In this document: positions 1 through 64,000 of the stretch, piece by piece
Position numbering within the stretch: position 1 is the stretch's first letter
Layout of the letters: the number at the start of each line of letters is the position of its first letter
From: a virus
Taxonomy: Duplodnaviria; Heunggongvirae; Uroviricota; Caudoviricetes
Virus record (IMG/VR): IMGVR_UViG_2627854282_000001
Location: 49,354-113,353 of that record
DNA: 64,000 nt
Reading direction: 5' to 3' (one strand)
Position numbers and translations under genes: made by a program
The notes under the pieces: generated by a model
Databases searched by the model: none
What the model was told of the DNA's origin: nothing
What the model saw: the letters and a program-made list of their open reading frames with translations, nothing else

Positions 1-351
1 CACCCAGAGATCATCGCCGAGCTGCTCGTAGGGCGCGTAGACTGGTGTTTGGCTCCAGCCCGGCTTGCTCGAGCGGTGCTTCTGCGCGCTCGCGGACTCC
101 ACGAACTGATTGCACTTGAAGTCCTTCATGCTGGGGCCGCGCGAGTAGCCATTGACGTTGCGTTCCTTCGGGCACTCGCGGCTTTTCATCCACTTGTCGC
201 AGGCTCCGCAGTAGCGGCCGCACTCGGCAAGCTGAACGCGGAGACGCCTGATCTTGTCGATATGCTGCTCGTAAGCAGATAGCTTCGCAGCCCAATCCCA
301 AATCTCGCTGCCGCTGCTTAATATGTGCTTCGGAAATTCTGGTTCGTTCAT
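1..351 (-). CDS. Cys-rich hypothetical protein, 5-prime part only (gene continues beyond window start)
   Basis: Open minus-strand frame from ATG at 349-351 (GGAGGG SD upstream) to position 1 with no stop. It translates as MNEPEFPKHILSSGSEIWDWAAKLSAYEQHIDKIRRLRVQLAECGRYCGACDKWMKSRECPKERNV... and is absent from the ORF track because it is truncated. Confidence 0.35.
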   Translation of the reverse strand, partial: MNEPEFPKHILSSGSEIWDWAAKLSAYEQHIDKIRRLRVQLAECGRYCGACDKWMKSRECPKERNVNGYSRGPSMKDFKCNQFVESASAQKHRSSKPGWSQTPVYAPYEQLGDDLWV

Positions 352-391
352 CTCTCCCTCCAGCACTGTTGGATGCGGTTGTGGGGTGGGG

Positions 392-619
392 TCAGGCAGC
401 GGCGAGAAACACATGCTCTGTGGCCTTGCCGCCAGACGCATACATGCATTTGGCGAAATCTTCGGCGTCGATCTGGCGGGCGAAGCGGAGCGCCTTGTTG
501 GCGTCCCATACCCAGCCCTCTTTCGGGTGCCACCAGCGAGCAGTTGGCGCATCGTTGTTGGTCATCTCGATCAGCCAACAGACTTCGCGGCGGCTTTGCT
601 TGGCGTCCTCCTCGCTCAT
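392..619 (-). CDS. small hypothetical protein (75 aa)
   Basis: Internal ATG of ORF 392..676 with a GGAGAG SD, starting 4 nt after the stop of the upstream gene (MSEEDAKQSRREVCWLIEM...). Confidence 0.4.
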   Translation of the reverse strand: MSEEDAKQSRREVCWLIEMTNNDAPTARWWHPKEGWVWDANKALRFARQIDAEDFAKCMYASGGKATEHVFLAAA

Positions 620-1161
620 TCGGTCTCTCCGAAAATGGTCCGGCTGTTTTCGCGGTCTTGGGATGCCCCAAGCCAAACTCTGGCCAGGTTAACGGCGGTG
701 ACGAGATCGTCGGAATTCGGCGCCCACGCATCCGGCTTCATAAGAAGACGCGACCAACCTCGTCCAAGGGGAGCGTGTGACAGTTCTTTCGAACTCAAGG
801 TGTTTGGGATGTATCCGCCGTGCGATAGATGGAAGTCATCTCGAACGAAGAACGAGCCTGGAGCCGCCTGTGGGTATCCAAGCGGGATGACGATCGCTAT
901 TGCGGTTGTGCGGCGGTCAAATTGCTCAGGTTTCAGAGGCTCCACGTCAGGCACTAAGAGATGATGCGAGCCGTCCCTTTGCTGAGTAATTATAGCGCCA
1001 GGCCATTTCTCGCATAGGACTGCAAACTGTCGTTCGAGAACTCCGCCAGGTGCCGCCCGGTCGGCGGGAGCGGCGAACAGTTCGAAGCCGGCGCCGATCT
1101 CACCTTCCTCGCCATCTTCTGCGATTTTGCGCTTCAGCCATTCCCGGTCGAGAGTTGGCAT
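616..1161 (-). CDS. hypothetical protein, tentative UBC/E2-like (UEV-like, no catalytic Cys) fold
   Basis: ORF 616..1215 trimmed to the ATG at 1159-1161 (GGAGGG SD, 4-nt gap to upstream stop). The segment TAIAIVIPLGYPQAAPGSFFVRDDFHLSHGGYIPN resembles the E2 core F-x-I-x-FP-x-YP-x-PP-x-V-x-F...HPN, but no Cys follows. Confidence 0.45.
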   Translation of the reverse strand: MPTLDREWLKRKIAEDGEEGEIGAGFELFAAPADRAAPGGVLERQFAVLCEKWPGAIITQQRDGSHHLLVPDVEPLKPEQFDRRTTAIAIVIPLGYPQAAPGSFFVRDDFHLSHGGYIPNTLSSKELSHAPLGRGWSRLLMKPDAWAPNSDDLVTAVNLARVWLGASQDRENSRTIFGETE

Positions 1162-1165
1162 CGGG

Positions 1166-2332
1166 TCAGCCCTCCGACTTTGCGAGGGCCGCGCGCCCAG
1201 CGTCGGTGATTTCATACGGTTTCATGCTTGGCGGTCCGGGCGGCAACTTGTCTTCCGTGGTTCGAACAAGGCCGGCGCGCTCAAGCTCGCCCAAGGCACA
1301 AACCTCGCCGTCATGGATGCCGGCATTGTCTGATAGGCCGATCCACTTCGACGTGCTGCCGCGCTTGAGAAGGCGGATATGGATTTCGGTAAGCTCAAGC
1401 GGGGGAGCGACGCCCGTAGAAGCCGCTTCGTTCAAGGAAGAGAGAGCGGCACGAGCAAGTTCGATGATGCTGTCGTAGCCTTCTTCGAAGCTAACGTACT
1501 CACGGCCATCCATCTCGGATGACAGCTTTTGATCCGCGATGGTGAGCAAGGCGGTCTGCAGTTTTTCGATAACGTCTGCAGCTCGCTCGGTGGTTACGGC
1601 TCGCTCGGTGGCGGGTGTGCCAAATATTGGACCACGCAACCGCACCAGAAGCTCGGTGATTTCCTGATAAAGAAGCGCTTCATCCTCTGTCAGAGAGCGT
1701 GACTTGACTGGCTCGATCTTCATAACGTCGCAGGAAGCGAGAGCCGCTTTTCGCCGTTCCTCGAGCTTCGAGATGTGCTTGGACATATCAGACTGATTGC
1801 CAAGGCGAATATGAACACTGTCCGGCTCATGCACCGAAAGGTAGCAGTCGTTGTAGAAGCTATCTGTCACGGTGAAGTGGAATGACTCGGCAAAGCTGCG
1901 AAGCTCGTTGGTCGCCGCGGCTTTGATGTGCATGACGTCGCGGGCGTAATCACTGTCCATTAGATCGACGCGGGTGAGGAGTGATGCCTCCGCGTCGTCA
2001 CCGAGTGAACCCAACGCGGCTTTGACCGCCGAGCGATATGCATCCTCGCCGTGGATAATGTGGCGAGCGAGCTCCTCATGAAAGGCGCTCATCATGCTTT
2101 CAGTCGGCGTCATGGGCTCTTTCTCCTTTGTCTCTTTCCGCCGCAGCATGTAGCCGATGCCGGCTTCCGACATGATGGGATAGCCTGCGGCGCGCAGCTC
2201 CCGGATGTAGCGATAGATGGTGCGCGCACAGATGCCGAACTTGGCGGCGAGCTCGTCGGCAGTAATGACCTTGTCCCCGAGTTCGGTGAGCAGCTGCTCC
2301 GCCCTGGCGACGCGCAGACTGGCAATGGTCAT
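1166..2332 (-). CDS. HTH-domain regulator-like protein (388 aa)
   Basis: N-terminal ITADELAAKFGICARTIYRYIRELRAAGYPI is a DeoR/HTH_11-type helix-turn-helix. The gene is coupled to the downstream gene and its ATGA start overlaps the upstream stop. Confidence 0.55.
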   Translation of the reverse strand: MTIASLRVARAEQLLTELGDKVITADELAAKFGICARTIYRYIRELRAAGYPIMSEAGIGYMLRRKETKEKEPMTPTESMMSAFHEELARHIIHGEDAYRSAVKAALGSLGDDAEASLLTRVDLMDSDYARDVMHIKAAATNELRSFAESFHFTVTDSFYNDCYLSVHEPDSVHIRLGNQSDMSKHISKLEERRKAALASCDVMKIEPVKSRSLTEDEALLYQEITELLVRLRGPIFGTPATERAVTTERAADVIEKLQTALLTIADQKLSSEMDGREYVSFEEGYDSIIELARAALSSLNEAASTGVAPPLELTEIHIRLLKRGSTSKWIGLSDNAGIHDGEVCALGELERAGLVRTTEDKLPPGPPSMKPYEITDAGRAALAKSEG

Positions 2333-2571
2333 GGGCGAAGCCCTATCGAATTGAGAGCGGAAAGCGCTTCTTCATTGGCGCCGTGCGATTTCGCCTCGAC
2401 CGACGTAAGAATGACCTCGGCGCAGGCGTAGATCTTCCCCTTGCCGAGCCCAAGCCGCTGGAACAGATACGAGGCCTGCTCGACTCCAGTGCGATCGCTA
2501 TGTGGGCCGTCGGTCAGCTTCGCATTGCCGTGCTGATCGATCTCCGCCAGCCAGAACTGTGTTGTGCTCAT
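2329..2571 (-). CDS. hypothetical protein (80 aa)
   Basis: ORF in a chain of four genes with 4-nt ATGA overlaps (2329-3561), typical of translationally coupled phage genes. Confidence 0.4.
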   Translation of the reverse strand: MSTTQFWLAEIDQHGNAKLTDGPHSDRTGVEQASYLFQRLGLGKGKIYACAEVILTSVEAKSHGANEEALSALNSIGLRP

Positions 2572-2768
2572 GATTTCGCAACTCCTAGAGCGTGGCAGAT
2601 GCGGCGAACCTCGTCCGCCGCCTTCAGAGTGTCGTTCGAGATCAGTCCGCCGTGTCCGCCAGTCAGTTTCCCGCCGATGATCTCGCCGTTCATGTCGAAC
2701 GAGACCGAGTTGGCGAGCTTTTCAGCCGCGGTCAGAAGCTCGGCGAAGGCGGGCGGCAGTTTGCTCAT
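2568..2768 (-). CDS. hypothetical Gly-rich protein (66 aa)
   Basis: Member of the overlapping gene chain; protein-like composition. Confidence 0.35.
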   Translation of the reverse strand: MSKLPPAFAELLTAAEKLANSVSFDMNGEIIGGKLTGGHGGLISNDTLKAADEVRRICHALGVAKS

Positions 2769-3370
2769 GAAGCCACCTTCGACGACGGCAGATTGAGCGC
2801 CGCTTCGAGCGCGCTCACCATGTCGTCATGATCGCAGCCTGGCACATGCGCCATGGCGCGGACGACCGCGGCGTCATCGAAATCGAGCGGCGCCGCCCTC
2901 CTCGCGATCGCTGCGCGAACCTCGAGCTGGATCTTTGCGATCGTCTGTGCGGTATCGACCGCAGTCAGTCTTACGATCTTCCGTGCGCACTCCAGCGCGA
3001 TCCTGTCGATATCGATCGACGCGAGCAGATCGATCAAGGTGTCGCCACTACCGATGCCGCGCATGTCGAGGACATCCGGCTCGAGCGGCTCCCTCGCCTC
3101 GATCGTCACAGGGCCCGAGCCATAGGCATTGAAGCCGTCCGCCGCCGCATCGGGCGTTGCTCGCGGAAATTCCGCAGCGCGGCCGCGCCAGAACACGTAG
3201 AAATCCTCGCCCATGCCCTGGGCACCGACGTCGTAGAAGTTCTGCGCTTCGGAGTTGTAGAACACCCCCACCGGAATAGGCCGCAGCGCGTTGCAATACC
3301 GGCAGCGCATGCGGAGCTCGGAATTGTTCGTGGCGCAGTCGCAGCGCCAGATGCCGGTCACGGTTTTCAT
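2765..3370 (-). CDS. Cys-rich hypothetical protein (201 aa)
   Basis: N-terminal WRCDCATNNSELRMRCRYCNALRP is zinc-ribbon-like; the gene is coupled to its neighbours. Confidence 0.45.
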   Translation of the reverse strand: MKTVTGIWRCDCATNNSELRMRCRYCNALRPIPVGVFYNSEAQNFYDVGAQGMGEDFYVFWRGRAAEFPRATPDAAADGFNAYGSGPVTIEAREPLEPDVLDMRGIGSGDTLIDLLASIDIDRIALECARKIVRLTAVDTAQTIAKIQLEVRAAIARRAAPLDFDDAAVVRAMAHVPGCDHDDMVSALEAALNLPSSKVAS

Positions 3371-3561
3371 CGCGTGTAGAAATCCATTATGGGAGCGCCG
3401 AGACCGTCGAAGCGGTCCGCCGCGGCCTCGGCCAGCACCAGTTCGAAGCGCGAGCGCGAGATCGGCCGCGTCCGGCCGTCTGGATAGCGGATATGGGCTA
3501 CGGTCAGATCGGTCGTTCCGAGGTCAACGCCGACCACCATCGGTTGCTGCTGCGTGCTCAT
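3367..3561 (-). CDS. small protein with actin/Hsp70-like phosphate-1-like N-terminus (64 aa)
   Basis: MVVGVDLGTTDLTVAHI resembles the DnaK/actin-fold N-terminal motif IGIDLGTTNS, but the protein is only 64 aa. Confidence 0.35.
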   Translation of the reverse strand: MSTQQQPMVVGVDLGTTDLTVAHIRYPDGRTRPISRSRFELVLAEAAADRFDGLGAPIMDFYTR

Positions 3562-3630
3562 CAGTCGAACCTCACCGTGATGTTTTTGAAAGACGGCGGC
3601 ACGGCGGCCGCCGCCAGTTGCCGGCCTGAC

Positions 3631-4059
3631 TTAGGCCGCCGCCTTGTCCATTTCTTCGAGCTGCTTGAGCAGTTCTTCCTTCGACGCCTTAGACAGCGCC
3701 TCGTCTTCCTTCGACGCGATTGCGTCGACCAGCTTGCGGCGCTTCTCCGCGCGCGCCGCCGCGGCCTGGGCGTCGGCCGCTTCCTTCTGCTTCACGGCGA
3801 TGATGTGCTTGATGATGTCGAGCTTCGCCTCGAGCTCGCCCTTCCGCGGGTCGGGATTGACGTTGACCAGCGAGTCCTCGGTGACGCCCTTGAGCTCGGT
3901 GAGGATGCCGCGGCCGACGGTCTCGAGATCGAACTTCACGTCGCGGGTGATGCCGGAGCCGGCGACGAGCGGAAGATCCCACAGCTGCTCGACGGTGAGA
4001 TCGCCCTTGATGGACGGGAAGCGGAACTTCTTGCGCGCCGCTCTTTCGAAAATATCCAT
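3631..4059 (-). CDS. hypothetical protein with C-terminal coiled coil (142 aa)
   Basis: Clean ORF with a protein-like sequence and a K/E/A-rich C-terminus. Confidence 0.5.
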   Translation of the reverse strand: MDIFERAARKKFRFPSIKGDLTVEQLWDLPLVAGSGITRDVKFDLETVGRGILTELKGVTEDSLVNVNPDPRKGELEAKLDIIKHIIAVKQKEAADAQAAAARAEKRRKLVDAIASKEDEALSKASKEELLKQLEEMDKAAA

Positions 4060-4071
4060 GACTGCCTCCTT

Positions 4072-6066
4072 TCAGAAGTTGATGTGAAACGCCTTGTTGA
4101 TGCGGTCGCCCTTGACGACCACGACTGCCTCGTCCTTGCGGGTGGACGAGTACCCGACGCCGGAGAGCTGTTCCTCGCTCACCGGGCATTTCGTTTTGGC
4201 TCCGAGCACCTCGAACACCTTGCGGTGCGGCTCCAGCGCGCCTTTCAGGAATTCGTTGTAGATGCCGCGCGCGGGCTCCGGATTGCGGCAGCCCTTCAGG
4301 ATGAAGAACCAGTGCTTGTTGCCGATCTCCTGGCCGTCCCAGTGGTTCGGCGACGCCATGAGGGTATCGACCGGAACCAGTGTCTCGGTCTTTATGCCCC
4401 ACTTCTCCTGGGGGACTGAGCCGCCGACGAGACCGGGATGAACGGCGGCCCGGATCAGCTCGCCGCTCCTCACCGTCATCAGCATGACTTCGGCGTTCTG
4501 GCCACCTGGAAGCGCCTTGGCGTAACTGAATTGCTGGATACTGCCGGCGTATTCGAGCTCGATCGTAAAGCCGACGTCGATGGTTTCGCGCTTAGCGTAA
4601 TTGTTGACCCAGACCCGATATTCGCCATCGCGCAGTCGTCCGGCCCAGCAGATGTTCTCGACCGGCTCGCGCGACACCCTGCCGCCGGCGTTCATATCGA
4701 CGTCGAGCTTGCCGCTCTTGTTGCCGAAGAAAACGTGGTTGCCGTCGGGCTCGAGAACATGAAGATCGAGATCGTCGAAGTTCGACCACGCCAGCGAGAC
4801 GCGCAGCGTGGCATCGACGTTGCCGCCGGCGCGCTTCACCCGCTGCTTGATCGAGTCGGTGGCGTCGCCGTCGTATGACCAGGCGAAACCGTTATCCCAT
4901 TTGAAGAGTCGACCGGCGTCGTCGTGCACCGGCGCTGTCACGCTCACGAAATTGGCGAGGTGCTTGTTCTGGACGAGGAGATTGATCGACGAAGCCTGCG
5001 GCACGATCTGCGTCAGGAAATCCTCCATCGAGATCGGCGTGGGATTGGTGATGATCGGCGGCGCCGCCCTTACCTCCTCCATGAGCAGGCCGGCGATGCC
5101 GTCCTTCATGGTGCCGCGAACCGAATTGTCGACGAACAGCACATTGTTCACCGAGACGTCGGCCAGCTTGGCGAAACGGCGCTCGATCGCGGACTCGAGG
5201 CCCATGTCCCTCAGCTTGGCGACGGCATCCTCGATCATCTTCGGCGTGATCAATGCCGTCGGCCGCTTGTAGTTCTCCGGCGCCACCTTCTTCTCAAAGG
5301 ACCGCACCGCGGCGTCCTCGTCCATGCCGTCCGACAAGTCGACGACAAGCGTGCCGATGACGGTGTTGCGGAAAAGCGCCGCAGGATTGCGGACGTTCGA
5401 CCACACGAAAACATCTTTCTCCGCCTGCGTTCCCGCCCTCGGATATTCCATGTGAAGAGTCATGAAGGTCTGCACCGCGGGCCTGAACTCGGCACCGCGG
5501 TAGAGATTGTTCTCGTTGATCAGATCGATCACGAGGTTCAAGGCATCGAGAGTGATCTCCTCGAGGCCGCGCCTGAAGACTCCGACATTGGTGGTTACGG
5601 CGCCGCGATCCGCATCTGGCCGGTTCGACCGATGGCGGCCGACGATATCGCAATGGAAATGCGTCCAGCGGATCGGCGACGTCTCGCCCTCGCGCAGCTC
5701 ATTCGAGAAGGGCTGGCCGAACCTGCCTTCCTTGGTGCGGAAGATCGAGACGATCGGCAGCGAACGGACATACTCCGACATCCGCGCCGCAACCTTGTCA
5801 TACGGGTGTGGGAGATCGAAGACGTCCCACATCGTCGTGATCTCGCCGCCCTGCAATGAAACAAGGTGACCGACATTGCGGATAAAGTGCTTGCAGCATG
5901 AGCAGTCGTGTTCGGTCCGCACGCGGAATACCGGATTGCTGCCTTCAGGAAACGCGGCAAGATATTTCTCGAAAAGATCTTCGGCTTGGACAGCGTAGAG
6001 CTCGCCATCCGCCAGGCGCCTAAACTGCGCGGCAACCGCACTGCCGAAAATATGGAATTCGCTCAA
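4072..6066 (-). CDS. large conserved hypothetical protein (664 aa)
   Basis: Long ORF with non-repetitive protein-like composition, an N-terminal EHDCSCCKHF Cys cluster and HFHCD. No recognisable catalytic motif. Confidence 0.6.
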   Translation of the reverse strand: MSEFHIFGSAVAAQFRRLADGELYAVQAEDLFEKYLAAFPEGSNPVFRVRTEHDCSCCKHFIRNVGHLVSLQGGEITTMWDVFDLPHPYDKVAARMSEYVRSLPIVSIFRTKEGRFGQPFSNELREGETSPIRWTHFHCDIVGRHRSNRPDADRGAVTTNVGVFRRGLEEITLDALNLVIDLINENNLYRGAEFRPAVQTFMTLHMEYPRAGTQAEKDVFVWSNVRNPAALFRNTVIGTLVVDLSDGMDEDAAVRSFEKKVAPENYKRPTALITPKMIEDAVAKLRDMGLESAIERRFAKLADVSVNNVLFVDNSVRGTMKDGIAGLLMEEVRAAPPIITNPTPISMEDFLTQIVPQASSINLLVQNKHLANFVSVTAPVHDDAGRLFKWDNGFAWSYDGDATDSIKQRVKRAGGNVDATLRVSLAWSNFDDLDLHVLEPDGNHVFFGNKSGKLDVDMNAGGRVSREPVENICWAGRLRDGEYRVWVNNYAKRETIDVGFTIELEYAGSIQQFSYAKALPGGQNAEVMLMTVRSGELIRAAVHPGLVGGSVPQEKWGIKTETLVPVDTLMASPNHWDGQEIGNKHWFFILKGCRNPEPARGIYNEFLKGALEPHRKVFEVLGAKTKCPVSEEQLSGVGYSSTRKDEAVVVVKGDRINKAFHINF

Positions 6067-6111
6067 AGGTTTCTCCTCTATTTGGCAGCCAATGCTGCAT
6101 GTGCGTGTGGG

Positions 6112-6297
6112 CTAGGAGGCTTGGGGCGTTTGCCGATAATTGAGCGGCGGCGAGAAGCAATTCGGTGTATCGAAAACCTGATCGTCGATGTTCGCGTCAG
6201 CCCACTTCCACGCCTCGCCCTCGGTAGCGAAGGAGAAGTCGACGTCTCTGCCGGCATGGACGATCACGAAATGGTCTCCTCTGCGCTCGACCGTCAT
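6112..6297 (-). CDS. hypothetical protein (61 aa)
   Basis: ORF coupled (4-nt overlap) to the upstream gene. Confidence 0.35.
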   Translation of the reverse strand: MTVERRGDHFVIVHAGRDVDFSFATEGEAWKWADANIDDQVFDTPNCFSPPLNYRQTPQAS

Positions 6298-6494
6298 GCC
6301 TTGCGCCTCCGATATTTGTGTCGGTTCGCCGCGATATTTTCCTCGAGCCGCGCGTCATAGCAGGGCCCGCAATAGGTCTTGCGCCGGTCTATTTTGCACT
6401 GGCACCTGCGGCACGCCTTCGCGAACGCGTCGCCCTTGCGAGCCGACGTCTCTATCCGGTAGCCAGCCTCGGGAGCGACGGGGCGCGTCATCAA
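6294..6494 (-). CDS. small zinc-ribbon protein (66 aa)
   Basis: CRRCQCK...CGPCYD four-Cys pattern with a basic tail. Confidence 0.4.
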   Translation of the reverse strand: MMTRPVAPEAGYRIETSARKGDAFAKACRRCQCKIDRRKTYCGPCYDARLEENIAANRHKYRRRKA

Positions 6495-6781
6495 GCCGCC
6501 TCAACAACTGCGCGGACAGCGGCATCGAAATCGGCTTGAGCCGCAGCCTTGGCATCGTCGATCGTCAGATGCTCGGTGAACGTGAACTCGTCGCCGTCCT
6601 TGGCGCCCCAGAGCAAAAAGCCCATGCCGTCCTGGCTTGGCATGCGAACACGCTGCCGGGCGCTGATATGGTAGCGACCGCCGATACCGTGCGCGACGAG
6701 GACCGAGCTATCCTCCATGTCCTGCGGATGGTCAGTCGGCTCGTACCAGGTCAGCGACTTGACTTTGATCGCTTCGCTCAT
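6491..6781 (-). CDS. hypothetical protein (96 aa)
   Basis: Internal ATG (MSEAIKVKSLTWYE) lies 1 codon after the upstream stop at 6778; the ORF track's longer N-terminus would overlap. Confidence 0.45.
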   Translation of the reverse strand: MSEAIKVKSLTWYEPTDHPQDMEDSSVLVAHGIGGRYHISARQRVRMPSQDGMGFLLWGAKDGDEFTFTEHLTIDDAKAAAQADFDAAVRAVVEAA

Positions 6782-6969
6782 GCCACTCGAGCCTTGATCA
6801 TCTCGTCCGCCGCTCGATATGCGGCCTTCGACATATCGGCCCAACCCATGACCATATCGCCGTCTTCAAGCGTGACGGATGCCATGCCCGCCAGCGCCTG
6901 GCCGGCGAACCAATCGCGGAGCGCCTTCAGGAAACTATCGCCGTCAGGAAATTGATCGCGTACCGGCAT
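6778..6969 (-). CDS. hypothetical protein (63 aa)
   Basis: Small ORF (MPVRDQFPDGDSFLKALRDWFAGQALAG...) with protein-like composition, in an operon position. Confidence 0.4.
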   Translation of the reverse strand: MPVRDQFPDGDSFLKALRDWFAGQALAGMASVTLEDGDMVMGWADMSKAAYRAADEMIKARVA

Positions 6970-6976
6970 CTCGTCC

Positions 6977-7219
6977 TCACTTCTGCTTCCAGGGCGGAAG
7001 CTTCATTGCGATTGCAGTGCAGGCGAGACCGACGATAAGCGCCTCGCTTTCAGGAACGCCGAACCGCCGATATCTGGAAATAGTGTCCGCGGACTTCCCG
7101 AGCTGGCGCGCAGCCTCGGCGCTTGTGAACCGCATGTGCGATTGCCAAGCGATGAACGTTCCGCTGTCCATATTTCTCCACCGGTACGGCATGGTGCGGA
7201 TACCAACGGCCGTTTTCAC
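6977..7219 (-). CDS. XRE/Cro-like HTH DNA-binding protein
   Basis: FTSAEAARQLGKSADTISRYRRFG helix-turn-helix. Start is uncertain (Met at 7219, 7192 or 7171). Confidence 0.45.
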   Translation of the reverse strand: MKTAVGIRTMPYRWRNMDSGTFIAWQSHMRFTSAEAARQLGKSADTISRYRRFGVPESEALIVGLACTAIAMKLPPWKQK

Positions 7220-7287
7220 GGCATAAAGCGGATATCCGGCATCAATGATGCAGACGTAACATGTGAAAGAAATGCTTTCAAGAGTGA

Positions 7288-7704
7288 TTATTTCGGAATC
7301 GGCCTGAGGTGAACTGGACGGCTATCCGGATCGGCCGACCACTCCGCCAGCTTATCCAGCAAGCCATTCTTGCGCGCGTAGTGCTCGAGCTTCTGTTTCA
7401 GGTTGTCGTGGTGGAATGAGCATAGGCTCTGAAAGTTGCTCCACACGTATCTGAGATCCGGATATTCGTGCGCCGGCAATATGTGATCCGTCACATCGGC
7501 GAGACCGTCCCGCCCCTCCTGCTCGCAAAACCGGCAGTATGGATTCGCCCTTCTGAAAGCCATTGCCAGGCGATCCCACCGCGCATCGTACCCGCGCTTT
7601 CTGGGTGAAATCCTGTGGCGCCCGGTGTTCGTCTTAACCTCGATGGCCTTGAACCGAGGAGCCGAACTGAATTTGAACCGCGGCGGCAAAGTGCTTTTCA
7701 CCAT
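7288..7704 (-). CDS. HNH endonuclease (138 aa)
   Basis: CRFCEQ...DHILPAHEYP...LCSFHHDNLK is the HNH motif. The ATG at 7702-7704 overlaps the upstream stop (TGATG). Confidence 0.75.
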   Translation of the reverse strand: MVKSTLPPRFKFSSAPRFKAIEVKTNTGRHRISPRKRGYDARWDRLAMAFRRANPYCRFCEQEGRDGLADVTDHILPAHEYPDLRYVWSNFQSLCSFHHDNLKQKLEHYARKNGLLDKLAEWSADPDSRPVHLRPIPK

Positions 7705-8456
7705 CAGGCCGCCGCCAGCCATTCTTCGTCGGTCTTATCGCCCTTGTCAGCGTTGCATGACCGGCATAGGCAACGGCAATTGTCTGGCGAATGGAAGCCC
7801 CCGCGGGACAGTGGGATGATATGATCGAGCTCCGGCGAATTCGGCTCAAATGACCCCTTCAACTCGACCGGTGTCTCAACACCGCAGGCCTGGCATGTCC
7901 ATTGATCCCGCTGAAATATCGCGATCGGATCGAAGGCGAAGACCACCAGCGTGCGTGTCGCCGCTCGTCGGGCTCGAGTTCGAAGTCGATCGGAATTTCG
8001 CTTCCGGCACTCCGGCCCGCAAAACTTGCGTGGAAGGTTCTTGGTATATGTGGTCGCCGAGAATGTTGAACCGCATTCGGCGCAAGCAAACGATCCGTTG
8101 GCGGCGCCAGATCTTGCCGCCTTGGCCAAGGTAACTGCGACCTGGTTGCAGGCAAGGCTGCAGAATTTCCGACGAAGGCCAGTCAGTTCGACATTGCATT
8201 GACGGCAGTGTCTTGGCGACCTGGCCGCCCGTTCCGCTGCTCTCCGTTTTGCGTCCCTAGCTCGATTGGCGGCAGCCGACCTAGCCTTTGACGCAGGCGA
8301 TACCTTCCACCGCTTATAGCCCTGAGACCGAGCGCACCGGTCGCAATATGTTCGCGGTCGCCCTTTCCCTCGCTCGCGTCGAAAGAACTGAATATCGCAT
8401 TGGCGACAGTTGAAGGGGTGAAGATCGACTTCGCCAGCAATCACTGATTTTTCCAT
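7704..8456 (-). CDS. HNH endonuclease with three N-terminal zinc-ribbon repeats (250 aa)
   Basis: Only the C-terminal 250 aa of ORF 7704..9683 is protein-like. It starts at the ATG at 8454-8456 (MEKSVIAGEV) with CRQC..CDRC, CRQC..AC and CAEC..CGPEC repeats, then DHIIPLSRGG...NCRCLCRSCNADKGDK (HNH). Confidence 0.7.
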   Translation of the reverse strand: MEKSVIAGEVDLHPFNCRQCDIQFFRRERGKGRPRTYCDRCARSQGYKRWKVSPASKARSAAANRARDAKRRAAERAARSPRHCRQCNVELTGLRRKFCSLACNQVAVTLAKAARSGAANGSFACAECGSTFSATTYTKNLPRKFCGPECRKRNSDRLRTRARRAATRTLVVFAFDPIAIFQRDQWTCQACGVETPVELKGSFEPNSPELDHIIPLSRGGFHSPDNCRCLCRSCNADKGDKTDEEWLAAA

Positions 8457-9455
8457 CTTCCCATGAACTGAAATCCAAAATGGCCTCGGGCGGGAAAATA
8501 GAAAAGCCCCCGCCGGGTCAAAAAGTGTTTTGGTCACAGCCGCGGAATTTACCCGCCCAGCCGGTCCGACCGTGCCCGCGCGCGAAATTTTAAGCGGGGC
8601 CCCCATAACCCCGTGCGGGGCCTGGCGCCGGCGCGCGGGCGGCGGGCGATTGAACCCACGCGGCGGGCGGCCACGGCGGCGGGCGGGCGGCGCGCTGGTG
8701 CGGCGCATGAAGATCGGAAGGCGCGACGCGTGCGCCTTCGAATGCAGGGCAAGCCATTGGCAAGCGTGCGATGCATGGCGACGGCAGGCATCGCCGAGCA
8801 AGGCGCGGCTGGTGCCTGTCATGCGTGGCGATGATTGGCCGCCCGTGGCGGGCGCGACCCTGCCCGGGCGCTGGCGCGCTATGGTGTAGGTGTGTGCAAG
8901 GTAGGTGCGGCATGCGGTGCGGTCACGCACGGCGGCGGCGCGCACGCCAGCGCATGGCGTCGCCTGGACCGGATGCCGATACGGACTAGACGCCAGCGCC
9001 GCCCTGCCCGGGCGGCGGGCGCATGGTGCGCATGTGGGCGCACACGCCAAGCGACTGCAGCGCATGCGGCCGGCCGGGCGCGCCGAGCTGGCGCGCGTCG
9101 GTCTGGCGACGAGCGCGGGCGCGGTCGACCACGATCCGCAAACGGTCGCCGGGCGCGGCGACCAGCGTTCGAAAACAGTGAACGCGCGCCGTCTATTGTG
9201 TACGTGAACAAATAGTGAAAATGGCGCGGACCGATTGGAAATCAGAAAGTAGCGGCGGCGCGCCGTGCCTCTGTACGGGCTTCTGTGTGGCGAATAGAGG
9301 CATATGGATTTTCGACCATGAAACCAGAATGAAAGCGCGTCCGATTTCCTGAAATATGAGCAGCGCGACATGCGCGGCTGTTGATTTCCACGCGTGAAAG
9401 GCCTATATTTTTCTTGCGGGCGAACTGCGTCCGCGCCGGGCTCTTGCCCTAACCC
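8457..9455. repeat. GC-rich (~75%) non-coding region with degenerate GCGCATG-cored and GGCGGGCGG repeats
   Basis: No credible ORF; the six-frame ORFs are R/A/G-rich junk. Repeats include GCGCATGAAG, GCGATGCATGGCG, CATGCGTGGCG, GGCATGCGGTGCGG, GCGCATGGCG, GGCGCATGGTGCGCATGTGGGCGCACA and GCGCATGCGGCC, with GGCGGGCGG runs at 8641-8700. Confidence 0.4.
9438..9455 (+). promoter_or_regulatory. leader motif copy 1 (GGGCTCTTGCCC-TAACC)
   Basis: Small GC hairpin plus TAACC immediately before the ATG at 9456; see findings. Confidence 0.5.
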
Positions 9456-9911
9456 ATGAGGATGAAAATGACCCACGTTTCCAAGCTCACCATTGACGAT
9501 GAATTCGACGCGCTGATTGCGGCGATGCGTGCCAACATCGCGCCGGCCAAGCGCCCGGCGGCGCCCGTGGTCGCCGCGCCTGTACAGCGCGCCCCGCGCT
9601 TTTGGTCCTGGCGCAAGGTCGGCGGCTTGACGTTCGTTCGCGTCGGGCAGCTTTCCATGTCGTTCTGCCTCACACGCAAGCACGGGCGGGCGCCAGCTGG
9701 CGGCAAGCGTGTGTTCGCCGCTCTCATGCTGGCGGCGGCGGTTGCCGTCGCTGGCCAGCTGGCGACGCGTGCGCCGGCTTGTCGTCTCGTCGCGACCGAC
9801 GCGGCGGGCAATGTCTATATTGCGGGTGCTGGCGACACGCCTGCGGACGCGCTGCAGGGCGCGGTCTATCCCGCCGACATGATCGAAGTGAAAATGATTT
9901 GCAGGAAGTGA
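9456..9911 (+). CDS. hypothetical protein (151 aa; start may be the ATG at 9468)
   Basis: First gene after the non-coding region, preceded by the GGGCTCTTGCCC-TAACC leader motif. Confidence 0.4.
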   Translation: MRMKMTHVSKLTIDDEFDALIAAMRANIAPAKRPAAPVVAAPVQRAPRFWSWRKVGGLTFVRVGQLSMSFCLTRKHGRAPAGGKRVFAALMLAAAVAVAGQLATRAPACRLVATDAAGNVYIAGAGDTPADALQGAVYPADMIEVKMICRK

Positions 9912-9944
9912 TTTCTTGCGGGCGCGCCGTGGCGGGCGCGCTAG

Positions 9945-9987
9945 TTGGCAATCACGCCAAGACGGGCGCTCGCCCTAACCGGAAAGG
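9945..9987 (+). promoter_or_regulatory. TTGGCAATCACGCCAA palindrome plus leader motif copy 2 (GGGCGCTCGCCC-TAACC-GGAAAGG)
   Basis: Palindrome at 9945-9960, motif at 9964-9987, ATG at 9995. Confidence 0.5.
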
Positions 9988-9994
9988 TCTACCA

Positions 9995-10456
9995 ATGTCG
10001 AGCAATCAAGCCACCATCGAAGCGGTAAACGCCCGCGTCGGCGCGAACATATTCGGCCGCGCCGAGACATTCTTGCGCAAGGCGACGGCCGGCGATGACG
10101 CGGCCGCACGCGCCGAACTGGTTTCGCTGCTTTCGTTCTTTCCGCCTTCTGCAACGCTCAATGATGGCGTGCTTTTCAATTGTTGCACGGCGCACGCGGA
10201 ACCCGTTTGGACTGAGTTCGCCGGGCTGGAAATCGCCGGTTGCATCGCCGACGACGACGGCGCGACAAGCGGCTTGCAATCGGCCTATGAGGCTCAATTC
10301 TTCACGGTCTACGCGCGTCGCTCGGAAGCCGATGGCGGTGACTGTGAAGCGATCACTGATATTTATGATGCCACGTTGATGCTTGCCGTTGCTGGCGAAC
10401 TGGCCTTGCGCTCCGGCTTGCCTTGCATCGTTCATCCGTCGCTTTCTGCCCGTTGA
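9995..10456 (+). CDS. hypothetical protein (153 aa)
   Basis: ATG at 9995 lies 8 nt after the GGAAAGG SD and leader motif (MSSNQATIEAVNARVGANIF...). It replaces the N-terminally extended ORF 9602..10456. Confidence 0.5.
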   Translation: MSSNQATIEAVNARVGANIFGRAETFLRKATAGDDAAARAELVSLLSFFPPSATLNDGVLFNCCTAHAEPVWTEFAGLEIAGCIADDDGATSGLQSAYEAQFFTVYARRSEADGGDCEAITDIYDATLMLAVAGELALRSGLPCIVHPSLSAR

Positions 10457-10489
10457 TTGCTTTCCCTGCCGCCGTGACGGGCGGCAGTA

Positions 10490-10534
10490 TTGGCAATCAC
10501 GCCAAACCGGGCTCTAGCCCTAACCTTGAAAGGA
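10490..10534 (+). promoter_or_regulatory. TTGGCAATCACGCCAA palindrome plus leader motif copy 3 (GGGCTCTAGCCC-TAACC-TTGAAAGGA)
   Basis: Palindrome at 10490-10505, motif at 10509-10534, ATG at 10542. Confidence 0.5.
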
Positions 10535-10541
10535 TGAGACC

Positions 10542-10649
10542 ATGAGTAAGCATGAAAAGCGCGAATTCGCCGAATCGCCGCGCGGGCGCATCCGCCGCGA
10601 TGAACGGCGCGCCGTCCGCGCCGCCAAGCGCGCTTTCGTCAACATGTGA
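10542..10649 (+). CDS. small basic peptide (35 aa), speculative
   Basis: ATG directly downstream of the leader motif and GAAAGGA SD; MSKHEKREFAESPRGRIRRDERRAVRAAKRAFVNM. Confidence 0.25.
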   Translation: MSKHEKREFAESPRGRIRRDERRAVRAAKRAFVNM

Positions 10650-10671
10650 GAACGGGAAAGGATCACGCATC

Positions 10672-11595
10672 ATGAACGCTCTTCCCTCATTCACCAGCGC
10701 GGCGCCGACGGGCGCGCCGTCCGCCATTGGCCAGAAAGCAATGCTTGCCGGTCTCTCAATCACCATGTGGGCCGGCCGCAAGCTGGACAAGAAAGTAACT
10801 GCCGAAGTGAACCACGCGCACGGCGCGGCGGCCGATGCCGCCCGCGTCACCAAATCGCTGGTCTCGAAACAGGCGCTGGCGGACATTCTGCGGATATCGA
10901 ACGCGGCGCGCGCCGTGCACTATGCGCGGACGCTTCCTTGGGCGGACTCGGGCGCGCGCATTCTCTGCAATGCCGGCTTTGCCGCCTATGCCGACGAGTT
11001 GCGGAAGCTGGAATATGAATTCCGCGACGCGGTCGACGCGTTCGTTTCCGGCTATGCCGATTATGTCGAGGCGGCGCGCATTGAGCTGAACGGCATGTTC
11101 CGCGACGACGACTATCCGCCGGCATCTTCGATCCGCGCGCGCTTCCGCTTTGAGCGGTCGATTTGGCCGATGCCGTCGGCGGCTGATTTCCGCGTCGACA
11201 TGATCGAAGGCGAGGCGGACCGAATCCGCGCCGACATTCAACGGCAATTCGATGCCGCCATGCGCACGGCAACCCGCGATGTGTTCGAACGCATCCAAGA
11301 GACCGTCGGCCACATGGTCGAAAAGTTGCGCGCCTTCGTGCCGCACTCGGGCAAGAAAGGCGACCGCGCGGAAGGCATCTTCCGCGACTCGCTTGTCGAA
11401 AACGTGCGCGATTTGGTCAAGCTGATGCCGTCGCTGAACGTGACCGGCGACGCCATGCTTGACGCGCTGGCCAAGCGCATGGAAACGCTTTGCCGCTTCG
11501 ACGCGGAAGACTTGCGGACCGACAAACAAGCCCGCCAGGACACGGCGGACGCGGCGGCCGGCATCCTTGCCGATATCTCTGACTTTCTCGCCTGA
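10672..11595 (+). CDS. DUF3150-like protein (307 aa)
   Basis: Internal ATG with GGAAAGGA SD. Size and sequence are typical of the DUF3150 family that accompanies MoxR/vWA pairs on mobile elements (recalled, not searched). Confidence 0.65.
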   Translation: MNALPSFTSAAPTGAPSAIGQKAMLAGLSITMWAGRKLDKKVTAEVNHAHGAAADAARVTKSLVSKQALADILRISNAARAVHYARTLPWADSGARILCNAGFAAYADELRKLEYEFRDAVDAFVSGYADYVEAARIELNGMFRDDDYPPASSIRARFRFERSIWPMPSAADFRVDMIEGEADRIRADIQRQFDAAMRTATRDVFERIQETVGHMVEKLRAFVPHSGKKGDRAEGIFRDSLVENVRDLVKLMPSLNVTGDAMLDALAKRMETLCRFDAEDLRTDKQARQDTADAAAGILADISDFLA

Positions 11596-11632
11596 TTGCT
11601 TGTTCTGGAGCGCGCGCGGCGCGCTCCAGCGC

Positions 11633-11677
11633 TGGCAATCATGCCAACTCGGGCACAAGCCCTAACCCTAGAGGAAA
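11633..11677 (+). promoter_or_regulatory. TGGCAATCATGCCAA palindrome plus leader motif copy 4 (GGGCACAAGCCC-TAACCC-TAGAGGA)
   Basis: Palindrome at 11633-11647, motif at 11651-11677, ATG at 11683. Confidence 0.5.
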
Positions 11678-11682
11678 CGACA

Positions 11683-12738
11683 ATGCAGCATGTCCTACCT
11701 AGCGCCGCCGGTTCATCCATCGCGGAAATCAGCGACGACTTGAACGCGCTTTTTGACTTGAATGCGCCCGCCTGGATTTGGGGCGCGCCCGGCATCGGCA
11801 AATCGGAATCGGTCTATCAAGTTGCCGCCGCCCGCGCCGCCGCCGCCGGGCATGATGCACATGTGACGGATATCCGCCTTTCGACTTTCGATCCGGTCGA
11901 CTTGCGCGGCTTGCCTGCCATTGTCGACGGTCTGACCAAATGGTTGCGGCCGGCGATTTGGCCGGCGCTGGACGCCACGGAAGAAACCATTTTGTTCTTT
12001 GACGAAATGGATCGCGCCGCGCCCGCCGTCGCCAATGCGGCGCTGCAAATCGTTCTGGAGCGGCGGATTGGCGAACACGTGTTGCCGCAATGCGTGCGCA
12101 TCGTTGCCGCCGGCAATGGTGAGACCGACCGGACGGGCACGCAGAAGATTTCCAGCGCGCAAGCAAACCGGTTCACGCATCTTTATGCCGTCGCCGACGC
12201 GGAAGCCACGGCGGCGCATCTGGCCAGGAAAGGCACGCATCCGGCCATGCCGGCTTTCTTGCGCTTCCGTGGCCATGCCACTGCGGACGGCAAGCCCGGC
12301 TTGATCCATGGCGCGCCAGCGGCCGGCGAAAAGGCTTTCCCGTCGCCGCGCGCCTGGGAACGCGTCGCCGGCATGATCCATCTTCCCGCGCCGCAACGGT
12401 CGCGGCTTGCTCGTGGCACGGTCGGAAGCGCCGCCGCCATCGAATGGGAAGCTTTCTTGCGGACCTATGCCGGAATCGCCGGCTTGATGGCCGATATCAT
12501 GGCGCGCCCGGAAAGCGCGGACGTTCCCGATGAACCGTCGCTGCAGTATGCGATTTCATCCGCGATCGCGCGCAAGGCCGATTTCGGCACGTGGCGCGCC
12601 ATTATGACTTATGCCGCCAGGATGCCGCGCGAATTCTGTATCTGGACCGTGCTTGATGCTGTCCGCCGCGATCCGGGCCTAAAGGCTACCGGCGAATATG
12701 GCGCATGGGCGGTTGCAAATCAGGATGTCGCGCTATGA
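11683..12738 (+). CDS. MoxR-like AAA+ ATPase (CbbQ/NorQ/CobS-like, 351 aa)
   Basis: Walker A IWGAPGIGKSE, Walker B ILFFDEMDRA and sensor VAAGNGETDR. The ATG at 11683 follows the leader motif and SD. Confidence 0.8.
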   Translation: MQHVLPSAAGSSIAEISDDLNALFDLNAPAWIWGAPGIGKSESVYQVAAARAAAAGHDAHVTDIRLSTFDPVDLRGLPAIVDGLTKWLRPAIWPALDATEETILFFDEMDRAAPAVANAALQIVLERRIGEHVLPQCVRIVAAGNGETDRTGTQKISSAQANRFTHLYAVADAEATAAHLARKGTHPAMPAFLRFRGHATADGKPGLIHGAPAAGEKAFPSPRAWERVAGMIHLPAPQRSRLARGTVGSAAAIEWEAFLRTYAGIAGLMADIMARPESADVPDEPSLQYAISSAIARKADFGTWRAIMTYAARMPREFCIWTVLDAVRRDPGLKATGEYGAWAVANQDVAL

Positions 12739-14168
12739 ATGCGGAAGCCGAAAAGCGGATTGTCCGCGCCCGTTCCATCCTACTTCAGACCGCGCCTTTT
12801 TACGGCGCTTTGGCGCTGTATCTGAAGCTTCAGGAAGCGCCCGAGCTGACCGACACAATGGCGACCGACGGCGCGCGGCTTGTCTATAACTCCAAATTCG
12901 TTTTGGAGTTGTCGGAACCCGAGTTGCTTTTCGTCGTCGCGCATGAGGTTTCGCACCTTTCGCACGGTCACCATGGCCGAATCGGGCGGCGCGATTTGTC
13001 AGACTTCAACCGGGCGGCGGACTACGCCATGAATGCCGGCTTGATCGCGGCGAAGATTGGCAAGATGCCGGACGGCATGCTTTACGATCCGCAATATGAC
13101 GGTATGGGCGCGGAAGAAATCTATTCGATACTCCAGCGCAAGGCACGGCAAGCGAAGCAACAGCAACAGGCGCAATCCGGCAAGCCGGGCGCGGACGGCG
13201 CTGGCCAGAACGGCAAGCCGGAAGTTGGCGCGGCCGGTCAGCCGGGCAAGCCGGATCACGCAAGCCAGGCACAAGCCACGGGCGGCGCGCCCGCCAGCGG
13301 TCAGCCGGCAAGCGCTGGCCAATCGGCCACCGACGCCACGCAAGGCCCGCCCACGGGCGCGCCAGCGCCCGGCAACGGGCAATCGGGCGCGGACGCCACG
13401 GCGGGCGCTGGCGCGCCTTCTGGCGGCGCTGGAGGCGGCAAGCCGTGGCACGGGATTGGCGGCATCATCGCGCCCGGCGACGGTAGCGACGCGGCGGCGG
13501 CGGAAAGCGCGGACGAATGGCAGATTCGGACCGCGCAAGCGGTTGCCGTGGCGAAAGCCGCCAACGCGGGAATCCTGCCCGGTCACCTTGCCCGCATGCT
13601 GGATGAAACCGCCGCGCCCGTGGTCGACGTGCGCGCCGTGCTGGCGGATTTGATCGATAGCCGCGTGTCGTCGGATTACTCGTTTCTGAAGCCGAACCGG
13701 CGCTTGATCGGTCACGGCTACTATCTGCCCGGGCAAATCGTTGACGGACTCGAGCATTTGGTTTGCGCGGTCGACACGTCGGGCAGCATGGATGACCATA
13801 TGCTTGCCAATTGCATGGCGGAACCGATTGCCGCGCTCGAGTCCGGCAAGGTCCAGCGCCTTACCGTCGTGTTTGCTGATACGCATGTTCGCCACGTTCA
13901 AGAGTTTGAAGCCGGCGACGACATCAAAGGCAAACTCCAGGCGAAAGGCGGCGGCGGCACGCGCTTCGATGACGCCATGCGCTGGATTGCCGACAATGCG
14001 GCGGACGCCACGGCGGCAATCTACCTCACCGACATGGAATGCAGCGTGTTCGGCGATGATCCGGGCTTGCCGGTGTATTGGGCGATCCACGGCGATTCCC
14101 GCCGCTTCAATGAACTGGCGGCGCGCCCGCCGTTTGGTGATTGCCTCTATATCGGGCGCTTGGAATGA
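12735..14168 (+). CDS. vWA-domain protein with N-terminal metallopeptidase-like domain (DUF2201-type, 477 aa)
   Basis: HExxH in VVAHEVSHLSHGHHG, a Q/G/P/A-rich linker, then a vWA MIDAS-like CAVDTSGSMDD...TRFD. Start overlaps the stop of the ATPase gene (ATGA). Confidence 0.75.
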   Translation: MNAEAEKRIVRARSILLQTAPFYGALALYLKLQEAPELTDTMATDGARLVYNSKFVLELSEPELLFVVAHEVSHLSHGHHGRIGRRDLSDFNRAADYAMNAGLIAAKIGKMPDGMLYDPQYDGMGAEEIYSILQRKARQAKQQQQAQSGKPGADGAGQNGKPEVGAAGQPGKPDHASQAQATGGAPASGQPASAGQSATDATQGPPTGAPAPGNGQSGADATAGAGAPSGGAGGGKPWHGIGGIIAPGDGSDAAAAESADEWQIRTAQAVAVAKAANAGILPGHLARMLDETAAPVVDVRAVLADLIDSRVSSDYSFLKPNRRLIGHGYYLPGQIVDGLEHLVCAVDTSGSMDDHMLANCMAEPIAALESGKVQRLTVVFADTHVRHVQEFEAGDDIKGKLQAKGGGGTRFDDAMRWIADNAADATAAIYLTDMECSVFGDDPGLPVYWAIHGDSRRFNELAARPPFGDCLYIGRLE

Positions 14169-14389
14169 AGCGCCACGGTCTAACGGAAGCCGAACGGCGC
14201 AAGATTTTGAAGCTTGGGCACTTGCTTGTGCCCACGCACATTTCGTGGCGGCGGGCTACGCAATTCATGCGGCTTGGCTATGGCGCTATCGATCCATTTC
14301 ATCAGCGCTGGCAGGGGCGATTGGATTTGACCGAAGCCGGGCGCGCAGCTCTCAACGCGCTGGATCCCGCAACCGCCCGCTTGGGCTAA
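14165..14389 (+). CDS. hypothetical protein (74 aa)
   Basis: ATG overlaps the upstream stop (MKRHGLTEAERRKILKLGHL...). Confidence 0.4.
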   Translation: MKRHGLTEAERRKILKLGHLLVPTHISWRRATQFMRLGYGAIDPFHQRWQGRLDLTEAGRAALNALDPATARLG

Positions 14390-14399
14390 CCGGAAAGGA
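14375..14399 (+). promoter_or_regulatory. leader motif copy 5 (GCCCGCTTGGGC-TAACC-GGAAAGGA)
   Basis: Stem polarity swapped (GCCC...GGGC), same TAACC and SD; ATG at 14408. Confidence 0.5.
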
Positions 14400-14407
14400 C
14401 TTTGGCT

Positions 14408-14868
14408 ATGACGTTCGATTTCGATCTGGCAACACAAATAAAGGCAATTGCCGAAAAGGTGAAAGACTCCAACCCATATTGGATTTCTACGCCAAATGGC
14501 GAATACGAAACCAATTCAGGGAACGATTGGTGTCGGACATGCGGCCTGTTCATGTTCAAACACTTGCGCCGCAAGGATCGCAGACGACGCGGCGATTATT
14601 TTTTCGACGGTGGCGACCGCGCGGAATCTGACAGTCACCGCTTTTGCGCCCATTGCGGATGCTGGTTGAGAATAAGCCTGACGGACCATGGCATCGAGGA
14701 GGAACTGTACGTTGGCCTGAATTCGATACCGGATGAGGCCTACAGCTTGGACATCATGATGAACTATGCATCGTGGGAGACCACGAAACTGAGATTCAGG
14801 ACTTCGCCCGACAATTCATGGCGCTGCCTGCGGTTCAGGCCTTCGTCGCGAAAGCCAAAGGCGGCTGA
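14408..14868 (+). CDS. Cys-rich (zinc-binding-like) hypothetical protein with frame discontinuity (possible frameshift/pseudogene)
   Basis: Lower-GC, clearly coding N-terminal part (CRTCGLFMF...CAHCGCW) in frame A. That frame has no stop until 15553, while the -1 frame reads protein-like ...DHETEIQDFARQFMALPAVQAFVAKAKGG and stops at 14866-14868. Confidence 0.35.
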
Positions 14869-14871
14869 GCC

Positions 14872-15123
14872 TTGCCGCGCCTTCCCGTCGAAATCCGCGT
14901 CACGCCATGGCGCAACGTCGATGGTCAACCCGAATGGGCTGACTCCCGCATTGCTGCCTATCGTATCTGGCAGGAATTCGACGGGCGGCACTGGTACCAG
15001 GCGCACGAATGGGAGTATCGCGGCGGCAATCGCGAGCGCTGCCAAGAGCAATGGATTCATGGCGTGCGCGGCTGGAGCAAAGATGCCGCGCCGCCCGAGG
15101 CCGGCGACGATCCGCCGCCATAA
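14872..15123 (+). CDS. Trp-rich hypothetical protein (83 aa, TTG start)
   Basis: Protein-like frame (EWADSRIAAYRIWQEFDGRHWYQAHEWEYRGG) ending in TAA 19 nt before the next gene's SD and ATG. Confidence 0.35.
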   Translation: MPRLPVEIRVTPWRNVDGQPEWADSRIAAYRIWQEFDGRHWYQAHEWEYRGGNRERCQEQWIHGVRGWSKDAAPPEAGDDPPP

Positions 15124-15142
15124 CAGAGAAAGGATTTGCTAC

Positions 15143-15553
15143 ATGACCTATGACGAATTCGTGGCCAGCAAGCGCCGCACGGAAACGGTTTGCCACGACA
15201 TCGGATTCGATGATGGCGAACCGGAGCGCGGCGGCTTCATCTATGCGGACTGCTGCTATATCGAGGATGCACCGCCCGAGCTGGCGGCGCGCGGCAAATA
15301 TTTCCTTCTTATCGAGCGGTTCGACTGGGTTTCGGACGACCTGGAGGAAATGCAGAAAATCCTTTGGGCGTGTCACTACGTGCGCGATGCCGGCATCGAG
15401 CGCCTTTCCGGTCGCGATCTGGTCGCTTTCATGGAAGGCATTTGCGCGTCACGGAATACCGGATTTGATCCCGAACTCTTCAAGGCGCTCGGGCAGGCAT
15501 CTTTCTCGCCTTCCGAGGCGGAAGCGATTGCCTGTGGATCGAGAAACCAATAG
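15143..15553 (+). CDS. hypothetical protein (136 aa)
   Basis: ATG with GAGAAAGGA SD; protein-like (MTYDEFVASKRRTETVCHDIGFDDGEPERGGFIYADCCYIEDAPPELAARGKYFLLIERFDW...). Confidence 0.5.
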   Translation: MTYDEFVASKRRTETVCHDIGFDDGEPERGGFIYADCCYIEDAPPELAARGKYFLLIERFDWVSDDLEEMQKILWACHYVRDAGIERLSGRDLVAFMEGICASRNTGFDPELFKALGQASFSPSEAEAIACGSRNQ

Positions 15554-15562
15554 GCTTTTGGG

Positions 15563-15868
15563 ATGATGGTCAAATTCGCGCGCCCTATCCATCCCGGTGA
15601 AATGCTCAAGGAGGAATACCTTGTGCCACTCAACATGAGCGCTGGCGCCCTGGCAAAGCGTTTACTGGTTCCGCGCACCAGGATCGAAAGGATCATTGCC
15701 GGTCGTACCGGCATCACTGCCGATACCGCTTTGCGGCTGGCGCGATTCTTCAACACGACGCCGCAATTTTGGATGAACATGCAAATCGCCTTCGATCTGG
15801 AAACCGAGGCGACTCACCTGAAAACCACCTTGGACGTGATCACGCCAAGGCAACCGGAAACTATCTGA
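15563..15868 (+). CDS. HigA-family HTH antitoxin-like protein (101 aa)
   Basis: IHPGEMLKEEYLVPLNMSAGALAKRLLVPRTRIERIIAGRTGITADTALRLARFFNTTPQFWMNMQ is the HigA/VapI XRE-HTH signature; no RelE/HigB-like partner recognised. Confidence 0.7.
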   Translation: MMVKFARPIHPGEMLKEEYLVPLNMSAGALAKRLLVPRTRIERIIAGRTGITADTALRLARFFNTTPQFWMNMQIAFDLETEATHLKTTLDVITPRQPETI

Positions 15869-15940
15869 AATCAGGAATATCTATTCGGATGCGATCATTA
15901 TTTATGTTGACGCTTTCGGATAAATAGGCGATAACTCCAC

Positions 15941-15984
15941 TGCCGATTGGCATTTCGGGCTCTTGCCCTAACCCATAGAGGAGA
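15941..15984 (+). promoter_or_regulatory. TGCCGATTGGCA palindrome plus leader motif copy 6 (GGGCTCTTGCCC-TAACCC-ATAGAGGAGAAAG)
   Basis: Palindrome at 15941-15952, motif at 15957-15984, ATG of dnaN homolog at 15996. Confidence 0.5.
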
Positions 15985-15995
15985 AAGTCAGCGTC

Positions 15996-17351
15996 ATGAA
16001 CGCATTCAATCACGACATCGCAAGACTTTCGGCCGGCGTCGCCGCATGCGCGCTTGCCGATATCGACGTTTCGAACGTCATCCCCTTCGCACCGCGCCCG
16101 GTCGATCCGGTCGCCGACATGCCCGAACCGATTGCGGCCGAACCGGTCGCGGAAGCCGCGGCCGCGGCGGAAGCGCCGGCCGCCTCCCTCGCACCGGCAA
16201 CCGCCGTTGTCGACCGCGCCGCTCTCACGCGCGCCCTGGATTTCATCGCCAATGTAGTTGAACGGCGCAACACGATTCCGATCCTCTCCAATGTCATGCT
16301 GGCCGCTTCCGACAACGGCCTGGTCGTTACCGGAACCGATCTGGATATCGAGATTTCAGTCGCTGTCTCCGGTGCTATCGACTCGCATTTCGCGCTCACA
16401 TTGCCGGCGCACACGCTGAGGGATTTGCTGAAGCGCGCATCCGCCAGCGAATTCGTCGGCTTCACGTCGCCGAACCTGAGCGACGACGATGCCTGGGCCG
16501 CCACGGTCGATCTGGAAAAGGTCAAATATCAGCTCCAGATGCTTCCGGTCGCCGACTTCCCGTCGCTTCACTATGGCGCATCCAGCCATTGCTTTTCCGT
16601 TCCGGGCGCCGATCTGGTCGACGGCTTCGGCGGCGTCGCCATGGCGATCTCGACCGAGGAGACCCGCTACTACCTGAATGGCGTCTACCTTCACCATGTC
16701 GAACCGCGCGCCATCGACCGCTATCATGGCGATCTCGGGGCCTTGCGCATGGTGGCAACCGACGGGCACCGCATGTGCCGCCAGGATTTGACCGCCAGCG
16801 AAGGCATGGCCGGCATGCCTGGTGTGATCCTGCCGCGCAAGACGGTCGCGCTGCTCCAGAAGCTTCTCAAGGGCAAGGCATGCCCGGCGACGGTCGACAT
16901 CGGCGTCAACGAAACCAAGATGCGCTTCAGCTTCGACGGCGTCACCATCACGTCAAAGCTGATTGATGGTTCCTATCCCGACTATCAGCGCGTCATCCCG
17001 ACCAATAACGACAAGCCGGCGACGTTCAAGTCGGCTGAGCTCGCCGAAGGCATTCGCTCGGTATCGCTGATTTCCAGCGCGCGCAATCGCGGCGTCAAGC
17101 TGGATGTCAGCGCCGACGCTTGCCGCCTGACGGCCCACGACGTCGACAACGGCACCGCCGTCGCTGAAATCGCGGCCACCTATGCCGGCGACAGTTTGGA
17201 AATTGGCTTCAACCCGAGCTATCTGCAGGCATTCATCGACACGGCGGAATCCGAGACCATCACGCTCACCCTCGCCGATGCCGGCTCGCCGACGCTGATC
17301 ACCGGCGACCGCAAGGGCTGGCTTGGCGTGCTGATGCCGATGCGCGTCTGA
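15996..17351 (+). CDS. dnaN: DNA polymerase III beta sliding-clamp homolog with ~90-aa Ala/Pro-rich N-terminal extension (451 aa)
   Basis: RRNTIPILSNVMLAASDNGLVVTGTDLDIEISV, ISTEETRYYLNGVYL, MVATDGHRM, SKLIDGSYPDYQRVIP and C-terminal LGVLMPMRV are DnaN signatures. Confidence 0.8.
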   Translation: MNAFNHDIARLSAGVAACALADIDVSNVIPFAPRPVDPVADMPEPIAAEPVAEAAAAAEAPAASLAPATAVVDRAALTRALDFIANVVERRNTIPILSNVMLAASDNGLVVTGTDLDIEISVAVSGAIDSHFALTLPAHTLRDLLKRASASEFVGFTSPNLSDDDAWAATVDLEKVKYQLQMLPVADFPSLHYGASSHCFSVPGADLVDGFGGVAMAISTEETRYYLNGVYLHHVEPRAIDRYHGDLGALRMVATDGHRMCRQDLTASEGMAGMPGVILPRKTVALLQKLLKGKACPATVDIGVNETKMRFSFDGVTITSKLIDGSYPDYQRVIPTNNDKPATFKSAELAEGIRSVSLISSARNRGVKLDVSADACRLTAHDVDNGTAVAEIAATYAGDSLEIGFNPSYLQAFIDTAESETITLTLADAGSPTLITGDRKGWLGVLMPMRV

Positions 17352-17377
17352 CATTGCACTAGCAATGCAAGAACATT

Positions 17378-17409
17378 GCGGGCGGCGGGTTTCGCCGCCT
17401 GCTTTCTCC
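17378..17409 (+). terminator. putative intrinsic terminator after dnaN homolog
   Basis: GCGGGCGGCGGG-TTTC-GCCGCCTGC hairpin followed by TTTCTCC, preceded by the CATTGC-ACTAG-CAATG inverted repeat at 17352-17376. Confidence 0.35.
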
Positions 17410-17412
17410 CCC

Positions 17413-17444
17413 GGCTCTTGCCCTAACCGATAAGGATTTTGCAA
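17413..17444 (+). promoter_or_regulatory. leader motif copy 7 (GGCTCTTGCCC-TAACC-GATAAGGA)
   Basis: ATG at 17445. Confidence 0.45.
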
Positions 17445-17705
17445 ATGCTGAAGCTTCTCGCTCGCATTGAACCGGACCGCGAATATGCCCGCCATGGCTA
17501 CGAGCAAGTCGCGGTCTATCGCTCGCTCTCTGAGCTGCCGGTCGCGGTCTATCCCTTCTTCTTCGAATCCATGCCCATACGCGGTCAGAAGCTCATCCAC
17601 CGCGACGGATTCACCTACGAGCTGGAATGGCTGCCCGATCTGATCGGCCCGCCCGTTCCCGTCGCCGCGCTTCGCTTGCGCGCGCTTCACCGCCGCGCCG
17701 CCTGA
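17445..17705 (+). CDS. hypothetical protein (86 aa)
   Basis: ATG 8 nt after the AAGGA SD and leader motif. Confidence 0.45.
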   Translation: MLKLLARIEPDREYARHGYEQVAVYRSLSELPVAVYPFFFESMPIRGQKLIHRDGFTYELEWLPDLIGPPVPVAALRLRALHRRAA

Positions 17706-17713
17706 TCAACCTG

Positions 17714-17748
17714 GGGCGCTCGCCCTAACCGGAAAGGAATTTTCCATC
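17714..17748 (+). promoter_or_regulatory. leader motif copy 8 (GGGCGCTCGCCC-TAACC-GGAAAGGA)
   Basis: ATG at 17749. Confidence 0.5.
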
Positions 17749-19104
17749 ATGCGTCACAATCCGAAGATCAATGCCTTTCTCGACAAGCTGGCATCGGCCG
17801 GCGTGACCTACCGCACCAACTGGGAGACGCGGCGCGACGGCAAGCCGCTTTCCAATGGCCGCCCATTCGGCGACGTGATCCATCTGACTTTCGTCGGCAA
17901 CGGCTTCAGCCCGAGCGTGGGAACCGCCATCGTCGTCGACTACGGCGACCGCGACGGTTTCGGCATCTACTACGAAGCCGAGACCAACAGCATTGACGAT
18001 GATATCGCCCGGATCGCGAAGCCGCGCGCGAAGGACGTCGCCGAGAGCGCCGTGCCAGACATGCTGGCGGCACTGCATGCCGTTATGCAGTGCGCGCGCG
18101 GCGAACTGGAGCGCCCGGTAACACAGCGCCAGCCATGGGGCGAGGTGCAGCAGCTTGTTGAGACCGCCATCGCCAAGGCGGAAGCGACCGGGATCAAGGA
18201 GCGGGCGCCTGTCACCGGTCCCCACCATGGGCCATCATTGGCTGACCAGCTCCGGCTGATCGCCGCGCTTGCCGGTACGACGGACCGGCGCGGCCACCAG
18301 GACCAGCGCGACGCGGCAGCCTTTGCCGAGACCGTCACCGCCGACATGCTGGCCGCACTGAAGGCGCTTTTGCCCGAAGTCGACAACGAAATCGAGCAGC
18401 GCCAACACGGCGGAAACGACGAGGATTGGGAGGAGCTCAAGGTCGCTGACATGCGGAAAATGCTTGTCCACATGGGCGTCAATCTTCGCTGCTACGGCAA
18501 CGTCGAGGTCGCGGCCAATACCGTCGAGGCCGCGTTGGCGCAAATCACAGCCGACTTCATCGCCGATAAGATCGTCATCAAGGAAACCACGACCGATAGC
18601 GGTCAGGATTTGGCCGTGATCGACGTGCGCGACGCCGAGACCGGCGAAGAACTGGCGAACTATGGTGGCCACCATCTTCCGAGCCCATACGATCCGCAAC
18701 CCGACGCCGAGCTGCTGGCGGCACTGAAGCGTCTTCGACGGGTCGCAGTTTGGGATGACGACACAGACATGGAGGAATACCGCACAGCGACGGCCGAAGC
18801 GGATGCCGCCATCGCCAAGGCGGAGCGGGATGTGACGGCTTGGCTGGAGACGGAAATGTGCCGACGCGTGTTGGCGGAATTCGTACGAGGTCAGAAGGCT
18901 GTCGCCCTCTATTCCGCGCCAGCAACCGAAACACCACGCGACAGCTTGCTGGCTCGCATCCTCCACCGGATCGAGAACGATGGCCCCAAGATCCAGCGCG
19001 AAGGCCATACCGAAGTCGGGGTCTGGGATGAGACGGCGTTGGCCGAAATGATCAAGGCAGAATTCGGTCGGGCCGCCAAGGCGGAGGACCGCGCCAATGG
19101 CTGA
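17749..19104 (+). CDS. acidic hypothetical protein (451 aa)
   Basis: Leader motif plus GGAAAGGA SD; long non-repetitive ORF. Confidence 0.55.
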   Translation: MRHNPKINAFLDKLASAGVTYRTNWETRRDGKPLSNGRPFGDVIHLTFVGNGFSPSVGTAIVVDYGDRDGFGIYYEAETNSIDDDIARIAKPRAKDVAESAVPDMLAALHAVMQCARGELERPVTQRQPWGEVQQLVETAIAKAEATGIKERAPVTGPHHGPSLADQLRLIAALAGTTDRRGHQDQRDAAAFAETVTADMLAALKALLPEVDNEIEQRQHGGNDEDWEELKVADMRKMLVHMGVNLRCYGNVEVAANTVEAALAQITADFIADKIVIKETTTDSGQDLAVIDVRDAETGEELANYGGHHLPSPYDPQPDAELLAALKRLRRVAVWDDDTDMEEYRTATAEADAAIAKAERDVTAWLETEMCRRVLAEFVRGQKAVALYSAPATETPRDSLLARILHRIENDGPKIQREGHTEVGVWDETALAEMIKAEFGRAAKAEDRANG

Positions 19105-19510
19105 AGCTCTCAAGGTCTATTCCGTCGTGATCGTCTGGAACGACGACAACGACGAAGGCACCTATGGCGATACGGTCCGCGCCCGCGATTCCGAGCATGC
19201 CGAGCGCATCGTGAGGGCGCGCATGATGCGAAGCATGTGGGCGGAATGGCGCCGCGACAAGACGATGACGAAAAGCGATATCGCCGAACTCTACGCCACG
19301 CCGACCTATGACGGCGTCCAATATTTCGGCGAATGCGTCGAATGCAGCGAAGGCGCGTCATGGAAGGCGGTGGATATGGAGAAGGCGCTGCGGGCGCTCG
19401 CTCTAGCCTGCCAAGGGCACATCAGAAAGCTTGAACCGCATGAGACCGACGAGATCGCAGCGCCATTACAAGAGGCGCTGAAAGTCATCGCCGAGATCGA
19501 CGCGATTTGA
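19097..19510 (+). CDS. hypothetical protein (137 aa)
   Basis: Start overlaps the upstream stop; protein-like. Confidence 0.5.
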   Translation: MAEALKVYSVVIVWNDDNDEGTYGDTVRARDSEHAERIVRARMMRSMWAEWRRDKTMTKSDIAELYATPTYDGVQYFGECVECSEGASWKAVDMEKALRALALACQGHIRKLEPHETDEIAAPLQEALKVIAEIDAI

Positions 19511-19514
19511 AACC

Positions 19515-19547
19515 GGGCACTGGCCCTAACCTGAAAGGATCTGACAC
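19515..19547 (+). promoter_or_regulatory. leader motif copy 9 (GGGCACTGGCCC-TAACC-TGAAAGGA)
   Basis: ATG at 19548. Confidence 0.5.
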
Positions 19548-20072
19548 ATGGGTGACCGCTGCTATCTGGAACTGCGCCTGCGCGGGCGCATCGAAACCGT
19601 CGAGGCCTTCGAAAAGATCGTCGCGCTGTTCGAGGAAAACAACTGGCAGGTGGCCGAATACGACGCGGCCGGGCGCACGCTCGAAATGACGGAAAGCCTT
19701 GTCGTCGGCGACGCGAACGGCGAGGCGCCGACGTTCTACCTGAACGAATGCAACTATGCCGATATCGGCGAGGAAGAGGCGGAGCTGCAGGAGATCGGCA
19801 TCGCTTACGAAGTCTCGCACGAGGAAGGCGGCGATTACGGGGCCGGCGCGTGGTCATGGTCGTCGGCGCGCGGCAAGGTCGAAGCTGGCCGCATCAAAAA
19901 TCAAGGCGCATCGGTCTCGATAGCCGCACTGGAAGCCGCGCTCAAGCAGCCCGACCCGCTCGCCGCCGTCAAGGCCATTGTGGACGCCGGCAACGCGGCG
20001 GAGGGCACAGATTTGCCTGGCTATTCGCTGTCAGATGAGGTCAAGGCTTGGCTGGCCAAGGAGGGCAACTGA
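19548..20072 (+). CDS. hypothetical protein (174 aa)
   Basis: Leader motif plus GAAAGGA SD. Confidence 0.5.
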   Translation: MGDRCYLELRLRGRIETVEAFEKIVALFEENNWQVAEYDAAGRTLEMTESLVVGDANGEAPTFYLNECNYADIGEEEAELQEIGIAYEVSHEEGGDYGAGAWSWSSARGKVEAGRIKNQGASVSIAALEAALKQPDPLAAVKAIVDAGNAAEGTDLPGYSLSDEVKAWLAKEGN

Positions 20073-20872
20073 TGAGCAACCGCAAAGGGATTGGCGGGCA
20101 TCAGTCCGCGCGTGCCAACACCGAGGTCTGGCTGACCCCGCCCGATCTGCTGGAAGCGCTTGGCGGTGCCGAGGCGTTCGATCTGGACCCATGCGCGGCG
20201 CTGGGGCAACCATGGCCGACGGCGCGCCAGCATTTCACCATCGAGGATGACGGTCTCGCCCTGCCCTGGCATGGCCGCGTCTGGATGAATCCGCCCTACA
20301 CGTCGGGCATCATCGGGAAATGGCTTGGCAAGCTCGCCAAGCACGGCGACGGCATCGCCTTGACCTTTGCCCGGACCGAGACCGAGGCATTCCACCGTAC
20401 CGTCTGGGAGCAATGCGACGCGCTGCTCTTTCTGGAGGGTCGCCTCTTCTTCCATGTCGCCGAGGAGACGACTTTCAAGCTGAAGAACGGCGAGGTCGTC
20501 CGGGAAATCGTCGTTCCCAAGGGAGGGAAGGCGCCGGCCAATGGCGGCGCCCCGTCGGTCCTGTGCGCATATGGGATGGACAGCGCCGACATCCTGGCGG
20601 AGTCCGGTCTGCAAGGCAGCTTTGTGCCGCTTCGCTGGCGCGTTCTGACCTTCGGTTTCGAGACGGTCGGGACGTGGATCGAGGAGGTCATGGCACTGAT
20701 CGCCGGCCGCAACGAGCCGGTCACGCTCGATTGGCTGTACCGGAAGCTCGCCGGATCGCCGAAGGCGAAGCGCAATCCCAACTGGAAGGCGAAGATTCGC
20801 CAAACCCTCCAGCGCGGACCGTTCGAGGCCTTGGGCGGCGGCGTCTGGCAGCAAGCCAGCTTGGAGGTATGA
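20072..20872 (+). CDS. phage Dam-type N6-adenine DNA methyltransferase (266 aa)
   Basis: VWMNPPYT (NPPY motif IV) and overall resemblance to the phage N-6-adenine-methyltransferase family. The ATG at 20072 overlaps the upstream stop. Confidence 0.75.
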   Translation: MSNRKGIGGHQSARANTEVWLTPPDLLEALGGAEAFDLDPCAALGQPWPTARQHFTIEDDGLALPWHGRVWMNPPYTSGIIGKWLGKLAKHGDGIALTFARTETEAFHRTVWEQCDALLFLEGRLFFHVAEETTFKLKNGEVVREIVVPKGGKAPANGGAPSVLCAYGMDSADILAESGLQGSFVPLRWRVLTFGFETVGTWIEEVMALIAGRNEPVTLDWLYRKLAGSPKAKRNPNWKAKIRQTLQRGPFEALGGGVWQQASLEV

Positions 20873-20875
20873 GCC

Positions 20876-21094
20876 ATGTCGATGAAGGTTCCCACGAAAC
20901 TCCAAGAGCAGGCGAGCGCCGTCGGCATGACGGTCGAGAATGACGCCTACGACATCGGCTATTTCAAGCGTTATTTCGGCTGGCCGCGCGAAGGCGGCGA
21001 CCGCCAGCGGCAAGGCTGGAGCGATTGCAACCAGCAGCTCGCCGACGAAGGGCGCGACGCGCACCCAAACGCCGTGCACGAGGCAGCGCCATGA
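20876..21094 (+). CDS. hypothetical protein (72 aa)
   Basis: ATG 4 nt after the upstream stop. Confidence 0.4.
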   Translation: MSMKVPTKLQEQASAVGMTVENDAYDIGYFKRYFGWPREGGDRQRQGWSDCNQQLADEGRDAHPNAVHEAAP

Positions 21095-21330
21095 AGCGCA
21101 CAGCCAAGCTCTACGACTTCGCCGCCGAGCGCGACCACCGCGCCCAGGATTTGGCGGCGCTGCTGGAGACATCAGACGCGCTCGAATGTCCCCACTGCCA
21201 GGCGGAAACCAAGCCGTTCGGGGTCGACGTCAACAAGACCGTCAGCTACCGCTGCAAGCGCGGCCACGGCTGGCGCGTCGACGCCAACGGCGACCTGATG
21301 CGCGGCCTGAAAGGAAAGAGGTATTGGTGA
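21091..21330 (+). CDS. zinc-finger hypothetical protein (79 aa)
   Basis: CPHCQ...YRCKRGH pattern; ATG overlaps the upstream stop. Confidence 0.45.
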   Translation: MKRTAKLYDFAAERDHRAQDLAALLETSDALECPHCQAETKPFGVDVNKTVSYRCKRGHGWRVDANGDLMRGLKGKRYW

Positions 21331-21752
21331 TGACGGACAAGCACCCTCCCCTGTGCCGCTACTGCGGTAAGCCGATCGCAAAGAAGACCAAGAGCGTGTT
21401 CTTCGGCGACCAATTCGCCAGCCAAGCCCGTCTTCATGACGACATGTTCACCTACAAGGCGGAGCGGCCGCGCTCGAAAGAGGAAGCGCAACGGCTGCTC
21501 AACCAGCAGATCGTTTCGGTGAGATGGGCACGGGGCGAGGAGTACGCAGCCAAGCAAGCCGGCTTCGACCACATCACCCACGCGACAACATGGGACGGCG
21601 AGTCCTATGTCGACCCCTATTTCTGCAATGGCGCGCACGCCAAGGATTTTGCCTATCTGCATGCCAAGGCCGGCGCCGCCACGACCACCTACACGGCGGC
21701 AAACGCCAAGCGATTTGCCGAACAACAGGCGAAGAAAGGGGGGCAACCATGA
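21330..21752 (+). CDS. zinc-ribbon hypothetical protein (140 aa)
   Basis: CRYCGKPI...FCNGAH; overlapping start and stop. Confidence 0.45.
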   Translation: MTDKHPPLCRYCGKPIAKKTKSVFFGDQFASQARLHDDMFTYKAERPRSKEEAQRLLNQQIVSVRWARGEEYAAKQAGFDHITHATTWDGESYVDPYFCNGAHAKDFAYLHAKAGAATTTYTAANAKRFAEQQAKKGGQP

Positions 21753-21979
21753 TCAATCAGCAGAAAATCGCTCGCTGCGCAAAAGCCACCGACATCATCA
21801 TCGACAAGGCCGGCGAAGCTTCCGACGCGCTGCGCATCATCTTCACCAACGGCTACGGCATCCTCTCCGATCCGAGCAACGTTCGGGGGAACCTCCGCAC
21901 AGCAAAGGAAGCGATCGACGCCGCCTTGACCACGATGAAGGATACCGACTGGCCCACCCTCGCCGACTATGGCGAGTGA
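21749..21979 (+). CDS. hypothetical protein (76 aa)
   Basis: Coupled ATG (MINQQKIARCAKATDIIID...). Confidence 0.4.
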   Translation: MINQQKIARCAKATDIIIDKAGEASDALRIIFTNGYGILSDPSNVRGNLRTAKEAIDAALTTMKDTDWPTLADYGE

Positions 21980-22036
21980 GAAGACCGCAATCAAAATCCC
22001 CCTCGCCGCTTGGCATAGCCGAAAAGGAGTTGTTCG

Positions 22037-22576
22037 ATGAAGATCCACCTCGTCAAAGGCCGTGAATTCCAGTCCGACGCGCCGCGCGTCGAAGCGCATG
22101 CCATGCTGGCGACCGCGAACATGGAGGCCGCGTCAATGGTGAATACCATGCGCGCCGAGCGTGGCATGCCCGCAACAGCATCGGCCGACACATGGCAGCA
22201 AGGCCTTGCCGAGATGAACGCCGCAGGAGGTGGCGCGATCCCTGCCTCCGTGAAGATCGGCGAGACCGAGCTGAAGGGTCTCGCCATGCGCGACTGGCGC
22301 ATCTCGGACGGCCAGCACGACGGCATCACCTTCTTGCCCTGGCCGATGGAGATCGAGGCGAACCTGCCCGAGGCATTCACTATGCGCTTTTGGCATCCCG
22401 ACGACATCAACAAGACGCCGGGCAAGCAGCGCGAGGTCTGGATCGAGATCGACGGCGCCGCGGTGGTGATCCACTGCTACGATTCCGACCACGATGAGCC
22501 GGTGAACGTTCGCATCGAGCGCGACGGCATCAGCGTCGATTCCGACCGCATGACGGGCAAGATCACCATCGATTGA
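22037..22576 (+). CDS. hypothetical protein (179 aa)
   Basis: GAAAAGGAG SD 7 nt upstream. Confidence 0.5.
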   Translation: MKIHLVKGREFQSDAPRVEAHAMLATANMEAASMVNTMRAERGMPATASADTWQQGLAEMNAAGGGAIPASVKIGETELKGLAMRDWRISDGQHDGITFLPWPMEIEANLPEAFTMRFWHPDDINKTPGKQREVWIEIDGAAVVIHCYDSDHDEPVNVRIERDGISVDSDRMTGKITID

Positions 22577-22622
22577 GGCTTGCGCGGCGGCGCAAACACG
22601 CCCAGAACGGACCAGCATCCAC

Positions 22623-22654
22623 GGGCTCTTGCCCTCACCTAGAAGGAGTTTTTC
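22623..22654 (+). promoter_or_regulatory. leader motif copy 10 (GGGCTCTTGCCC-TCACC-TAGAAGGAG)
   Basis: ATG at 22655. A weaker variant (GCCGCTTGGCATAGCC-GAAAAGGAG) at 22005-22028 precedes the ATG at 22037. Confidence 0.45.
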
Positions 22655-23695
22655 ATGCCATCGAGCTTTGGCACAAATCACTTTGTAAACCTGGATGCCG
22701 CCTCTCGGTACTACGAGGCATATGGCGAAGGCGGACCAACGTCCATCAAGCAAATGATCGCGGAAGGCCGCATTGCCATCGGCCCACCTCCCTGCAAGCC
22801 AGATGAACGCGCCATCCTGAACCGTGAGGAGGGCCGATACTTTCGTGAGATCGTCGATGTCGCCCAACTGGCGCATCAGCCGGCCGCTGCCGCCGCCCCA
22901 AGCATGAAAAAGGAAGGAGCACGCATGAAGATTTCGAATGAGATCCTGGCCGTGCTGAGCACCGCCACCACGGACGGCCCGCGCCTGTTCCTGCATGGCG
23001 AACTCGATCGGAAGCTATATCAGGAGGTCAACAAAGTGCTGGAGGCCAACGGCGGCAAATGGAACCGCTCCGCTCGCGCCCATGTCTTCAGCGAACCGGC
23101 GGCCGAGGCGATCGAGCAGGTTCTGCTGACGGGCGAGTTTCAGAATATCAAGCAAGACCTTGGCCAGTTCGACACGCCCGATTTAGTCGCCGGTCGCGTG
23201 GCTGAACTTGCTGAGGTGCGCGAAAATATGACCGTCCTGGAGCCGAGCGCGGGGATTGGCAACCTCGTCGCCGCCATTCTCAAACGCCTGCCGGAGCCGG
23301 CGAGGATCATCATTCGCGCCAACGAGATCGATGAGAAACGCTGCCGCCAGCTTTCGGAACGCTTCGACATCGTGTCCGGCGTGCGCTGTGGCCGTGTCGA
23401 CTTCATGAAGGTCGACCCGGCTGCTGTCTCGCCCTACGATCGGGTGCTGATGAACCCGCCGTTCGCCAAACAGGCCGATATCGCCCACGTCATGCATGCC
23501 AGCCGCTTTGTGAAGCCGGGCGGCCGGCTTGTCTCGATCATGTCGGCGAGCGTCACCTTCCGCTCCGACGCCAGGACGAAGGCATTCCGCGAATTCGTTG
23601 ACGCCAACGAAGGCGTAATTGAGCGCCTGCCGGAAGGCGCCTTCAAGGAATCCGGCACCGCCGTGAACGCGGTGATCGTTTCGGTCAACCTCTGA
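22655..23695 (+). CDS. N6-adenine DNA methyltransferase (346 aa)
   Basis: FDTPDL...VLEPSAGIGNL (motif I) and LMNPPFAKQ (motif IV, NPPF). Leader motif plus GAAGGAG SD. Confidence 0.7.
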   Translation: MPSSFGTNHFVNLDAASRYYEAYGEGGPTSIKQMIAEGRIAIGPPPCKPDERAILNREEGRYFREIVDVAQLAHQPAAAAAPSMKKEGARMKISNEILAVLSTATTDGPRLFLHGELDRKLYQEVNKVLEANGGKWNRSARAHVFSEPAAEAIEQVLLTGEFQNIKQDLGQFDTPDLVAGRVAELAEVRENMTVLEPSAGIGNLVAAILKRLPEPARIIIRANEIDEKRCRQLSERFDIVSGVRCGRVDFMKVDPAAVSPYDRVLMNPPFAKQADIAHVMHASRFVKPGGRLVSIMSASVTFRSDARTKAFREFVDANEGVIERLPEGAFKESGTAVNAVIVSVNL

Positions 23696-23701
23696 ACTGC
23701 C

Positions 23702-23735
23702 GGGCTCTCGCCCTAACCTCGAAAGGAGAACCACC
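23702..23735 (+). promoter_or_regulatory. leader motif copy 11 (GGGCTCTCGCCC-TAACC-TCGAAAGGAG)
   Basis: ATG at 23736. Confidence 0.5.
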
Positions 23736-24182
23736 ATGACCACCATTGGGAAACTGCTGCTCGCCATCCGCGCCCTGATCCGCCGGCCAGCCGCCCACAA
23801 ATCTCTTGCGGAGTGGGCCGCCGAGATGGAAGCCGACAACGTCAAGCATACCGAGGAGCGCGCCGCCGCTCAGCGCGCTGGCCTGAACGAGGCGCAGGCC
23901 AATATATCGAAATTGCCGCCGATATGTGCGGCCTATCTGATCGCCGACATGTCGCCAATCATGATCAAGGCCGGCGAAATCGGCTACTATCCCGCGCCGC
24001 ACAAGCTGGACGTTCGCATCTGGAACGAACGGCGCGGCATCGAACCCTGGCACGTCAACGCCATGATGGCCGGCAGCGCCTTCGGCTGGGAGATTCCGGC
24101 CGCCGACTGCGACGAGCCGTCCAACCGGCGCTGCGACCCATACAAGGGCACACCTTGGGAGAAAGGGGCTGTTGCAGCATGA
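23736..24182 (+). CDS. hypothetical protein (148 aa)
   Basis: Leader motif plus GAAAGGAG SD. Confidence 0.45.
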   Translation: MTTIGKLLLAIRALIRRPAAHKSLAEWAAEMEADNVKHTEERAAAQRAGLNEAQANISKLPPICAAYLIADMSPIMIKAGEIGYYPAPHKLDVRIWNERRGIEPWHVNAMMAGSAFGWEIPAADCDEPSNRRCDPYKGTPWEKGAVAA

Positions 24183-24655
24183 TCGCTCTCGGTCCTCTCG
24201 TCGTTCTCATCATCATCGGCGCCGTCGTCGCGATCGGCTTGATCCCGGCGCGGCCGGAAGACCATCTCCTCGACTTCCGGGCCAAATGCCGCAAGGATGG
24301 CCTGACCTTCCAGGAGACCGAGGCAGCGCTCGGCGCCAGGATCGCCTTCGTCAGCCTCCGCCGGCGCGCCTCGAACCTATGCGTCGACGCCGGCGGCCAC
24401 GTCACTCGGGACCAGATCAACGAGATCGCCAGGCATCTGGCGATCGGTCTGGCGGCCTCGCACGGCCAGGATGCCGCGAAACGGTTCATCGCCTGGGTGG
24501 AATCCTGCCCCGACGAGGAGATCCTCTATGACGACGCCCGCGGCCGCCGTCACCACAGGATTTCGGGCGAGCTCGCCCGGAAGGGACTGCACGCCAACAA
24601 AAAGGCTGCTATGCACGAGGACTTCAAGCACGCTCTGAAGGTCATCAAGCGGTAG
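24179..24655 (+). CDS. membrane-anchored hypothetical protein (158 aa)
   Basis: N-terminal MIALGPLVVLIIIGAVVAIGLI transmembrane segment; coupled start. Confidence 0.45.
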   Translation: MIALGPLVVLIIIGAVVAIGLIPARPEDHLLDFRAKCRKDGLTFQETEAALGARIAFVSLRRRASNLCVDAGGHVTRDQINEIARHLAIGLAASHGQDAAKRFIAWVESCPDEEILYDDARGRRHHRISGELARKGLHANKKAAMHEDFKHALKVIKR

Positions 24656-24665
24656 AATTGCAATC

Positions 24666-24694
24666 GGGCTCTCGCCCTCACCCGTGGAGGTCAC
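24666..24694 (+). promoter_or_regulatory. leader motif copy 12 (GGGCTCTCGCCC-TCACCC-GTGGAGG)
   Basis: ATG at 24695. Confidence 0.45.
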
Positions 24695-24988
24695 ATGGAC
24701 GGAGTTACAAAGATGCCGGCACGATTCGTCTTCCGACGCTGGAACGCCGACGATTTCGCGGCAGCGCTGAAAGCGGCCGGCTTATCGAGAAACGACTTCA
24801 TGTTCATGACCGGCCGCCATTCGGATGGCGTCGCGAAGTACCTCGATCCGAACGACAGCAGCTCGCCGACGCTGGCGGAGATGATCCTGGTCGAGCTGGC
24901 CGGCCGGAGCCCAGAGCGGCGCGCCGAGATCATGCAACTGGCCGACGAGAAGATGATCGACATGGGCAACCGGAAGGATCGCCGATGA
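24695..24988 (+). CDS. hypothetical protein (97 aa)
   Basis: Leader motif (CTCACC variant) plus GGAGG SD. Confidence 0.4.
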   Translation: MDGVTKMPARFVFRRWNADDFAAALKAAGLSRNDFMFMTGRHSDGVAKYLDPNDSSSPTLAEMILVELAGRSPERRAEIMQLADEKMIDMGNRKDRR

Positions 24989-25236
24989 GCGACTTCAAGG
25001 ACTGGATGGCGCGCACCGGGCTGACCCCGAAGACCGTGCAGGAGCATTTCGGGGTCTCCCACAACGTGACTTGGACGCTCGGCAAGGAAGACGCCGAGCT
25101 CGATCTGCGGACACGGCTGGCTATGTCGGCCGTCGCCGCCGGCCTCCAACCCTGGGCGCCGGAGAATGCCCACGAGCCGGAAGCGGTCCGCCCTGTGCTC
25201 GATGCTGTCCGGAAGGCGCTGGCGCCGCCGGAATAA
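24985..25236 (+). CDS. hypothetical protein (83 aa)
   Basis: ATG overlapping the upstream stop (MSDFKDWMARTGLTPKTVQEHF...). Confidence 0.4.
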   Translation: MSDFKDWMARTGLTPKTVQEHFGVSHNVTWTLGKEDAELDLRTRLAMSAVAAGLQPWAPENAHEPEAVRPVLDAVRKALAPPE

Positions 25237-25265
25237 AAACGGCGATGTTACCGGATAATTACCCC

Positions 25266-25298
25266 GCCCCCTTGGGCTAACCGAAAGGAGATTTTCAG
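25266..25298 (+). promoter_or_regulatory. leader motif copy 13 (GCCCCCTTGGGC-TAACC-GAAAGGAG)
   Basis: Swapped stem polarity; ATG at 25299. Confidence 0.5.
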
Positions 25299-25487
25299 AT
25301 GACGACGAAGCCATCCCTCGAGTCTATCGCCGCCGCCGACTTGGCGCAGCTGCAATATCTGATTGACCATACCCCTGGTCTCTACCGTCACGTCTTCAGC
25401 TATCCCTGCCCCGTCGGCGAGGAGAGCCTTGACGAGCTGCGGCAAGTCGTGGCGGAGTTCTTTTACCATCAGCAGCAGGCGGCGTGA
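25299..25487 (+). CDS. hypothetical protein (62 aa)
   Basis: Leader motif plus GAAAGGAG SD. Confidence 0.4.
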   Translation: MTTKPSLESIAAADLAQLQYLIDHTPGLYRHVFSYPCPVGEESLDELRQVVAEFFYHQQQAA

Positions 25488-25699
25488 TGAAAGAAATATC
25501 GTTGATTTACAAGAACGCTATCGGGCCGGGCCTTGATCAGTTCATCGGGCTTGAAACCACCGACGCGCAAGCGCTCGAAATAGCGAGACACGAGTTCGTA
25601 AGACGCGGCGACATCGTTTACCGCAAGGTGCGCGAGACGGACAAGAGTATCCTCTATGAGAGCGTCGACGCGGTCGATGTCACCCTGATCCAGGCCTAG
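25487..25699 (+). CDS. hypothetical protein (70 aa)
   Basis: Last gene of the plus module; start overlaps the upstream stop. Confidence 0.4.
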   Translation: MKEISLIYKNAIGPGLDQFIGLETTDAQALEIARHEFVRRGDIVYRKVRETDKSILYESVDAVDVTLIQA

Positions 25700-25821
25700 A
25701 TCAGCCACTTCCTCACGGACGGATAGATCTCCTCCCCCAGTCGACGGCCGATCGCTGCGAAGAAGCCCCACAGGAAGGCTAAGCAGCAGATCATAACTAC
25801 AGCGGAAAAGAAAACCCCCAT
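25696..25821 (-). CDS. small hydrophobic membrane peptide (41 aa), speculative
   Basis: Not in the ORF track (<60 aa). ATG overlaps the upstream stop (TGATG) with a GGGAGG SD; MGVFFSAVVMICCLAFLWGFFAAIGRRLGEEIYPSVRKWLI. Confidence 0.3.
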   Translation of the reverse strand: MGVFFSAVVMICCLAFLWGFFAAIGRRLGEEIYPSVRKWLI

Positions 25822-26873
25822 CACCGCGCCTCCCTTTGTGCCTTGCCAAACATCTGCCTGGCTTGCCTCGACACCGACAGCGCGTCGTCGAAGTCCATCG
25901 CGTCGACATCCTTGAGATTGTAGCCCCAGCGGTCCGCGAAGGTGTCCTTGGCCATCAGGCCCTGGAAGACCGCGACGACGTCGAGCGCCCGCCGGATCGC
26001 TTCATACAGAAACGCCTTGCCGGTCCTGCTCGGGATATCCCGCCACGGGAATTCGTCGCGATCGACGACCCCCTCGATCAGCAGGTAATCGCGCTCCGGC
26101 ATCATCTTCTTGATGGCGCCGAGCGCTGAAATGCACTCCAGCCTGTGCGCCGGAATCGCCAGCCCGACGCCGCCGCCGGCGACTTCCCTTTCGAAGTCCA
26201 CCGAGCTCATGCCGCCGACGCGGCAGCCGTCGATATAGCTGCGCAGCGCAAGCCCCGCCTCCTTGCGACGGTCCTTGCTGGCCAGGCTCTTCGCCTGCTT
26301 CGCGTCGACGGATTTCTCCTCGCCGTCGGACAGGAGAAGCATCTGGTAGAGGTGCTCCAGCGCGGATCCGTCGACCCCGCGCTTCCAGGCCCCGCCGAGT
26401 TCCTTGTCGCGCTGCTTCTGCGCCTCGATAGCCGCTTGGCGAGCCGCTTCCTTGCGGCGCCGGATCGCTTCCTTGCGACCGGCGCGCGTCCTGAGATTGG
26501 GCTCCGGCGGCGGCGCGGCCGGCTGCGCCCGGTTCGCCAGTGGCGACATCGGAATCTCGACCGCGGCAAAATGGTAGTCCTTCAACACGTAGCCGCCATC
26601 TGGTCGATGATCCTGGCGGATCGCAGCGAGCTCATCGAGAATGTTCTGCCGCTCCTCGAGCATCAGGAAATCGCGCGGCTTCACCATGCACCGGTTGACG
26701 ATGCCGCGGATCGACCCGCCGGTGCGGCCGCTGGCCGCCGCGATGCGTGCCGTCGTCCAGCCCGCCACCCAGAGCACGCATACCACGAACGTCTTCGGTC
26801 CGAGCTCCTGCTGGAAATAATTGTCCAGCCGCACCCTGGGATGATCGCGCCGCTCTTCGATTTCGACTTGCAT
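25821..26873 (-). CDS. hypothetical protein with GcrA-N-terminal-like HTH segment (350 aa)
   Basis: ATG at 26871-26873 with AGGGGG SD right after the dnaB stop. VLWVAGWTTARIAAASGRTGGSIRGIVNR resembles the GcrA N-terminal HTH (LW..G.SA.QIA..LGG.TRNAVIGKV.R). Confidence 0.5.
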   Translation of the reverse strand: MQVEIEERRDHPRVRLDNYFQQELGPKTFVVCVLWVAGWTTARIAAASGRTGGSIRGIVNRCMVKPRDFLMLEERQNILDELAAIRQDHRPDGGYVLKDYHFAAVEIPMSPLANRAQPAAPPPEPNLRTRAGRKEAIRRRKEAARQAAIEAQKQRDKELGGAWKRGVDGSALEHLYQMLLLSDGEEKSVDAKQAKSLASKDRRKEAGLALRSYIDGCRVGGMSSVDFEREVAGGGVGLAIPAHRLECISALGAIKKMMPERDYLLIEGVVDRDEFPWRDIPSRTGKAFLYEAIRRALDVVAVFQGLMAKDTFADRWGYNLKDVDAMDFDDALSVSRQARQMFGKAQREAR

Positions 26874-26884
26874 TGTTGCCCCCT

Positions 26885-28252
26885 TCACCGCTCAATTTCT
26901 TTCAGGATTCCGCGGCGTCCCTCGAACCAGAAATCCCGCATCTCGCCGTCATCGCCGCGCCGGCGTTTGCGGCAGTAGACCTCGATCCGACCCTTGTGCT
27001 TGGTCATCTCCTCGGCCCACTCCTTGCCCTCGCTGGTATCCATGTTCTGTGGCTTCTGGCTCTTCAGCCATCGGTCACGCCGAAACAGCGCCAGCGCCCA
27101 ATCGGCATCCTGTTCGATGCTGGAGCCGCCGTCGAAGTCGTTGAGCTGCGGCGGCGGATCATCCCGGCGTTGCGATGCCCTGGTGACCTGGCTCAGCGCG
27201 ATCACCGCGGCGTCCAATTCCTTTGCCAGCCACTTCATCCCACCGGTGACCACCTCCACGCGTTCGAACCGATCGCGCGTCTTCTGGAAGGTGCGGACCA
27301 GGCGGATGTGGTCGGCCACAATGCAGATAAGGCCCTTGGACCGCTTCATCTGGATGGCGCGATCCCGCATCTGCTCGACGGCGAGCTGCGGACGATCGTC
27401 GATGTAGACGCGGGACGTTTGCAAACGCTCCGTCGCGGCCCGGAGCTCCTCCATGGCATCAAAATCGTAGGCGCCGGCCTCGATGTCGGCGACGGAAACA
27501 TTGGTCTGCGCGGCGAGCGCGCGCCGCGCCATGTCCTCATCCTTCATCTCAAGCTGGAAATAGAGGACCGGCCCATATTGCGACGCGCGCTCGGCCAGCT
27601 GGGCACCGAGGACCGTCTTGCCGTCGCCCGGCCGGGCGCCGATGAAACCGAGATCGCCGCCATGGATGCGCCCCAGGATTTCGTCCAGCGACGGCAACCC
27701 GGTGTCGAAGCCAGGGATGATCCCGGAGGATTTCGCCTTGCTCGACATCGACATCGTCTTCTTGGCGATCTCGCCAAGCGACTTCAGCGGCTCCGACTGG
27801 CTGTTGACGCTGATATCCTTCATGCGGATTTCCATGTCGGCCAGCAGGTCGGTCGAGATCGTGCCAGGCTTCTTCGCCTCCTTCAGCCCGTGCTCGAGCG
27901 TGGCAATCAGTTTCCGGTGCCGCCACAGATCGACGACGACTTCGACCTGGTCGAGCGCGGATTCATTGTTTTCCGCGTCGCGCAGCAGCGCGGTCAGCAG
28001 CGACGATGTCGACTTGCCGTCGTCGTCATATTCCGGCCCGATGCGCGATTCGATCAGCGCCAGCGACATGCGCTTGCCTTCGGTGAAGATGTCGCGGATC
28101 GCCTGGTAGACCTTCTGGTGGATCGGCCGGACGAAATGCTGCGCCTGCAGGACATCAGCGACGCTCCAGAAGCTGCTTTCGCTTTGCAGCACCTTGCCGA
28201 GGATCATCTGCTCCGCCGCGATGTTTTCGAGCTGGTTATTGTTTCGCGACAT
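26885..28252 (-). CDS. dnaB: replicative DNA helicase DnaB (455 aa)
   Basis: GFDTGLPSLDEILGRIHGGDLGFIGARPGDGKT (Walker A), ICIVADHIRL, and N-terminal ILGKVLQSESSFWSV. Confidence 0.85.
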   Translation of the reverse strand: MSRNNNQLENIAAEQMILGKVLQSESSFWSVADVLQAQHFVRPIHQKVYQAIRDIFTEGKRMSLALIESRIGPEYDDDGKSTSSLLTALLRDAENNESALDQVEVVVDLWRHRKLIATLEHGLKEAKKPGTISTDLLADMEIRMKDISVNSQSEPLKSLGEIAKKTMSMSSKAKSSGIIPGFDTGLPSLDEILGRIHGGDLGFIGARPGDGKTVLGAQLAERASQYGPVLYFQLEMKDEDMARRALAAQTNVSVADIEAGAYDFDAMEELRAATERLQTSRVYIDDRPQLAVEQMRDRAIQMKRSKGLICIVADHIRLVRTFQKTRDRFERVEVVTGGMKWLAKELDAAVIALSQVTRASQRRDDPPPQLNDFDGGSSIEQDADWALALFRRDRWLKSQKPQNMDTSEGKEWAEEMTKHKGRIEVYCRKRRRGDDGEMRDFWFEGRRGILKEIER

Positions 28253-29426
28253 CGAATTCCTTTCCTGCCATGCGGGCTTCGAACCTCTTCTTGGTGATCA
28301 GCAGATCGAGCGAGTCGCCGTCACGGGTCATTTCGTTGATGGTCATTGCGATGCCGGCGCTCGCCATTCGCTCTTGAAGCGCACGCTGGTGCGAGATGCC
28401 CGGCGGCTCCATGATCTTGCCGGATGGGGTCAGGACAGCCTTGTCGCCGTCCGGCCAGCCGGTGATCCGCTCCACCTCCAGCGGCGGCTCGAAGGAAGAG
28501 ACCCCGCCGGTGGAGAGCATCGACCAAACCGGATAGCGGTAGGATTCGAGCTCCCAGGCGCCAAGGGCGCTCTCCAGGCCTTCGGCGGCACCGATATGCG
28601 CGTTGATGCCGCCGATGCGCACGGCGCCGCCGCCGGCCGGCCCGAGGCCCACTTTGGCCTCATCCACCAGGTCGTTTTTGCGCGGCTCCGTCGGATGGAG
28701 AAAAATTTGCCAGACCGCGATGGTCTCGCCAAAGGCGTCCTGGACCCGAGCGATCAGGCAGGGAAAGCGGCGGCCTTCCTTGATCTTGACCCCATTTTCC
28801 CATTCGGCTTCACGCTCGTATTCGTGATCCGGAATGAAACCGAGTATGCCGTCAGGATCCCACGGCCATTCCGAAACCGGCGCGATGCCGCGCCCCTCGA
28901 CGAGATAGCGCTCCGCCAGCGTTCCCTTGATGGACACCATCTGCTCGCAGATCGCCTTGGCGGTCTGTGCGCGGTATTGGCGCTTGCGCTCCTTCTTCTC
29001 TTCCTCCTTGCGCTGGCGCTCCTCGCGCTCGCGCCGTTCCTTCTCCTGGCGCTGCTCGCGCGCCGCCTTCTCAGCCGGCGTCTCTTGCCGTTGCTCCTGG
29101 ATGCCGAGATGCTCGCGGGCGTAGCGGAATGCTTCGCGATTGTCGTCCTTCCCGTTTGGGATGCGATCTTTCTCCCCGAAGTAAAGCAGCTGTAGCCCCC
29201 AACCACCTACATTCTGAGAATGTCGATACCATTGACCGCGATTGGGCCCTTCGAGTTGAACCTGGAAAGAACTGGTGACCCTCTTGTTTTTTCCCTTTAG
29301 GCGTGGGGTCAAAAGCGCCTTATCACCTTGCACGACATAGTTCGGCCAGAACCGCTTGATGATCGATTCGACGTCGGCGTTGAGCCGATCGCAGATTTCC
29401 TGGGTATCGTCGTGGTAGCGGGGCAT
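28236..29426 (-). CDS. Toprim-domain primase-like protein (396 aa)
   Basis: C-terminal GGAVRIGGINAHIGAAEGLESAL is Toprim-like, and it sits just upstream of dnaB as phage primases do. Only a weak N-terminal zinc-binding signature; the call is tentative. Confidence 0.5.
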   Translation of the reverse strand: MPRYHDDTQEICDRLNADVESIIKRFWPNYVVQGDKALLTPRLKGKNKRVTSSFQVQLEGPNRGQWYRHSQNVGGWGLQLLYFGEKDRIPNGKDDNREAFRYAREHLGIQEQRQETPAEKAAREQRQEKERREREERQRKEEEKKERKRQYRAQTAKAICEQMVSIKGTLAERYLVEGRGIAPVSEWPWDPDGILGFIPDHEYEREAEWENGVKIKEGRRFPCLIARVQDAFGETIAVWQIFLHPTEPRKNDLVDEAKVGLGPAGGGAVRIGGINAHIGAAEGLESALGAWELESYRYPVWSMLSTGGVSSFEPPLEVERITGWPDGDKAVLTPSGKIMEPPGISHQRALQERMASAGIAMTINEMTRDGDSLDLLITKKRFEARMAGKEFDVAKQ

Positions 29427-30263
29427 CTAAGCCGGCACGCCCAGCTGCTTGTCGAGGAAATCGAACAGAACGTTCCCGAGCACGGTATAGGTCTCGTTGC
29501 GCTGCTGTTTCGCCGTGATCGTGGCCTTCTCCAGCTGCTTGGCGAAGTCGAACTTTTTCATCGCCTTGTGTAGGTTCTCCTCCGACTCCTTCCAGGACGG
29601 CTCCACCTCGAGGACGTGGCAGAGAGCCTTGATGGTGGGCTCGCGCAAGTGGCCGACCTCGCCGCGGCGCGTCTGCGTGATGCACCGTAAGGCCGCTGTC
29701 AGGTGTTGGGCTCCATAGACCCTGAGGCACCGCTGCAGCGCGCCGATCGCCAGCGTTTCGTTCGGCTTCATGTTGATCGCGGCGACGGGGTATTTGCAGA
29801 TGGTCACTTCGGCCGCCGCGCACGCATCGCGCAGCGCAACCGCTTCCGGCGTGCCGGCGGCGACTTCCGCTGCGAAGATGGCGAGCCCATGGATCTTGGT
29901 GACGGCGCCGTTGATGGCGGCGAAGGCCTTGGCCTGTTTGCTGAGGTCGGCCTGGATGATGAGACATGGCACCGCCTCGATGCCGCGCAGCGCGGCGCCG
30001 AGCGTCCGATGCTGGCCGTCGACGATGGCGTAGAGATCGCCCTCAATCTCGGCGACAACGACGATGCCGAACAGCGACCAGTCGAATTCGCGGGCGATCT
30101 TGCCGATGTTCCTGGCACCGTTGCGCAGCACCTCACGCTGATAAGCGGGGTCGATGCGGAGCTTGCTGATGGGAATCCAGTCCAGACGTGGCGCGACCCC
30201 GAGATTTTCGCTGATCGGCGTTCCCATGAAGGCAAGGTATTCTGCGGGATCGATGTGCTTCAT
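29427..30263 (-). CDS. ParB/Srx-fold protein with DGQHR motif (DndB-like, 278 aa)
   Basis: ISKLRIDPAYQREV and IVDGQHRTLGA (DGQHR). ATG at 30261-30263 with AAGGAAG SD, one codon after the upstream stop. Confidence 0.7.
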   Translation of the reverse strand: MKHIDPAEYLAFMGTPISENLGVAPRLDWIPISKLRIDPAYQREVLRNGARNIGKIAREFDWSLFGIVVVAEIEGDLYAIVDGQHRTLGAALRGIEAVPCLIIQADLSKQAKAFAAINGAVTKIHGLAIFAAEVAAGTPEAVALRDACAAAEVTICKYPVAAINMKPNETLAIGALQRCLRVYGAQHLTAALRCITQTRRGEVGHLREPTIKALCHVLEVEPSWKESEENLHKAMKKFDFAKQLEKATITAKQQRNETYTVLGNVLFDFLDKQLGVPA

Positions 30264-30646
30264 CTGATCTTCCTTGGTTTGGGTCGTCTCTTGGGGTTGG
30301 CGCAACTGACAAGCGCGTAGCGGGTCAGCGACGGCCGGCCGGTGATCTCGGCGTGCCGGGCAAGAGCGAAGAAAACGCTGGTGTGGTCGCGGCCGAACCA
30401 TTCGCCGATCTTCTTCGCGCTGGCGCGGCGGCGGATGTGCTTGACGCGGTAGATCGCGGCATAGCGGGCGAGGCAGACCTCGGCGCGGCGACAGGCGCCG
30501 AGCACGCGGACCATGGGGACGCCGTACTCAATGCAGGTCTCCCGCACGATCTGGCGCACCCATTCCGGGATGCCGCGCTGCTTGATCATCGCGTGCAAGG
30601 TGGTGGCGACGCGCTTCGGCCTGCTCTTCTCGGCGACGCGCTTCAT
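30260..30646 (-). CDS. DnaA domain-IV-like HTH protein (128 aa)
   Basis: RYAAIYRVKHIRRRASAKKIGEWFGRDHTSVFFA matches the DnaA C-terminal DNA-binding signature (GRDHTTV). ATGA overlaps the SNF2 gene stop. Confidence 0.55.
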   Translation of the reverse strand: MKRVAEKSRPKRVATTLHAMIKQRGIPEWVRQIVRETCIEYGVPMVRVLGACRRAEVCLARYAAIYRVKHIRRRASAKKIGEWFGRDHTSVFFALARHAEITGRPSLTRYALVSCANPKRRPKPRKIR

Positions 30647-32295
30647 GGCACCTTCTCCAGGAACTGCATCGCCAGCTGCTTGATGCGGGATTCGTCGGTG
30701 TGGGCTTTGGCCGGAGCCGACCCGGGATCCTTGATGCCGCGCGCCTGGTCCTTCTTGATCGCGTTCACCGCCATGATCGTGGGATCGGACCCGTAGAGCA
30801 CATAGGGGATGTAGGCGGTGATTTCGGGCTGCGTCTGCCCCGGGCGATCGACGCGGCCGTAGAGCTGTTCGAGCACCTCGGGCGCCCAGTCGAGCTCGCC
30901 CGCGACGACCGTCCAGCAAACGTTTTGCAAACCGTCGAGCCCGGTGCCGGAACGCACCGAGATGATCAGCGGGTTGCAGTCGCCATCGACGAAGGCACGC
31001 TCGGCTTTCTCCTTCTGCTTGGCGTTCTCGCTGCCGGTGTACAGCATCGGCTTGTAGGCCTTGAACTCCTCGAGCCAGACGGAATAGACCTCGCGATGCC
31101 AGCCGCCGAGGATCACCTTCAGGCCAGAATCCATCAGCATCTTTACCAGCGCCGCAACGCCCTTGGCCTTGGCAAGACCGGTCTGGAGTCGGGCGAAAGC
31201 GTCGAGCTCGCGCGCCGCCTGGCCGGCCTCAACGAAGCTGCCGCTGACCACCTTCATCGCAAGCGCTCGGGCGAGCTGCTCGGCGTCCGCAGCGACCTCC
31301 TCATCGAAGTCGACCTCGATCGGGATGCGGTTGATCGGCCGGCCTTGGCGTAGGCGACGCAGGAAGACTCGAGCTTCCCGAAGGTAGGAGCCGAGAGCGT
31401 CCGGATCATTGACGACCCACTTCCCGCGCTGGATCGAGCACCACTCGCAGGTGAACTCTTCCCAGCTGCCCAGAACGTCGGGGTCGATGTACAGCATGAT
31501 GTTCCAGATTTCGGAGCCGTAGCCAAAGATCGGCGTCGCCGAAAGCCCGAGCCTCAGCTCGGCGTTGTCGGAAAAGACCTTCGCCGCGGCGCCCTTGCGC
31601 GTGTGAGCGCCGGTTCGAAGATCCTGGATTTCGTCGAAGACGACCGCCTTGAAAAGACCGGTCGCCGCGATATCCGTCCATCCGTGGATGTTGGTGTAGC
31701 GGAAGATGTAGAGGTTCGCCGGCGGCAGATCATAGGGTCTGGTGCCGTCGATGATGTGCGCGCCCATGAAGGTCAGCTTGGCGATGAACTTCTTCACCCA
31801 CTGGTCTGCCAGGTGCGCCGGCACGACGATGGCGGCTGGCAGGTACGGCGTGCCCATGAGCGAACCCAGCGCCGTGACCGTCTTGCCCAAGCCGACGTCA
31901 TCGCCCAGCAGCAGCCGCTTGACGGCGTGCAGAAGATCGCGGGCCTGCTTCTGCATGTCGTAGAGATCGTATCCTGACCGGAAACCGAACAGCTGCGTGG
32001 TCGACTTGAAGGTCGGCAGCATGATCTCCTCGGCGCGCGCCCGCGCTTGTTCGAAGAGGCTGCGCTTGCCTTCCAGGAGCGCGCGATCCTTCTCCTCCAT
32101 CGCGAGCGGATAGCGGTTCATGAACCAGGACAGGTCCGCGCTCATCTCGTCGGTGAACGGCAGATCGAACACCTTGGTCTGGTGCTTGGGGATCTTCCTG
32201 AAAACGTCTTTCAGGCGAATGGCGACATGCGGCGGCAGATCGCTGAGTATCCAACGATTGCCTTGCAGCTCGAGGCGCCCGTACGCAGCCGTCAT
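30643..32295 (-). CDS. SNF2-family DEAD/DEAH helicase (550 aa)
   Basis: LLLGDDVGLGKT (motif I), VVFDEIQDL (II), LSATP (III) and C-terminal helicase motifs. Confidence 0.8.
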   Translation of the reverse strand: MTAAYGRLELQGNRWILSDLPPHVAIRLKDVFRKIPKHQTKVFDLPFTDEMSADLSWFMNRYPLAMEEKDRALLEGKRSLFEQARARAEEIMLPTFKSTTQLFGFRSGYDLYDMQKQARDLLHAVKRLLLGDDVGLGKTVTALGSLMGTPYLPAAIVVPAHLADQWVKKFIAKLTFMGAHIIDGTRPYDLPPANLYIFRYTNIHGWTDIAATGLFKAVVFDEIQDLRTGAHTRKGAAAKVFSDNAELRLGLSATPIFGYGSEIWNIMLYIDPDVLGSWEEFTCEWCSIQRGKWVVNDPDALGSYLREARVFLRRLRQGRPINRIPIEVDFDEEVAADAEQLARALAMKVVSGSFVEAGQAARELDAFARLQTGLAKAKGVAALVKMLMDSGLKVILGGWHREVYSVWLEEFKAYKPMLYTGSENAKQKEKAERAFVDGDCNPLIISVRSGTGLDGLQNVCWTVVAGELDWAPEVLEQLYGRVDRPGQTQPEITAYIPYVLYGSDPTIMAVNAIKKDQARGIKDPGSAPAKAHTDESRIKQLAMQFLEKVP

Positions 32296-33513
32296 CTACA
32301 TCAACAACGGCTGGATAGAGCCGTCCCCGAAAATCTGATCCATCGGCGTATCGGCTGTTGGCTCGTCACCATCCCAGCCGTTGGGCCATGTCTTGAGCGC
32401 GATCAGTTCGCGGATGCGCGCTTCTTCCTCGGCGTTGAGGATGTCAATTTCCGGTCTGCCGAGTGTCCGCGCCGCCTCATTGACCTCCGCCTGGATCGAC
32501 AGCACGCGATCGAGAGCCATCAGGCGGGCGTCGAACGTCAATGGCCCCATCCGCTGCTTGTTCTTTGCGGTCGCAATGTCACCATTGCTGTCGAGACCTG
32601 TCTTCTTCAGGCGATGGCGCGGTTCCCGGAGTTCGCGATAGAGCGGTTTCAAGCCGAGCAGCGGCGAGATATAGGACCAGGAAGGGACACGGATGACGGT
32701 CGAGAGACCGAGATCTTTCGCTGCCAGCGGGCACCCGTTGCAGCCGGTGCGGGCGTTGATCTCCTGAGCCTCATCACCGCCATAGGCATCGACCACTGCC
32801 GAGGTTTCCCACGCACCGTATTCCTTCATGCGCGCATAGACCTTCAGCCAGTCGAAGACATTGCAGACGCGCCAGTGAAGGATCGGTGCAAGCGTGGCGA
32901 TCCGGCCGCGGATGCCCTTGGCCTCTGGGACGACTTGCTGATACCAACCCTGCCCGCATTCGGCTCCGTCCTTGCCGCATGACATGGCAATACGGCCGTC
33001 GCGGATGGCGCTCTCGCCTTGGCGGACTCCGGTGATCATCAGGACCGAGCCGTCGAGTTCGTCGATGCGACGCTGCAGCGCCGCGGTCATCGGATCGACC
33101 TTGATTTGCCGTGTGCACCAGCGGAACGTGTTGTTGTTCGGCGGCGGAACACCGCGTCCGATCATGTAGACCAAGAATCGCTGGTCCATCGGGGCGCAGA
33201 CGACTTCGCAGTAGATGCCGCGGGCCCGAAGCCGATCTAGAAGTCGCGCCGCGGCGATCGCCAACGGCGGCAACTCCATGCGCGTATCGGCATAGAGCAC
33301 GGTGATTGTCTTCGGCGCCTGAAGCCGGCCCGCATCGATCAAGTGGATGATCACGGTCAACGTGGCGGTGCTGTCTTTCCCGCCGGAGAAAGCGAAAACC
33401 CAATGATCGTGCTGCGACCCATAGGCTTGCATGGACTGTAGAGTCAGCTGGACCGCCTCGTCGTAGACGAGCCGCTTCGATCCATCGAACAGTGTCGGCT
33501 GCCTCATAGCCAA
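32296..33513 (-). CDS. PAPS-reductase-family (DndC-like) adenine-nucleotide alpha-hydrolase protein (405 aa)
   Basis: VFAFSGGKDST PP-loop, plus conserved Cys (CGKDGAECGQGW; CNGCP) as in DndC-like proteins. Confidence 0.75.
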   Translation of the reverse strand: MAMRQPTLFDGSKRLVYDEAVQLTLQSMQAYGSQHDHWVFAFSGGKDSTATLTVIIHLIDAGRLQAPKTITVLYADTRMELPPLAIAAARLLDRLRARGIYCEVVCAPMDQRFLVYMIGRGVPPPNNNTFRWCTRQIKVDPMTAALQRRIDELDGSVLMITGVRQGESAIRDGRIAMSCGKDGAECGQGWYQQVVPEAKGIRGRIATLAPILHWRVCNVFDWLKVYARMKEYGAWETSAVVDAYGGDEAQEINARTGCNGCPLAAKDLGLSTVIRVPSWSYISPLLGLKPLYRELREPRHRLKKTGLDSNGDIATAKNKQRMGPLTFDARLMALDRVLSIQAEVNEAARTLGRPEIDILNAEEEARIRELIALKTWPNGWDGDEPTADTPMDQIFGDGSIQPLLM

Positions 33514-33851
33514 GCCTTCGCCAGATTGAGGAAATAGACCGGCTTCCCATTGAGCGCCGGCGGGAAGCCCATGGGCACATTGCTGATCAGCACAAGCTCT
33601 TTCAGAACCTCATGTTCGGCGTAGCGCTCCATCTGGTGATAGATCGACCTCTTGCTTCCCTTTATCTTCACTTCGACGCCGACGTCGCCGAGCCTAAAGT
33701 CAATGACGTCCCGTTCACTCAGCCGATGCTCTCGGCCATAGTCCATGCCGGCATCGTTGAACTCCCGGGCGATCGCCGCCTGCAGTTCCTTCTCATCTGT
33801 CAGTGGAAACCGACAGCGGCAAAGCACAGTCATGATGTCGAGAGCGCTCAA
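33504..33851 (-). CDS. VRR-NUC-like nuclease (115 aa), tentative
   Basis: DVIDFRLGDVGVEVKIKGSKRSIYHQ resembles the VRR-NUC PD-(D/E)xK core (D...E-V-K...Q). Confidence 0.45.
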   Translation of the reverse strand: MSALDIMTVLCRCRFPLTDEKELQAAIAREFNDAGMDYGREHRLSERDVIDFRLGDVGVEVKIKGSKRSIYHQMERYAEHEVLKELVLISNVPMGFPPALNGKPVYFLNLAKAWL

Positions 33852-33867
33852 CCAGCCAAGCTCCAGT

Positions 33868-34611
33868 TCAGTGCCTGAGAAACGCGATGGACTTGTTCGA
33901 ACTCCAGCACAAGCCGCACGTCGCGCAAGCCAGTGTGCGCCCGGTCTGCTGTGGACAAACTATGAACCCTGGCGTCGCCTGCTCCGGCAGTTCGACGACT
34001 TCAGAAGCCATCTTCTCCATGAGCGCGCCGGAAAATCTCATCCACCACCTGGTGGGAAAGTCGCGGCGGAGCTTGGCCACCGCCCGCGTGATCGGCTCCT
34101 CCGGGTCGATGCGCGCGGTGAAGCCGAAGACGTGCAGCGCGGGGCAAGTCTCCATCAGCGCGCGCCAGGTCAGCACGTAATCGACGCTGTAGAAATCGCC
34201 GAGGATATGCAGGCGGACCGCGAATCCTGATGGATAGCGGTTTTGCAAGGCAACGACTTCGTGAACGAGGAAGTGCTCGAGCTCGGGGCCATGCTGCCAG
34301 CGCTCGCCCAAGTGGACGTTGTTCCCATAGCAGGAGCGCCAGGAGCCACAGGAGCGCGGGCATGTCTTCCTCTCCTCCAGGGTCAGCATGAAGATCGGGA
34401 AACCCTTCCACCGTCCCTTCGTCACCACCTTGCCGATCTTCGGGTTGTGGTGGCCCGATTTCAGAATCCCGCCGGCCGCCGCTGGATCCTTCACGGTCGA
34501 CGTGTATACGGTCCGTCCCTCGATGATCGCGGGATGGTCGACCGCCGGCAGATAGCCGCGGCCGCCCTTCCCTCCCCGATGCGGATGGCGAACGATCGTG
34601 CCGTCAGTCAT
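33868..34611 (-). CDS. Cys-rich conserved hypothetical protein (247 aa)
   Basis: Protein-like with CPRSCGSWRSCYG, CPALH and CATCGLC clusters; function not recognised. Confidence 0.5.
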   Translation of the reverse strand: MTDGTIVRHPHRGGKGGRGYLPAVDHPAIIEGRTVYTSTVKDPAAAGGILKSGHHNPKIGKVVTKGRWKGFPIFMLTLEERKTCPRSCGSWRSCYGNNVHLGERWQHGPELEHFLVHEVVALQNRYPSGFAVRLHILGDFYSVDYVLTWRALMETCPALHVFGFTARIDPEEPITRAVAKLRRDFPTRWWMRFSGALMEKMASEVVELPEQATPGFIVCPQQTGRTLACATCGLCWSSNKSIAFLRH

Positions 34612-34936
34612 CGTAACCGCCGATCAGCTTGAGGTGCGGCGCGCTCTTCGGATGGTGGACATCAGGGACGCGCTCGGTGGCGCCTGGATGCATGTCGACG
34701 AGGAAGTCGGCGGCGCGCCAATCACCCAGGGCGAGATGATAGGCGTGCAGGTTCCGGAATTCGTCGGAGAGCATCCGGCGGAGCGCCGACCATGCCCCAG
34801 TCTCTTTCAGCTTGCGGACGCGCTTGTCCGCGGCGCCTTCCGGACGTTTGAGATCGAAGACGCCGACGTGATCGCCGACGCCGGGATAGTATTTGGCGAG
34901 GATGATATCCTCATCGAGCGTCCAGCGCTTACTCAT
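34604..34936 (-). CDS. hypothetical protein (110 aa)
   Basis: ORF between the methyltransferase and Cys-rich genes with overlapping ends. Confidence 0.45.
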   Translation of the reverse strand: MSKRWTLDEDIILAKYYPGVGDHVGVFDLKRPEGAADKRVRKLKETGAWSALRRMLSDEFRNLHAYHLALGDWRAADFLVDMHPGATERVPDVHHPKSAPHLKLIGGYDD

Positions 34937-37271
34937 GGGGGATGTTTCCCCTGTCGTCGACAGAGAGGGCGATGGCGACCTGCCTCACCCAGATCGGTTG
35001 GCTGGAAAGCATAAAAGTCTGCCCGGTCATCGCCAGCAGCAGCGTCGTTGCCATGACGCTGGCGATCTCGGCCGCGGCATCCGGAGGAACCGCGTTGCCG
35101 ATCCGCTCGCGCCAGGCTGAATCGGAGTTGCCGTCCAGCTTGAAGTCCGCGACCTCGTCCGGGTCGACCAGACTTTGCAGCGCGGCCAGTTCGAGGGTTG
35201 TGAACGGCCGATGCCAAGTGTTGTCGAGCGCGCGGATCACCGCCACGAGACGGTCTTCCGGCTTCGGGAGTTGGATCAGCGGCTCGGCCGTTGTTTCGCG
35301 CGGGTCGGCGACTGACCAGTGGCCGCGATCGTACTTGGCATAGCCGGGCACGGCGTAGCCGGTTCCCTCCCACGGCACGACGCCGTAGTGACCGCCGGTC
35401 TGGTAGTGATCACGCTTCGCGTTGAGCCCGACCGGACGAGGATCGGCGACTGAGAAGGCGCCGTTCGATGGCATTGTCTCGCCTTGAACGGTTCCGGTCG
35501 TATCATCGTACCCGTTGACGCCGTATGCGCCATTGCGCAGGTCTTCGATTGGGCGAGGGTCGGCTACGCTCAGAGCGCCGCCGGCGACATGCTTCGCGCC
35601 GGAGATGACCTTGGCAGAATCCTCCCAATCGGTGACGGCGAGGATGTTCTGGTGTGCGTTCTCACCGTAACCGGGCCTCGGATCAGCGACGGCGCCGCCG
35701 CCCGACAGGATCCTGGCACCCGAGACGACATTCGCCGGCTCCTCCCAGCCCTTGACGTGAAGCTTGCTGCCGTGAGCATTCTCGCCCCAATTCAACGACG
35801 GGTCGGCGACAGCATACGCGCCGTTGCCCGTGGTCGATGCGGCTATGACAGCGCCCGACGATTCCTGCATCTCGGTGACGCGATATTTCGTCTGCTTGTA
35901 GTCGTCGCGCTGCGAGGGACGCGGATCGGCGACGGCCAGACCGCCGGCCGGGCCGCCAGGACCGGCAACCGCCGGCGCCGAGCCAGCCCATGGCACAATC
36001 CGAAACGTGTTGTTGAAACGTGGCTTTCCCTGCATGCGCGGATCGGAGACCGCATACGGTCCCGTGCCCACCGAGACATCGCCTTTCACACAGGCCGCGG
36101 TCTGCTCCCATTTGCGAACGCCCAGCTGTACCGACTTCTCGTGGCCGTCGATTCGAGGGTCAGCGACGGAGAAGCGCCCCTGCTGTGGCGACCGCTGGCC
36201 GCGAACGAGCGATGCCGGCTCCTCCCATTTGCCGACGCCGAGAAGTCCCGTCCGATCGTCGGGGAAATTCTCTGGGTTCGGGTCGGCAACAGCAAAGGCG
36301 CCGTTCGTCGGCGTGGATCGACCGGCGACGACGCCGCTCGGATCCTCCCAGCGGTTGACCCCAAGCACGCCATGGTGCCAGTCGACATCCGGCAAGATGC
36401 CGAAATCCCGCAGCATGCCGTTTTCGACCGCCAGTTTGTTGAGCGATCGCCAGTCGGAACCGGCTTCGACGAAGGCGAGGCGCACCCAGGTCTTCCATTG
36501 CAGCGCTGGCATCCGGTGCATCGGGCCGCCGGCTGGATCGCCCGGCCGCGGCAGCTTGCCTATGACCTCGCCGACGCCGCGCAGCCGGCGCTGTTCCGGC
36601 TCATATAGGAACGGCGGCACCTTCGCTTCATGCCGCGCGACCATCAGGAAGCGCTTGCGGCTTTGGCCGAGGCCACCGATGACGCCGCAGTCGTGCGCGG
36701 TTTCACGGACCGCATATCCGTAGGAGCGAAGGAGCGCGATGATCTGGTCGAGCAGCTTGCGGCCGCGCTTCATGATCCGCGGCACATTCTCGAAGATGAT
36801 GAGCTCGGGCGGGTCGTCCTTCCAGGTTTCGAGCATCAGCCAGACGCCACGCAGCGTGAGCGCATTCAGCGCCTGGTATTTGTCGGTGATGCTGGATGCT
36901 TCGGGCAGAAGGCCGGAGAAGCCCTTGCATGGCGCCGAGAGGAAGACCGCATTCGGCCGTTCGCCATGTGCGGCCCGACGGATGTCGTCGATCGTGCATT
37001 CCCGCCAGCCCGCCGGCGGCTCGCGACCCCAGAAGGCTCGATACTGTTCGCGGCTGAAGAGATCGATGACGGTGCCCGGCACGCCGACGGCGCGCGTGAA
37101 ATCCCGGATGCCGGCCGGATCGCTGTCGACCCCGCCGATGCAGCGCCACTTGCCTTTCAGATTGCCGACGCGGGCAGTGCCCTTGTTGAAGCCCTTGCCG
37201 CCGCCGCCGAGGCCGCAGAAGAAATGGAAATGCGTGAACTCGACCTCGGCCGCCGCCCCGGATGCAATCAT
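34929..37271 (-). CDS. C5-cytosine DNA methyltransferase with ~480-aa tandem-repeat target-recognition region (780 aa)
   Basis: Motif I FHFFCGLGGGGKGF, IV SAPCKGFSG, VI IIFENVP, VIII SRKRFLMVA and X RERIGNAVPP. Between VIII and IX lie about 8 degenerate repeats: W-E-x-P-x-x-V-x-G-x6-8-G-x-[FY]-[AS]-V-[AS]-D-P-R. Confidence 0.8.
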   Translation of the reverse strand: MIASGAAAEVEFTHFHFFCGLGGGGKGFNKGTARVGNLKGKWRCIGGVDSDPAGIRDFTRAVGVPGTVIDLFSREQYRAFWGREPPAGWRECTIDDIRRAAHGERPNAVFLSAPCKGFSGLLPEASSITDKYQALNALTLRGVWLMLETWKDDPPELIIFENVPRIMKRGRKLLDQIIALLRSYGYAVRETAHDCGVIGGLGQSRKRFLMVARHEAKVPPFLYEPEQRRLRGVGEVIGKLPRPGDPAGGPMHRMPALQWKTWVRLAFVEAGSDWRSLNKLAVENGMLRDFGILPDVDWHHGVLGVNRWEDPSGVVAGRSTPTNGAFAVADPNPENFPDDRTGLLGVGKWEEPASLVRGQRSPQQGRFSVADPRIDGHEKSVQLGVRKWEQTAACVKGDVSVGTGPYAVSDPRMQGKPRFNNTFRIVPWAGSAPAVAGPGGPAGGLAVADPRPSQRDDYKQTKYRVTEMQESSGAVIAASTTGNGAYAVADPSLNWGENAHGSKLHVKGWEEPANVVSGARILSGGGAVADPRPGYGENAHQNILAVTDWEDSAKVISGAKHVAGGALSVADPRPIEDLRNGAYGVNGYDDTTGTVQGETMPSNGAFSVADPRPVGLNAKRDHYQTGGHYGVVPWEGTGYAVPGYAKYDRGHWSVADPRETTAEPLIQLPKPEDRLVAVIRALDNTWHRPFTTLELAALQSLVDPDEVADFKLDGNSDSAWRERIGNAVPPDAAAEIASVMATTLLLAMTGQTFMLSSQPIWVRQVAIALSVDDRGNIPHE
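35350..36400 (-). repeat. about 8 degenerate ~120-nt tandem repeats inside the methyltransferase gene
   Basis: Plus-strand units such as CGGGTCGGCGAC-N8-10-GCGCCGTT (reverse complement of the VADPR core) recur about every 120 nt, near 35433, 35550, 35680, 35800, 35920, 36040, 36160 and 36280. Confidence 0.6.
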
Positions 37272-37666
37272 TTTCGCTTCGGCCCTCCGCTCTTGTTCAT
37301 CGAAAACCCCGGCGAGTTGATGATGCAGTAGTGGTCGAGATGCCGCTCCGCGTCCGTCAGAAGACGCATCTCACGCGGATTCAGAACCATCACCCTCTCA
37401 TCGTCCGGCAGCGTCTTTGCTTGCGCGATGACGCCGTTCAGAAATTCCAGAATGCGGGTGATCGAGAATTCAGTTACCTCGACGCCCACACCGCGATTCT
37501 TGTGCGTCTCCAGATATCGAGTAACCGCCCAGAGCGTTCGGGCGCCCTCGATGCCGAGATGCACTTCCACTTTCCAGGCCGCGACGTGTCCGCGCGGCTT
37601 ATTCCGATCGAGAATTCCTCTCAGAAAATCTCGTGCCGACGTCGCGTCGATGTCGGCCAGTCTCAT
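37268..37666 (-). CDS. hypothetical protein (132 aa)
   Basis: ORF whose stop overlaps the methyltransferase start. Confidence 0.45.
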   Translation of the reverse strand: MRLADIDATSARDFLRGILDRNKPRGHVAAWKVEVHLGIEGARTLWAVTRYLETHKNRGVGVEVTEFSITRILEFLNGVIAQAKTLPDDERVMVLNPREMRLLTDAERHLDHYCIINSPGFSMNKSGGPKRK

Positions 37667-37675
37667 TCCAGTTCC

Positions 37676-38212
37676 TCATCGCCTGCGCCGCGGCAGCCCT
37701 AGATGCGCCTTGCGCGCGTGGTACTTGCAATATGGCGGAATCCCGCCCGTGGCGGCGCCGCAGAAATAGAAATCGCTGTGCTGCGGATCGCCGATCGGCC
37801 AGCGGCATGTCTTATCCGTCAACTCTGGCATCGAAAGCTTCAGTGGCTCCGGCTCAGGCAGATCGACCACCGTTTCGGGTCGATCATCCTTCTCGAAGAG
37901 CGGGTCGTCATCATCCTCGATGACGGCCTTCCTTCTTGCCTTTGGCGGTTCCGGCTGTTTCGCCGGCAGCCGCGGATTGATCGGCTTCTCCTTTGCCTTC
38001 TTGGCGGGCCGCGGTGCGGGCTCGGCGTTGCCGATGAGGCGAGGCAACGTGATCTTGCTCCGCAGCGGCACCTTTGCGCGCTCGGCGAGCCCGATGATGG
38101 CATTCCTGGTGCAGCCGCCAATCTCGGCGGCGATCTGGCTGGCGCTGAGCCCATCCTTGACCCCTTGCTGGATGCGCTTGATCCGCTCCTCTCGCGAAAT
38201 CTTATCCCACAT
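37676..38212 (-). CDS. gcrA: GcrA cell-cycle regulator homolog (178 aa)
   Basis: N-terminal GLSASQIAAEIGGCTRNAIIGLAERAKV, a Pro/Lys-rich linker and C-terminal CRWPIGDP...FCG...YCKYH match GcrA family architecture. Confidence 0.75.
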   Translation of the reverse strand: MWDKISREERIKRIQQGVKDGLSASQIAAEIGGCTRNAIIGLAERAKVPLRSKITLPRLIGNAEPAPRPAKKAKEKPINPRLPAKQPEPPKARRKAVIEDDDDPLFEKDDRPETVVDLPEPEPLKLSMPELTDKTCRWPIGDPQHSDFYFCGAATGGIPPYCKYHARKAHLGLPRRRR

Positions 38213-38810
38213 TGTCGCGCACCGTGGGCGGCAGCTTGAAGAGACCGTTGGCCGCCGGCGTATAGGGGTTGATCTGCTTGTTGAGTGTCCAGACGATCCC
38301 CGCGGCCTCAGCGGCGTCGGCGCTGGAAATGCTGATGCCGAGACGCGCGCACATCGCCTTCGATTCCTTCTTGGCGTCGCTTGGCCTGCCGTTGCCGAGA
38401 AAGTCCTTTCTCCACGTCGCCTGGTGGATGAAACGGACCGGGATGTTGAAGCGTGCGCACATCGCGCATGCGATCATCGACATGCCGTAGATGCGGTAAA
38501 CCGCGGAAAGACTGGCGCCCTTTTCGGTAGTCTTGATCAGCGATTTGCCTGCCCACGTTGAGGAAGTGTTCGACGGCAGCGGCGCCTCGATGGCGACCAT
38601 CTCCACTCGGCTGTCCATCAACCAAACGCGGACGAAATCTTCAAAGAGCCGTCCGATCTTTGCCTCATGCTCGGCGTCGAGCGCCTTCTCGTCCTCCAGG
38701 ATGTTTCTCTTCCTGGTCGGCCCTTTGAAGGTCTGCGTGGTGATGACGCCGTCATCGTCCATTACCGCAGCCCCGGTCGTCGTCGCGATGTCTAGGGCGC
38801 CAATCTTCAT
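38202..38810 (-). CDS. RuvC-like Holliday-junction resolvase (202 aa)
   Basis: ATG at 38808-38810. MKIGALDIATTTGAAV...VAIEAPLP...ADAAEAAGI fits the RuvC/RNase-H-fold catalytic D-E-D-D layout. Confidence 0.6.
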   Translation of the reverse strand: MKIGALDIATTTGAAVMDDDGVITTQTFKGPTRKRNILEDEKALDAEHEAKIGRLFEDFVRVWLMDSRVEMVAIEAPLPSNTSSTWAGKSLIKTTEKGASLSAVYRIYGMSMIACAMCARFNIPVRFIHQATWRKDFLGNGRPSDAKKESKAMCARLGISISSADAAEAAGIVWTLNKQINPYTPAANGLFKLPPTVRDNVG

Positions 38811-39106
38811 GCAGGTGCCCCCGGCCCGAAGATGGCGCGCAGCCGCGCATAGCGGGTCACGTCCTCGGCAATCCAACCGGTTCGCCGGTGGTAATTGATC
38901 TCGCCACTGAGCACGCTGATGCGCTGCTCGTCGGTCATCTCTTCGCCAGGACAATCCGTGGGAAGCTCGCCCTCGATGCCGGCGCAGCGCGTACAGATCG
39001 CGGCGCCCCAACTGCAGATCGCGCAGCGCTCCATGCTGCAGTTGCAGCGTCGATAGAGATGTTTTGGAAAGATGATCATGCGTTCCTCGAAACCGGAGCG
39101 GTTCAC
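38807..39106 (-). CDS. Cys-rich small protein (99 aa; alternative start 39079)
   Basis: CNCSMERCAICSWGAAICTRC cluster; GAGGA SD before the internal ATG at 39079. Confidence 0.4.
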   Translation of the reverse strand: MNRSGFEERMIIFPKHLYRRCNCSMERCAICSWGAAICTRCAGIEGELPTDCPGEEMTDEQRISVLSGEINYHRRTGWIAEDVTRYARLRAIFGPGAPA

Positions 39107-39142
39107 ATCGGACCCGCTCCGGCAGTTCCTGGTCTCAGCATC

Positions 39143-39865
39143 TCAGGCGGTGGCTGCTTCTGCGGTCTTTTGTGCCTCGATGTCGGTGTCGTCCGGCCAC
39201 TTCTCGTCGCCAGCCACATCGGCGGCCCCAGCGCCAGCAGTCTGGCCGGAAGCGGCCTCGTCGAAGACGTCCGGTTTATCGGACTGGTCCTTGCCCTCCT
39301 CGCGGAGCAACTCCGGCGCGCCCGGATCGGCCGGCTTCTGCTTGAAGCCGGCGGCAAGGATTGCCTGGCCTTCGTGCCAACCTTCGATCCATTTATCGAA
39401 GGCTTCGGTTCCAGGGGCATGCGGAGGCTTGCAATCCTCGCCCTTCATGCCGGCGCGCTTGCCGTCTTCAAAGGCCTTCTCGGCAATCGGCCGGCGATCG
39501 AGATCGAACTCGCCCTGCGAACCGACGGGAAGCCCCGCCCAGCGCGCGACGCGAAGCTCGCGCTCGCGACGGGCCTTGAATTCCTTCTCGCCTTCGGGTG
39601 TTTCGAGCTCCTCGAGCAGCTTGATCTCCTTCAGGCCGTGCTCGCCGAGCTCGGTCTTGATAAGGCGATCATGGTTCATGCGGTTGGCCTTCGCCGTCTT
39701 CTCCTCGGCGACGAGCTTGGCGCGCTTCTGTGCAAGTTGCCTGGTCAGCGCCTGCAGCTGGTCGTCGCTGATGGCTTCCACCGTCCGGTTGTCGCCGGGC
39801 CGGCCGCCAGGCGGCGCCACCGGCGCCAGCTTAGGCTTATTCTTCGAGCCTTTCGGGCGTGCCAA
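39143..39865 (-). CDS. hypothetical protein with AT-hook-like N-terminus (240 aa)
   Basis: MARPKGSKNKPK... then a charged coiled-coil region; function not recognised. Confidence 0.5.
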   Translation of the reverse strand: MARPKGSKNKPKLAPVAPPGGRPGDNRTVEAISDDQLQALTRQLAQKRAKLVAEEKTAKANRMNHDRLIKTELGEHGLKEIKLLEELETPEGEKEFKARRERELRVARWAGLPVGSQGEFDLDRRPIAEKAFEDGKRAGMKGEDCKPPHAPGTEAFDKWIEGWHEGQAILAAGFKQKPADPGAPELLREEGKDQSDKPDVFDEAASGQTAGAGAADVAGDEKWPDDTDIEAQKTAEAATA

Positions 39866-39867
39866 AG

Positions 39868-40140
39868 TCAGATCCTCCCCTTGAGCTCGGCGGCCGGCTT
39901 GAACTTCAGCGCGCGGCCGGCGGGGATGTCGACCGGCGCGCCCGTCGCGGGATTGCGGCCCTTGCGCGCCGCCGTCGCCTTGACGCTGAAGATGCCGAAG
40001 CCGCCGAGGTGGACGCGATCGCCGCCGGCAAGCTTCTCGCCGATGATGTCGAGGGCTGCGTCCACCGCGCGCAATGCGTCGGACTTGGGCATCTGGATCT
40101 TCTCGGCGACGGCCGCCGCGATATCCGATTTCGTTGTCAT
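39868..40140 (-). CDS. HU/IHF-family DNA-binding protein (90 aa)
   Basis: GGFGIFSVKATAARKGRNPATGAPVDIPAGRALKFKPAAELK is the HU beta-arm signature. Confidence 0.8.
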   Translation of the reverse strand: MTTKSDIAAAVAEKIQMPKSDALRAVDAALDIIGEKLAGGDRVHLGGFGIFSVKATAARKGRNPATGAPVDIPAGRALKFKPAAELKGRI

Positions 40141-40165
40141 TTCACCTTTCCTTCCGTTTTGCCGC

Positions 40166-40846
40166 TCATGCGGCGGTTGACGCCGGTTTGGCGTTCAGGA
40201 GTCCCGTCTGGTTTCCCCATGAAACCCAGCCGGGCCGATCCGCTCTCGAGAAAAGCTCGACATAAGGACCGTCAAAGAGTGTCTCGATGCGCTCGTATTG
40301 TTCATCCGGTTTCTGGCTGTGGACGCGCCGCGGCTGCCGGATCGCGTCGAGAGGCATTGCCTCGATAAAATCTCGGACGCTGCGCACGCCGACGGGAACA
40401 ACGGCCGGCCCGAGCATGTCGCTCTCGATGGGCTGACGCAGCTGCGGATCGCCCTTCATGCAAAGGACGCAGGGTTCCAGATTCTTGCGAGTGCCGTACC
40501 CGCCTCCGAAGGCGTACTTGCCGGTCTTGGGATTGTATTTCAGCCACTCCCAGCCGAGCCCGCCATAATCCAGGCCAAGAGCTCTGATCACCCGGGCCCA
40601 TTCCATCATCAGCGGCCATGTGAACCAGATGAACACTGCACAGTCGTCTGCCATCAGTGCATCGATCGGGACCGAGCAAATCTCCTCGATCGAGAGACAG
40701 TCGTAATGCCGCTGCGGAGCCTTTCCCTGCCCTTTGTCGGACCAGTGCTCGAACTCCCACGGGAAGTCGATCAGCATGGTCTTGAAGCCGCCGGTGGGAC
40801 GAATTTCGGCGAACTGCTTGGTAACGAGGGCGACGTCCAGGCTCAT
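40166..40846 (-). CDS. MT-A70-family N6-adenine DNA methyltransferase (226 aa)
   Basis: LIDFPWEF (DPPW-type motif) and C-terminal HSQKPDEQYERIETLFDGPYVELFSRADRPGWVSWGNQ. Confidence 0.8.
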   Translation of the reverse strand: MSLDVALVTKQFAEIRPTGGFKTMLIDFPWEFEHWSDKGQGKAPQRHYDCLSIEEICSVPIDALMADDCAVFIWFTWPLMMEWARVIRALGLDYGGLGWEWLKYNPKTGKYAFGGGYGTRKNLEPCVLCMKGDPQLRQPIESDMLGPAVVPVGVRSVRDFIEAMPLDAIRQPRRVHSQKPDEQYERIETLFDGPYVELFSRADRPGWVSWGNQTGLLNAKPASTAA

Positions 40847-41100
40847 GCCGGCGTCTTTCGGATCATGACGACGTTGCCGCGTTGCCGCGCGATCCGGTAA
40901 CCGTTTGAGGGACCGGCGTCCTCAATCTGACACAGGTTGAAGTAGAAGGAGGTGTAGGCGATGAGCCGGTTCAACCCCTTCGGGATGAATCCTGCTTCTG
41001 CCATTAGATTCTCAATGGTTTCCCATTGCCCCGCATGAGCTTCAAGCGCAAGAAAGAGGCGGTCCTTCGGGCTCAGCAGGCGATCTGGTATCGACATCAT
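40843..41100 (-). CDS. hypothetical protein (85 aa)
   Basis: ATG at 41098-41100 overlaps the sigma-factor stop (ATGA); MMSIPDRLLSPKDRLFLALEAHAG... Confidence 0.45.
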   Translation of the reverse strand: MMSIPDRLLSPKDRLFLALEAHAGQWETIENLMAEAGFIPKGLNRLIAYTSFYFNLCQIEDAGPSNGYRIARQRGNVVMIRKTPA

Positions 41101-41996
41101 GCCGCGCACCGCTTCTTGTCCCGGCCCCGGCGATCGGGCAGCCGGCTTCGCTTGCCGGTGAGACGCGCCTGGAGATAACCGAAGGCATCCTTCTCGACTT
41201 GGCGGATGCGTTCCTTCGAAACGGCGAAATGGTCGCCGAGCTCCTCCAGCGTCGCCATGTCGTCGGAGAGCCATCGCGCTTGGATGATCACCTTCTGCCG
41301 ATCGGAGAGATCGCGTATCGCGGCGCGCAACTTCTTCGACATCCGTTCGCCATCGATGGTTTGCTCGACAAACTCATCGGGGAGAGGATCTGTCGACGGC
41401 ATCGCGTCGCCGAAGGTAATCCCACCGGCATCGTTCGTGTCGGCGATGGCGGCCACCGGCATGTCCAGAGAATAGGTCGGGTGGGCCAGCCGCTCCGCCA
41501 TGCTCGCCACCTGCTGAGCGGTGACGCCGATGAGCTCGGCCACTCTTGCCGTGATCTGGTCGCGGTGCCACGCCGGATATTGAGCCTCGACGCGCCGGTA
41601 GACGCTGCGGCATTGGAAGAAGAGCCGTTTGCCCGCCACTGTCGAACTCGAACCGACGACGGAGAAGTTCCGGAAAATGAATTCCTGGATCGCGGAACGC
41701 ACCCACCAGCTTGCGTATGTCCCGAAACGGATGCCCAACTCCGGATCGAATCTCCGGGCCGCCTGGAGCAGCCCGAGCTGACCTTCCTGTTTCAGGTCAT
41801 CATCGGGGAGGCCGTAGTTGCGGTATCGGCGTGCCATGCCGCCGACAAGCGGGGTGTAAGCAAGGATCAGCTTATGGAGCGCTTTCTCATCATGATGGTC
41901 CCGCCAGCGCCGGGCGAGATCCATCTCGGCGTCGCGACCGAGCATCGGATGACGGCGACGGCCGTCGAACGGCACGTAGGGTGATGATGATTGCAT
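41097..41996 (-). CDS. sigma-70-family RNA polymerase sigma factor (299 aa)
   Basis: Region 2 LILAYTPLVGGMARRY...DLKQEGQLGLLQAARRFDPELGIRFGTYASWWVRSAIQEFI and region 4 LSDRQKVIIQARW...ATLEELGDHFAVSKERIRQVEKDA. ATG at 41994-41996. Confidence 0.8.
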   Translation of the reverse strand: MQSSSPYVPFDGRRRHPMLGRDAEMDLARRWRDHHDEKALHKLILAYTPLVGGMARRYRNYGLPDDDLKQEGQLGLLQAARRFDPELGIRFGTYASWWVRSAIQEFIFRNFSVVGSSSTVAGKRLFFQCRSVYRRVEAQYPAWHRDQITARVAELIGVTAQQVASMAERLAHPTYSLDMPVAAIADTNDAGGITFGDAMPSTDPLPDEFVEQTIDGERMSKKLRAAIRDLSDRQKVIIQARWLSDDMATLEELGDHFAVSKERIRQVEKDAFGYLQARLTGKRSRLPDRRGRDKKRCAA

Positions 41997-42048
41997 TCCC
42001 CGTGCCTCTCCCAAAGCCACGGTGCGCGCCGCCGCCCGGCGCCGGCGA

Positions 42049-42417
42049 TCAGATGTGGGATGCGAGCTGGGTACGGGCGCCGTCGAGCGCGCGGATCGTC
42101 TCGTTGACCTGGAAAAGTTCCGCCTTGTATTCGGCGAGACGGTCGTCTCGCAGCGTCTTCGCTGCAGAGACCGCCTTCTCAAAATCGGCGTTCGCCGACG
42201 CCATGTTCTGCTCGAGCCGTGAACCCTGACGGCGAAGACGGTCGATAGAATTGACCAATCCGTTCTTCGCGGCGGCGATAAGGGTCCTGGCCGTTGAAGC
42301 CGGCGCTGCCTTGTCCAATTCCTGGTCGGCCAGTGCCAACGAGATATCGTCAGCCACCTGGTCATGAGTTTCATCGGCTTCCTTCACGACGCGAATCTTG
42401 GCCTGCTGTGTAGCCAT
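42049..42417 (-). CDS. hypothetical coiled-coil protein (122 aa)
   Basis: ORF upstream of the sigma gene; alanine-rich helical composition. Confidence 0.45.
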   Translation of the reverse strand: MATQQAKIRVVKEADETHDQVADDISLALADQELDKAAPASTARTLIAAAKNGLVNSIDRLRRQGSRLEQNMASANADFEKAVSAAKTLRDDRLAEYKAELFQVNETIRALDGARTQLASHI

Positions 42418-42497
42418 GGATTGGCCCTCCTGCTTTTGTGGGTTTGGGGTCGCCGGGATTGAGGCTCCCGGCCGGCCTACTCAGGCACGCCGCACTG

Positions 42498-43103
42498 CTA
42501 CTGAACGGAGAGGAACGGCACCGAGGAACCGGGAATCATGCTGGTCGGCAGTGTGCCGTTCCACTTCTCCGCCTTGGTGAGTTCTACGAGCAAAGGATTG
42601 TTGGATAGCGCGGCGGCGCGCGCCTTGATGGCGTCGGCTTCGGCGGTGCCCTGCACCTGCGTCGCATAGGCTTTTGCGTCGGCCTCGGCCTTGACGGATT
42701 TCGCGCGGCCTTCCGCCTGAGTGACGGCGATGTCGGCCTTGATCTTCTCCTGCTGGAGCGTCTGCTCCTGCTTCTGGACCTCGACCTGGGCCGTCATCCG
42801 CGCCTCCACGGCCAGCATCTCGCCTCTTTCGTCGGACCGGCAGGTTCGCTTGGCAGAGCCGTCGGGGTTGGTCTCGCAGGTCCAGTAGACCACCTGCTGC
42901 TGGGTGCTTATTTTGACCACTGACTGGAACCACGGCGCTTTGAAATGGAGCCCCGGCCCCACCGTCTCGGTATAGGCGCCATTGGTGAGGAGGACGCCGC
43001 GCTGACCCTGGTCGATCGTAAACCACGATCCGAATGCGATGATGACGGCCACGAGGACGAGCAGCGCGGCGAATGCAACGGAAATGATCTGTCGGGAGCC
43101 CAT
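42498..43103 (-). CDS. SPFH/band-7 (stomatin/prohibitin-like) membrane protein (201 aa)
   Basis: N-terminal transmembrane segment, then QRGVLLTNGAYTETVGPGLHFKAPWFQSVVKISTQ (SPFH core). Confidence 0.75.
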   Translation of the reverse strand: MGSRQIISVAFAALLVLVAVIIAFGSWFTIDQGQRGVLLTNGAYTETVGPGLHFKAPWFQSVVKISTQQQVVYWTCETNPDGSAKRTCRSDERGEMLAVEARMTAQVEVQKQEQTLQQEKIKADIAVTQAEGRAKSVKAEADAKAYATQVQGTAEADAIKARAAALSNNPLLVELTKAEKWNGTLPTSMIPGSSVPFLSVQ

Positions 43104-43113
43104 GGGATGCCTT

Positions 43114-43377
43114 TCAGCTGGAGGGATAGCTTGAGTTTTCCGCGGTCAGTTTGCTGATAAGCTGCGCGACGTCGCCGACCGTGACGAGCTGGAACATCTG
43201 ATCGTCGTTGATCTCGATAGAGAACTCTTCCTCGATCGCCATCACCACCCGGACGATATCGAGGCTGTCGGCGAGGAGGTCGTCTTCGAGTTTGGTCTCA
43301 CCCGTGATCGTCACTTCCTGGTCGCCGAGCGTGTCGACCAGGATGCTTTTCAGCCTGGGATCGACTTCAGTTGCCAT
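43114..43377 (-). CDS. acyl-carrier-protein-like protein (87 aa)
   Basis: LEDDLLADSLDIVRVVMAIEEEFSIEI contains the ACP phosphopantetheine-attachment motif (D-S-L). ATG at 43375-43377 with AAGGA SD. Confidence 0.6.
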   Translation of the reverse strand: MATEVDPRLKSILVDTLGDQEVTITGETKLEDDLLADSLDIVRVVMAIEEEFSIEINDDQMFQLVTVGDVAQLISKLTAENSSYPSS

Positions 43378-43822
43378 GGATTCCTTGAACCTTCGACGAT
43401 CGATCGCGAGCATGACGCGCTCGTAGACCATTGACGCTACGCCCTTCATGAGCCGCCGCATGTTTCCCCCTAAGCCGAAGCCTTTCGGCGCGATATTTCG
43501 CGGCCGCGGCTTCCGGTTTTTCGCAAAACTCTTCGTATTTCATCATCAAGTTTACGAGGGTTTCCCCATCCACAAACTTCATGTCCTTCGACCGGTGCCA
43601 GATCCTCGCAGCCATTGACGGACGGATTCCGGCGCAATCGGCAGCATCATCTCTCGCCGACGCCCACGTATCGACACGCGGGCCCCGATGGAGCCACTTC
43701 GCCAATGATTCCAGCCAGAAGGATGCCTTCTCGGGGTAGGACATCCCTTCGGTGTCAGCCATGGCCCTCAATTTTGGCCCAGCAGAAACTGTGTCGGATT
43801 CGACAAAACTCGTGTCGGACAT
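43367..43822 (-). CDS. hypothetical protein (151 aa)
   Basis: ATG at 43820-43822 with GAAGGAG SD (MSDTSFVESDTVSAGPK...). Confidence 0.45.
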   Translation of the reverse strand: MSDTSFVESDTVSAGPKLRAMADTEGMSYPEKASFWLESLAKWLHRGPRVDTWASARDDAADCAGIRPSMAARIWHRSKDMKFVDGETLVNLMMKYEEFCEKPEAAAAKYRAERLRLRGKHAAAHEGRSVNGLRARHARDRSSKVQGIHGN

Positions 43823-43879
43823 ACTCAACTCCTTCGACTACAACTGGCCACATCGAAGAAGACAGAAAGGAAATCAGAT

Positions 43880-44117
43880 GCTCTCGAGAAACGGACAAGC
43901 GAACGCCTGGCAGCAGCAGCCTGACCATTCCAGTGAGAGGATCCTTCATGTGTGTTCAAGGGCGGACACCCGCCCTGCCTGGCTGATCAAGGCGCAGAGC
44001 GGCCGCGTCGACGACCGCAACGTCCCGGTTCACCAGATTGCAGTTCATGCGATAGCCAACGCACGCATCGCAGGCAGCCAGATCGGCGCCACGACCCATG
44101 CCCGTCGCATGGAATAG
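43880..44117 (+). CDS. hypothetical protein (79 aa), uncertain
   Basis: ATG with a perfect GAAAGGA SD. It overlaps an alternative minus-strand ORF (43956..44192, TTG start) that has an HTH-like VSAELFHATGMGRGADLAA; only one of the two is likely real. Confidence 0.25.
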
Positions 44118-44205
44118 TTCGGCGCTCACGAAGCGCCTCCAACGAGAAAGCGCGCGGCGGCCTGACGGCCCAAGCGCGTTTTTCGTCTCCAAGCCCAGAG
44201 CACGC

Positions 44206-44436
44206 TCATGCGCCGACCTCGGCGTCCGGTTCCTTGCCGTAGATATCCGGCCGCAGGAGATGGCGGGAGATGCCGGTGATCTGCTCGAGCACCAGCACGC
44301 GATCGGGCGGTGCCTTCTTCCACTGCGAAATGGCCTGGGATGTGATTTCGATGCCCTTATCGGCGAATGCTTTCGAGAGGTCGGTCGCTCCGCCGGCCTT
44401 CTGTTTCGCTGCGTCGAGGGCTTCTTGCATTGTCAT
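44206..44436 (-). CDS. Cro/YdaS-like HTH regulator (76 aa)
   Basis: ITSQAISQWKKAPPDRVLVLEQITGISRHLLRPDIYG is the YdaS/Cro-type HTH. Divergent from the CI-like gene, with operators between. Confidence 0.65.
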   Translation of the reverse strand: MTMQEALDAAKQKAGGATDLSKAFADKGIEITSQAISQWKKAPPDRVLVLEQITGISRHLLRPDIYGKEPDAEVGA

Positions 44437-44443
44437 GCCGGAT

Positions 44444-44501
44444 TGAAAGCATATCTTTCATCCGTTTGCAAGCACCTCTGTCGAAGAAAGAATCGCTTTC
44501 A
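44444..44501. promoter_or_regulatory. two TGAAAG-N5-CTTTCA operator palindromes in the cro/cI intergenic region
   Basis: TGAAAGCATATCTTTCA (44444-44460) and AGAAAGAATCGCTTTCA (44485-44501) lie between the divergent starts at 44436 and 44508. Confidence 0.5.
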
Positions 44502-44507
44502 AATGTT

Positions 44508-44882
44508 ATGAGTGAGGCGATGACAAAACAGCCACGAAAGCCAACCGCCGCTGCCATCGAGCTCGGCAAGCGGATCCGCCAGCTGCGGGTCGAGATCCTT
44601 GAGATGGAAAGTCAGCAGGCGTTCGCCGATCTTCTCGGGGTGACGCGCGGCGCCGTCGGCAATTGGGAACTAGGACAGGGAATAAAGTTCGAAAACGTCC
44701 AGCTTATCGCGCTGAAAACCGACTGCTCGCTGGAATGGTTGACGCTCAACCGCGGCGTGCCATATCCGGTCCGAGGCATCGACCATGACATCAGCCAGCT
44801 GCCGCAAGAGGACCAGGACGACCTCATTCCAGACATCAAGGCCATGGTGAACCGGCGGCTCGAGAAATACAAAAACCGATAA
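44508..44882 (+). CDS. XRE-family HTH repressor (CI-like; alternative start 44520)
   Basis: IRQLRVEILEMESQQAFADLLGVTRGAVGNWELGQG is an XRE HTH; C-terminal domain about 60 aa. Confidence 0.65.
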   Translation: MSEAMTKQPRKPTAAAIELGKRIRQLRVEILEMESQQAFADLLGVTRGAVGNWELGQGIKFENVQLIALKTDCSLEWLTLNRGVPYPVRGIDHDISQLPQEDQDDLIPDIKAMVNRRLEKYKNR

Positions 44883-44891
44883 TCTCGCTCG

Positions 44892-45155
44892 TCAGGAACG
44901 CTTTCGCCGCCCCTTCACCAGCACTGCCACCACATCGGCCATCGCCGTTACCAGGATCTTCTGATCTTCATGGCTCAGCGTCCTCATAAGCGGCCGCAAC
45001 GTCTTTGCGATCTCAAAAGCTGAATCAGGATCGGCGAAGGTGAATTCCAGCCTGTCGATGATCTCGCGATTCAAACTGTTATCGCCGCGCGCCGATTGAA
45101 GCTGATCCTTCAGGCGCGCCGGCAGTCGCAGATGAAAACTTGGCGGTTCGGACAT
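44892..45155 (-). CDS. Arc/MetJ-type ribbon-helix-helix repressor (87 aa)
   Basis: FHLRLPARLKDQLQSARGDNSLNREIIDRLE matches the Arc/Mnt RHH family. Confidence 0.6.
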   Translation of the reverse strand: MSEPPSFHLRLPARLKDQLQSARGDNSLNREIIDRLEFTFADPDSAFEIAKTLRPLMRTLSHEDQKILVTAMADVVAVLVKGRRKRS

Positions 45156-45303
45156 TGTCCGACTTATGGCCGAAACAGGCTGGTCCTGAAATGGTTCCAG
45201 TTTCTGCAGAACAGCCGCTTTCCGGTACTATGTATCCCCGTTATCCACAGGCATATGTTACATGTTGAAATATTCTGTTAATCGAACCCCAATAGTTGTA
45301 ACC

Positions 45304-45318
45304 GTACCAAAACGGTAC
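45304..45318. promoter_or_regulatory. GTACC-AAAAC-GGTAC palindrome in an AT-rich promoter region
   Basis: Perfect 5+5 inverted repeat upstream of the 45365 gene and divergent from the Arc-like gene; a further GGTAC at 45224-45228. Confidence 0.3.
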
Positions 45319-45364
45319 ATCGGAAGTTACGCGATGTGACCAGGGGTGTGGGAGGAAATAACAA

Positions 45365-45817
45365 ATGCATGAATGGGAACTGCCCATTTGGGCAGCCTGG
45401 GCGGGGGAAAAAACTTTTCGCGAAACAAGCCGACGCGAGCACATTGAATTCCAGAACATGAATATTAGCCGAGATGGATATAGCGCGAGGTTCGATGTCA
45501 TGTTTGCCAACGAGAGAAATTCGGTCGCCGTTCCTTTGCACGAGATCGATGCCTTGATCAGCCAATTGCAGCAGGCCGCCAAGGAGATGCGGAGCAAGCA
45601 GAGAATTCATCGGCGAGGAGGGATCGACCCGTTGCGGGAGCTTTTCGATACTGCCCTCGACCCCGTGAAGAACGAGGTGTTTGTGCACCCGAGAGGCGAT
45701 GTCGTCTTTCTGCACCGGTTTGACGGGCATGCCCCCGTCGCCATCAAGATGAAGCCGACCGACATCAAGATCCTCCGAGCAAAGACCAATGCGGTCCTGG
45801 CGAGGCTGGCGAACTGA
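45365..45817 (+). CDS. hypothetical protein in low-GC island (150 aa)
   Basis: Lower-GC coding region with AGGAAATAACAAATG start context. Confidence 0.5.
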   Translation: MHEWELPIWAAWAGEKTFRETSRREHIEFQNMNISRDGYSARFDVMFANERNSVAVPLHEIDALISQLQQAAKEMRSKQRIHRRGGIDPLRELFDTALDPVKNEVFVHPRGDVVFLHRFDGHAPVAIKMKPTDIKILRAKTNAVLARLAN

Positions 45818-46264
45818 GCACCAGGCATGGCTAGGTCATTTAGATGGTCCTGCACACACGACAGCGGGACCATCCACTCCTGCGGCCTTGGCGCCGCCAA
45901 GCATGCGTAGAACCGATATACCCCAAGCTAGTTTTGCTATCGCAGACCCTACTGCGCTGCACCTGGCATCCAAGTGATTCGGTCGAATCGGAACGCGCCA
46001 GAGAACTAGGTGTGATTGGTGCTTGGGTTATTCCTCGAGTTGCCAGCTCATTGATGAGGACGGGCCATCAACCCCGTCTGGTTCTGTCCCGTACTATGGG
46101 CCCGGGCGGCCGTTTGGGCATTCATCAACCGAGGTGATCGGCGCCGCGGGTCAATGCTCAAACAAGACCGCTGCTTTTGGGTGCCAGATCGCAAGATGTT
46201 GGCGGGAGCCTCCGAGTCAGACCCAATATCTTGCGATTTTCTTCCCGAAAGCGTCGCCAGCAGA

Positions 46265-46293
46265 TTGCGTTCCAGCATGGTTATGGCTATATA
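46265..46293 (+). promoter_or_regulatory. sigma70-like promoter (TTGCGT-N17-TATATA)
   Basis: -35 TTGCGT at 46265-46270, a 17-nt spacer and -10 TATATA at 46288-46293. No ORF downstream before a strong terminator. Confidence 0.35.
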
Positions 46294-46298
46294 AAGGG

Positions 46299-46379
46299 CT
46301 GGAGCTTTCACGAGCTTTTTCTTTTGCATAGCGCGCTGCTTTCACCCCGGCCGGATCACCCCGCCGGGGTTTCTTTTTG
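46299..46379 (+). ncRNA. candidate ~80-nt sRNA (promoter-to-terminator unit)
   Basis: Predicted start about 7 nt after the -10, ending at an intrinsic terminator; no credible ORF. Located 200 nt upstream of the ProQ/FinO-family gene. Confidence 0.35.
46345..46379 (+). terminator. rho-independent terminator
   Basis: CCCCGGC-CGGATCACCCC-GCCGGGG hairpin followed by TTTCTTTTTGT. Confidence 0.55.
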
Positions 46380-46413
46380 TCCCCCATGAATCAGCCGCGG
46401 TCAATATTTTTGT

Positions 46414-46461
46414 GAAAGGAATGCTTTCCGACGCTTGCGCATGTGTGAAAGATATGCTTTC
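46414..46461. promoter_or_regulatory. two more GAAAG-N5-CTTTC operator copies upstream of the ProQ-like gene
   Basis: GAAAGGAATGCTTTC (46414-46428) and GAAAGATATGCTTTC (46447-46461), each preceded by TGT. Same palindrome as in the cro/cI intergenic region. Confidence 0.45.
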
Positions 46462-46583
46462 AATGTCCGTGTTCATCGGATGGAAGTCCCTCAGTCTGTA
46501 GGAGGCGCCGCCCGTGAAGGTGTGAAACGGAACGCGACAAGGACGGGCGCAAATGCCCGTCCGGCTCGCCCCGGGGGAAAGAC

Positions 46584-46976
46584 ATGCCGATAAGCCTTTA
46601 TCTCTCTAAGGTCGCCGAAACCCGCGAGGTTCTGGCCGAGAGATTCCCGTCCACATTTATGCGGAAGGGCGAGAAGAACAAGCTGCCGCTGATGATCGGC
46701 ATCACCGACAATGTCATCGCCGCTCTTCCGGAACTTGATCCCGAGCTCATCCAGGCAGCGATACGCGACTATTGCTCCGGCCCGAAATACGCCCGAGCGA
46801 TGAAGGTCGGAGCGCAGCGCGTCGATCTCGAGGGGCGGCCGGCCGGGACGGTAAGCGCCGATGCCCACGAGCGTGCTCTGCGGCTTGAAGAGAAGCGGCG
46901 CAGGGCAGCGAGAGAATTGCAGGCGAGACGCGTCGCCACCAAGGCGCAGCGCAGAGCTGAGGGGGCTTTTCCATGA
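46584..46976 (+). CDS. ProQ/FinO-family RNA-binding protein (130 aa)
   Basis: LAERFPSTFMRKGEKNKLPLMIGITDNVIAALPELDPELIQAAIRDYCSGPKYARAMKVGAQRVDLEGRPAGTVSADAHERA aligns closely by eye with the ProQ N-terminal FinO domain. Confidence 0.8.
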   Translation: MPISLYLSKVAETREVLAERFPSTFMRKGEKNKLPLMIGITDNVIAALPELDPELIQAAIRDYCSGPKYARAMKVGAQRVDLEGRPAGTVSADAHERALRLEEKRRRAARELQARRVATKAQRRAEGAFP

Positions 46977-47152
46977 GCAATCCCCTTGCCAGCCATTCGT
47001 TGAGGGTGCTTGCCCTTTGGGCCGATATGCGCGTGATCTCCAGCGCGCGATATGTCGAAGAGCGCGACCGCCGCTTGGCGGAAGAGGTCGAGCATTCGCT
47101 GGAGACGATTTTCCCGCTTGAGCCGCAGCCGGCGGCGCCGGTGTCGCCATGA
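46973..47152 (+). CDS. small hypothetical protein (59 aa), speculative
   Basis: ATG overlapping the ProQ-like gene stop (ATGA). Below the ORF-track size cut-off. Confidence 0.25.
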   Translation: MSNPLASHSLRVLALWADMRVISSARYVEERDRRLAEEVEHSLETIFPLEPQPAAPVSP

Positions 47153-47301
47153 TACCGCAGGTGATTGTGATAATCGGCGGCGTCTACCTTGTGTCCTCCG
47201 GTATCACCGACCGCAGCGTCCTCTGGGGTGCCGGTCCGACGGTGGTCGGGATCGGCTGCCTATATGTCGGGGTTGCCTCGATCATGGGATGGCTGGCATG
47301 A
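47149..47301 (+). CDS. small membrane peptide (50 aa), speculative
   Basis: MIPQVIVIIGGVYLVSSGITDRSVLWGAGPTVVGIGCLYVGVASIMGWLA has two hydrophobic segments and coupled overlaps on both sides. Confidence 0.3.
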   Translation: MIPQVIVIIGGVYLVSSGITDRSVLWGAGPTVVGIGCLYVGVASIMGWLA

Positions 47302-47495
47302 GAAGATCGGAACAGCAGGCCGCGCGCGACCGCGTGCTCGACGCGCTCACCACCATCCAGATGTTCGATACGGATCCCGCTTTCAGGGAGATCGCGAAAC
47401 GCCGCTACCTGGAGATGATGGCGGCGGCGGCCAGCCGCCGCTCCGACGGCGGTGCCGACATCGTCATGACGCACACTGCGATCGCGGGGCAATGA
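47298..47495 (+). CDS. hypothetical protein (65 aa)
   Basis: ATG overlapping the upstream stop (MRRSEQQAARDRVLDALTTIQMFDTDPAFREIAKRRYLEMM...). Confidence 0.35.
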   Translation: MRRSEQQAARDRVLDALTTIQMFDTDPAFREIAKRRYLEMMAAAASRRSDGGADIVMTHTAIAGQ

Positions 47496-47629
47496 TGTTC
47501 GCGACCGCAATCTACGACGCCGTCAATCGGGAATGGACTATCGAGATGTACGGCCGACGCATCTGCTGCGCCGCCGATGAAGCCACAGCGCGCGCCACGG
47601 CGCGCGCATTGAGCGAGCTGCGGGCATGA
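47492..47629 (+). CDS. hypothetical protein (45 aa), speculative
   Basis: Coupled ATG; MMFATAIYDAVNREWTIEMYGRRICCAADEATARATARALSELRA. Confidence 0.25.
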   Translation: MMFATAIYDAVNREWTIEMYGRRICCAADEATARATARALSELRA

Positions 47630-47826
47630 GCACGTTGTTCCTTTTCGCCGGTGCGGTCTTGATGTTCGGTTGCGTCGGCCGCCGATTGTACCTCGAAATG
47701 ACCGGCAGCTGGTCACCATTTGAATCGCATGTGATTGCATCATGGATCGCCTTCATCGGCGCGATCCTCTTCGTAATCGGCATCCTCCTGGGCGCTGCGC
47801 CGGTGACGACTTTCACCCACAACTGA
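47626..47826 (+). CDS. small membrane protein (66 aa)
   Basis: Two predicted transmembrane helices (LFLFAGAVLMFGCVG; IASWIAFIGAILFVIGILLGAAPV). Confidence 0.4.
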   Translation: MSTLFLFAGAVLMFGCVGRRLYLEMTGSWSPFESHVIASWIAFIGAILFVIGILLGAAPVTTFTHN

Positions 47827-47850
47827 AACGCCATCCTCAAGGCCACCAAC

Positions 47851-49173
47851 ATGTCCGACAAGGTCTACCGCATCGTCCGAATGGAATCGGAGAACATCAA
47901 GAAACTGAAGGCGGTTGCGATCGAGCCGGAAGGCAATGTGATTGAGATCACTGGCGACAACGACCAGGGCAAGACCAGCTTGCTCGATTCCATCTACTGG
48001 GCGCTTGGCGGCGTCGGTGCCATCCAGGATGACCCCATACGGGAAGGTGCCGACAAGGCGCGCATTTATCTCGACATCGGTCCGTACAAGATCACGCGCC
48101 GTATGACGCGGACTGAGGATGGCTTCAACCCGACCCTGATTGTCGAGAATGAGGAGGGCGCAAAATACTCATCGCCGCAAAAGATGCTCGACGCCATCCT
48201 CGGCGAGCTCACTTTTGACCCGCTGGAGTTCGTCCGCAAGAAGCCGAAGGAGCAGTTCGACACGCTGAAGGCGTTTGTCACCGGCTTCGACTTCGAGGAA
48301 TCCGCGGCGCAGCGCAAGAAGATCTTCGAAGAGCGCACCGTCGTCGGCCGCCGCGCCGCCGAGCTCGAGGCCCAGGCGAAGGGGATCGAGGTTCCGGCCG
48401 ACACTCCGGACGAACTCGTCGACGAGAAAGCACTTGTGGCTGAAATGCAGGCCGCCGCCGAGCACAATTCCACAGTCGAGCGGCACAAAGCAGCTCGCGA
48501 GGCGGTCCGGCAGAACATCGCCGCGATGGAGCAGGCGAACAGGGACCGCGAGAGCCAGAAGATCGAATTGCTGAGGCAGATCGATTTTCTGGAGGAACGA
48601 AGCAAGGAGACCTTCAGGAACATCCAAGCCGAGCAGGTCAAACTCATCAACGCTGAGCCCCTCCCCGAACCGATCGATCCGTCGACCATCAGTGCGAAGA
48701 TCGATGCCGCGCGCCAGACCAACGCGTTCGTCGCCAGGAAGCATCAGCGCGCCGAGCTCGATCGTCTGGCAAAGGAGCGCCAAGCCGAGGTGAAGAAACT
48801 CACTGACGCCATTGAAGTGATCGACAAGGCGAAAGCCGATGCCATCGCAGCGGCGAAGATGCCGGTTGAAGGCATCGGCTTTGGCGATGACGTCGTGTTG
48901 CTCAACGGTCATCCGCTCGAACAAGCCAGCGGCGCTCAGCAGCTGCGCGCATCGATCGCGCTGACCATGGCGGCAAATCCGAAGCTTCGCATCATGCTGG
49001 TGCGCGACGGCGCCCTGCTCGGGACCGCCGCGATGAAGATGATTGCCGAAATGGCCGACGAACACGATTTCCAGGTCTGGATCGAGACTGTCGAGTCGTC
49101 GCGGCCCGGTGCCATCGTTATCGAAGACGGGCGCATCCGCGGCGCGCAGCCGGCGGCGGAGGCCGCGGAATGA
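47851..49173 (+). CDS. SMC/SbcC/RecN-like recombination ATPase (440 aa)
   Basis: N-terminal Walker A ITGDNDQGKTSLLDSI, a long coiled coil, and C-terminal signature/D-loop LRASIALTMA...IMLVRDG. Confidence 0.7.
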   Translation: MSDKVYRIVRMESENIKKLKAVAIEPEGNVIEITGDNDQGKTSLLDSIYWALGGVGAIQDDPIREGADKARIYLDIGPYKITRRMTRTEDGFNPTLIVENEEGAKYSSPQKMLDAILGELTFDPLEFVRKKPKEQFDTLKAFVTGFDFEESAAQRKKIFEERTVVGRRAAELEAQAKGIEVPADTPDELVDEKALVAEMQAAAEHNSTVERHKAAREAVRQNIAAMEQANRDRESQKIELLRQIDFLEERSKETFRNIQAEQVKLINAEPLPEPIDPSTISAKIDAARQTNAFVARKHQRAELDRLAKERQAEVKKLTDAIEVIDKAKADAIAAAKMPVEGIGFGDDVVLLNGHPLEQASGAQQLRASIALTMAANPKLRIMLVRDGALLGTAAMKMIAEMADEHDFQVWIETVESSRPGAIVIEDGRIRGAQPAAEAAE

Positions 49174-50225
49174 CTGAAGCTGTCCGCCACGACCCTGGAA
49201 TCTATTTCGGTATGAGCGATACCGAGTATCACGCCGATGACGCGCTCGGTTCCTCGCGCATCAAGGCGATCGCCGTCGACCCCTATGAGGCGCAGTTCGA
49301 TCACCTCTACGGCGAGGACAAGGACACCGACGCTATGATCTTCGGCAGCGCGCTCCATGCCCGCATGCTCGAGGGCCGCGCCGCCTTGGAGGCGAAGTTC
49401 TGCAAGGAATTCGACAAATCGTCGATCCCGGAGGGCGCCCTCGACACCGTGGCCGACATCCGGGCGTGGCTCGACAAATACGATCAGCGCGGCATCAGCG
49501 CGAAGAACAAGGCCGACCTCATCAAGATCGTACAGCAGATCGATCCCGACCAGCCGATCGTCGAGGTGATCAAGGCGAAGTGGGAGAAGGACAACGAGGG
49601 GAAGATTGCGCTGAAGCCTAAGCGCTGGGCCCAGATCGATATCGCCGCCCGCTGGGTGCAGCGCGATCCCCTGCTCTCCGCCGTCATGACCGACGGCACC
49701 TTCAACGCCGGCGCTCCAGAAGTCTCGATCTTCTACGAGGACCGCGGTGTCCGCCTCAAGGCACGGTTCGACCGGCTGCTCCGGCACGCCATCGTCGACG
49801 TGAAGAGCTTCGCGCCAATGTTCCCGGGGCCGATCGAGACCACGGCGGTCAAGACGATTGACCGCATGCGCTACGACATCCAGGCGGCCGACTACTTCCG
49901 AGCGTGGGGGCACGCGAAGGAACTGCACAAAGCCGGCCTGGTATTCGGCGAGGAGCCGCACCCGGGGTTCCTCGCCGAAGCCTTCGACCGCGATGAGCCG
50001 AAATGGATCTGGATCATGGTCAAGACCAAGGGGGCGCCGCAGCCGCTCGTCATCGACTGGCAGGCGAAGTTTGCCAAGGCTGCAGCCGCCGAGCGGGTGG
50101 AACGCGCCATCGACGAATACATCCGCCTTCGCGACGAGCATGGCGAAGACCAAGAATGGCCGCCGATGCGGCCGGCCATGACCCTGGAAGACCAAGACCT
50201 CCCCTCATTCTTTGGGCGCAGCTGA
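49170..50225 (+). CDS. PD-(D/E)xK-superfamily phage exonuclease (351 aa)
   Basis: FGSALHARMLEG, then D...IVDVKS (D/E-x-K core), typical of YqaJ/RecE-like phage exonucleases; adjacent to an SSAP-like gene. Confidence 0.7.
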   Translation: MTEAVRHDPGIYFGMSDTEYHADDALGSSRIKAIAVDPYEAQFDHLYGEDKDTDAMIFGSALHARMLEGRAALEAKFCKEFDKSSIPEGALDTVADIRAWLDKYDQRGISAKNKADLIKIVQQIDPDQPIVEVIKAKWEKDNEGKIALKPKRWAQIDIAARWVQRDPLLSAVMTDGTFNAGAPEVSIFYEDRGVRLKARFDRLLRHAIVDVKSFAPMFPGPIETTAVKTIDRMRYDIQAADYFRAWGHAKELHKAGLVFGEEPHPGFLAEAFDRDEPKWIWIMVKTKGAPQPLVIDWQAKFAKAAAAERVERAIDEYIRLRDEHGEDQEWPPMRPAMTLEDQDLPSFFGRS

Positions 50226-50227
50226 CA

Positions 50228-51337
50228 ATGGCGAATGAACTGACCACCACCTCTCCCGGCGCCACCGACTTGGTCGACGTCGAGCTTTTCTCGCAGGCAA
50301 ACGTCTTCGATACGGAGCGGTTTGAGCAAATCATGCGGGTGGCCGACGTGATGGCACGCGCCACGACGATCCCGGAAGCGTTGAAGAGCAAGAATAGCAA
50401 TCCTCAGGAGAAGTTCGAAGAGACGCGCGGCAACTGCTTCATGGTTTGCAATCTCTCTGCGACATGGGGAGCTGACCCGTTCGCCGTGGCGCAGTCAATT
50501 TCATTCGTCTTCGGGAAGCTCTGTGTCGAGGGCAAGCTGATCCGCGCAGTCATCAAGAAGAAGCTCGGATTCGATCTTCATTATCGGTTCGACGGCGCGC
50601 CTGGGAACATGGAGCGCAAGGTGCTCGTCAGCGATCTTCCTTTCGTCGACGAGAAGGGGCAGCCGGTGCCAGACGATGCCCCCGGCGCCGTGCTGAGCCC
50701 GAAGGCCAGGTCGGTCGAGGGGACACTCAAGAAGTGGCATTCGAAGAACAAGGAAGGTGGTGTCAACGACAATTGGCTGAAGGACGAGGAAAAGATGTTC
50801 CGCGAGCGCGGCGCGCGGGAATGGTGCCGCGCGTGGACTCCCGGTCTTCTGCTCGGCGTCTACAGCCCCGACGAGTTCGACGAGGTCGAATACACCATGC
50901 GCTCGAACAGGGCGCGCGACATAACCATCAATCCGCTGGTGGATGACGGCGGCCGTCAGTCCCAGGAGCCGGCGAGCAAGAGCAGCGATCAGCATCAGGA
51001 ACAGAGATCATCGGGCGCTTCCCAATCCCAAGCCCCCCGCACCGAGGTGCCCGATGAGAAGGCCGGCAGCCAAGAGAGCCACCCTCAGCGGCTGCCGGCC
51101 GAAATTTTTGGCAAGTATGCCAGCGCGCTCGGCCGCATGGCGACGGCGAACAATGTCCGCAAGGCGCATGAGAGCTTCTGGTCCGATTACGGGAAGCCCG
51201 CCGAGGGAACCGCGGATCACGCGCTCGCCGGCAAGATCCTGAACCTTCACAACCTTCGTGTCGAAGGCAAAGCCGAGGGCAACATCGTCGACGAGATCGA
51301 CGGGCTGATCGCGGAAAGCTTCGGAGAGAAAGCCTGA
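50228..51337 (+). CDS. RecT-like single-strand annealing protein (369 aa), tentative
   Basis: Position between the exonuclease and the replication genes, plus RecT-like core NCFMVCNLSATWGADPFAVAQSISFVFGKLCVEGKLIRAVI. Disordered Q/S-rich C-terminal region. Confidence 0.5.
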   Translation: MANELTTTSPGATDLVDVELFSQANVFDTERFEQIMRVADVMARATTIPEALKSKNSNPQEKFEETRGNCFMVCNLSATWGADPFAVAQSISFVFGKLCVEGKLIRAVIKKKLGFDLHYRFDGAPGNMERKVLVSDLPFVDEKGQPVPDDAPGAVLSPKARSVEGTLKKWHSKNKEGGVNDNWLKDEEKMFRERGAREWCRAWTPGLLLGVYSPDEFDEVEYTMRSNRARDITINPLVDDGGRQSQEPASKSSDQHQEQRSSGASQSQAPRTEVPDEKAGSQESHPQRLPAEIFGKYASALGRMATANNVRKAHESFWSDYGKPAEGTADHALAGKILNLHNLRVEGKAEGNIVDEIDGLIAESFGEKA

Positions 51338-52191
51338 TGCCAAGAATCCGCGTCATCGACCTGGAGACCGACGACGATGCCATCGTCGAGATCGGATACA
51401 CCGACCTCGTCGCCACTGGCACCGATCTGCTCGGCGATCCCACGCTTTGGGAAGTCGAGGAAGGTCTCAGCTTCCTGGTCAATCCAGGCCGGCCGATTTC
51501 GCCGGACAGCTCCGGCGTCCACAACATCACCGATGACGACGTCGCCGGCGCCGGCTCCTGGACGGAGGCCGCCGAGCTCGTCTTCCACGACAACCTTGCG
51601 CCGGACATCGTCGCCTTCGCCGCACACTCCGTCGAGCACGAGCAGAATATGATCGACCCGGTATGGACCGAGGGGAAGCCGTGGGTCTGCACGTTCAAGG
51701 GCGCCGTCAGGCTCTGGCCCGAGGCACCATCGCACAGCAACAACGCGCTGCGCTACTTCCGGCGGCCGGCCGGGCTCGACCGGCGGCTCGCCCAGCCGAT
51801 CCACCGCGCGAAGCCGGACTCCTACATCACCGCGTTCACGCTTCGCGATCTCCTCGATGAGGCATCGCTGGCCGACCTCGTCAAATGGACCGGCGAACCA
51901 GCGCTGCTGCCGCGCTGCAAGATCGGCGACTACCGCAATGGCGGCAAGGGCACGCCCTGGGCGGACGTCGAAACCAGCATGCTGGAATGGATCATCCGCA
52001 AGATGTCGGGCGATCCGTCGCGCGAGAACGACGTCCACACCGCCCGCCATCACCTCGAGCAGCGCGAGATCGACCAGCGGCTCGAATACGAGCGGATCGA
52101 ACACGAGCGGCAGCTCAGGGAAAACGGCATGGCCGAACCCGCCGGCAATCCCCTCGTCGACCACGCCAACCAGGAGTCGCTTTCTCTATGA
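51337..52191 (+). CDS. DnaQ-like DEDDh 3-prime-5-prime exonuclease (284 aa)
   Basis: Exo I IRVIDLETDD, Exo II AHSVEHEQNMI, Exo III HRAKPDSYITA. Confidence 0.75.
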   Translation: MPRIRVIDLETDDDAIVEIGYTDLVATGTDLLGDPTLWEVEEGLSFLVNPGRPISPDSSGVHNITDDDVAGAGSWTEAAELVFHDNLAPDIVAFAAHSVEHEQNMIDPVWTEGKPWVCTFKGAVRLWPEAPSHSNNALRYFRRPAGLDRRLAQPIHRAKPDSYITAFTLRDLLDEASLADLVKWTGEPALLPRCKIGDYRNGGKGTPWADVETSMLEWIIRKMSGDPSRENDVHTARHHLEQREIDQRLEYERIEHERQLRENGMAEPAGNPLVDHANQESLSL

Positions 52192-53303
52192 AGTTCACCG
52201 TCGAAGCATCCGCGATTTCCGGGGCCCTGGCCGTCGCCAGCAAGATAGTCGAACGGCGCAACACGATACCTATCCTTTCCAACGCATTCTTCGATGCGAC
52301 CGCCGATCGGCTGCTGATCCGCTGCACGGACCTTGATCTCGAGTTGTCTCTGACGGTGCCCGCGAAGGTCAGCGATGCTGGCCAGACGACCGTGCCGGCC
52401 CATCTTCTCTCCGACATGATGCGCAAGATCCCGGCCGGCGCCGAGGCGAGCTTCGAGATCGACCAGCAGATGGTGGTCAAGGCCGGTCGGTCCAACTTCA
52501 AGATGCATGTGCTGCCGGCGGAAGACTTCCCGGTCATGGGCGGCGCCGACTATAGCCATACCATCGAGATGTCGGGCGAGCAGCTCTACAAGCTCTTTTC
52601 CAGTGTCCAGTTCGCGATCTCGACCGAGGAGACCCGCTACTACCTCAACGGGATATTCTTCCATGCTCGCGCCGGTGATCGCCCGACGCTTCGCGCCGTC
52701 GCCACGGATGGTCATCGCCTCGCCAAGATGGAGATGCCAATGCCCGCGGAGGCTGACGGCATGCCGGCGGTCATCGTTCCGCGCAAAACGGTGGCCGAGA
52801 TCGTCCGCCTCAGCCAGACCTTCGCCGATCAGAAGGTCATCCTGGATGTATCGGATACCAAAATCCGTTTCACGGCTGGACGGAACGTCATCGTCTCGAA
52901 GTTGATCGACGGCACCTATCCCGAATACGATCGGGTCATCCCGGCCGTTGGCAACAAGATTGCCAAGGTTGACGCCAAGACGCTGGCCGTTGCCGCCGAT
53001 CGCGTCGCTACCATCTCGTCGGAGCGCGGCCGCGCCGTTCGATTCCAAGTCACGGCCGGCGATCTGACCTTGTCCGTCATCAACCCGGATGCCGGCGACG
53101 CCCAGGATTCCATCGACATCGACTATGACGCCGAACCGCTCGAGATCGGTTTCAACTCGAAATATCTCCTCGACGCCCTCAATGCGCTGCCTGGCAAGAC
53201 GGCGCGCATCTCCCTGACCGACGCCGGCAGCCCCGCCCGCTTCACCGAAGACTCCGACATGGACGAAACCTTCCTCGTCGTCCTGATGCCGATGAGGATC
53301 TGA
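52188..53303 (+). CDS. dnaN: DNA polymerase III beta sliding-clamp homolog (371 aa)
   Basis: ATG at 52188 overlapping the upstream stop. RRNTIPILSNAFFDA, ISTEETRYYLNGIFF, VATDGHRL, SKLIDGTYPEYDRVIP and C-terminal LVVLMPMRI. Confidence 0.8.
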   Translation: MKFTVEASAISGALAVASKIVERRNTIPILSNAFFDATADRLLIRCTDLDLELSLTVPAKVSDAGQTTVPAHLLSDMMRKIPAGAEASFEIDQQMVVKAGRSNFKMHVLPAEDFPVMGGADYSHTIEMSGEQLYKLFSSVQFAISTEETRYYLNGIFFHARAGDRPTLRAVATDGHRLAKMEMPMPAEADGMPAVIVPRKTVAEIVRLSQTFADQKVILDVSDTKIRFTAGRNVIVSKLIDGTYPEYDRVIPAVGNKIAKVDAKTLAVAADRVATISSERGRAVRFQVTAGDLTLSVINPDAGDAQDSIDIDYDAEPLEIGFNSKYLLDALNALPGKTARISLTDAGSPARFTEDSDMDETFLVVLMPMRI

Positions 53304-53497
53304 TGGAGCGCGACCCGATGCCGGAGGCGGTCAGGGATTGGCTTCGAGCTAACGGCATTGCCTCGCCGGCAATGCTGGGTGCTGGCTGGCAGAAGCTGAA
53401 GCGCGCCCATCTCCCGCGCCTCGGGCCGGGCCCCGCATTGAGCGAAGCCTTCGCCGCCATGATCGAGACAATGATCAAGGAGCGGTCGGATGGATAA
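53303..53497 (+). CDS. hypothetical protein (64 aa)
   Basis: Coupled to the clamp gene stop. Confidence 0.35.
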   Translation: MERDPMPEAVRDWLRANGIASPAMLGAGWQKLKRAHLPRLGPGPALSEAFAAMIETMIKERSDG

Positions 53498-53726
53498 CGC
53501 GCACGCCAAGCTGAAGGATCTCGGCGACCGCATCCAGGCCGCCATGGATCGGCACGGCATCACCATGGCGGAGATCACGGTGCGGCGCTTCCGCAGACGC
53601 GCAAGTGATCTGTTCGACCGCACCGCCAGAAGTCACCGCGACCTCGCGCGCGCCATTGATGAGGCCTGCATCTCGGCGCGCGAGATGTCCGAAGGACTCC
53701 TGAGAATCCAGCGGAGGCGGAAATGA
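53490..53726 (+). CDS. hypothetical protein (78 aa)
   Basis: Overlapping start and stop. Confidence 0.4.
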   Translation: MDNAHAKLKDLGDRIQAAMDRHGITMAEITVRRFRRRASDLFDRTARSHRDLARAIDEACISAREMSEGLLRIQRRRK

Positions 53727-54394
53727 ACCCTAAGCTGATTTTCGCCGATCTAGCTGAGCTTCTACGCCGGCACGGTTTCCAGGCAGGCGAACTGGAAATG
53801 CGCGATGGAAAGGCTGGGCATGTCACCTGGTTCGGTGGCCCCGCCGACGAAGTTCAAATCAAGGTAACGATCACGCCATTGGCTGATGCGGAGAAAATCG
53901 GCCTCACATTGCCCTGCGACGTCCGCCTACCGACCGGCACCACCTTCTCTAAGGGTGTTTCCCTCTCATCGTTCCTGGATGCCGCGCAGCGCCAAGTCGA
54001 TGAAAAATTCCACGATCCGGCGCCGGAAGAGGTGAGGCTCAAACGCGTACGGTGGAACAGCTTCCTGCGTCGGATGAGCCGCGCCGCCGAGCGCGCCGCC
54101 GTGGAAGCGCAGATGATCATGGACGCGTTGCAGCGGGCCGATTTCAGCATGGTGGTGCGGCAGACGATCGCCAAGCTCCCTCATGAGGCCCAGCTCGAGA
54201 TGGCGCAGGATCTGCTTATTCCTTTGGGCATGGTCGCGGTCCGGGATGAATTCGCCTATCCGGATCATGGCGACGAGCCGGCGCCGCAGATCGAGGCTCT
54301 GAGATCGTACGCCACCAGCCTCGGGTACGTTTTGATCCCGAGCGCTCGTGCGGCCGAGATCGACCCAGCCTTGCGGGAGGCCGCCGGTGGTTGA
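53723..54394 (+). CDS. hypothetical protein (223 aa)
   Basis: Protein-like ORF with overlapping ends. Confidence 0.5.
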   Translation: MNPKLIFADLAELLRRHGFQAGELEMRDGKAGHVTWFGGPADEVQIKVTITPLADAEKIGLTLPCDVRLPTGTTFSKGVSLSSFLDAAQRQVDEKFHDPAPEEVRLKRVRWNSFLRRMSRAAERAAVEAQMIMDALQRADFSMVVRQTIAKLPHEAQLEMAQDLLIPLGMVAVRDEFAYPDHGDEPAPQIEALRSYATSLGYVLIPSARAAEIDPALREAAGG

Positions 54395-54743
54395 CCTGGT
54401 TGGAACCTGCCCGAAAAGCTTCTGGCACGAGTGGATCGCCGAAGGTGATCCGGCTGGATCGAAGTGGTCCGGCGAGACGTGGGGATGGTTTACCGGCCAT
54501 TCCCTGATTCAGTCGATTCAGCGCGGCGACCGCTTTTATGTCGTCGCATTTGGGCGCCTTCGCGGATACGCGCCGGTGACGAGCGTCCATCTCAGCCCGA
54601 CCGGGAAGGGCGGCGCGATTCTCCGCCAGGGCGACGCCGTCGCGGTCACGATCAACATGCCAACCCCTGGCTTCCGCGGATTGCGGGAACGCTGGTGGCC
54701 GCGCGAGATCGAAATCCCGTTCCCAAATTGGAGGGTGCCATGA
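54387..54743 (+). CDS. hypothetical protein, possibly PUA-like (EVE/ASCH-like), start uncertain
   Basis: WHEWIAEGDPAGSKWSGETWGWF...GDRFYVVAFGRLRGYAP loosely resembles EVE/PUA-like domains. GTG start overlaps the upstream stop. Confidence 0.35.
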   Translation: MVDLVGTCPKSFWHEWIAEGDPAGSKWSGETWGWFTGHSLIQSIQRGDRFYVVAFGRLRGYAPVTSVHLSPTGKGGAILRQGDAVAVTINMPTPGFRGLRERWWPREIEIPFPNWRVP

Positions 54744-54910
54744 AGCTGCCCTTGCGCGTCTCCGCGACAGAGATTGGCAGCATCGTCGATGCCGACGGCA
54801 TCGAGGTGTGCGTCGTCGACGTCCATCGCGACAGGTCGGACGAAGAGGTCTCCGCGATCGCCAGCATGATCGTCGATGCCGTGAACGCCAAGCAGGAGCA
54901 GCCACGATGA
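54740..54910 (+). CDS. hypothetical protein (56 aa)
   Basis: ATG with GGAGGG SD. Confidence 0.3.
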   Translation: MKLPLRVSATEIGSIVDADGIEVCVVDVHRDRSDEEVSAIASMIVDAVNAKQEQPR

Positions 54911-55200
54911 CGAGTCCATTCGGCCGCTTCACCGACGCAGAGGTCAAGGAGATGCTCCGCGGCGCCGGCAAGCCCGACATCCTGACGGAGGACAACGTCG
55001 CGAGCCTCGGCTTGGAGCGCATTCAGACCCAGCGCGAGAAGGTCATCGCTGCCTACAAGATTGATCCAGACGTCGACGCGATCTTCACCATGCTGCGCGG
55101 AACCGTCCCTAAATCCAGCATCCGGTCCTACCTCTGCCGGGCCTATCCGACAGGCGAATGGCGGGTGCGTAACCGCCGCGGAAGTGGACGAGCCGCATGA
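54907..55200 (+). CDS. hypothetical protein (97 aa)
   Basis: ATG overlapping the upstream stop (ATGA). Confidence 0.4.
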   Translation: MTSPFGRFTDAEVKEMLRGAGKPDILTEDNVASLGLERIQTQREKVIAAYKIDPDVDAIFTMLRGTVPKSSIRSYLCRAYPTGEWRVRNRRGSGRAA

Positions 55201-55871
55201 CGGACAGGCCAATTTTATTTTCCGGACCGATGGTCCGCGCGATGCTCGCCAGCACGAAAACGCAAACCAGGCGCGTCCTCAATCCGCAGCCCGAACACCT
55301 TCAGGTCTACGACTGGAAGGGAAAGCGGCTGCACGACAGCGAATATCGTCACTGGTGCTGGAAGGGGCACGTCGGCGCCGACAACTGGGACGACATCACG
55401 AAGCAGCTGGCGCCGTTCCTGCCCTTCGCCGCCGGTGATCGGCTTTACGTCCGCGAGGAGTTCAGCGGCGACTGGCAATTCACGGGATTACCGCCAAGCG
55501 AATGGGGCAAAGATTCCCCAATCTGGTACTGGGCCGACGGCAATCCGACCGATGGCGACTGGACGAAGCCGAAGCCCGGCATGCACATGCCACGCTGGGC
55601 ATCTCGCCTCACGCTGACCGTCACCGATGTTCGGGTGCAGCGCCTTCAAGACATCAACGAGGTCGATGCATGGGCTGAAGGCGTCCAAGACTGCGGTGAG
55701 ATAGACGGCGGCAGACAAATCTCAGGCTACGGCAAGGCCCTCTACGCGAGTCTTTGGAACAGTCTCAACGCCGACCGCGCCGGCGGCGCCTACGCCTGGA
55801 AGGCGAATCCTTGGGTAGTCGCGGTGAGCTTCTCCGTCATCCACCAGAACATCGACCAGGTGGCGGCGTGA
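55197..55871 (+). CDS. ASCH-domain protein (224 aa)
   Basis: ILFSGPMVRAMLASTKTQTRRV matches the ASCH/PUA-like signature (ILxGxKTxxxR). Confidence 0.55.
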   Translation: MTDRPILFSGPMVRAMLASTKTQTRRVLNPQPEHLQVYDWKGKRLHDSEYRHWCWKGHVGADNWDDITKQLAPFLPFAAGDRLYVREEFSGDWQFTGLPPSEWGKDSPIWYWADGNPTDGDWTKPKPGMHMPRWASRLTLTVTDVRVQRLQDINEVDAWAEGVQDCGEIDGGRQISGYGKALYASLWNSLNADRAGGAYAWKANPWVVAVSFSVIHQNIDQVAA

Positions 55872-56203
55872 TGTCCAAGCATCCCGAGATCGATTTGCAG
55901 GTTGCCGAGAAAATGTGGGGCCGGCACCCCTACACCTGGCCGCGCCCGCCGCAGCGGCGACCGCGCTGGTGGCAGTTCCGTGAACGTCGAAACCTCGCCC
56001 GCCTCGAGGCGATGTTCGACCATCTGAGCGATGAAGCGCTCGGCCGATACTACCAGCAAGTCCGCCTCGGTCAGTCCGTCTATGAGGACGCCGGCGGCTA
56101 TCTTCTTCGCTGCTATCGAGCGATGCTTGGTCTGCCGGTTGAGCTCCCCACATCTGAGGCCGACGTCATAGAAGGGCTGCTTCGGCAGGCTGGGCAGCGC
56201 TGA
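55871..56203 (+). CDS. hypothetical protein (110 aa)
   Basis: ATG overlapping the upstream stop (MSKHPEIDLQVAEKMWGRHPYTWPRPP...). Confidence 0.4.
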   Translation: MSKHPEIDLQVAEKMWGRHPYTWPRPPQRRPRWWQFRERRNLARLEAMFDHLSDEALGRYYQQVRLGQSVYEDAGGYLLRCYRAMLGLPVELPTSEADVIEGLLRQAGQR

Positions 56204-56535
56204 TGAGCGATCGCATCCCCTGCATCAACCCACGTTGCCGGCGCACCGCTGCCCGGGACAAGTTTCCTGACAGCAAGGAGATCATCTGCGGGAAATGCTT
56301 CCGGGCGCTGCCATTGGCCTTTCGCCAGGAGCATCGCCATTGCTGGCGGGAGATCAACAAATGGGAGAAGCGGATCCTGAGGGCGGCTGATCCGCTGAAG
56401 GCGCAGCGGATGCGCGCGATCTGCAACCGGTGGGACGAGCGTCTCAACGCCGGCTGGGTCGAGATGCGCAAGGCGATCATGCAGCCGGAGAAGCCGGTAG
56501 GCCTCGATAGCTTCCTCGAGGAGATGCGGCTTTGA
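56203..56535 (+). CDS. zinc-finger hypothetical protein (110 aa)
   Basis: CINPRCRR...CGKCF...HRHC pattern. Confidence 0.45.
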   Translation: MSDRIPCINPRCRRTAARDKFPDSKEIICGKCFRALPLAFRQEHRHCWREINKWEKRILRAADPLKAQRMRAICNRWDERLNAGWVEMRKAIMQPEKPVGLDSFLEEMRL

Positions 56536-56753
56536 GAACGCTCCCGGAATGGGTCAAGCCGGGAACGGCTTTCATTTATCAGTTCGGGCCTGACAATCAC
56601 AACAACGGCCGCAAATTTCATATCCGTGGCATCGTCGACGACAGGGCGGTGATCCGTGAATGGTGGCGGCATAAGCGCCGCTGGAACTACACGGTCGAAG
56701 ACTGGATTTATTTCAATGCCTTCGCCCCTCACATCAAGGTGGTGCGCCGATGA
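56532..56753 (+). CDS. hypothetical protein (73 aa)
   Basis: Coupled small ORF. Confidence 0.4.
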   Translation: MRTLPEWVKPGTAFIYQFGPDNHNNGRKFHIRGIVDDRAVIREWWRHKRRWNYTVEDWIYFNAFAPHIKVVRR

Positions 56754-57427
56754 GGAATCTCAGTGCGCCCACCGTATTGTTCCTCGATGTCGAGACCAGC
56801 GGGCTCTATCGCAAGGATCTCTCGATCGACGATCCCGCTCAGCCTTGGGCGCAGGAGATCGCCGCGGCGCTCTGCAACGACGCCGGCGCCATGATCAACT
56901 TCTTCCGCTTCATCATCAAAGCGGAAGGGCGCACCGCGAAGGAAGGCGCCGTGAAGGTGCACGGCATCACCGCCCTCGCCTCGTCGCAGATCGGCATACC
57001 GGAGCCCCGAGTCCTGGGCGCGCTGACCGACATGCTCAAGACGGCACCGATGGATGTCGCGCTGCGTGTCGTCACCTTCGGCGACTTCGATGGCAAAATC
57101 CTTTCAAGTCTCTTTGCCCGGTTCGCGCTCAGCCAGAACAAGCCATCGAACGCGTTCGACCGGCTGTTCCTGCGGCGTCCCTATATCGAGTTCGTCAACC
57201 TGCAGCATCCCCATTGCCAGCAGGCCTGCAAGCTGCCGAGCGAATTCGAGGATGGCGGGGATTTCAAATGGCCGTCGCTCGACGAGGCCTGCGCGATCAT
57301 GCTCGGCATGCCGCCGCGCGAAGGCCTGCATGACGCTTGGGACGACACGCTGCGGCTGAAGGCACTCTACTTTGAGTGCGTCAGGCGCGGCTATTTCGCT
57401 GACGGAGCAGTTCCGGCAGCCAGGTGA
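56750..57427 (+). CDS. DEDD-family 3-prime-5-prime exonuclease (225 aa)
   Basis: VLFLDVETSGL (Exo I), VHGITA, and a C-terminal H/D motif; DnaQ/RNase T-like. Confidence 0.65.
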   Translation: MRNLSAPTVLFLDVETSGLYRKDLSIDDPAQPWAQEIAAALCNDAGAMINFFRFIIKAEGRTAKEGAVKVHGITALASSQIGIPEPRVLGALTDMLKTAPMDVALRVVTFGDFDGKILSSLFARFALSQNKPSNAFDRLFLRRPYIEFVNLQHPHCQQACKLPSEFEDGGDFKWPSLDEACAIMLGMPPREGLHDAWDDTLRLKALYFECVRRGYFADGAVPAAR

Positions 57428-57560
57428 AATCTGAAAGTCTCGGCGCTGAGTATAGGCAGCGACCGAGCAAGCCATGGGTTTGAGCGCTGGGCTCACACGG
57501 AGCGCTCCCCATGGCCGTCTTTGCAGCGCCGATGATCGGCAAGGAGAAAGGAGACTGAAC

Positions 57561-58013
57561 ATGGAAAAGGCTACACATTCGCCAGAACTGACAGCATCGC
57601 TTCTTGATGCGACGGCCAAGATCGCATGCGCTTCGGCCGACGGACTGCGCATCCATACCAAGATCGAGGAAGCGATGCCGACGTTTATCAAGACGGTCTA
57701 TGCCGCGCTATCTGAAGCCGTCGGTGGCGCCATCGCGGCCGCCAAGGAAGAACCCAAGGCACCGGCGGTCAATCCGAAGCGATCGGTCTTCCCGGAGCAC
57801 ATCATCTGCCTGGAGGACGGCAAGAAGTTCAAGTCTCTGAAGCGGCATCTCAGCACCGAGTATGGGCTCACGCCGGACGAATATCGCGCCAAATGGGGCT
57901 TGCCGGCGAACTACCCGATGGTGGCACCGAACTATGCTGCCACGCGATCGCAGTTGGCGAAGGCATCCGGCCTCGGCAGGAAGCCGGCAGCCGCAGGAAA
58001 GCGGGAGGCCTGA
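57561..58013 (+). CDS. MucR/Ros-family transcriptional regulator (150 aa)
   Basis: FPEHIICLEDGKKFKSLKRHLSTEYGLTPDEYRAKWGLPANYPMVAPNYAATRSQLAKASGLGRK closely parallels the Ros/MucR DNA-binding domain. Confidence 0.8.
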   Translation: MEKATHSPELTASLLDATAKIACASADGLRIHTKIEEAMPTFIKTVYAALSEAVGGAIAAAKEEPKAPAVNPKRSVFPEHIICLEDGKKFKSLKRHLSTEYGLTPDEYRAKWGLPANYPMVAPNYAATRSQLAKASGLGRKPAAAGKREA

Positions 58014-58080
58014 GCAAACCGAAACTGCTTCGCCCGGCGCCAAGCGCGCCGGGCCGCCACTCGAACTGAAAGGCAGATGC

Positions 58081-59832
58081 ATGGCCGAACTGATCCCGAG
58101 CAGCGCACTGGAAAGCCATGTCGGCATCCTCGGCAAGACCGGTTCCGGCAAGTCGAACGCGGCCAAGACGCTTGCGGAGCGGCTGATGTCCGCCGGCGCG
58201 CGCGTCTGCATGATCGATCCGACTGGCACATGGTGGGGTATCCGCCTCAGCGCCGACGGCAAGCGCCGCTCCGGCTTCGAGCCAGTGATTTTCGGCGGCG
58301 AGCGCGCCGACGTCCAGATCATGCCGGAACACGGCGCCGCCATCGGAGAAGCGATTGCTACATCTTCCGGCTCCGCCATCATTGACCTTCGCAGCATGGG
58401 CTCTGGCGGCAAGGCGAAATTCTTCATCGGATTCGCGGAAAAGCTTATGGCGACCAACCAGGGGCCGCTGCATCTGATTCTCGATGAGGCGCATATTTTC
58501 GCGCCCAAGGGCAAGGTGTCGACGCCGCAGGCCGGCGAGATGCTGGCGCGCACCAACGATCTCGTCAGCCTCGGCCGCGGGCTCGGGCTACGCATCATCA
58601 TGATCACCCAGCGGCCGGCAAAATTGCACAACGATTCGTTGAGCCAAATCGAGACCATGATCGCGATGCGGCTGATCGCGCCGCACGATCGCCGCGCCAT
58701 CGAGGACTGGATCAAGGAGACCGCCGACCTCGAAAAGGGGAAACAGATCACGGCGTCGCTTTCCAGTCTTCCGGTCGGCGATGCCTGGGTCTGGGCGCCC
58801 GAACTCGACATCCTTGAGCGCATCCACTTCCCGCTGGCTTCGACCTATGACAGCGGTTCGCTGAAGGCCGGAGCGGCGCCGGCACTCACCGCGATCGACA
58901 CCGCTGCCATTGCGGCGCGACTCGAGCAAATCCGGGCCGATGTCTTCGCCAACGATCCCGCCAAGCTGAAGGCCAAGATCGCCGAGCTGCAACGGGAACT
59001 CGCCTCAAAATCGACGGCAAAAATTATCGCGGCGCCTACCGCCGACATCGAGGCCGCCGAGAAGCGTGGCTATCTGCGCGGGCACGACGACGGCTTCAAG
59101 GCCGGTCGACTGCTCGGCTATAGCCAGGCTTCGCGAACGCAACTGCTGCGCATCGCAGAAGGGCTCAGAGGCGCCGCCATGCTCACGCAAGCAGCAGATG
59201 CCTTTGAGGTGGCTGCCGAAACCATCAAAGCTATTCAGATCGAGGAAGAGCCGGCGTCGGCCGCCATCGTCGCGATGCGGCCGCTTTCGGAAGAAGCGAA
59301 GGAGGCCCTCCGGGATAGGTCAAGAGCGCTCGCAGTAAACCCGATTCCCGAAAAGCCAGTCTCGGGTCAAGCGGGTTACGATTTCTCGCGCTCCGAAATG
59401 AAGGTCCTGCGCGCCATCGCCATGTGGCGCAGTCTCGGCCACGACACCCCGACCAAGATCATGGTCGCCGGCGCCGCCGGATACAGCGCGGGGTCTGGCA
59501 ACTTTGCCAATCTCCTCAGCAAACTGAAGACCGCCGGCGCCATCGAATATCCGAGCCCCGGTGCCGTCCGGCTCCTCGCCGACATCATCCCGATGAGCTT
59601 CGACGAGGCGCGCGATTCGATGCTATCGCTGATGAACGCACCACAGCGCAAGCTCTTCGATGCGCTGGTCCCGGGCGAGCTCTCCAAGGTCGAACTTGCG
59701 GCACGCACCGACTACTCGGCCGGCAGCGGCAACTTCGCGAACCTCCTGAGCAAGCTGCGGTCGCTGCAGATCGTCGATTACCCGCAGCGCGGCCAGGTCG
59801 TCTTGCAGCCTTGGGTCCACCAAATCCTGTGA
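58081..59832 (+). CDS. HerA/FtsK-superfamily P-loop ATPase with two C-terminal wHTH-like repeats (583 aa)
   Basis: GILGKTGSGKSNAAKTL...VCMIDPTGTWWG (Walker A, DUF87/HerA-like) and LILDEAH (Walker B). C-terminal tandem repeats each contain YSAGSGNFANLLSKL. Confidence 0.65.
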   Translation: MAELIPSSALESHVGILGKTGSGKSNAAKTLAERLMSAGARVCMIDPTGTWWGIRLSADGKRRSGFEPVIFGGERADVQIMPEHGAAIGEAIATSSGSAIIDLRSMGSGGKAKFFIGFAEKLMATNQGPLHLILDEAHIFAPKGKVSTPQAGEMLARTNDLVSLGRGLGLRIIMITQRPAKLHNDSLSQIETMIAMRLIAPHDRRAIEDWIKETADLEKGKQITASLSSLPVGDAWVWAPELDILERIHFPLASTYDSGSLKAGAAPALTAIDTAAIAARLEQIRADVFANDPAKLKAKIAELQRELASKSTAKIIAAPTADIEAAEKRGYLRGHDDGFKAGRLLGYSQASRTQLLRIAEGLRGAAMLTQAADAFEVAAETIKAIQIEEEPASAAIVAMRPLSEEAKEALRDRSRALAVNPIPEKPVSGQAGYDFSRSEMKVLRAIAMWRSLGHDTPTKIMVAGAAGYSAGSGNFANLLSKLKTAGAIEYPSPGAVRLLADIIPMSFDEARDSMLSLMNAPQRKLFDALVPGELSKVELAARTDYSAGSGNFANLLSKLRSLQIVDYPQRGQVVLQPWVHQIL

Positions 59833-59840
59833 GGAGCGGC

Positions 59841-60041
59841 ATGAGCCAACATCGAGACGAACCGACGAAGGAGGACATCGTGAACGCGGTCCTGCAGGAC
59901 GACGCCTTTCGAAAAGCGATCGGCGACAGCGACCGCGCCGCGCTGATCGCTGATGCCGCGGTCACCGCCGCCCTCGCTTACGTCGGCCTCTTCGCTCTGG
60001 TCGAGGAGATCCAGCAGCACGAGGTCGCCGGCCATGGGTGA
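59841..60041 (+). CDS. hypothetical protein (66 aa)
   Basis: ATG 9 nt after the ATPase stop. Confidence 0.35.
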   Translation: MSQHRDEPTKEDIVNAVLQDDAFRKAIGDSDRAALIADAAVTAALAYVGLFALVEEIQQHEVAGHG

Positions 60042-60360
60042 CAAGCTCAACACCATCTGGAAATTCAAGCTGTCCCACGAGGCGGCGCAAAGCATCAAGG
60101 TGCCGCGCGAGTACAGCTTCCTCTCCATCGGCTTGGACCGAGACGATCACCGCTGCATCTGGCTGATGGTGAACGCCGACGCGCCGCCCGTGCAGCTGGA
60201 AATCATCAAGGTAGCGACCGGTGACAGGCCGGTGCCCCATCTCGGCGACTATCTCGGGACAATCAGCCAAGACGGCAACATCTGGCACTACTTCACTGGG
60301 CCTGGCCACGCCGGCAACACCCGCACGAGCTTCCACTACCATACGAGGAGCAACGGATGA
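60034..60360 (+). CDS. hypothetical protein (108 aa)
   Basis: ATG overlapping the upstream stop; protein-like. Confidence 0.45.
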   Translation: MGDKLNTIWKFKLSHEAAQSIKVPREYSFLSIGLDRDDHRCIWLMVNADAPPVQLEIIKVATGDRPVPHLGDYLGTISQDGNIWHYFTGPGHAGNTRTSFHYHTRSNG

Positions 60361-61169
60361 CGCTCAATCCCGACGGTGTCAGCGTAAAGGGCTGCTCCAT
60401 CATCTATGCGCCAGCGGGTCAGGCCGGCGAGTATGCGCCCCTCGCCACCAATCCCTATCGCGGTTGCGGTCACGGCTGCGCCTATTGCTATGTGCCGCTG
60501 GTGACGAAGCAGCCGCGGCCGGAGTTCGATGCTGGCGCGGTGCCGCGCGCCGACTTCATCAAGCGCCTGATGGCGGATTGCCGCAAATACAACGAAGCCG
60601 GGATCACCGAGCAGGTGATGCTCTCCTTCACAACCGATCCGTATCACACAGGCGATTGCAGTTTGACGGGGCATACCCTTGAACTTCTGGCCTGCTATGG
60701 CCTTGCATTCTGCACTCTCACCAAGGGTGGAACGCGGGCGCTCCAGCATATCCAGATGTTCCGGCCGGAACGCGATGCCTTCGCCTCGACGCTCACGAGC
60801 CTAGACGAGCGGTTTTCCAGGAAATGGGAGCGCAATGCGGCCGACCCAGCCGATCGGATCCTGGCGCTGCGCAAGTTCCATGAGGCCGGCATCTTCACCT
60901 GGATCAGCCTCGAACCGACGCTGGACGTCGATGCCTCGCTCGGCATCATCGATGCGACCTATGAGTTCGTCGATCTCTACAAGGTCGGCCGCGCCAACTA
61001 CCTCAAGGAGATCACGCGCACCACGGACTGGAACGACTATACCCAGCGCGTGATCGAGAAGCTCCATCGGCACGGCAAGCGGCATTATATAAAGCGCGAC
61101 CTCCAGCCCTATCTCCCGCACGGCTATCCGAACCCGCTGCGCGTCGCCCAGAACCACGGAGATCGCTGA
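60357..61169 (+). CDS. radical-SAM protein, SPL/COG1533 (DNA-repair photolyase-like) family (270 aa)
   Basis: NPYRGCGHGCAYCYV is the CxxxCxxC radical-SAM cluster motif in SplB-like context. Confidence 0.6.
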   Translation: MTLNPDGVSVKGCSIIYAPAGQAGEYAPLATNPYRGCGHGCAYCYVPLVTKQPRPEFDAGAVPRADFIKRLMADCRKYNEAGITEQVMLSFTTDPYHTGDCSLTGHTLELLACYGLAFCTLTKGGTRALQHIQMFRPERDAFASTLTSLDERFSRKWERNAADPADRILALRKFHEAGIFTWISLEPTLDVDASLGIIDATYEFVDLYKVGRANYLKEITRTTDWNDYTQRVIEKLHRHGKRHYIKRDLQPYLPHGYPNPLRVAQNHGDR

Positions 61170-61567
61170 TGCCCATCACCAACCAGCAGCGGCGTGTCCT
61201 GAAACAGATGCTCGAGAAGGAACGCGAGGGCATCGAGCGCGGTCACCGCCAGCATGGCGTCGAGGTGCCAGAACAGATCGTCAAGGCGATCATCGCTGAG
61301 AATTTCGTCCGCGCCTCGCTTGAAGTGGTGGTCGAGGAACTGATCCCGTTCAACCTGCGCTTCATCGGGGAACTTGCGATTAGGATATCGTCGCTGGTCA
61401 TCAGCGCGGCGCCGATCGAAAAGCAGGAAGAGCTGATTGCGATAGTGGGGCAGAGCCTCAAGGCCGCGCACTTCCCGCGCGTCGCCGATGGTCAGGTCAT
61501 CAGGACCAAATGGGAAACCGCCGGCCGCATGCAGCCTAACGTCGCCACCGGCAACGAGGTGAACTGA
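61169..61567 (+). CDS. hypothetical protein (132 aa)
   Basis: Coupled ORF. Confidence 0.45.
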   Translation: MPITNQQRRVLKQMLEKEREGIERGHRQHGVEVPEQIVKAIIAENFVRASLEVVVEELIPFNLRFIGELAIRISSLVISAAPIEKQEELIAIVGQSLKAAHFPRVADGQVIRTKWETAGRMQPNVATGNEVN

Positions 61568-62004
61568 TGGCGTCACGCGTCGCGCCATCAAAAACCGCGT
61601 TCCGGACATCGGCGCGCGCCCGCGAAGTCGAGCCGGTCAAGAATGCGCGACATCTCGCTTGGATCCGGACGCTGCCGTCGGCGGTCTCCGGTCACGAAGG
61701 CTGCGTCGCCGCGCACCTCAACTTCGCCGATCGCCGATACGGGAAACCGGAGCGCGGCAAGGGCAAGAAGGCAGACGACCGGTGGGTGTTGCCGCTAACG
61801 CCATACGAGCATACCGACGGACCCGACGCGCAGCACAGGACCGGCAAGGAGAAAGCCTGGTGGGACGCCCGCGGCATCGACGCCACGACGCTTGCCAACG
61901 ACCTGTGGCGCGTCAGTGGCGACACCGAGACCGCCCTGGTCATCCTCCAGGAGGCGCTGCGCGGCCGCGCCAAACATCAGCGAGCGACTCAGCCAAGGGC
62001 ATAA
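61567..62004 (+). CDS. hypothetical phage protein with H/C-rich putative metal-binding segment (145 aa)
   Basis: HLAWIRTLPSAVSGHEGCVAAH...YEHTDGPDAQH; family not confidently recognised. Confidence 0.45.
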   Translation: MASRVAPSKTAFRTSARAREVEPVKNARHLAWIRTLPSAVSGHEGCVAAHLNFADRRYGKPERGKGKKADDRWVLPLTPYEHTDGPDAQHRTGKEKAWWDARGIDATTLANDLWRVSGDTETALVILQEALRGRAKHQRATQPRA

Positions 62005-62006
62005 CG

Positions 62007-62264
62007 ATGATCCACGCAGAACTCCACGATAAGACCGGCAAGAAGATCGTAGAGCTTTGGATGGCCGAGGCTCCAGCCGTGGGGTCTCTAATTTGGATCA
62101 CCGGCGCTCAACGCGTGCCGGTCTTCGACCAATACGGCAGCGGCAGTTTTATAGTCGAGGCCGTCGCTCATTGGGTTAACCCGGACTGGTCTCCGTCGAC
62201 CCATGCTGGCGAGCCGATCCATAGGCTCTGCATCTATGTCAAGCCGTTAGCGGAGGCCGCATGA
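62007..62264 (+). CDS. hypothetical protein (85 aa)
   Basis: ATG 2 nt after the upstream TAA. Confidence 0.4.
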   Translation: MIHAELHDKTGKKIVELWMAEAPAVGSLIWITGAQRVPVFDQYGSGSFIVEAVAHWVNPDWSPSTHAGEPIHRLCIYVKPLAEAA

Positions 62265-62503
62265 CCGTCGATCGCACCCCTGGCCAGCTCATCGGCGAGG
62301 CCATCGACGCCGCTGAGCGCGTCTTTCCAGGCGCGGACTGGCTGTTCGGCAAAGGCAAGGTGAACCCAGACGAGCCGCTCTACGGCTTCCGGGTCTTCGC
62401 GCCTGGCACAGAAGACGTCATCGCCGAGGGCGAGCATGACGATCCGGTGGAGTGCGTCATGATGGCGGTCGACCCCAGCCGCCGCGGAAGAGCGCCGTCA
62501 TGA
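62261..62503 (+). CDS. hypothetical protein (80 aa)
   Basis: Coupled ORF. Confidence 0.4.
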   Translation: MTVDRTPGQLIGEAIDAAERVFPGADWLFGKGKVNPDEPLYGFRVFAPGTEDVIAEGEHDDPVECVMMAVDPSRRGRAPS

Positions 62504-62516
62504 GGCTTCCTCCGCC

Positions 62517-62807
62517 ATGACGAAGCTGGACGACTTGCCTTTGTTCGCCGGCGATCGAGAGATCGCGGAGGCGATTGTAGGCAAACGTGATGCAGAAAAA
62601 TGGATGAAGGAGCGCCTTCCGACCCTTGCGCAGAAGGCTGGTTTCCCTGCTATTGATGCCTTTCACGGCGGGCGGGCGGTGCCGCTCGTCAAGCGCTTCT
62701 ATGAAAATTACCTCGGATTGCCCGTCGAATCCGCCAAGGGCAAGCCCGACGGCCAGGAGGACGACAGCGCATGGAACAAGCGAAAGCGCCGGGGCTCAAG
62801 TGGATGA
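62517..62807 (+). CDS. small protein upstream of integrase, possible excisionase/recombination directionality factor (96 aa)
   Basis: Position immediately 5-prime of int on the same strand with ATGA coupling; no strong HTH recognised, so the call is positional. Confidence 0.35.
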   Translation: MTKLDDLPLFAGDREIAEAIVGKRDAEKWMKERLPTLAQKAGFPAIDAFHGGRAVPLVKRFYENYLGLPVESAKGKPDGQEDDSAWNKRKRRGSSG

Positions 62808-64000
62808 AGCGCGCCAACGGCGCCGCACCAATCTGGGTCGCCGATGAGGCCGACGTGAAGAAGGGCTTTCTTCCCAAGACGGTCAATCTGTCGATGTTTG
62901 TCGACCAGCCCGACATCCTCAAGGCGAAGTGCGATGCCCTCCAGGCGGACATGCTTCTATGGCGCGCCGGCTATCGCAACGATCCCCTCGCCTTCGACGG
63001 CACCGTCAAATCGCTTCTCACGATGTATCAGTGCCATGACGAAAGCCCGTTCAAAAAGCTGAAACCGGCGTCCCGCCGGACCTATGTGGGCTTCCTCTCG
63101 AAGATCGAGGCGCATATCGGCGCCAGACGTGTTGACGCCATCAGCGGCGTCGACATCATCCGCTATCATAAGGTTTGGTCGAACGCCGGCCAGAACCTGG
63201 CGACAGCGGCGATGTGCCGGTCGATCCTCGAGTCCGCGCTCAGCTTCGGCGTCATGAACAAGCACAACGAATGCGCCGGGCTGCTCCTCATGCTGCGCGA
63301 GGCAAAGAAGAACCTCTCCCGGGCGTCGCCGCGCACCCAGGTCATCACCGCGGCCCAGGTCGCGGCCGCCCGGTCCGCCGCTCGTGCAGCGAACCGGCCG
63401 TCGTCGGCACTCGCGTACGCCTTCGCCTTCGAGACTACGCTCCGGCTCTGGGATGTCATCGGCCAGTGGTATCCGATGAACGAGGGTGGCCTCTCCGACG
63501 TCCTCGATCCCGCCAACGGGGAGAAATGGTTTGGTCTCCGTTGGGAGGACATCGACGAGCACATGGTGCTCCGGTTCACGCCTTCGAAGACGGAAGAGAC
63601 GACGGGGCGGAAAATTATCTATCCGCTGGCCAAGGCGCCGATGGTGATGGAAGAGATCAAGCTTGTCCCGCAGGAGCTGCGCGTCGGCCCGATCATCGTC
63701 TGCGAGGACACCGGCATCCCCTACCGGCCGAAGAACTTCGCCTATCGCTGGCGGCTGGACCGCAAGGCGGCGAACATCCCGTCGACGGTCTGGGCGCGTG
63801 ATCTGCGCGCCTCCGGTCTCACCGAAGGCCGCGCCGCCAATGCCTCGATCGAGGACGCCGCGAAGGTCGCCGGCCACACGGGGCCGACCACAACCGCCAG
63901 GGTGTATGACCGCGCTGTCTTCGAGGCTGCCGACCGATTCGCCGATGCGCGGCTGCGCGGGCGCGAACAGAGCGGTAACGGCAGCGGTAACGGGCGGTAA
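62804..64000 (+). CDS. int: tyrosine recombinase / phage integrase (398 aa; complete, TAA is the last 3 nt of the window)
   Basis: ATG at 62804 overlaps the upstream stop (the ORF track extends to 62771). C-terminal catalytic region WARDLRASGLTEGR...AKVAGHTGPTTTARVYDR (R, H-x-x-R-like, Y). Confidence 0.75.
   Translation: MKRANGAAPIWVADEADVKKGFLPKTVNLSMFVDQPDILKAKCDALQADMLLWRAGYRNDPLAFDGTVKSLLTMYQCHDESPFKKLKPASRRTYVGFLSKIEAHIGARRVDAISGVDIIRYHKVWSNAGQNLATAAMCRSILESALSFGVMNKHNECAGLLLMLREAKKNLSRASPRTQVITAAQVAAARSAARAANRPSSALAYAFAFETTLRLWDVIGQWYPMNEGGLSDVLDPANGEKWFGLRWEDIDEHMVLRFTPSKTEETTGRKIIYPLAKAPMVMEEIKLVPQELRVGPIIVCEDTGIPYRPKNFAYRWRLDRKAANIPSTVWARDLRASGLTEGRAANASIEDAAKVAGHTGPTTTARVYDRAVFEAADRFADARLRGREQSGNGSGNGR

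Follow-up and report, generated by a model that had tools for sequence, protein, structure and literature searches.

What does a short GC-rich hairpin do when it recurs, always in the same orientation, just ahead of gene after gene in one module of a prophage? We took up this question in a 64,000-nt stretch of a Mesorhizobium plurifarium prophage (the window, meaning the whole of the DNA analysed), where a sequence-only reading had described such an element before at least 13 genes of the plus-strand 9.4–25.7 kb module, with a weaker copy before another.

A recurrent hairpin in one plus-strand module

All 14 copies (13 strong and 1 weak) were present where they had been described, on the plus strand between 9438 and 25282 (Table 1). 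The layout is a C, a 4-bp GC stem closed by a 4-nt nCUn loop, UAACC, 3–6 nt, an extended Shine–Dalgarno (SD) sequence (GAAAGGAG, complementary to the 16S 3′-end) and ATG, with a perfect 4-bp stem and 4-nt loop in 12 copies (copies 7 and 10 are the exceptions). The hairpin proposed earlier is thus real, but its dimensions needed correction: the stem is always 4 bp and the loop always 4 nt, rather than 4–5 bp and 2–4 nt. A fold with 5 bp and a 2-nt loop is sterically impossible.

Exact matches to GCCCTAACC number nine, every one on the plus strand between 9446 and 23718, while tolerance of at most one mismatch yields 17 matches compared to 7.4 ± 2.8 in shuffled sequences (17 reached in 0 of 100 shuffles). 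Run with filters off on both strands of the 64 kb, a covariance model returned the 14 known sites only (27.5–42 bits), the next best match scoring 13.5 bits; it found none in the minus-strand modules or the right-hand plus-strand module, confirming the restriction to one module first noticed from the sequence alone.

Table 1 Copies of the element, accessory features and selected coding features in the window
Feature	Position	Strand	Sequence or type	T of T(A/C)ACC	Context	Model score (bits)
Predicted sigma70-like promoter	9381–9409	+	TTGATT-N17-TATATT		Head of module, 29 nt upstream of copy 1
Predicted 5′-terminal leader hairpin	9417–9435	+	GCGGGCG-AACTG-CGTCCGC		Between promoter and copy 1
Copy 1	9438–9454	+	GGGC-TCTT-GCCC-TAACC	9450	Operon leader, before gene 9468	38.3
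Accessory hairpin	9945–9960	+	TTGGC-AATCAC-GCCAA		3 nt upstream of copy 2; class B-like loop
Copy 2	9964–9980	+	GGGC-GCTC-GCCC-TAACC	9976	Before gene 9995	32.3
Accessory hairpin	10490–10505	+	TTGGC-AATCAC-GCCAA		Upstream of copy 3
Copy 3	10509–10525	+	GGGC-TCTA-GCCC-TAACC	10521	Before small Arg-rich ORF 10542	38.7
Arg-rich ORF (35 aa)	10542–10649	+	MSKHEKREFAESPRGRIRRDERRAVRAAKRAFVNM		Unannotated; conserved
Accessory hairpin	11633–11647	+	TGGCA-ATCA-TGCCA		Upstream of copy 4
Copy 4	11651–11667	+	GGGC-ACAA-GCCC-TAACC	11663	Before AAA_5 ATPase gene 11683	35.8
Copy 5	14375–14391	+	GCCC-GCTT-GGGC-TAACC	14387	Two middle pairs flipped; before ATG 14408	39
Possible internal promoter	15907–15935	+	TTGACG-N17-GATAAC		Precedes accessory hairpin 15941–15952
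Accessory hairpin	15941–15952	+	TGCC-GATT-GGCA		4 nt upstream of copy 6; read from sequence
Copy 6	15957–15973	+	GGGC-TCTT-GCCC-TAACC	15969	Before phage beta-clamp gene 15996	34.4
Copy 7	17412–17428	+	CGGC-TCTT-GCCC-TAACC	17424	Outer pair C.C; before gene 17445	41.8
Copy 8	17714–17730	+	GGGC-GCTC-GCCC-TAACC	17726	Before gene 17749	42
Copy 9	19515–19531	+	GGGC-ACTG-GCCC-TAACC	19527	Before gene 19548, 37-nt gap	37.7
Copy 10 (weak)	22004–22020	+	cGCC-GCTT-GGCa-TAGCC	22016	Before gene 22037	31
Copy 11	22623–22639	+	GGGC-TCTT-GCCC-TCACC	22635	Before N6-methyltransferase gene 22655	38.4
Copy 12	23702–23718	+	GGGC-TCTC-GCCC-TAACC	23714	Before gene 23736	35.5
Copy 13	24666–24682	+	GGGC-TCTC-GCCC-TCACC	24678	Before gene 24695	27.5
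Copy 14	25266–25282	+	GCCC-CCTT-GGGC-TAACC	25278	Flipped stem; before gene 25299	37.7
Sigma-70-family protein	41097–42374	−
ProQ/FinO protein	46584–46976		Pfam E = 6.6e-22

Placement in gaps and upstream of translation starts

Between early genes, every gap of at least 37 nt holds a copy (12 of 12), as does the operon leader, and none was found at the 15 junctions that are shorter than 37 nt or overlapping. All copies are sense to their genes, with TAACC 12–22 nt (median 16) from the ATG; the TAA of copy 5 doubles as the stop codon of annotated ORF 14165–14389, and the first gene, initially placed at 9456, more likely starts at 9468 (SD GAGGA, NCBI call). Because a perfect 4-bp hairpin lies directly 5′ of 52 of the 59 sense T[AC]ACC+SD+start sites in five loci, compared to 0 of 3 antisense sites in the same loci, the hairpin is no selection artefact. 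MFE folds contain it in 12 of 14 contexts, and the SD is mostly unpaired.

The promoter-like site at the head of the module is the sole sigma70-like plus-strand site in 9000–26000 under an E. coli-type consensus, which may miss alphaproteobacterial or phage-sigma promoters. Its −35 (TTG..TT) and −10 are conserved in related elements L125, L127 and L030. Since this conserved site lies upstream of copy 1, which would span about +22 to +38 relative to the predicted start, the element is probably transcribed. The leader hairpin, predicted by both MFE and centroid folds, is conserved in L125 and L127.

Could each copy itself be, or be part of, a compact promoter used by host RNA polymerase together with the sigma factor that the prophage encodes, or a hairpin promoter like those of phage N4, such that every gene forms its own transcription unit? 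A sigma-70-family protein is encoded as earlier reported, a terminator-like GC hairpin lies upstream of the motif in some gaps, and the PeSL cassettes of T4-type phages join stem-loop, promoter and SD before each ORFan (PMC2839356). We nevertheless regard this as highly improbable: 13 aligned copies carry no −35/−10 signal upstream of the hairpin, TAACC taken as a −10 would put the start within or after the SD (the sequence-only reading had likewise judged TAACC too close to the SD), and the 37–43-nt gaps are filled by the element, with no space for a promoter. Furthermore, the stem covariation described below is unexpected for a double-stranded promoter element, a canonical promoter conserved in four elements already precedes copy 1, and the window contains no large virion-type RNA polymerase gene (largest ORF, 780 aa). 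The element is not an intrinsic terminator either, as had been recognised, given its 4-bp stem, the lack of a U tract and the finding of a single terminator-like site among all gaps of the module.

Both earlier suggestions, that a translational or RNA-binding regulator binds here or that the RNA is processed here, are plausible in kind. For processing, a host or phage endoribonuclease would read hairpin and UAACC and cut the early transcript into monocistronic units with defined ends, a reading consistent with one copy per independently initiated cistron and with the fixed hairpin geometry and conserved single-stranded 3′-flank, the combination recognised by Cas6/Csy4-type or RegB-type enzymes; several stop codons are also followed by GC-rich hairpins, which could shield upstream 3′-ends. 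Yet the operon leader has a copy where there is nothing to separate, no ribonuclease could be recognised in the module, and cleavage inside UAACC or downstream of it would retain just 3–6 nt ahead of the SD, so that processing appears improbable.

Selection on hairpin structure

To describe conservation, we used 65 copies from 10 loci, many of them orthologous. Stem cells are paired in 96.9% of cases; pair 2 is GC in 54 copies and CG in 11, pair 3 is GC in 46 and CG in 16, and one-sided changes are absent. Neither the observed paired fraction nor the covariation score was reached in any of 500 shuffles, and slid registers are only 21–70% paired. Because many copies are orthologous, these data correspond to roughly 8–10 independent compensatory events, not 28. 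Orthologous sites illustrate the changes: window 23702 (GGGC/GCCC) faces GCCC-TCTT-GGGC at L029 11335, window 17714 faces a flipped stem at L030 9508, and window 24666 differs from L127 18225 and L030 16382, both GGCC/GGCC. The L029 orthologue of weak copy 10 reads TGCC-ACTT-GGCA-TAACC, the TCACC variant of copy 11 is retained in L029, L030 and L127, and matches found by the covariance model alone add CGGC/GCCG and further GGCC stems. The claim of selection on structure rather than sequence was therefore borne out, the covariance-model search proposed for homologous Rhizobiales prophages having recovered both motif and covariation. As compensating changes keep the hairpin shape in related prophages, the element is genuine and hitherto undescribed, and is probably an expression signal.

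Conservation is also position-specific. The stem is fixed at 4 bp, its extension blocked by a 5′ C (the conserved C preceding the stem) against a 3′ U; every loop has 4 nt, with C at position 2 in 63 of 65 copies and U at position 3 in 53 of 65, while positions 1 and 4 vary; and the U-A-A-C-C positions are kept in 59–65 of 65 copies, followed by three free positions. A near-invariant core beside variable neighbours is typical of protein-recognised hairpins.

Cassette classes and mosaic junctions in related phages

Copies also occur in at least six further elements, each time in a syntenic module. Across 1.34 Mb from 80 related phage loci, the covariance model gave two strong matches, both in L045 (~41 bits), and a single further match of 15 bits (E 0.55). 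The sequence-only reading had overlooked that several lineage-specific cassettes of hairpin, linker and SD exist in related phages, of which the element (class A) is one. The analogous cassettes have conserved loops of their own (class B, R-AYNG-U; class D, CNACCAA), and the order of hairpin, A/C-rich linker (UAACC, AACAAC, CCACCACA) and strong SD is common to the classes. Class A stems have almost no G.U pairs and so do not themselves decide between RNA and single-stranded DNA; class B stems, read on the sense strand, have far more G.U (~48) than A.C (~15), an excess pointing to RNA, the single-stranded form of the sense strand. Classes also mix: L045 has two class A copies among ~9 class B copies, and class B-like hairpins adjoin class A copies in the window. 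Such mixing is easier to fit if no phage-specific factor is needed, or if a factor acts solely as a repressor.

Also overlooked, the copies sit exactly at junctions of mosaic gene cassettes. Blocks of homology that the window shares with L029, L125, L127 or L030 repeatedly start 7–18 nt before, or end 4–27 nt after, the T of TAACC; gene order changes across these junctions; and the class A copies of L045 moved with their downstream gene into a class B genome. Together with the PeSL precedent, this pattern would suit a DNA-level linker, a ~20–35 bp cassette kept for recombinase-driven gene-cassette swaps between related prophages, with the hairpin recognised in single-stranded DNA like integron attC sites or IS200/IS605 ends. 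Such a linker leaves the fixed SD distance, the strand and orientation rule and the operon-leader copy unexplained, neither an integron-type integrase nor an HUH transposase was seen in the window, and block boundaries fall on the element anyway because it fills the gaps; we judge it quite improbable. The recombination linkage is likely a side effect of the element, not its primary function.

Candidate trans factors

The ProQ/FinO-like protein noted earlier is indeed encoded, but its implied link to the element is weak. A word-based search, which distant homologues could escape, found homologues in the window, in L129 (its closest relative, from the same sample as L125) and in two other short contigs only, and none in the NCBI genomes holding the motif-bearing L030 and L029. 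The Arg-rich ORF at 10542 is conserved with synonymous changes in L125, L127, L030 and L044 and has longer homologues in class B loci; it has no Pfam or PHROG match, and neither class D/E loci nor phage 16-3 yielded the peptide. Its product may, speculatively, be an RNA binder, although its occurrence tracks a DUF3150/DUF932 gene, not the hairpins. Among the motif-bearing elements compared, no conserved candidate factor was found.

An Arg-rich peptide of this kind raises the idea of nut-like antitermination, in which it would bind a boxB-like hairpin and modify RNA polymerase to pass the intergenic GC-rich hairpins. Consistent with this idea are the short GC hairpin with its conserved loop and lineage-specific classes, the conserved family of small Arg-rich proteins shared by Mesorhizobium elements of classes A and B, the leader copy downstream of a promoter, and the GC-rich hairpins after some stop codons. 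However, an operon has one or two nut sites, not one in every gap, and these keep no fixed distance to the SD. No conserved boxA partner is present (the GCUCUU..UAAC resemblance to boxA is lost in flipped-stem copies), only one terminator-like site lies in any gap, and the 35-aa peptide follows DUF3150/DUF932; antitermination is thus very doubtful.

Discussion

We consider it probable that the element is an RNA-level part of translation-initiation regions on a polycistronic early mRNA. Transcription from the 9381–9409 promoter would yield, for the most part, a single long early transcript of the module, possibly supplemented from a second, internal promoter near 15907. The same cassette (a G-poor run ending in C, the 4-bp GC hairpin with nCUn, single-stranded UAACC, 3–6 nt, SD and ATG) would recur in the operon leader and in each untranslated gap of this transcript, so that every cistron initiated independently would have hairpin and UAACC within its translation-initiation region. 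The hairpin may further be an operator-like site recognised in trans by a sequence-specific factor, of which a phage-encoded protein or peptide that binds RNA is the likeliest kind. Bound 3–6 nt from the SD, this factor would set the level of 30S access or shut it off at all early cistrons jointly and might also affect mRNA fate. Such an operator mechanism with a specific factor is possible, at somewhat less than an even chance; the reading as a whole, a translation-initiation hairpin on early mRNA read by a putative sequence-specific factor, is our tentative preference, just short of even. At the DNA level, the shared ~20–35 bp cassette marks, and probably promotes, junctions of gene-cassette exchange between related prophages.

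A cassette could also work through structure, independently of any factor: mini-hairpin and G-poor A/C linker would insulate the ribosome-binding site and keep the SD unpaired whatever coding sequence lies upstream, the hairpin might protect the 5′-end of each cistron after RNase E cuts or block RNase E scanning, and similarity among copies would stem from common descent and inter-copy recombination, with no recognition. The shared architecture across classes of different sequence, the presence of several classes within one genome, the mostly unpaired SD, the separate 5′-terminal hairpin at the operon head, the hairpin-less linker and SD genes of phage 16-3 and the lack of a conserved candidate factor all suit this alternative. 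An insulator should, in contrast, prefer longer and variable stems, not exactly 4 bp bounded by a C/U mismatch with a loop of exactly 4 nt; nCUn is not known to belong to the thermodynamically favoured tetraloop families. Loop positions 2–3 and UAACC stay near-invariant beside free neighbours, though proteins are only ~50% identical between elements. We therefore find a purely structural role rather unlikely.

Under the preferred reading of a factor-bound initiation hairpin, lineage-specific classes with other loops are as expected for matched factor/site pairs. Among the related phages, model phage 16-3 has analogous cassettes with different loops, and several of its genes have linker and SD without a hairpin; in T4-type phages, the stem-loop of the PeSL cassettes is of the GGGG/CCCC type (PMC2839356).

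The motif within the early operon

All thirteen leader elements, and the one weak copy, that a sequence-only reading had listed for the plus-strand module at 9.4–25.7 kb were recovered. A covariance model of this class A motif (R1), run with filters off on both strands of the window, returned these 14 sites only (27.5–42 bits; next match 13.5 bits), and the proposed confinement to a single plus-strand module thus holds. Anchored alignment of the copies gives a conserved core, C-GGGC-nCTn-GCCC-TAACC followed by an A-rich Shine-Dalgarno sequence (SD). Conservation is absent further 5′, the flank being merely a G-poor run that ends in CC. A perfect 4-bp stem with a 4-nt loop and T(A/C)ACC immediately 3′ is present in 12 of the 14 copies, the remaining two being imperfect (see table), and the MFE fold contains the hairpin in 12/14 contexts. 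UAACC stands 3–6 nt from the SD, and the distance from TAACC to the ATG is 12–22 nt.

One copy stands in the operon leader, and 12/12 intergenic gaps of at least 37 nt also have one, those of 37–43 nt being filled by it, against none of the 15 junctions that overlap or measure 22 nt or less; one additional copy overlaps the 3′ end of an annotated small ORF. In every locus, every copy is sense relative to the genes. Gene calls conflict over 14165–15553, where NCBI annotates 14165–14389, 14872–15123 and 15143–15553 and the alternative is a single 381-aa ORF from ATG 14408. This ATG directly follows a motif copy, relatives have the region as two or three genes, and gene 15143 is preceded by a degenerate TAACA+SD lacking a hairpin.

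The window, which corresponds to about 510.8–574.8 kb of Mesorhizobium plurifarium contig CCMZ01000056.1, is a prophage-like element. Its 9.4–25.7 kb module codes for DUF3150, an AAA_5 ATPase, a DUF2201/VWA protein, an HTH protein, a phage beta clamp, Dam and N6 methyltransferases and many small proteins without known function. Outside this module lie genes for DnaB, Toprim primase, SNF2 helicase, SbcC-like, RecE-like, HerA, PAPS-reductase-like, C5 methylase, GcrA-like, MT-A70 and radical SAM proteins and a CI-like repressor, together with the ProQ/FinO protein and a 425-aa sigma-70-family protein, both as stated in the sequence-only reading. The methylation toolkit is unusually rich (Dam-like, N6_Mtase, C5 methylase and MT-A70, with a GcrA-like regulator).

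Coordinates of individual features (window positions unless a related locus is named)
Feature	Sequence	Position	Strand	Remark
Promoter TTGATT-N17-TATATT	window	9381-9409	+	sigma70-like
Candidate promoter TTGACG-N17-GATAAC	window	15907-15935		
Terminator-like intergenic site	window	17384-17399		upstream of a motif copy
Imperfect motif copy	window	17412-17428	+	C.C outer pair
Imperfect motif copy	window	22004-22020	+	degenerate
Repeated intergenic unit	window	9906-9987		before gene 9995
Repeated intergenic unit	window	10454-10530		before gene 10542
Repeated intergenic unit	window	11593-11672		before gene 11683
Arginine-rich 35-aa unannotated ORF (MSKHEKREFAESPRGRIRRDERRAVRAAKRAFVNM)	window	10542-10649	+	no Pfam or PHROG match
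Methylation genes and GcrA-like regulator	window	20072-20872, 22655-23695, 34929-37271, 40166-40846, 37676-38212		
Shared ..AKAEGR tail	L125	12794, 13359		
Shared ..AKAEGR tail	L127	11961, 12350, 12855		
Shared ..AKAEGR tail	L029	5921, 6676, 7064		
Shared ..AKAEGR tail	L128	3416, 4009		
Shared ..AKAEGR tail	L126	9256, 9570		
Strong R1 match	L034	2660-2700	-	
Strong R1 match	L035	1112-1152	-	

Conservation and compensatory change among relatives

A check proposed in the sequence-only reading came out positive, in that related Rhizobiales prophages have both the motif and compensatory stem changes. Class A copies are found in syntenic modules of M. silamurunense (L029), Mesorhizobium sp. L-8-10 (L030) and two Logan assemblies (L125, L127), in a metagenome contig with DUF3150 and AAA homologues (L044) and in contigs with the HTH homologue (L038, L042), and an IMG/VR prophage (L045) holds two. 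Protein identity of the relatives to the window ranges from ~90% down to ~50%, and the motif core is nearly unchanged.

In a gapless alignment of 65 copies, 96.9% of stem cells are paired; pair 2 is GC in 54 and CG in 11, pair 3 is GC in 46 and CG in 16, and one-sided changes number zero. Further stem variants among the relatives include GCCC/GGGC, GGCC/GGCC, GCGC/GCGC, TGCC/GGCA and CGGC/GCCG. The observed paired fraction or covariation score was matched by 0/500 shuffles, slid registers lowered the paired fraction to 21–70%, and RNAalifold recovered the helix, all of which bears out the initial proposal that structure rather than sequence is selected. Several stem flips separate orthologous sites; because a stem type is often passed on together with the gene that follows it, the independent compensatory events are estimated at only roughly 8–10. 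The hairpin was not imposed by the selection of sites, because T[AC]ACC+SD+start sites picked in five loci without a hairpin criterion have a perfect hairpin directly 5′ in 52/59 cases on the sense strand (antisense, 0/3); 49 of these 52 conform to the geometry of a 4-bp stem with a 4-nt loop. The loop C is kept in 63/65 copies, the loop U in 53/65 and the UAACC positions in 59–65 of 65; a conserved C/U mismatch holds the stem to 4 bp, and positions adjoining the invariant loop C-U and UAACC vary freely. That the motif is a real, selected element is well supported.

As a negative control, R1 was run over both strands of 80 related phage loci (1.34 Mb) and hit nothing except the pair of copies in L045, and the motif was absent from three GTDB relatives retrieved via the beta clamp (35–47% identity). 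Megablast of window positions 9000–26000 against phage and plasmid collections gave no match, a viral-contig scan with the 451-aa protein gave no relatives, and the matches of an exact-pattern scan of IMG/VR were mostly unrelated. A low-GC viral family (GC about 0.41–0.43; L004–L008, L011, L013, L014, L018, L021, L024, L026) with exact GGGCGCTCGCCCTAACC was rejected, its context being different and SD and ATG missing 3′. There GGGCGCTCGCCCTAACC sits within a longer conserved segment, tggYgg...aattccgtgc, and scans of L004, L007 and L008 found no tRNA. Two metagenome contigs (L034, L035) give strong R1 matches (30–32 bits; GGGCTCTCGCCCTAACC + GAGAGGAG), with an AT-rich promoter-like stretch 5′ and no obvious ATG 3′.

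Two further repeats were observed. An intergenic unit of ~75–80 nt, consisting of stop codon, GC-rich 8–11 bp hairpin without U tract, TTGGCAATCA(C/T)GCCAA hairpin and class A motif, recurs in the window and also at orthologous sites in L125, L127 and L030. In several loci adjacent genes share an identical coding tail, ..AAGGCGGAGGGCCGCTGAC ATG (..AKAEGR-stop overlapping the next start), which points to tandem paralogues whose conserved C-terminus also provides the SD of the next gene.

Promoter, terminator and other identities

Intrinsic terminators consist of a stable GC-rich stem, usually of at least 5 bp, with a U tract directly after it. The motif, earlier judged too weak for this function, indeed has a 4-bp stem and UAACC instead of a U tract, and 0/14 copies were called in a terminator scan, in which only one intergenic site appeared terminator-like. 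A sigma70 promoter consists of −35 and −10 hexamers spaced 16–18 bp. In the aligned copies, information content 5′ of the hairpin stays near zero throughout −60 to −18, with no −35/−10 signal, and a start would fall in or after the conserved SD, in agreement with the earlier statement that TAACC is not a sigma70 −10. Since, in addition, the shortest gaps are filled by the element and stem covariation is unexpected in a duplex promoter, the motif is not a recognisable promoter, and we consider such a role less likely. A sigma54 reading of TGGCAATCACGCC failed on its GG-to-GC spacing (9, not 12), and a sigma70 reading of TTGGCA with a downstream hexamer failed for want of a −10-like hexamer at 17–19 bp.

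A scan with the E. coli-type consensus, which alphaproteobacterial or phage-sigma promoters may escape, found a single sigma70-like plus-strand promoter in 9000–26000, located before the first motif copy, which occupies about +22 to +38 relative to the predicted start; the −35 and −10 of this promoter are kept in L125, L127 and L030. A second candidate precedes the copy at the beta clamp gene in the same arrangement. Because a conserved sigma70-like promoter precedes the first copy, a single long early transcript is expected to include the motif, first in its 5′ UTR and then between its cistrons.

Several other identities were tried and rejected. Pairing of TAACC with the 16S 3′ end was dismissed because the SD (GAAAGGAG) already extends to the rRNA 3′ terminus, with TAACC beyond it, and a loop-SD pseudoknot on steric grounds and for inconsistent covariation; CC..GG pairing between UAACC and SD does occur in some folds and is weak (just 2–3 bp). 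A phage N4-type hairpin promoter is countered by the absence of a giant virion RNA polymerase gene from the 64 kb (largest ORF 780 aa, C5 methylase). REP/RAYT or IS200/IS605-type hairpin ends and integron attC have a conserved flanking tetranucleotide and a cognate HUH transposase or integron integrase, and their copies usually lie after genes or in both orientations. These identities were discarded because all copies are sense and before start codons, and Pfam scans of the window found no HUH transposase or integron integrase domain. Rfam 15 gave 0 matches at gathering score across the whole window and, within 9300–25800, only chance-level matches (E 0.45–3), none at a motif copy. We found no literature description of the motif.

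The boundaries of homology blocks shared between window and relatives repeatedly coincide with the motif, and gene order differs across those junctions. A DNA-level consequence, namely that mosaic junctions fall at the motif, seems real in these comparisons, and a primarily recombinational role is considered less likely.

Lineage-specific cassettes in related phages

In related Mesorhizobium prophages the corresponding site before early genes is occupied by another mini-hairpin (class B, + strand; L045, L046, L047, L126 and L128, and also L055, L056 and L086). One example reads GCC-A-ATCG-T-GGC, then AACAAC and GGAG, and another string is GCCAATCGTGGC + AACAAC + GGAG. Class B stems covary (GCC, CGC, CTC, GTC, ATC, GGC, AGC, CCT and others) around a conserved R-A-Y-N-G-U loop pattern, closing pairs are frequently G.U, and sense copies number 7–14 per locus, with counts of 11–14 sense versus 0–2 antisense copies per locus also obtained. 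In the window, class-B-like hairpins (TGGCAATCACGCCA) lie 3–4 nt upstream of three class A copies. On the sense strand of class B stems, G.U pairs greatly outnumber A.C, which fits a single-stranded form of the sense strand; class A stems, with almost only G-C pairs, are uninformative on this point. The motif probably acts at the RNA level.

A third form (class D) comprises an optional 5–7 bp hairpin with a C-N-ACCAA loop, then CCACCACA, GAGGAGAC, 4–5 nt and ATG. It is seen in L101, L097 and Sinorhizobium phage 16-3 (L130, NC_011103 30652–55713), the closest cultured phage by beta clamp (42% identity), whose clamp gene belongs to the rightward early operon under repressor control. Seven sense copies fall in the PR operon of phage 16-3 and two in the PL operon, at least nine genes being preceded by this form, and we found no mention of this variant in the searchable literature. 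The classes share one design of hairpin, G-poor A/C linker and strong SD, with lineage-specific loop and linker sequences.

Candidate factors and mechanism

Strict geometry, the invariant loop C-U and UAACC, and conservation across elements diverged to ~50% protein identity are three hallmarks that resemble protein-recognised RNA hairpins beside a ribosome-binding site (RBS). On these grounds we favour an operator-like element read by a putative specific trans factor, which would control translation initiation or mRNA fate wherever a cistron of the early operon is initiated independently. Its main rival is an RBS insulator or stabiliser that works without a factor. Genomes with more than one class (L045) and hairpin-less linker+SD sites in phage 16-3 speak for this rival; the three hallmarks favour the operator. 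Pfam and PHROG scans found no RNA-binding or ribonuclease domain among the module proteins, and a processing site, at which the early transcript would be cut, is considered less likely.

As for the reader of such an operator, the ProQ-like protein first put forward fares poorly. A word-based search of limited sensitivity detected homologues only in the nearest relative of the window (L129) and two short contigs, and not in the L030 and L029 genomes; a viral scan gave no match. ProQ/FinO proteins typically bind terminal hairpins that end in a 3′ pyrimidine tail, and the motif hairpins are internal, not 3′-terminal. A second candidate is the unannotated arginine-rich ORF, which is conserved in L125, L127, L030 and L044 with synonymous substitutions and is under purifying selection. 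Its family spans 35–66 aa, with homologues of 60–66 aa in class B prophages, and the next gene after the ORF is in every case DUF3150 or DUF932. As a universal partner the peptide was rejected, since searches of class D/E loci and phage 16-3 did not find it.

We also considered a broader scheme, to which we give limited credence: rhizobial temperate phages might use orthogonal “translation codes”, each lineage having its own small RNA-binding regulator that reads a lineage-specific mini-hairpin located 5′ of the SD in all early genes that are translated independently. The regulator would possibly be an arginine-rich peptide such as the product of the 10542 ORF, and classes A (nCUn + UAACC), B (R-AYNG-U) and D (CNACCAA) would be the matching sites. 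A single molecule could thereby turn an entire mosaic operon on or off post-transcriptionally, and acquired gene cassettes would come under control just by carrying the hairpin cassette.

Start-adjacent repeats have been known in phages since 2011 (cluster K SAS), and their function is still unexplained. To the earlier cases the motif adds clear compensatory evidence for a defined hairpin, one copy per untranslated early-operon gap, and lineage-specific variants in related phages, among them Sinorhizobium phage 16-3 with its tractable genetics, which together make the question directly testable. If a dedicated reader exists, the motif would constitute a post-transcriptional switch for the entire operon and could supply compact, orthogonal parts for RBS control; if there is none, it would be a standard RBS insulator of natural origin with which phages can accommodate foreign genes. 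The covariance model can be used to annotate true gene starts, including those of small ORFs missed by annotation.

Comparison with known systems

Lambdoid nut sites number 1–2 per operon, are not tied to the SD, and act through boxA and a ~100-aa N protein with NusA- and RNAP-binding regions; the readers of N/nut systems are arginine-rich peptides. The motif resembles them in its GC-stem RNA hairpin with conserved loop, in classes that differ between related phages, and in a leader site after the early promoter. A nut identity is nevertheless disfavoured, as there are 14 sites per operon, each 3–6 nt from an SD, with only the G-poor run in the 5′ flank; a boxA resemblance (GCUCUU..UAAC) vanishes in flipped-stem copies, and neither boxA nor an N-type protein of that size and with those regions was found for the motif. 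Compared with N, the arginine-rich family is short and tracks DUF3150/DUF932, and its hairpin binding is only hypothetical. Nut-like antitermination is therefore the less likely reading.

The gene 43 operator of T4/RB69 and the MS2/PP7 coat-protein hairpins are small hairpins of fixed geometry in which a few loop nucleotides are invariant; they adjoin or cover the RBS, where binding blocks initiation, and each occurs once per genome. T4 RegA controls many early mRNAs together, and its sites are not hairpins. The motif likewise presents a fixed-geometry hairpin with invariant loop and flank nucleotides adjoining the RBS, but differs in having 13–14 copies in one operon and a reader that is only putative. 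We found no described precedent for 13–14 identical operators in one operon.

The PeSL of T4-type phages is a repeated cassette between the stop codon and the ATG of early or accessory ORFs that combines a G/C stem-loop with an SD, lies at shuffled-module junctions and has been proposed to be a recombination linker (Arbiol et al. 2010, PMC2839356). Cassette logic and junction position are shared with the motif; however, PeSL measures ~100 bp and has a strong sigma70 promoter (−35, −10 and AT-rich upstream region) and a stem-loop that is a terminator (PMC2839356), whereas the motif has no detected promoter signal, a 4-bp hairpin and no U tract.

In cluster K mycobacteriophages, SAS/ESAS are short asymmetric motifs present 11–19 times per genome, in one orientation and in the non-structural half only (Pope et al. 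2011, PMC3203893). The 13-nt SAS, GGGATAGGAGCCC, includes the SD, lies a few nt from start codons, overlaps the RBS and precedes non-homologous genes, its function being unknown; the extended part of ESAS has subcluster-specific variants, and its inverted repeats were considered by the authors unsupported as an RNA hairpin, DNA binding being favoured (PMC3203893). The motif shows the same genomic behaviour of start-associated repeats, being short and asymmetric, in a single orientation, near many starts and confined to one early/accessory module. It differs in that its conserved part lies upstream of the SD and forms a hairpin with clear compensatory changes, in the phylum of its host, and in the absence of sequence similarity to GGGATAGGAGCCC. 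SAS/ESAS is the nearest described phenomenon, a descriptive class and not a homologous family, and we count the motif among the start-associated repeats, or translational operators, found in phage early regions.

Follow-up and report, generated by a model that had tools for sequence, protein, structure and literature searches.

Do four adjacent genes in a rhizobial prophage, a ParB-like gene and a PAPS-reductase gene with an HTH gene and an SNF2 helicase gene between them, encode a dedicated DNA modification or anti-restriction system? A first-pass annotation of the window, the whole stretch of 64,000 nucleotides analysed here, had read them as such a module. The window is a prophage of Mesorhizobium plurifarium (NCBI protein P0121 is 100% identical). 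Profile searches bore out the four domain calls, and the four methyltransferases that the annotation had counted in the element are present (C5, MT-A70, Dam-like, and N6_Mtase). It was also right that this is not a canonical Dnd system: neither DndD nor DndE was matched among the ORFs tested in the window. The features are listed in Table 1.

Table 1. Genes of the operon and methyltransferases of the element, in positions of the window.
Feature	Positions	Strand	Evidence
DnaB helicase	26885-28252	minus	Pfam; PF23639, PF13362, PF03796, PF00772 across primase and DnaB
Primase (DUF7146 + Toprim)	28236-29426	minus	Pfam; PF23639, PF13362, PF03796, PF00772 across primase and DnaB
ParB-like DUF6551 protein, 278 aa	29427-30263	minus	PF20188, phrog_1033, AF2/Foldseek
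DnaA domain-IV-type HTH protein, 128 aa	30260-30646	minus	PF08299
SNF2-family helicase, 550 aa	30643-32295	minus	PF00176, phrog_62
DndC-like PP-loop protein, 403/405 aa	32296-33507/33513	minus	phrog_12882, TIGR03183, PADLOC DndC, PF01507
Small protein, 115 aa, likely PD-(D/E)xK-type nuclease	33504-33851	minus	phrog_5928
C5 cytosine methyltransferase, 780 aa	34929-37271	minus	PF00145, 51 bits
MT-A70 methyltransferase	40166-40846		
Dam-like methyltransferase	20048-20872		
N6_Mtase methyltransferase	22655-23695		

The four genes are translationally coupled, as had been claimed. ATGA overlaps join the SNF2 gene to the HTH gene, whose ATG overlaps the SNF2 stop codon, and the HTH gene to the ParB-like gene; between the DndC-like and SNF2 genes, a TAG is followed at once by an ATG. 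The same arrangement continues on both sides, with an ATGA overlap between the nuclease and DndC-like genes and a TAG followed directly by an ATG between the ParB-like and primase genes. Next downstream, as further members of this coupled operon, come the primase and DnaB genes, an order found again in L093, L095, and the sister phage L092. Coupling thus spans the nuclease to the primase and DnaB genes and is not specific to the four genes singled out. The block does not make up a dedicated four-gene system; it belongs to a single long early operon with translational coupling throughout.

Most of the block consists of genes proper to the phage. The SNF2 helicase (PF00176, 40.9 bits, cut-off 24.9; phrog_62, 2.6e-71) has full-length relatives, 38-46% identical, in Ruegeria, Paracoccus, Arthrobacter, and other phages, in which the DndC-like protein had no match, and it belongs to the phage replication/recombination module. 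The HTH protein (PF08299, 41.1 bits, cut-off 31.5) has a homologue at the same position in L092. Together with the ParB-like gene, these genes have replication or regulation roles in this phage lineage. The 115-aa protein, encoded just upstream of the DndC-like gene, matches phrog_5928 (4e-31) and no Pfam family. It is 39-40% identical to the protein encoded immediately upstream of SNF2 in Ruegeria phage 45A6 and Paracoccus phage Pyei1. The annotation of the Pyei1 homologue as 'endonuclease' and a D...EVK motif suggest that it is likely a PD-(D/E)xK-type nuclease. In other phages this small gene normally precedes SNF2, and the two are contiguous in 45A6, Pyei1, L018, L059, and L060. Since the DndC-like gene stands between them here, it looks like an insertion that split the pair.

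What, then, is the apparently inserted gene? Its ORF, opened by a TTG at 33513, codes for 405 aa; translation likely begins at the ATG at 33507, which gives the 403 aa of P0121. The product matches phrog_12882 over its full length (2e-221). In the searches that the first-pass annotation had proposed, PF01507 scored 31.3 bits (cut-off 22.5) and TIGR03183 (DndC) 108 bits (4.6e-31), under its cut-off of 290.4. The PADLOC DndC model also matched (8.5e-33), and models of the DndC family, aligned over ~340 residues, give the best family matches. Those to the PADLOC models of SspD (1e-9) and BrxP (2.3e-13) are weak and partial. A methylase model of PADLOC (MTase_II, PDLC03333) also matches at the PAPS domain and, like the Vibrio phage fusion discussed below, connects PAPS reductase with methylases through fused domains. 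Salmonella DndC is 24% identical (E 4e-21, residues 38-369). An HMM assignment to plain CysH, along with a lack of modified nucleotides beyond methylation, had been named as what would refute the proposed modification role; among NCBIfam models, none for CysH or APS reductase matched the protein. A C-terminal catalytic cysteine motif is typical of CysH, and because the sequence holds no cysteine beyond residue 261, that cysteine is absent. The TIGR03183 and PADLOC matches and the retained PP-loop, RWCT, and CxxC support classing the protein as DndC-like with conserved cysteines, as first proposed, and not as plain CysH.

The phage protein shares with DndC of the DndABCDE systems the PP-loop ATP-pyrophosphatase core, including SGGKDS, FRWCT, and GxRxxES, over ~330 aligned residues, and keeps the cysteines aligned with C146, C280, and C283 of Salmonella DndC. 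It differs from DndC in lacking the C-terminal ~150 residues, in carrying C179, C186, and C217 in a loop that DndC does not have, and in the neighbourhood of its gene, which adjoins dndD, dndE, or dndB in none of 86 loci. The missing C-terminal region and a score far below the DndC equivalog cut-off speak against an anti-restriction role. Among representatives 28-60% identical, SGGKDS, RWCT, GxRxxES, the cysteine dyad of DndC (C258/C261), and the clade-specific C179/C186/C217 show no or almost no variation. As all these elements are kept, the protein is, judging from its residues, almost certainly an active enzyme; the conserved cysteines could be Fe-S cluster ligands. Its AF2 model (pLDDT 87) has a PP-loop fold.

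Lone phage copies of the DndC-like gene are common, already annotated, and part of a large known family. There are more than 5000 homologues, and the family occupies 325 IMG/VR loci. Relatives 60-89% identical occur in Rhizobium, Pseudomonas, and Microcystis phages; members of phrog_12882, at 60-88% identity, include gp46 of Pseudomonas phage Dobby, gp09 of phiC725A (annotated DndC), and proteins of Rhizobium phages RR1-A and RHph_N28_2 and of Microcystis phage Mae-JY29. The gene shares with this family a methylase-rich early region. A DNA methyltransferase is adjacent in 31 of 79 DndC-like loci against 121 of 1423 other genes (odds ratio 6.9), and at most two genes away in 39 of 79 against 243 of 1423, an enrichment for which Fisher p-values overstate the significance because the loci are not phylogenetically independent. 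The methylases, on either side of the gene, belong to four families, and some carry Pfam labels. None was found within four genes in 28 of 82 loci, by a crude detection that misses at least one annotated methylase (in Mae-JY29). In one prophage, SspD-like and DndC-like genes stand in tandem beside a methylase. Our locus departs from the family pattern in that the gene stands between the nuclease gene and the SNF2 gene, and the nearest methylase, the C5 enzyme, is three genes upstream; this distance and the 28 loci count against an anti-restriction role. The C5 methyltransferase has nine ~40-aa repeats in its variable region (aa 329-655). In Dobby and in many loci of IMG/VR, homologues of it (cluster c2) directly adjoin the DndC-like gene, at +1 or -1. 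The other genes of the supposed module do not follow the DndC-like gene: among 86 loci, relatives of ParB were found in 2, of SNF2 in 3, and of HTH in 1.

The case for a module also drew on the ParB-like protein, in which the first-pass annotation saw the DGQHR signature, a hallmark of DndB. The ORF has 324 aa, but the protein truly starts at the ATG at 30263 and so has 278 aa, in keeping with the 276-278 aa of its homologues. The signature is present (IVDGQHRTLG, with YQR and DGQHR motifs, as in DndB/DGQHR proteins), but the protein fails the DGQHR/DndB model: TIGR03187 scored 20.2 bits against a cut-off of 58.85, and DndB aligned pairwise only at the DGQHR motif (E 0.03). The protein belongs to DUF6551 (PF20188, 27.0 bits, cut-off 26.8) and matches the 'ParB-like' phrog_1033 (8.6e-20). 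Its AF2 model (pLDDT 86) has Noc, ParB, and KorB as top Foldseek matches (probability 1.0), and these CTP-binding clamps share with it the ParB/Srx N-terminal fold and a helical DNA-binding domain. Its gene has other neighbours than those of dnd and par contexts, namely MT-A70 methylases (at +1 in 18 of 71 loci), an ECF-type sigma factor gene (following it in the nearest relatives), and primase, not dndCDE or parA. Could it nevertheless form a functional pair with the PAPS-reductase protein, with HTH and SNF2 as accessories of a new modification? IbrAB is a ParB plus PAPS-reductase pair in which the IbrA-type domain is DUF3440, and here too both families occur in one mobile element. The DndB-like motifs, the shared coupled operon, the presence of both genes in L092 (and, in another order, in L018), and the action of the ParB-family proteins DndB and DpdB in DNA-modification systems agree with such an IbrA/IbrB- or DndB/DndC-like pairing. 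However, the two genes are not adjacent, a Pfam search detected no DUF3440 domain, and the nuclease, primase, and DnaB genes share in the coupling. Co-occurrence is limited to one phage lineage: besides the 2 DndC-like loci of 86, the DndC-like family is found in 1 of 80 viral loci with the ParB family (any PAPS-type PP-loop protein in 4-6). Among six annotated ParB neighbourhoods, PAPS_reduct occurs only in the near-identical L092 and is missing from the other five. We thus regard a functional pair as unlikely.

The DndC-like protein alone could be explained otherwise. A truncated DndC homologue without partners might be a non-catalytic decoy or inhibitor that titrates host DndD/DndE/IscS or DndFGH; DndC is reported in subcomplexes with DndA and DndD, and binding is the reported mode of action of known anti-Dnd phage proteins such as JSS1_004. 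Yet near-invariant catalytic motifs and five cysteines are expected of an enzyme and needless for a decoy, which makes this improbable. We also give little credence to a substrate among RNA or nucleotides, with the protein acting as a PP-loop enzyme of tRNA thiolase type (TtuA/NcsA/TtcA-like) or, as an accessory CysH-like enzyme of sulfur assimilation, raising cysteine, methionine, and SAM for the methylases. The closest solved folds are indeed APS/PAPS reductases, TtuA, and NcsA, public records label the family 'PAPS reductase', and neighbouring methylases use up SAM; but those folds cover only the N-terminal ~220 residues, the family-level evidence favours DndC over CysH, and the surrounding operon is one of DNA replication/modification. 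Very unlikely, in our view, is a defence that benefits the lysogen, in which the prophage-expressed protein would modify host and prophage DNA with the methylases and exclude superinfecting phages. Matches to the defence models DndC, BrxP, and SspD of PADLOC, the frequency of defence genes in prophages, and orphan DndC and SspD matches in S. meliloti prophages reported as defence elements fit such a role. Against it, the gene is part of the replication operon, and the CI-like repressor region is on the other strand, so that expression probably follows induction and does not occur in the lysogen; no restriction partner (DndFGH, SspE, or PglZ) was found near the gene, which also occurs in genomes of isolated phages.

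We favour, with moderate confidence, the reading that the block holds an orphan gene for an anti-restriction or DNA-modification enzyme within a replication operon. A solitary, horizontally mobile DndC-like gene would have entered the operon between the nuclease gene and that of SNF2 and, with the methylases, may form a phage anti-restriction toolkit. A precedent is a Vibrio phage PAPS::Dam fusion, which together with a neighbouring gene has anti-Dnd activity and was proposed to counter phosphorothioate-based restriction (Piel et al. 2022; 10.1101/2021.05.05.442762). There too, a phage-borne domain of the PAPS-reductase superfamily is tied to a DNA methyltransferase without DndD/E, but as a fusion with a ~175-aa PAPS domain and with activity from the two-gene cassette only (10.1101/2021.05.05.442762). 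By tblastn, the Vibrio protein has no detectable similarity to the DndC-like clade; the likeness is at the superfamily level only, which is a point against an anti-restriction role. Aca-regulated phage PAPS reductases have also been proposed in the literature as anti-defence genes. Another point against such a role is that the known routes to phosphorothioates depend on a partner ATPase (DndD, SspC, or BrxC), of which none travels with the DndC-like gene. SspD and BrxP (Ssp and BREX type 4 phosphorothioate synthesis) have a PAPS-reductase-type PP-loop domain as well, but they need SspBC or BrxC partners, absent here.

The favoured orphan enzyme would adenylate DNA or a Dnd-intermediate substrate and transfer to it sulfur from host IscS. 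It might do so by plugging into a DndD/E scaffold of a host Dnd-type system, or by relying on a phage methyltransferase to target it to DNA. During its replication, phage DNA would thereby escape phosphorothioate-dependent restriction of the DndFGH-like or Ssp-like kind. The ParB-like protein would have a role of its own, that of an NTP-binding DNA clamp or a regulator. Lone phage DndC-like copies probably help phages evade host restriction.

The solitary DndC-like gene of this Mesorhizobium plurifarium prophage is a member of a common, already annotated phage family. Its product matches phrog_12882 over its full length (2e-221), shows 100% identity to a protein of Mesorhizobium plurifarium that carries the annotation 'phosphoadenosine phosphosulfate reductase', and shares 60–88% identity with proteins of the Rhizobium phages RHph_N28_2 and RR1-A, the Pseudomonas phages Dobby, D14A, and phiC725A (in which it is annotated DndC), and the Microcystis phage Mae-JY29. 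Relatives are encoded at 325 IMG/VR loci. More than 5000 homologues, the majority of them in Rhizobiales genomes, are present in a large protein collection, and searching all representatives at the 50%-identity level retrieved 142 at E ≤ 1e-30. DndC is the best specific family in NCBIfam and PADLOC alike, in line with the first-pass annotation, even if the score lies below the cut-off of the DndC equivalog model (TIGR03183, 108.2 bits against 290.4; E 4.6e-31). The PAPS_reduct domain (PF01507) is present, with 31.3 bits. Salmonella DndC aligns with residues 38–369 (24% identity, E 4e-21), and the extra ~150 C-terminal residues of DndC are missing here.

We scored residue conservation in alignments of 27 to 41 diverse relatives (28–87% identical). 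The PP-loop SGGKDS (43–48), RWCT, and GxRxxES are invariant or nearly so, as are C133, C258, and C261, which align with C146, C280, and C283 of Salmonella DndC. The CxxC dyad C258/C261 corresponds to the DndC-specific dyad C280/C283. Clade-specific cysteines (C179, C186, C217) are also invariant or nearly so. [quoted passage not shown] The AlphaFold model (pLDDT 87) adopts a PP-loop fold, and the nearest solved structures (APS/PAPS reductases, TtuA, and NcsA) align with its N-terminal half only (~220 residues). We found no DndC structure in the PDB, a sequence search of which gave no match for the DndC-like or the ParB-like protein; a profile search with the former reached FAD synthase and CysD only. 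CysH-type PAPS/APS reductases have a catalytic cysteine near the C-terminus. The 405-aa protein has no cysteine beyond residue 261, and none of the CysH/APS-reductase NCBIfam models matched it at E ≤ 0.01. A plain CysH enzyme, the reading that the first-pass annotation had set against its own, therefore does not apply, given also that the solved reductases cover just the N-terminal part.

The gene lies in an unbroken run of minus-strand genes, delineated with six-frame ORFs and GC3-based gene calls, that extends from ~43.4 kb to 25.8 kb (see table). Between the 115-aa ORF and the primase, every junction consists of an ATGA overlap or of abutting stop and start codons. The translational coupling proposed earlier is consequently real, yet it belongs to the operon as a whole and is not specific to the genes for which it was claimed; no internal promoter- or terminator-like signals rose above shuffled expectation. 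The prophage also encodes a GcrA-like regulator, HU, an MT-A70 methylase, a sigma factor, a CI-like repressor, and HNH proteins, a setting that indicates a prophage of an alphaproteobacterium. The acyl-carrier-protein-like gene is unusual for a prophage early operon. The gene of the DUF7227/GP88-like protein falls between those for the C5 methylase and for the nuclease candidate; the protein has two cysteine-rich motifs (CPRSCGSWRSC and CATCGLC), and its positional counterpart in the sister phage L092 has 509 aa instead of 247. DnaB also differs between the two phages: it has 455 aa and no LAGLIDADG match in the window, against 808 aa with such a match, probably an intein, in L092.

Features of the prophage operon and of the comparison loci
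Feature	Genome or locus	Positions	Strand	Remarks
Acyl-carrier-protein-like PP-binding protein	window	43114-43461	-	same early operon
SPFH/Band-7 protein	window	42498-43103	-	same early operon
Sigma-70 factor	window	41097-42374	-	425 aa; same early operon
HU	window	39868-40140	-	same early operon
GcrA-like cell-cycle regulator	window	37676-38212	-	same early operon
C5 methyltransferase	window	34929-37271	-	780 aa
110-aa ORF	window	34604-34936	-	
DUF7227/GP88-like ORF	window	33868-34611	-	247 aa
115-aa ORF	window	33504-33851	-	small nuclease candidate
PAPS-reductase-like (DndC-like) gene	window	32296-33513	-	
SNF2 helicase	window	30643-32295	-	
DnaA-C HTH	window	30260-30646	-	
ParB-like gene	window	29427-30263	-	
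Primase	window	28236-29426	-	
DnaB	window	26885-28252	-	
AAA_23 ATPase	window	47851-49173	+	SMC/ABC-type
DEDDh exonuclease	window	51337-52191	+	
DnaB with LAGLIDADG match	L092	10039-12465		808 aa
ECF-type sigma-70	L093	8828-9502		directly after ParB-like gene
ECF-type sigma-70	L094	8873-9550		directly after ParB-like gene
ECF-type sigma-70	L095	8843-9499		directly after ParB-like gene
SspD-like and DndC-like tandem	L180	6229-9141		metagenomic prophage
DndC-like gene and following genes	L183	915-5245		
DUF6884::PAPS_reduct fusion	L184	7001-8743		P0289

Domain searches upheld the first-pass calls of ParB-like, DnaA-C HTH, SNF2, and PAPS-reductase proteins. Their grouping into a module was not borne out. 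With the proteins of the window we searched 80 viral loci and 6 from known phages, all taken around the DndC-like gene, and found relatives of the ParB-like protein in 2 of the 86, of SNF2 in 3, of the HTH protein in 1, and of the 115-aa ORF in 3; the 780-aa C5 methylase had relatives in 20. The reverse search started from relatives of the DUF6551 ParB in 80 viral loci (±10 kb), among which the DndC-like family of the window occurred once and any PAPS-type PP-loop protein in 4–6. Only one of the six Pfam-annotated ParB contigs carries PAPS_reduct, namely L092 (84% identical, same gene order), and the ParB relatives at 44–60% identity are without it. These counts led us to reject the four-gene module. 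They also separate our genes from the IbrA/IbrB-like pair of ParB and PAPS reductase, the adjacency of which is not conserved here (co-occurrence of 2/86 and 1/80); the reductase domain of that pair, DUF3440, had no match in the PAPS-reductase-like protein of the window. Homologues of the 115-aa ORF and of SNF2 are directly adjacent in Ruegeria phage 45A6, Paracoccus phage Pyei1, and three other loci (L018, L059, and L060). The small protein adjoining SNF2 in these phages is 39–40% identical to the 115-aa ORF and is annotated 'endonuclease' in Pyei1. The DndC-like gene separates the two in the window and in L092, and lies elsewhere in L018. The simplest reading is that a mobile DndC-like gene was inserted into a replication/recombination operon, and that its apparent pairing with ParB is synteny inside one phage lineage.

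The ParB-like protein can be interpreted independently of the DndC-like gene. Foldseek pairs its AlphaFold model (pLDDT 86) with Noc, ParB, and KorB at probability 1.0 and E-values of 2e-5 or weaker (up to 1e-3), over ~230 columns that take in the NTP-binding N-domain and the helical DNA-binding domain. The protein matches phrog_1033 'ParB-like' at 8.6e-20 and PF20188 (DUF6551) marginally (27.0 bits for a cut-off of 26.8). The DGQHR motif is present (IVDGQHRTLG): across 22 homologues G81, Q82, H83, and R84 do not vary and D80 hardly varies, and YQR is invariant too. Hence, the ParB/Srx fold and the motif described in the first pass stand, whereas membership in the DGQHR/DndB family falls. The TIGR03187 score is 20.2 bits, below the cut-off of 58.85, and covers 47 residues only, while BLASTP against Salmonella DndB gives E 0.03; we thus reject an identification as DndB. 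A Pfam-confirmed MT-A70 methylase is found at position +1 of the ParB-like gene in 18 of 71 viral loci and at ±1 in 19 of 71; the corresponding adjacency count of other genes is 53/1930 (odds ratio 12.9). Several of the MT-A70 methylases downstream of DUF6551 ParB-like genes (loci L100–L179) have variant DPxW motifs. The downstream gene of one locus (L135) reads as a ParB_N-like N-terminal segment followed by MT-A70, Pfam reporting MT-A70 only, and in another locus (L096) the second gene downstream encodes a protein that Pfam annotates as ParB_N+MT-A70. An ECF-type sigma-70 gene directly follows the ParB-like gene, with overlapping stop and start codons, in L093–L095 and L100–L102, the loci of the closest non-identical relatives. 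In its place, the window encodes a 425-aa sigma-70 factor at 41097-42374. We rejected the sigma factor as a general partner because it was found in 5 of 80 loci, all of nearest relatives. The ParB-like protein is probably a DNA-bound NTP-switch protein that may act in the regulation or targeting of phage methylation, or in the organisation of the replication region.

The neighbouring SNF2 helicase exceeds the cut-off of PF00176 (40.9 bits against 24.9), matches phrog_62 at 2.6e-71, and has a C-terminal domain just under the cut-off of PF00271 (20.2 bits against 23.5). The HTH protein (128 aa) exceeds that of Bac_DnaA_C (41.1 against 31.5) and is not a full DnaA (TIGR00362, 34.6 against 343.9).

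The absence of DndD and DndE, pointed out from the start, was confirmed: neither matched any of the window ORFs tested. No conserved ATPase or small DNA-binding partner emerged across 82 DndC-like neighbourhoods, and a universal small DndE-like partner is rejected because the ORFs at position −1 fall into many unrelated clusters. Two ATPases were weighed as hidden DndD. The AAA_23 ATPase of the window matched LmuB and PbeC only weakly, at the P-loop. It is encoded on the strand opposite to the operon, with a DEDDh exonuclease gene ~2 kb downstream on its own strand; the two probably form a recombination module, and the ATPase is more likely a recombination gene than a DndD equivalent. In Pseudomonas phages, the SbcC-like ATPase encoded close to the DndC-like gene bears a hook-like CxxC motif, belongs to a RecT recombination module, and is confined to a single lineage. 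A relative closer to DndC (L183; PADLOC DndC 6e-56), 29% identical to our protein, precedes a 671-aa protein with weak matches to HerA-type ATPases (PADLOC mad8 6.9e-07, HerA 1e-04) and a 434-aa protein of no assigned family, an arrangement reminiscent of published HerA/FtsK links to Dnd systems.

The neighbours that recur are DNA methyltransferases. All four of those claimed for the element are present, and a DNA methyltransferase neighbours the DndC-like gene in every annotated phage examined. The gene lies beside a large C5 methylase in RR1-A, Dobby, phiC725A, and OQ658365 (in the latter annotated hypothetical and identified by clustering) and beside a 'DNA-methylase' in Mae-JY29; in RHph_N28_2, one small gene and then two methylases lie downstream. 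Using crude gene calls, HMMs built from four neighbour clusters, and motifs, we found a methylase immediately adjacent to 31 of 79 DndC-like genes, against 121 of 1423 other genes of the same loci (odds ratio 6.9), and within two genes of 39/79 against 243/1423 (odds ratio 4.7); p-values for this adjacency are overstated because the loci are related. Four distinct methylase families occur on either side of the gene, which argues for repeated juxtaposition. Among Pfam-labelled prophages, that of Agrobacterium vitis has an N6_N4 methylase three small genes upstream, and that of Sinorhizobium meliloti has C5 and N6_N4 methylases upstream. A metagenomic prophage (L180) has SspD-like (244 aa, PADLOC SspD 1.9e-47) and DndC-like (410 aa) genes in tandem, labels that rest on PADLOC, followed by a SAM-dependent methyltransferase and, after two more small genes, an integrase, an arrangement suggestive of an orphan toolkit of two phosphorothioate-type enzymes. 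The PAPS domain itself is hit by the PADLOC model PDLC03333 (MTase_II), so methylase fusions of this domain are apparently frequent enough to define a model. Among the top DndC-like representatives there was no methylase fusion, only DUF6884::PAPS and a probable SNF2/DndC chimera. The former is seen in one relative (P0289); the latter (P0308) has an N-terminal part from SNF2 and a C-terminal part that is DndC-like, and may be a product of recombination or assembly. The 780-aa C5 methyltransferase of the window has nine repeats ~40 aa apart (aa 329–655), each ending in (A/S)DP(R/N/S), between its catalytic N-terminal half and its C-terminal motifs. This architecture suggests a multispecific phage methylase with multiple target-recognition domains. 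Pseudomonas phages encode relatives at 50–60% identity, often beside a DndC-like gene.

Comparable phage genes have been linked to the evasion of defence. A Vibrio phage protein in which an N-terminal PAPS-reductase domain is fused to Dam enabled a phage to infect a Dnd-carrying host when it was transferred along with the neighbouring gene (Piel et al. 2022, preprint 10.1101/2021.05.05.442762). Our gene differs in being separate, with no fused methylase, and BLAST-level similarity of its clade to any Vibrio phage protein, the anti-Dnd one included, was not detected; we therefore rejected a direct link to the latter. In a 2026 study, phage PAPS reductases under Aca regulation, described there as homologues of DndC and SspD, appear among candidate anti-defence genes. 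BrxP of BREX type 4 makes phosphorothioate only jointly with BrxC, orphan DndC and SspD hits have been reported in S. meliloti prophages without interpretation, and Thermus phage PAPS reductases are said to need investigation. Our literature search retrieved no experimental work on the phrog_12882-type clade.

The DndC-like gene would most likely serve anti-restriction or DNA modification beside phage methylases. A more specific reading, which we consider improbable, is that solitary phage DndC-like enzymes form a minimal system free of DndD and DndE. The guide would be a DNA methyltransferase, adjoining or fused and in many cases a multispecific C5 enzyme, and phage DNA would receive a phosphorothioate or some other PP-loop-dependent mark (thio or amino).

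Defences based on phosphorothioate (Dnd, Ssp, BREX type 4) occur widely, and their evasion by phages is poorly understood. The orphan DndC homologues of phages, among which this gene falls, make up a very large and highly conserved family, to which we add a predicted intact core, the lack of a ParB, DndD, or DndE partner, and a preferential location beside DNA methyltransferases. Together, these traits reduce the number of hypotheses to consider, and the correction of the four-gene idea avoids effort being wasted on the synteny of one lineage. If the methyltransferase-guided reading were true, phages would gain a portable counter to phosphorothioate-sensing restriction.
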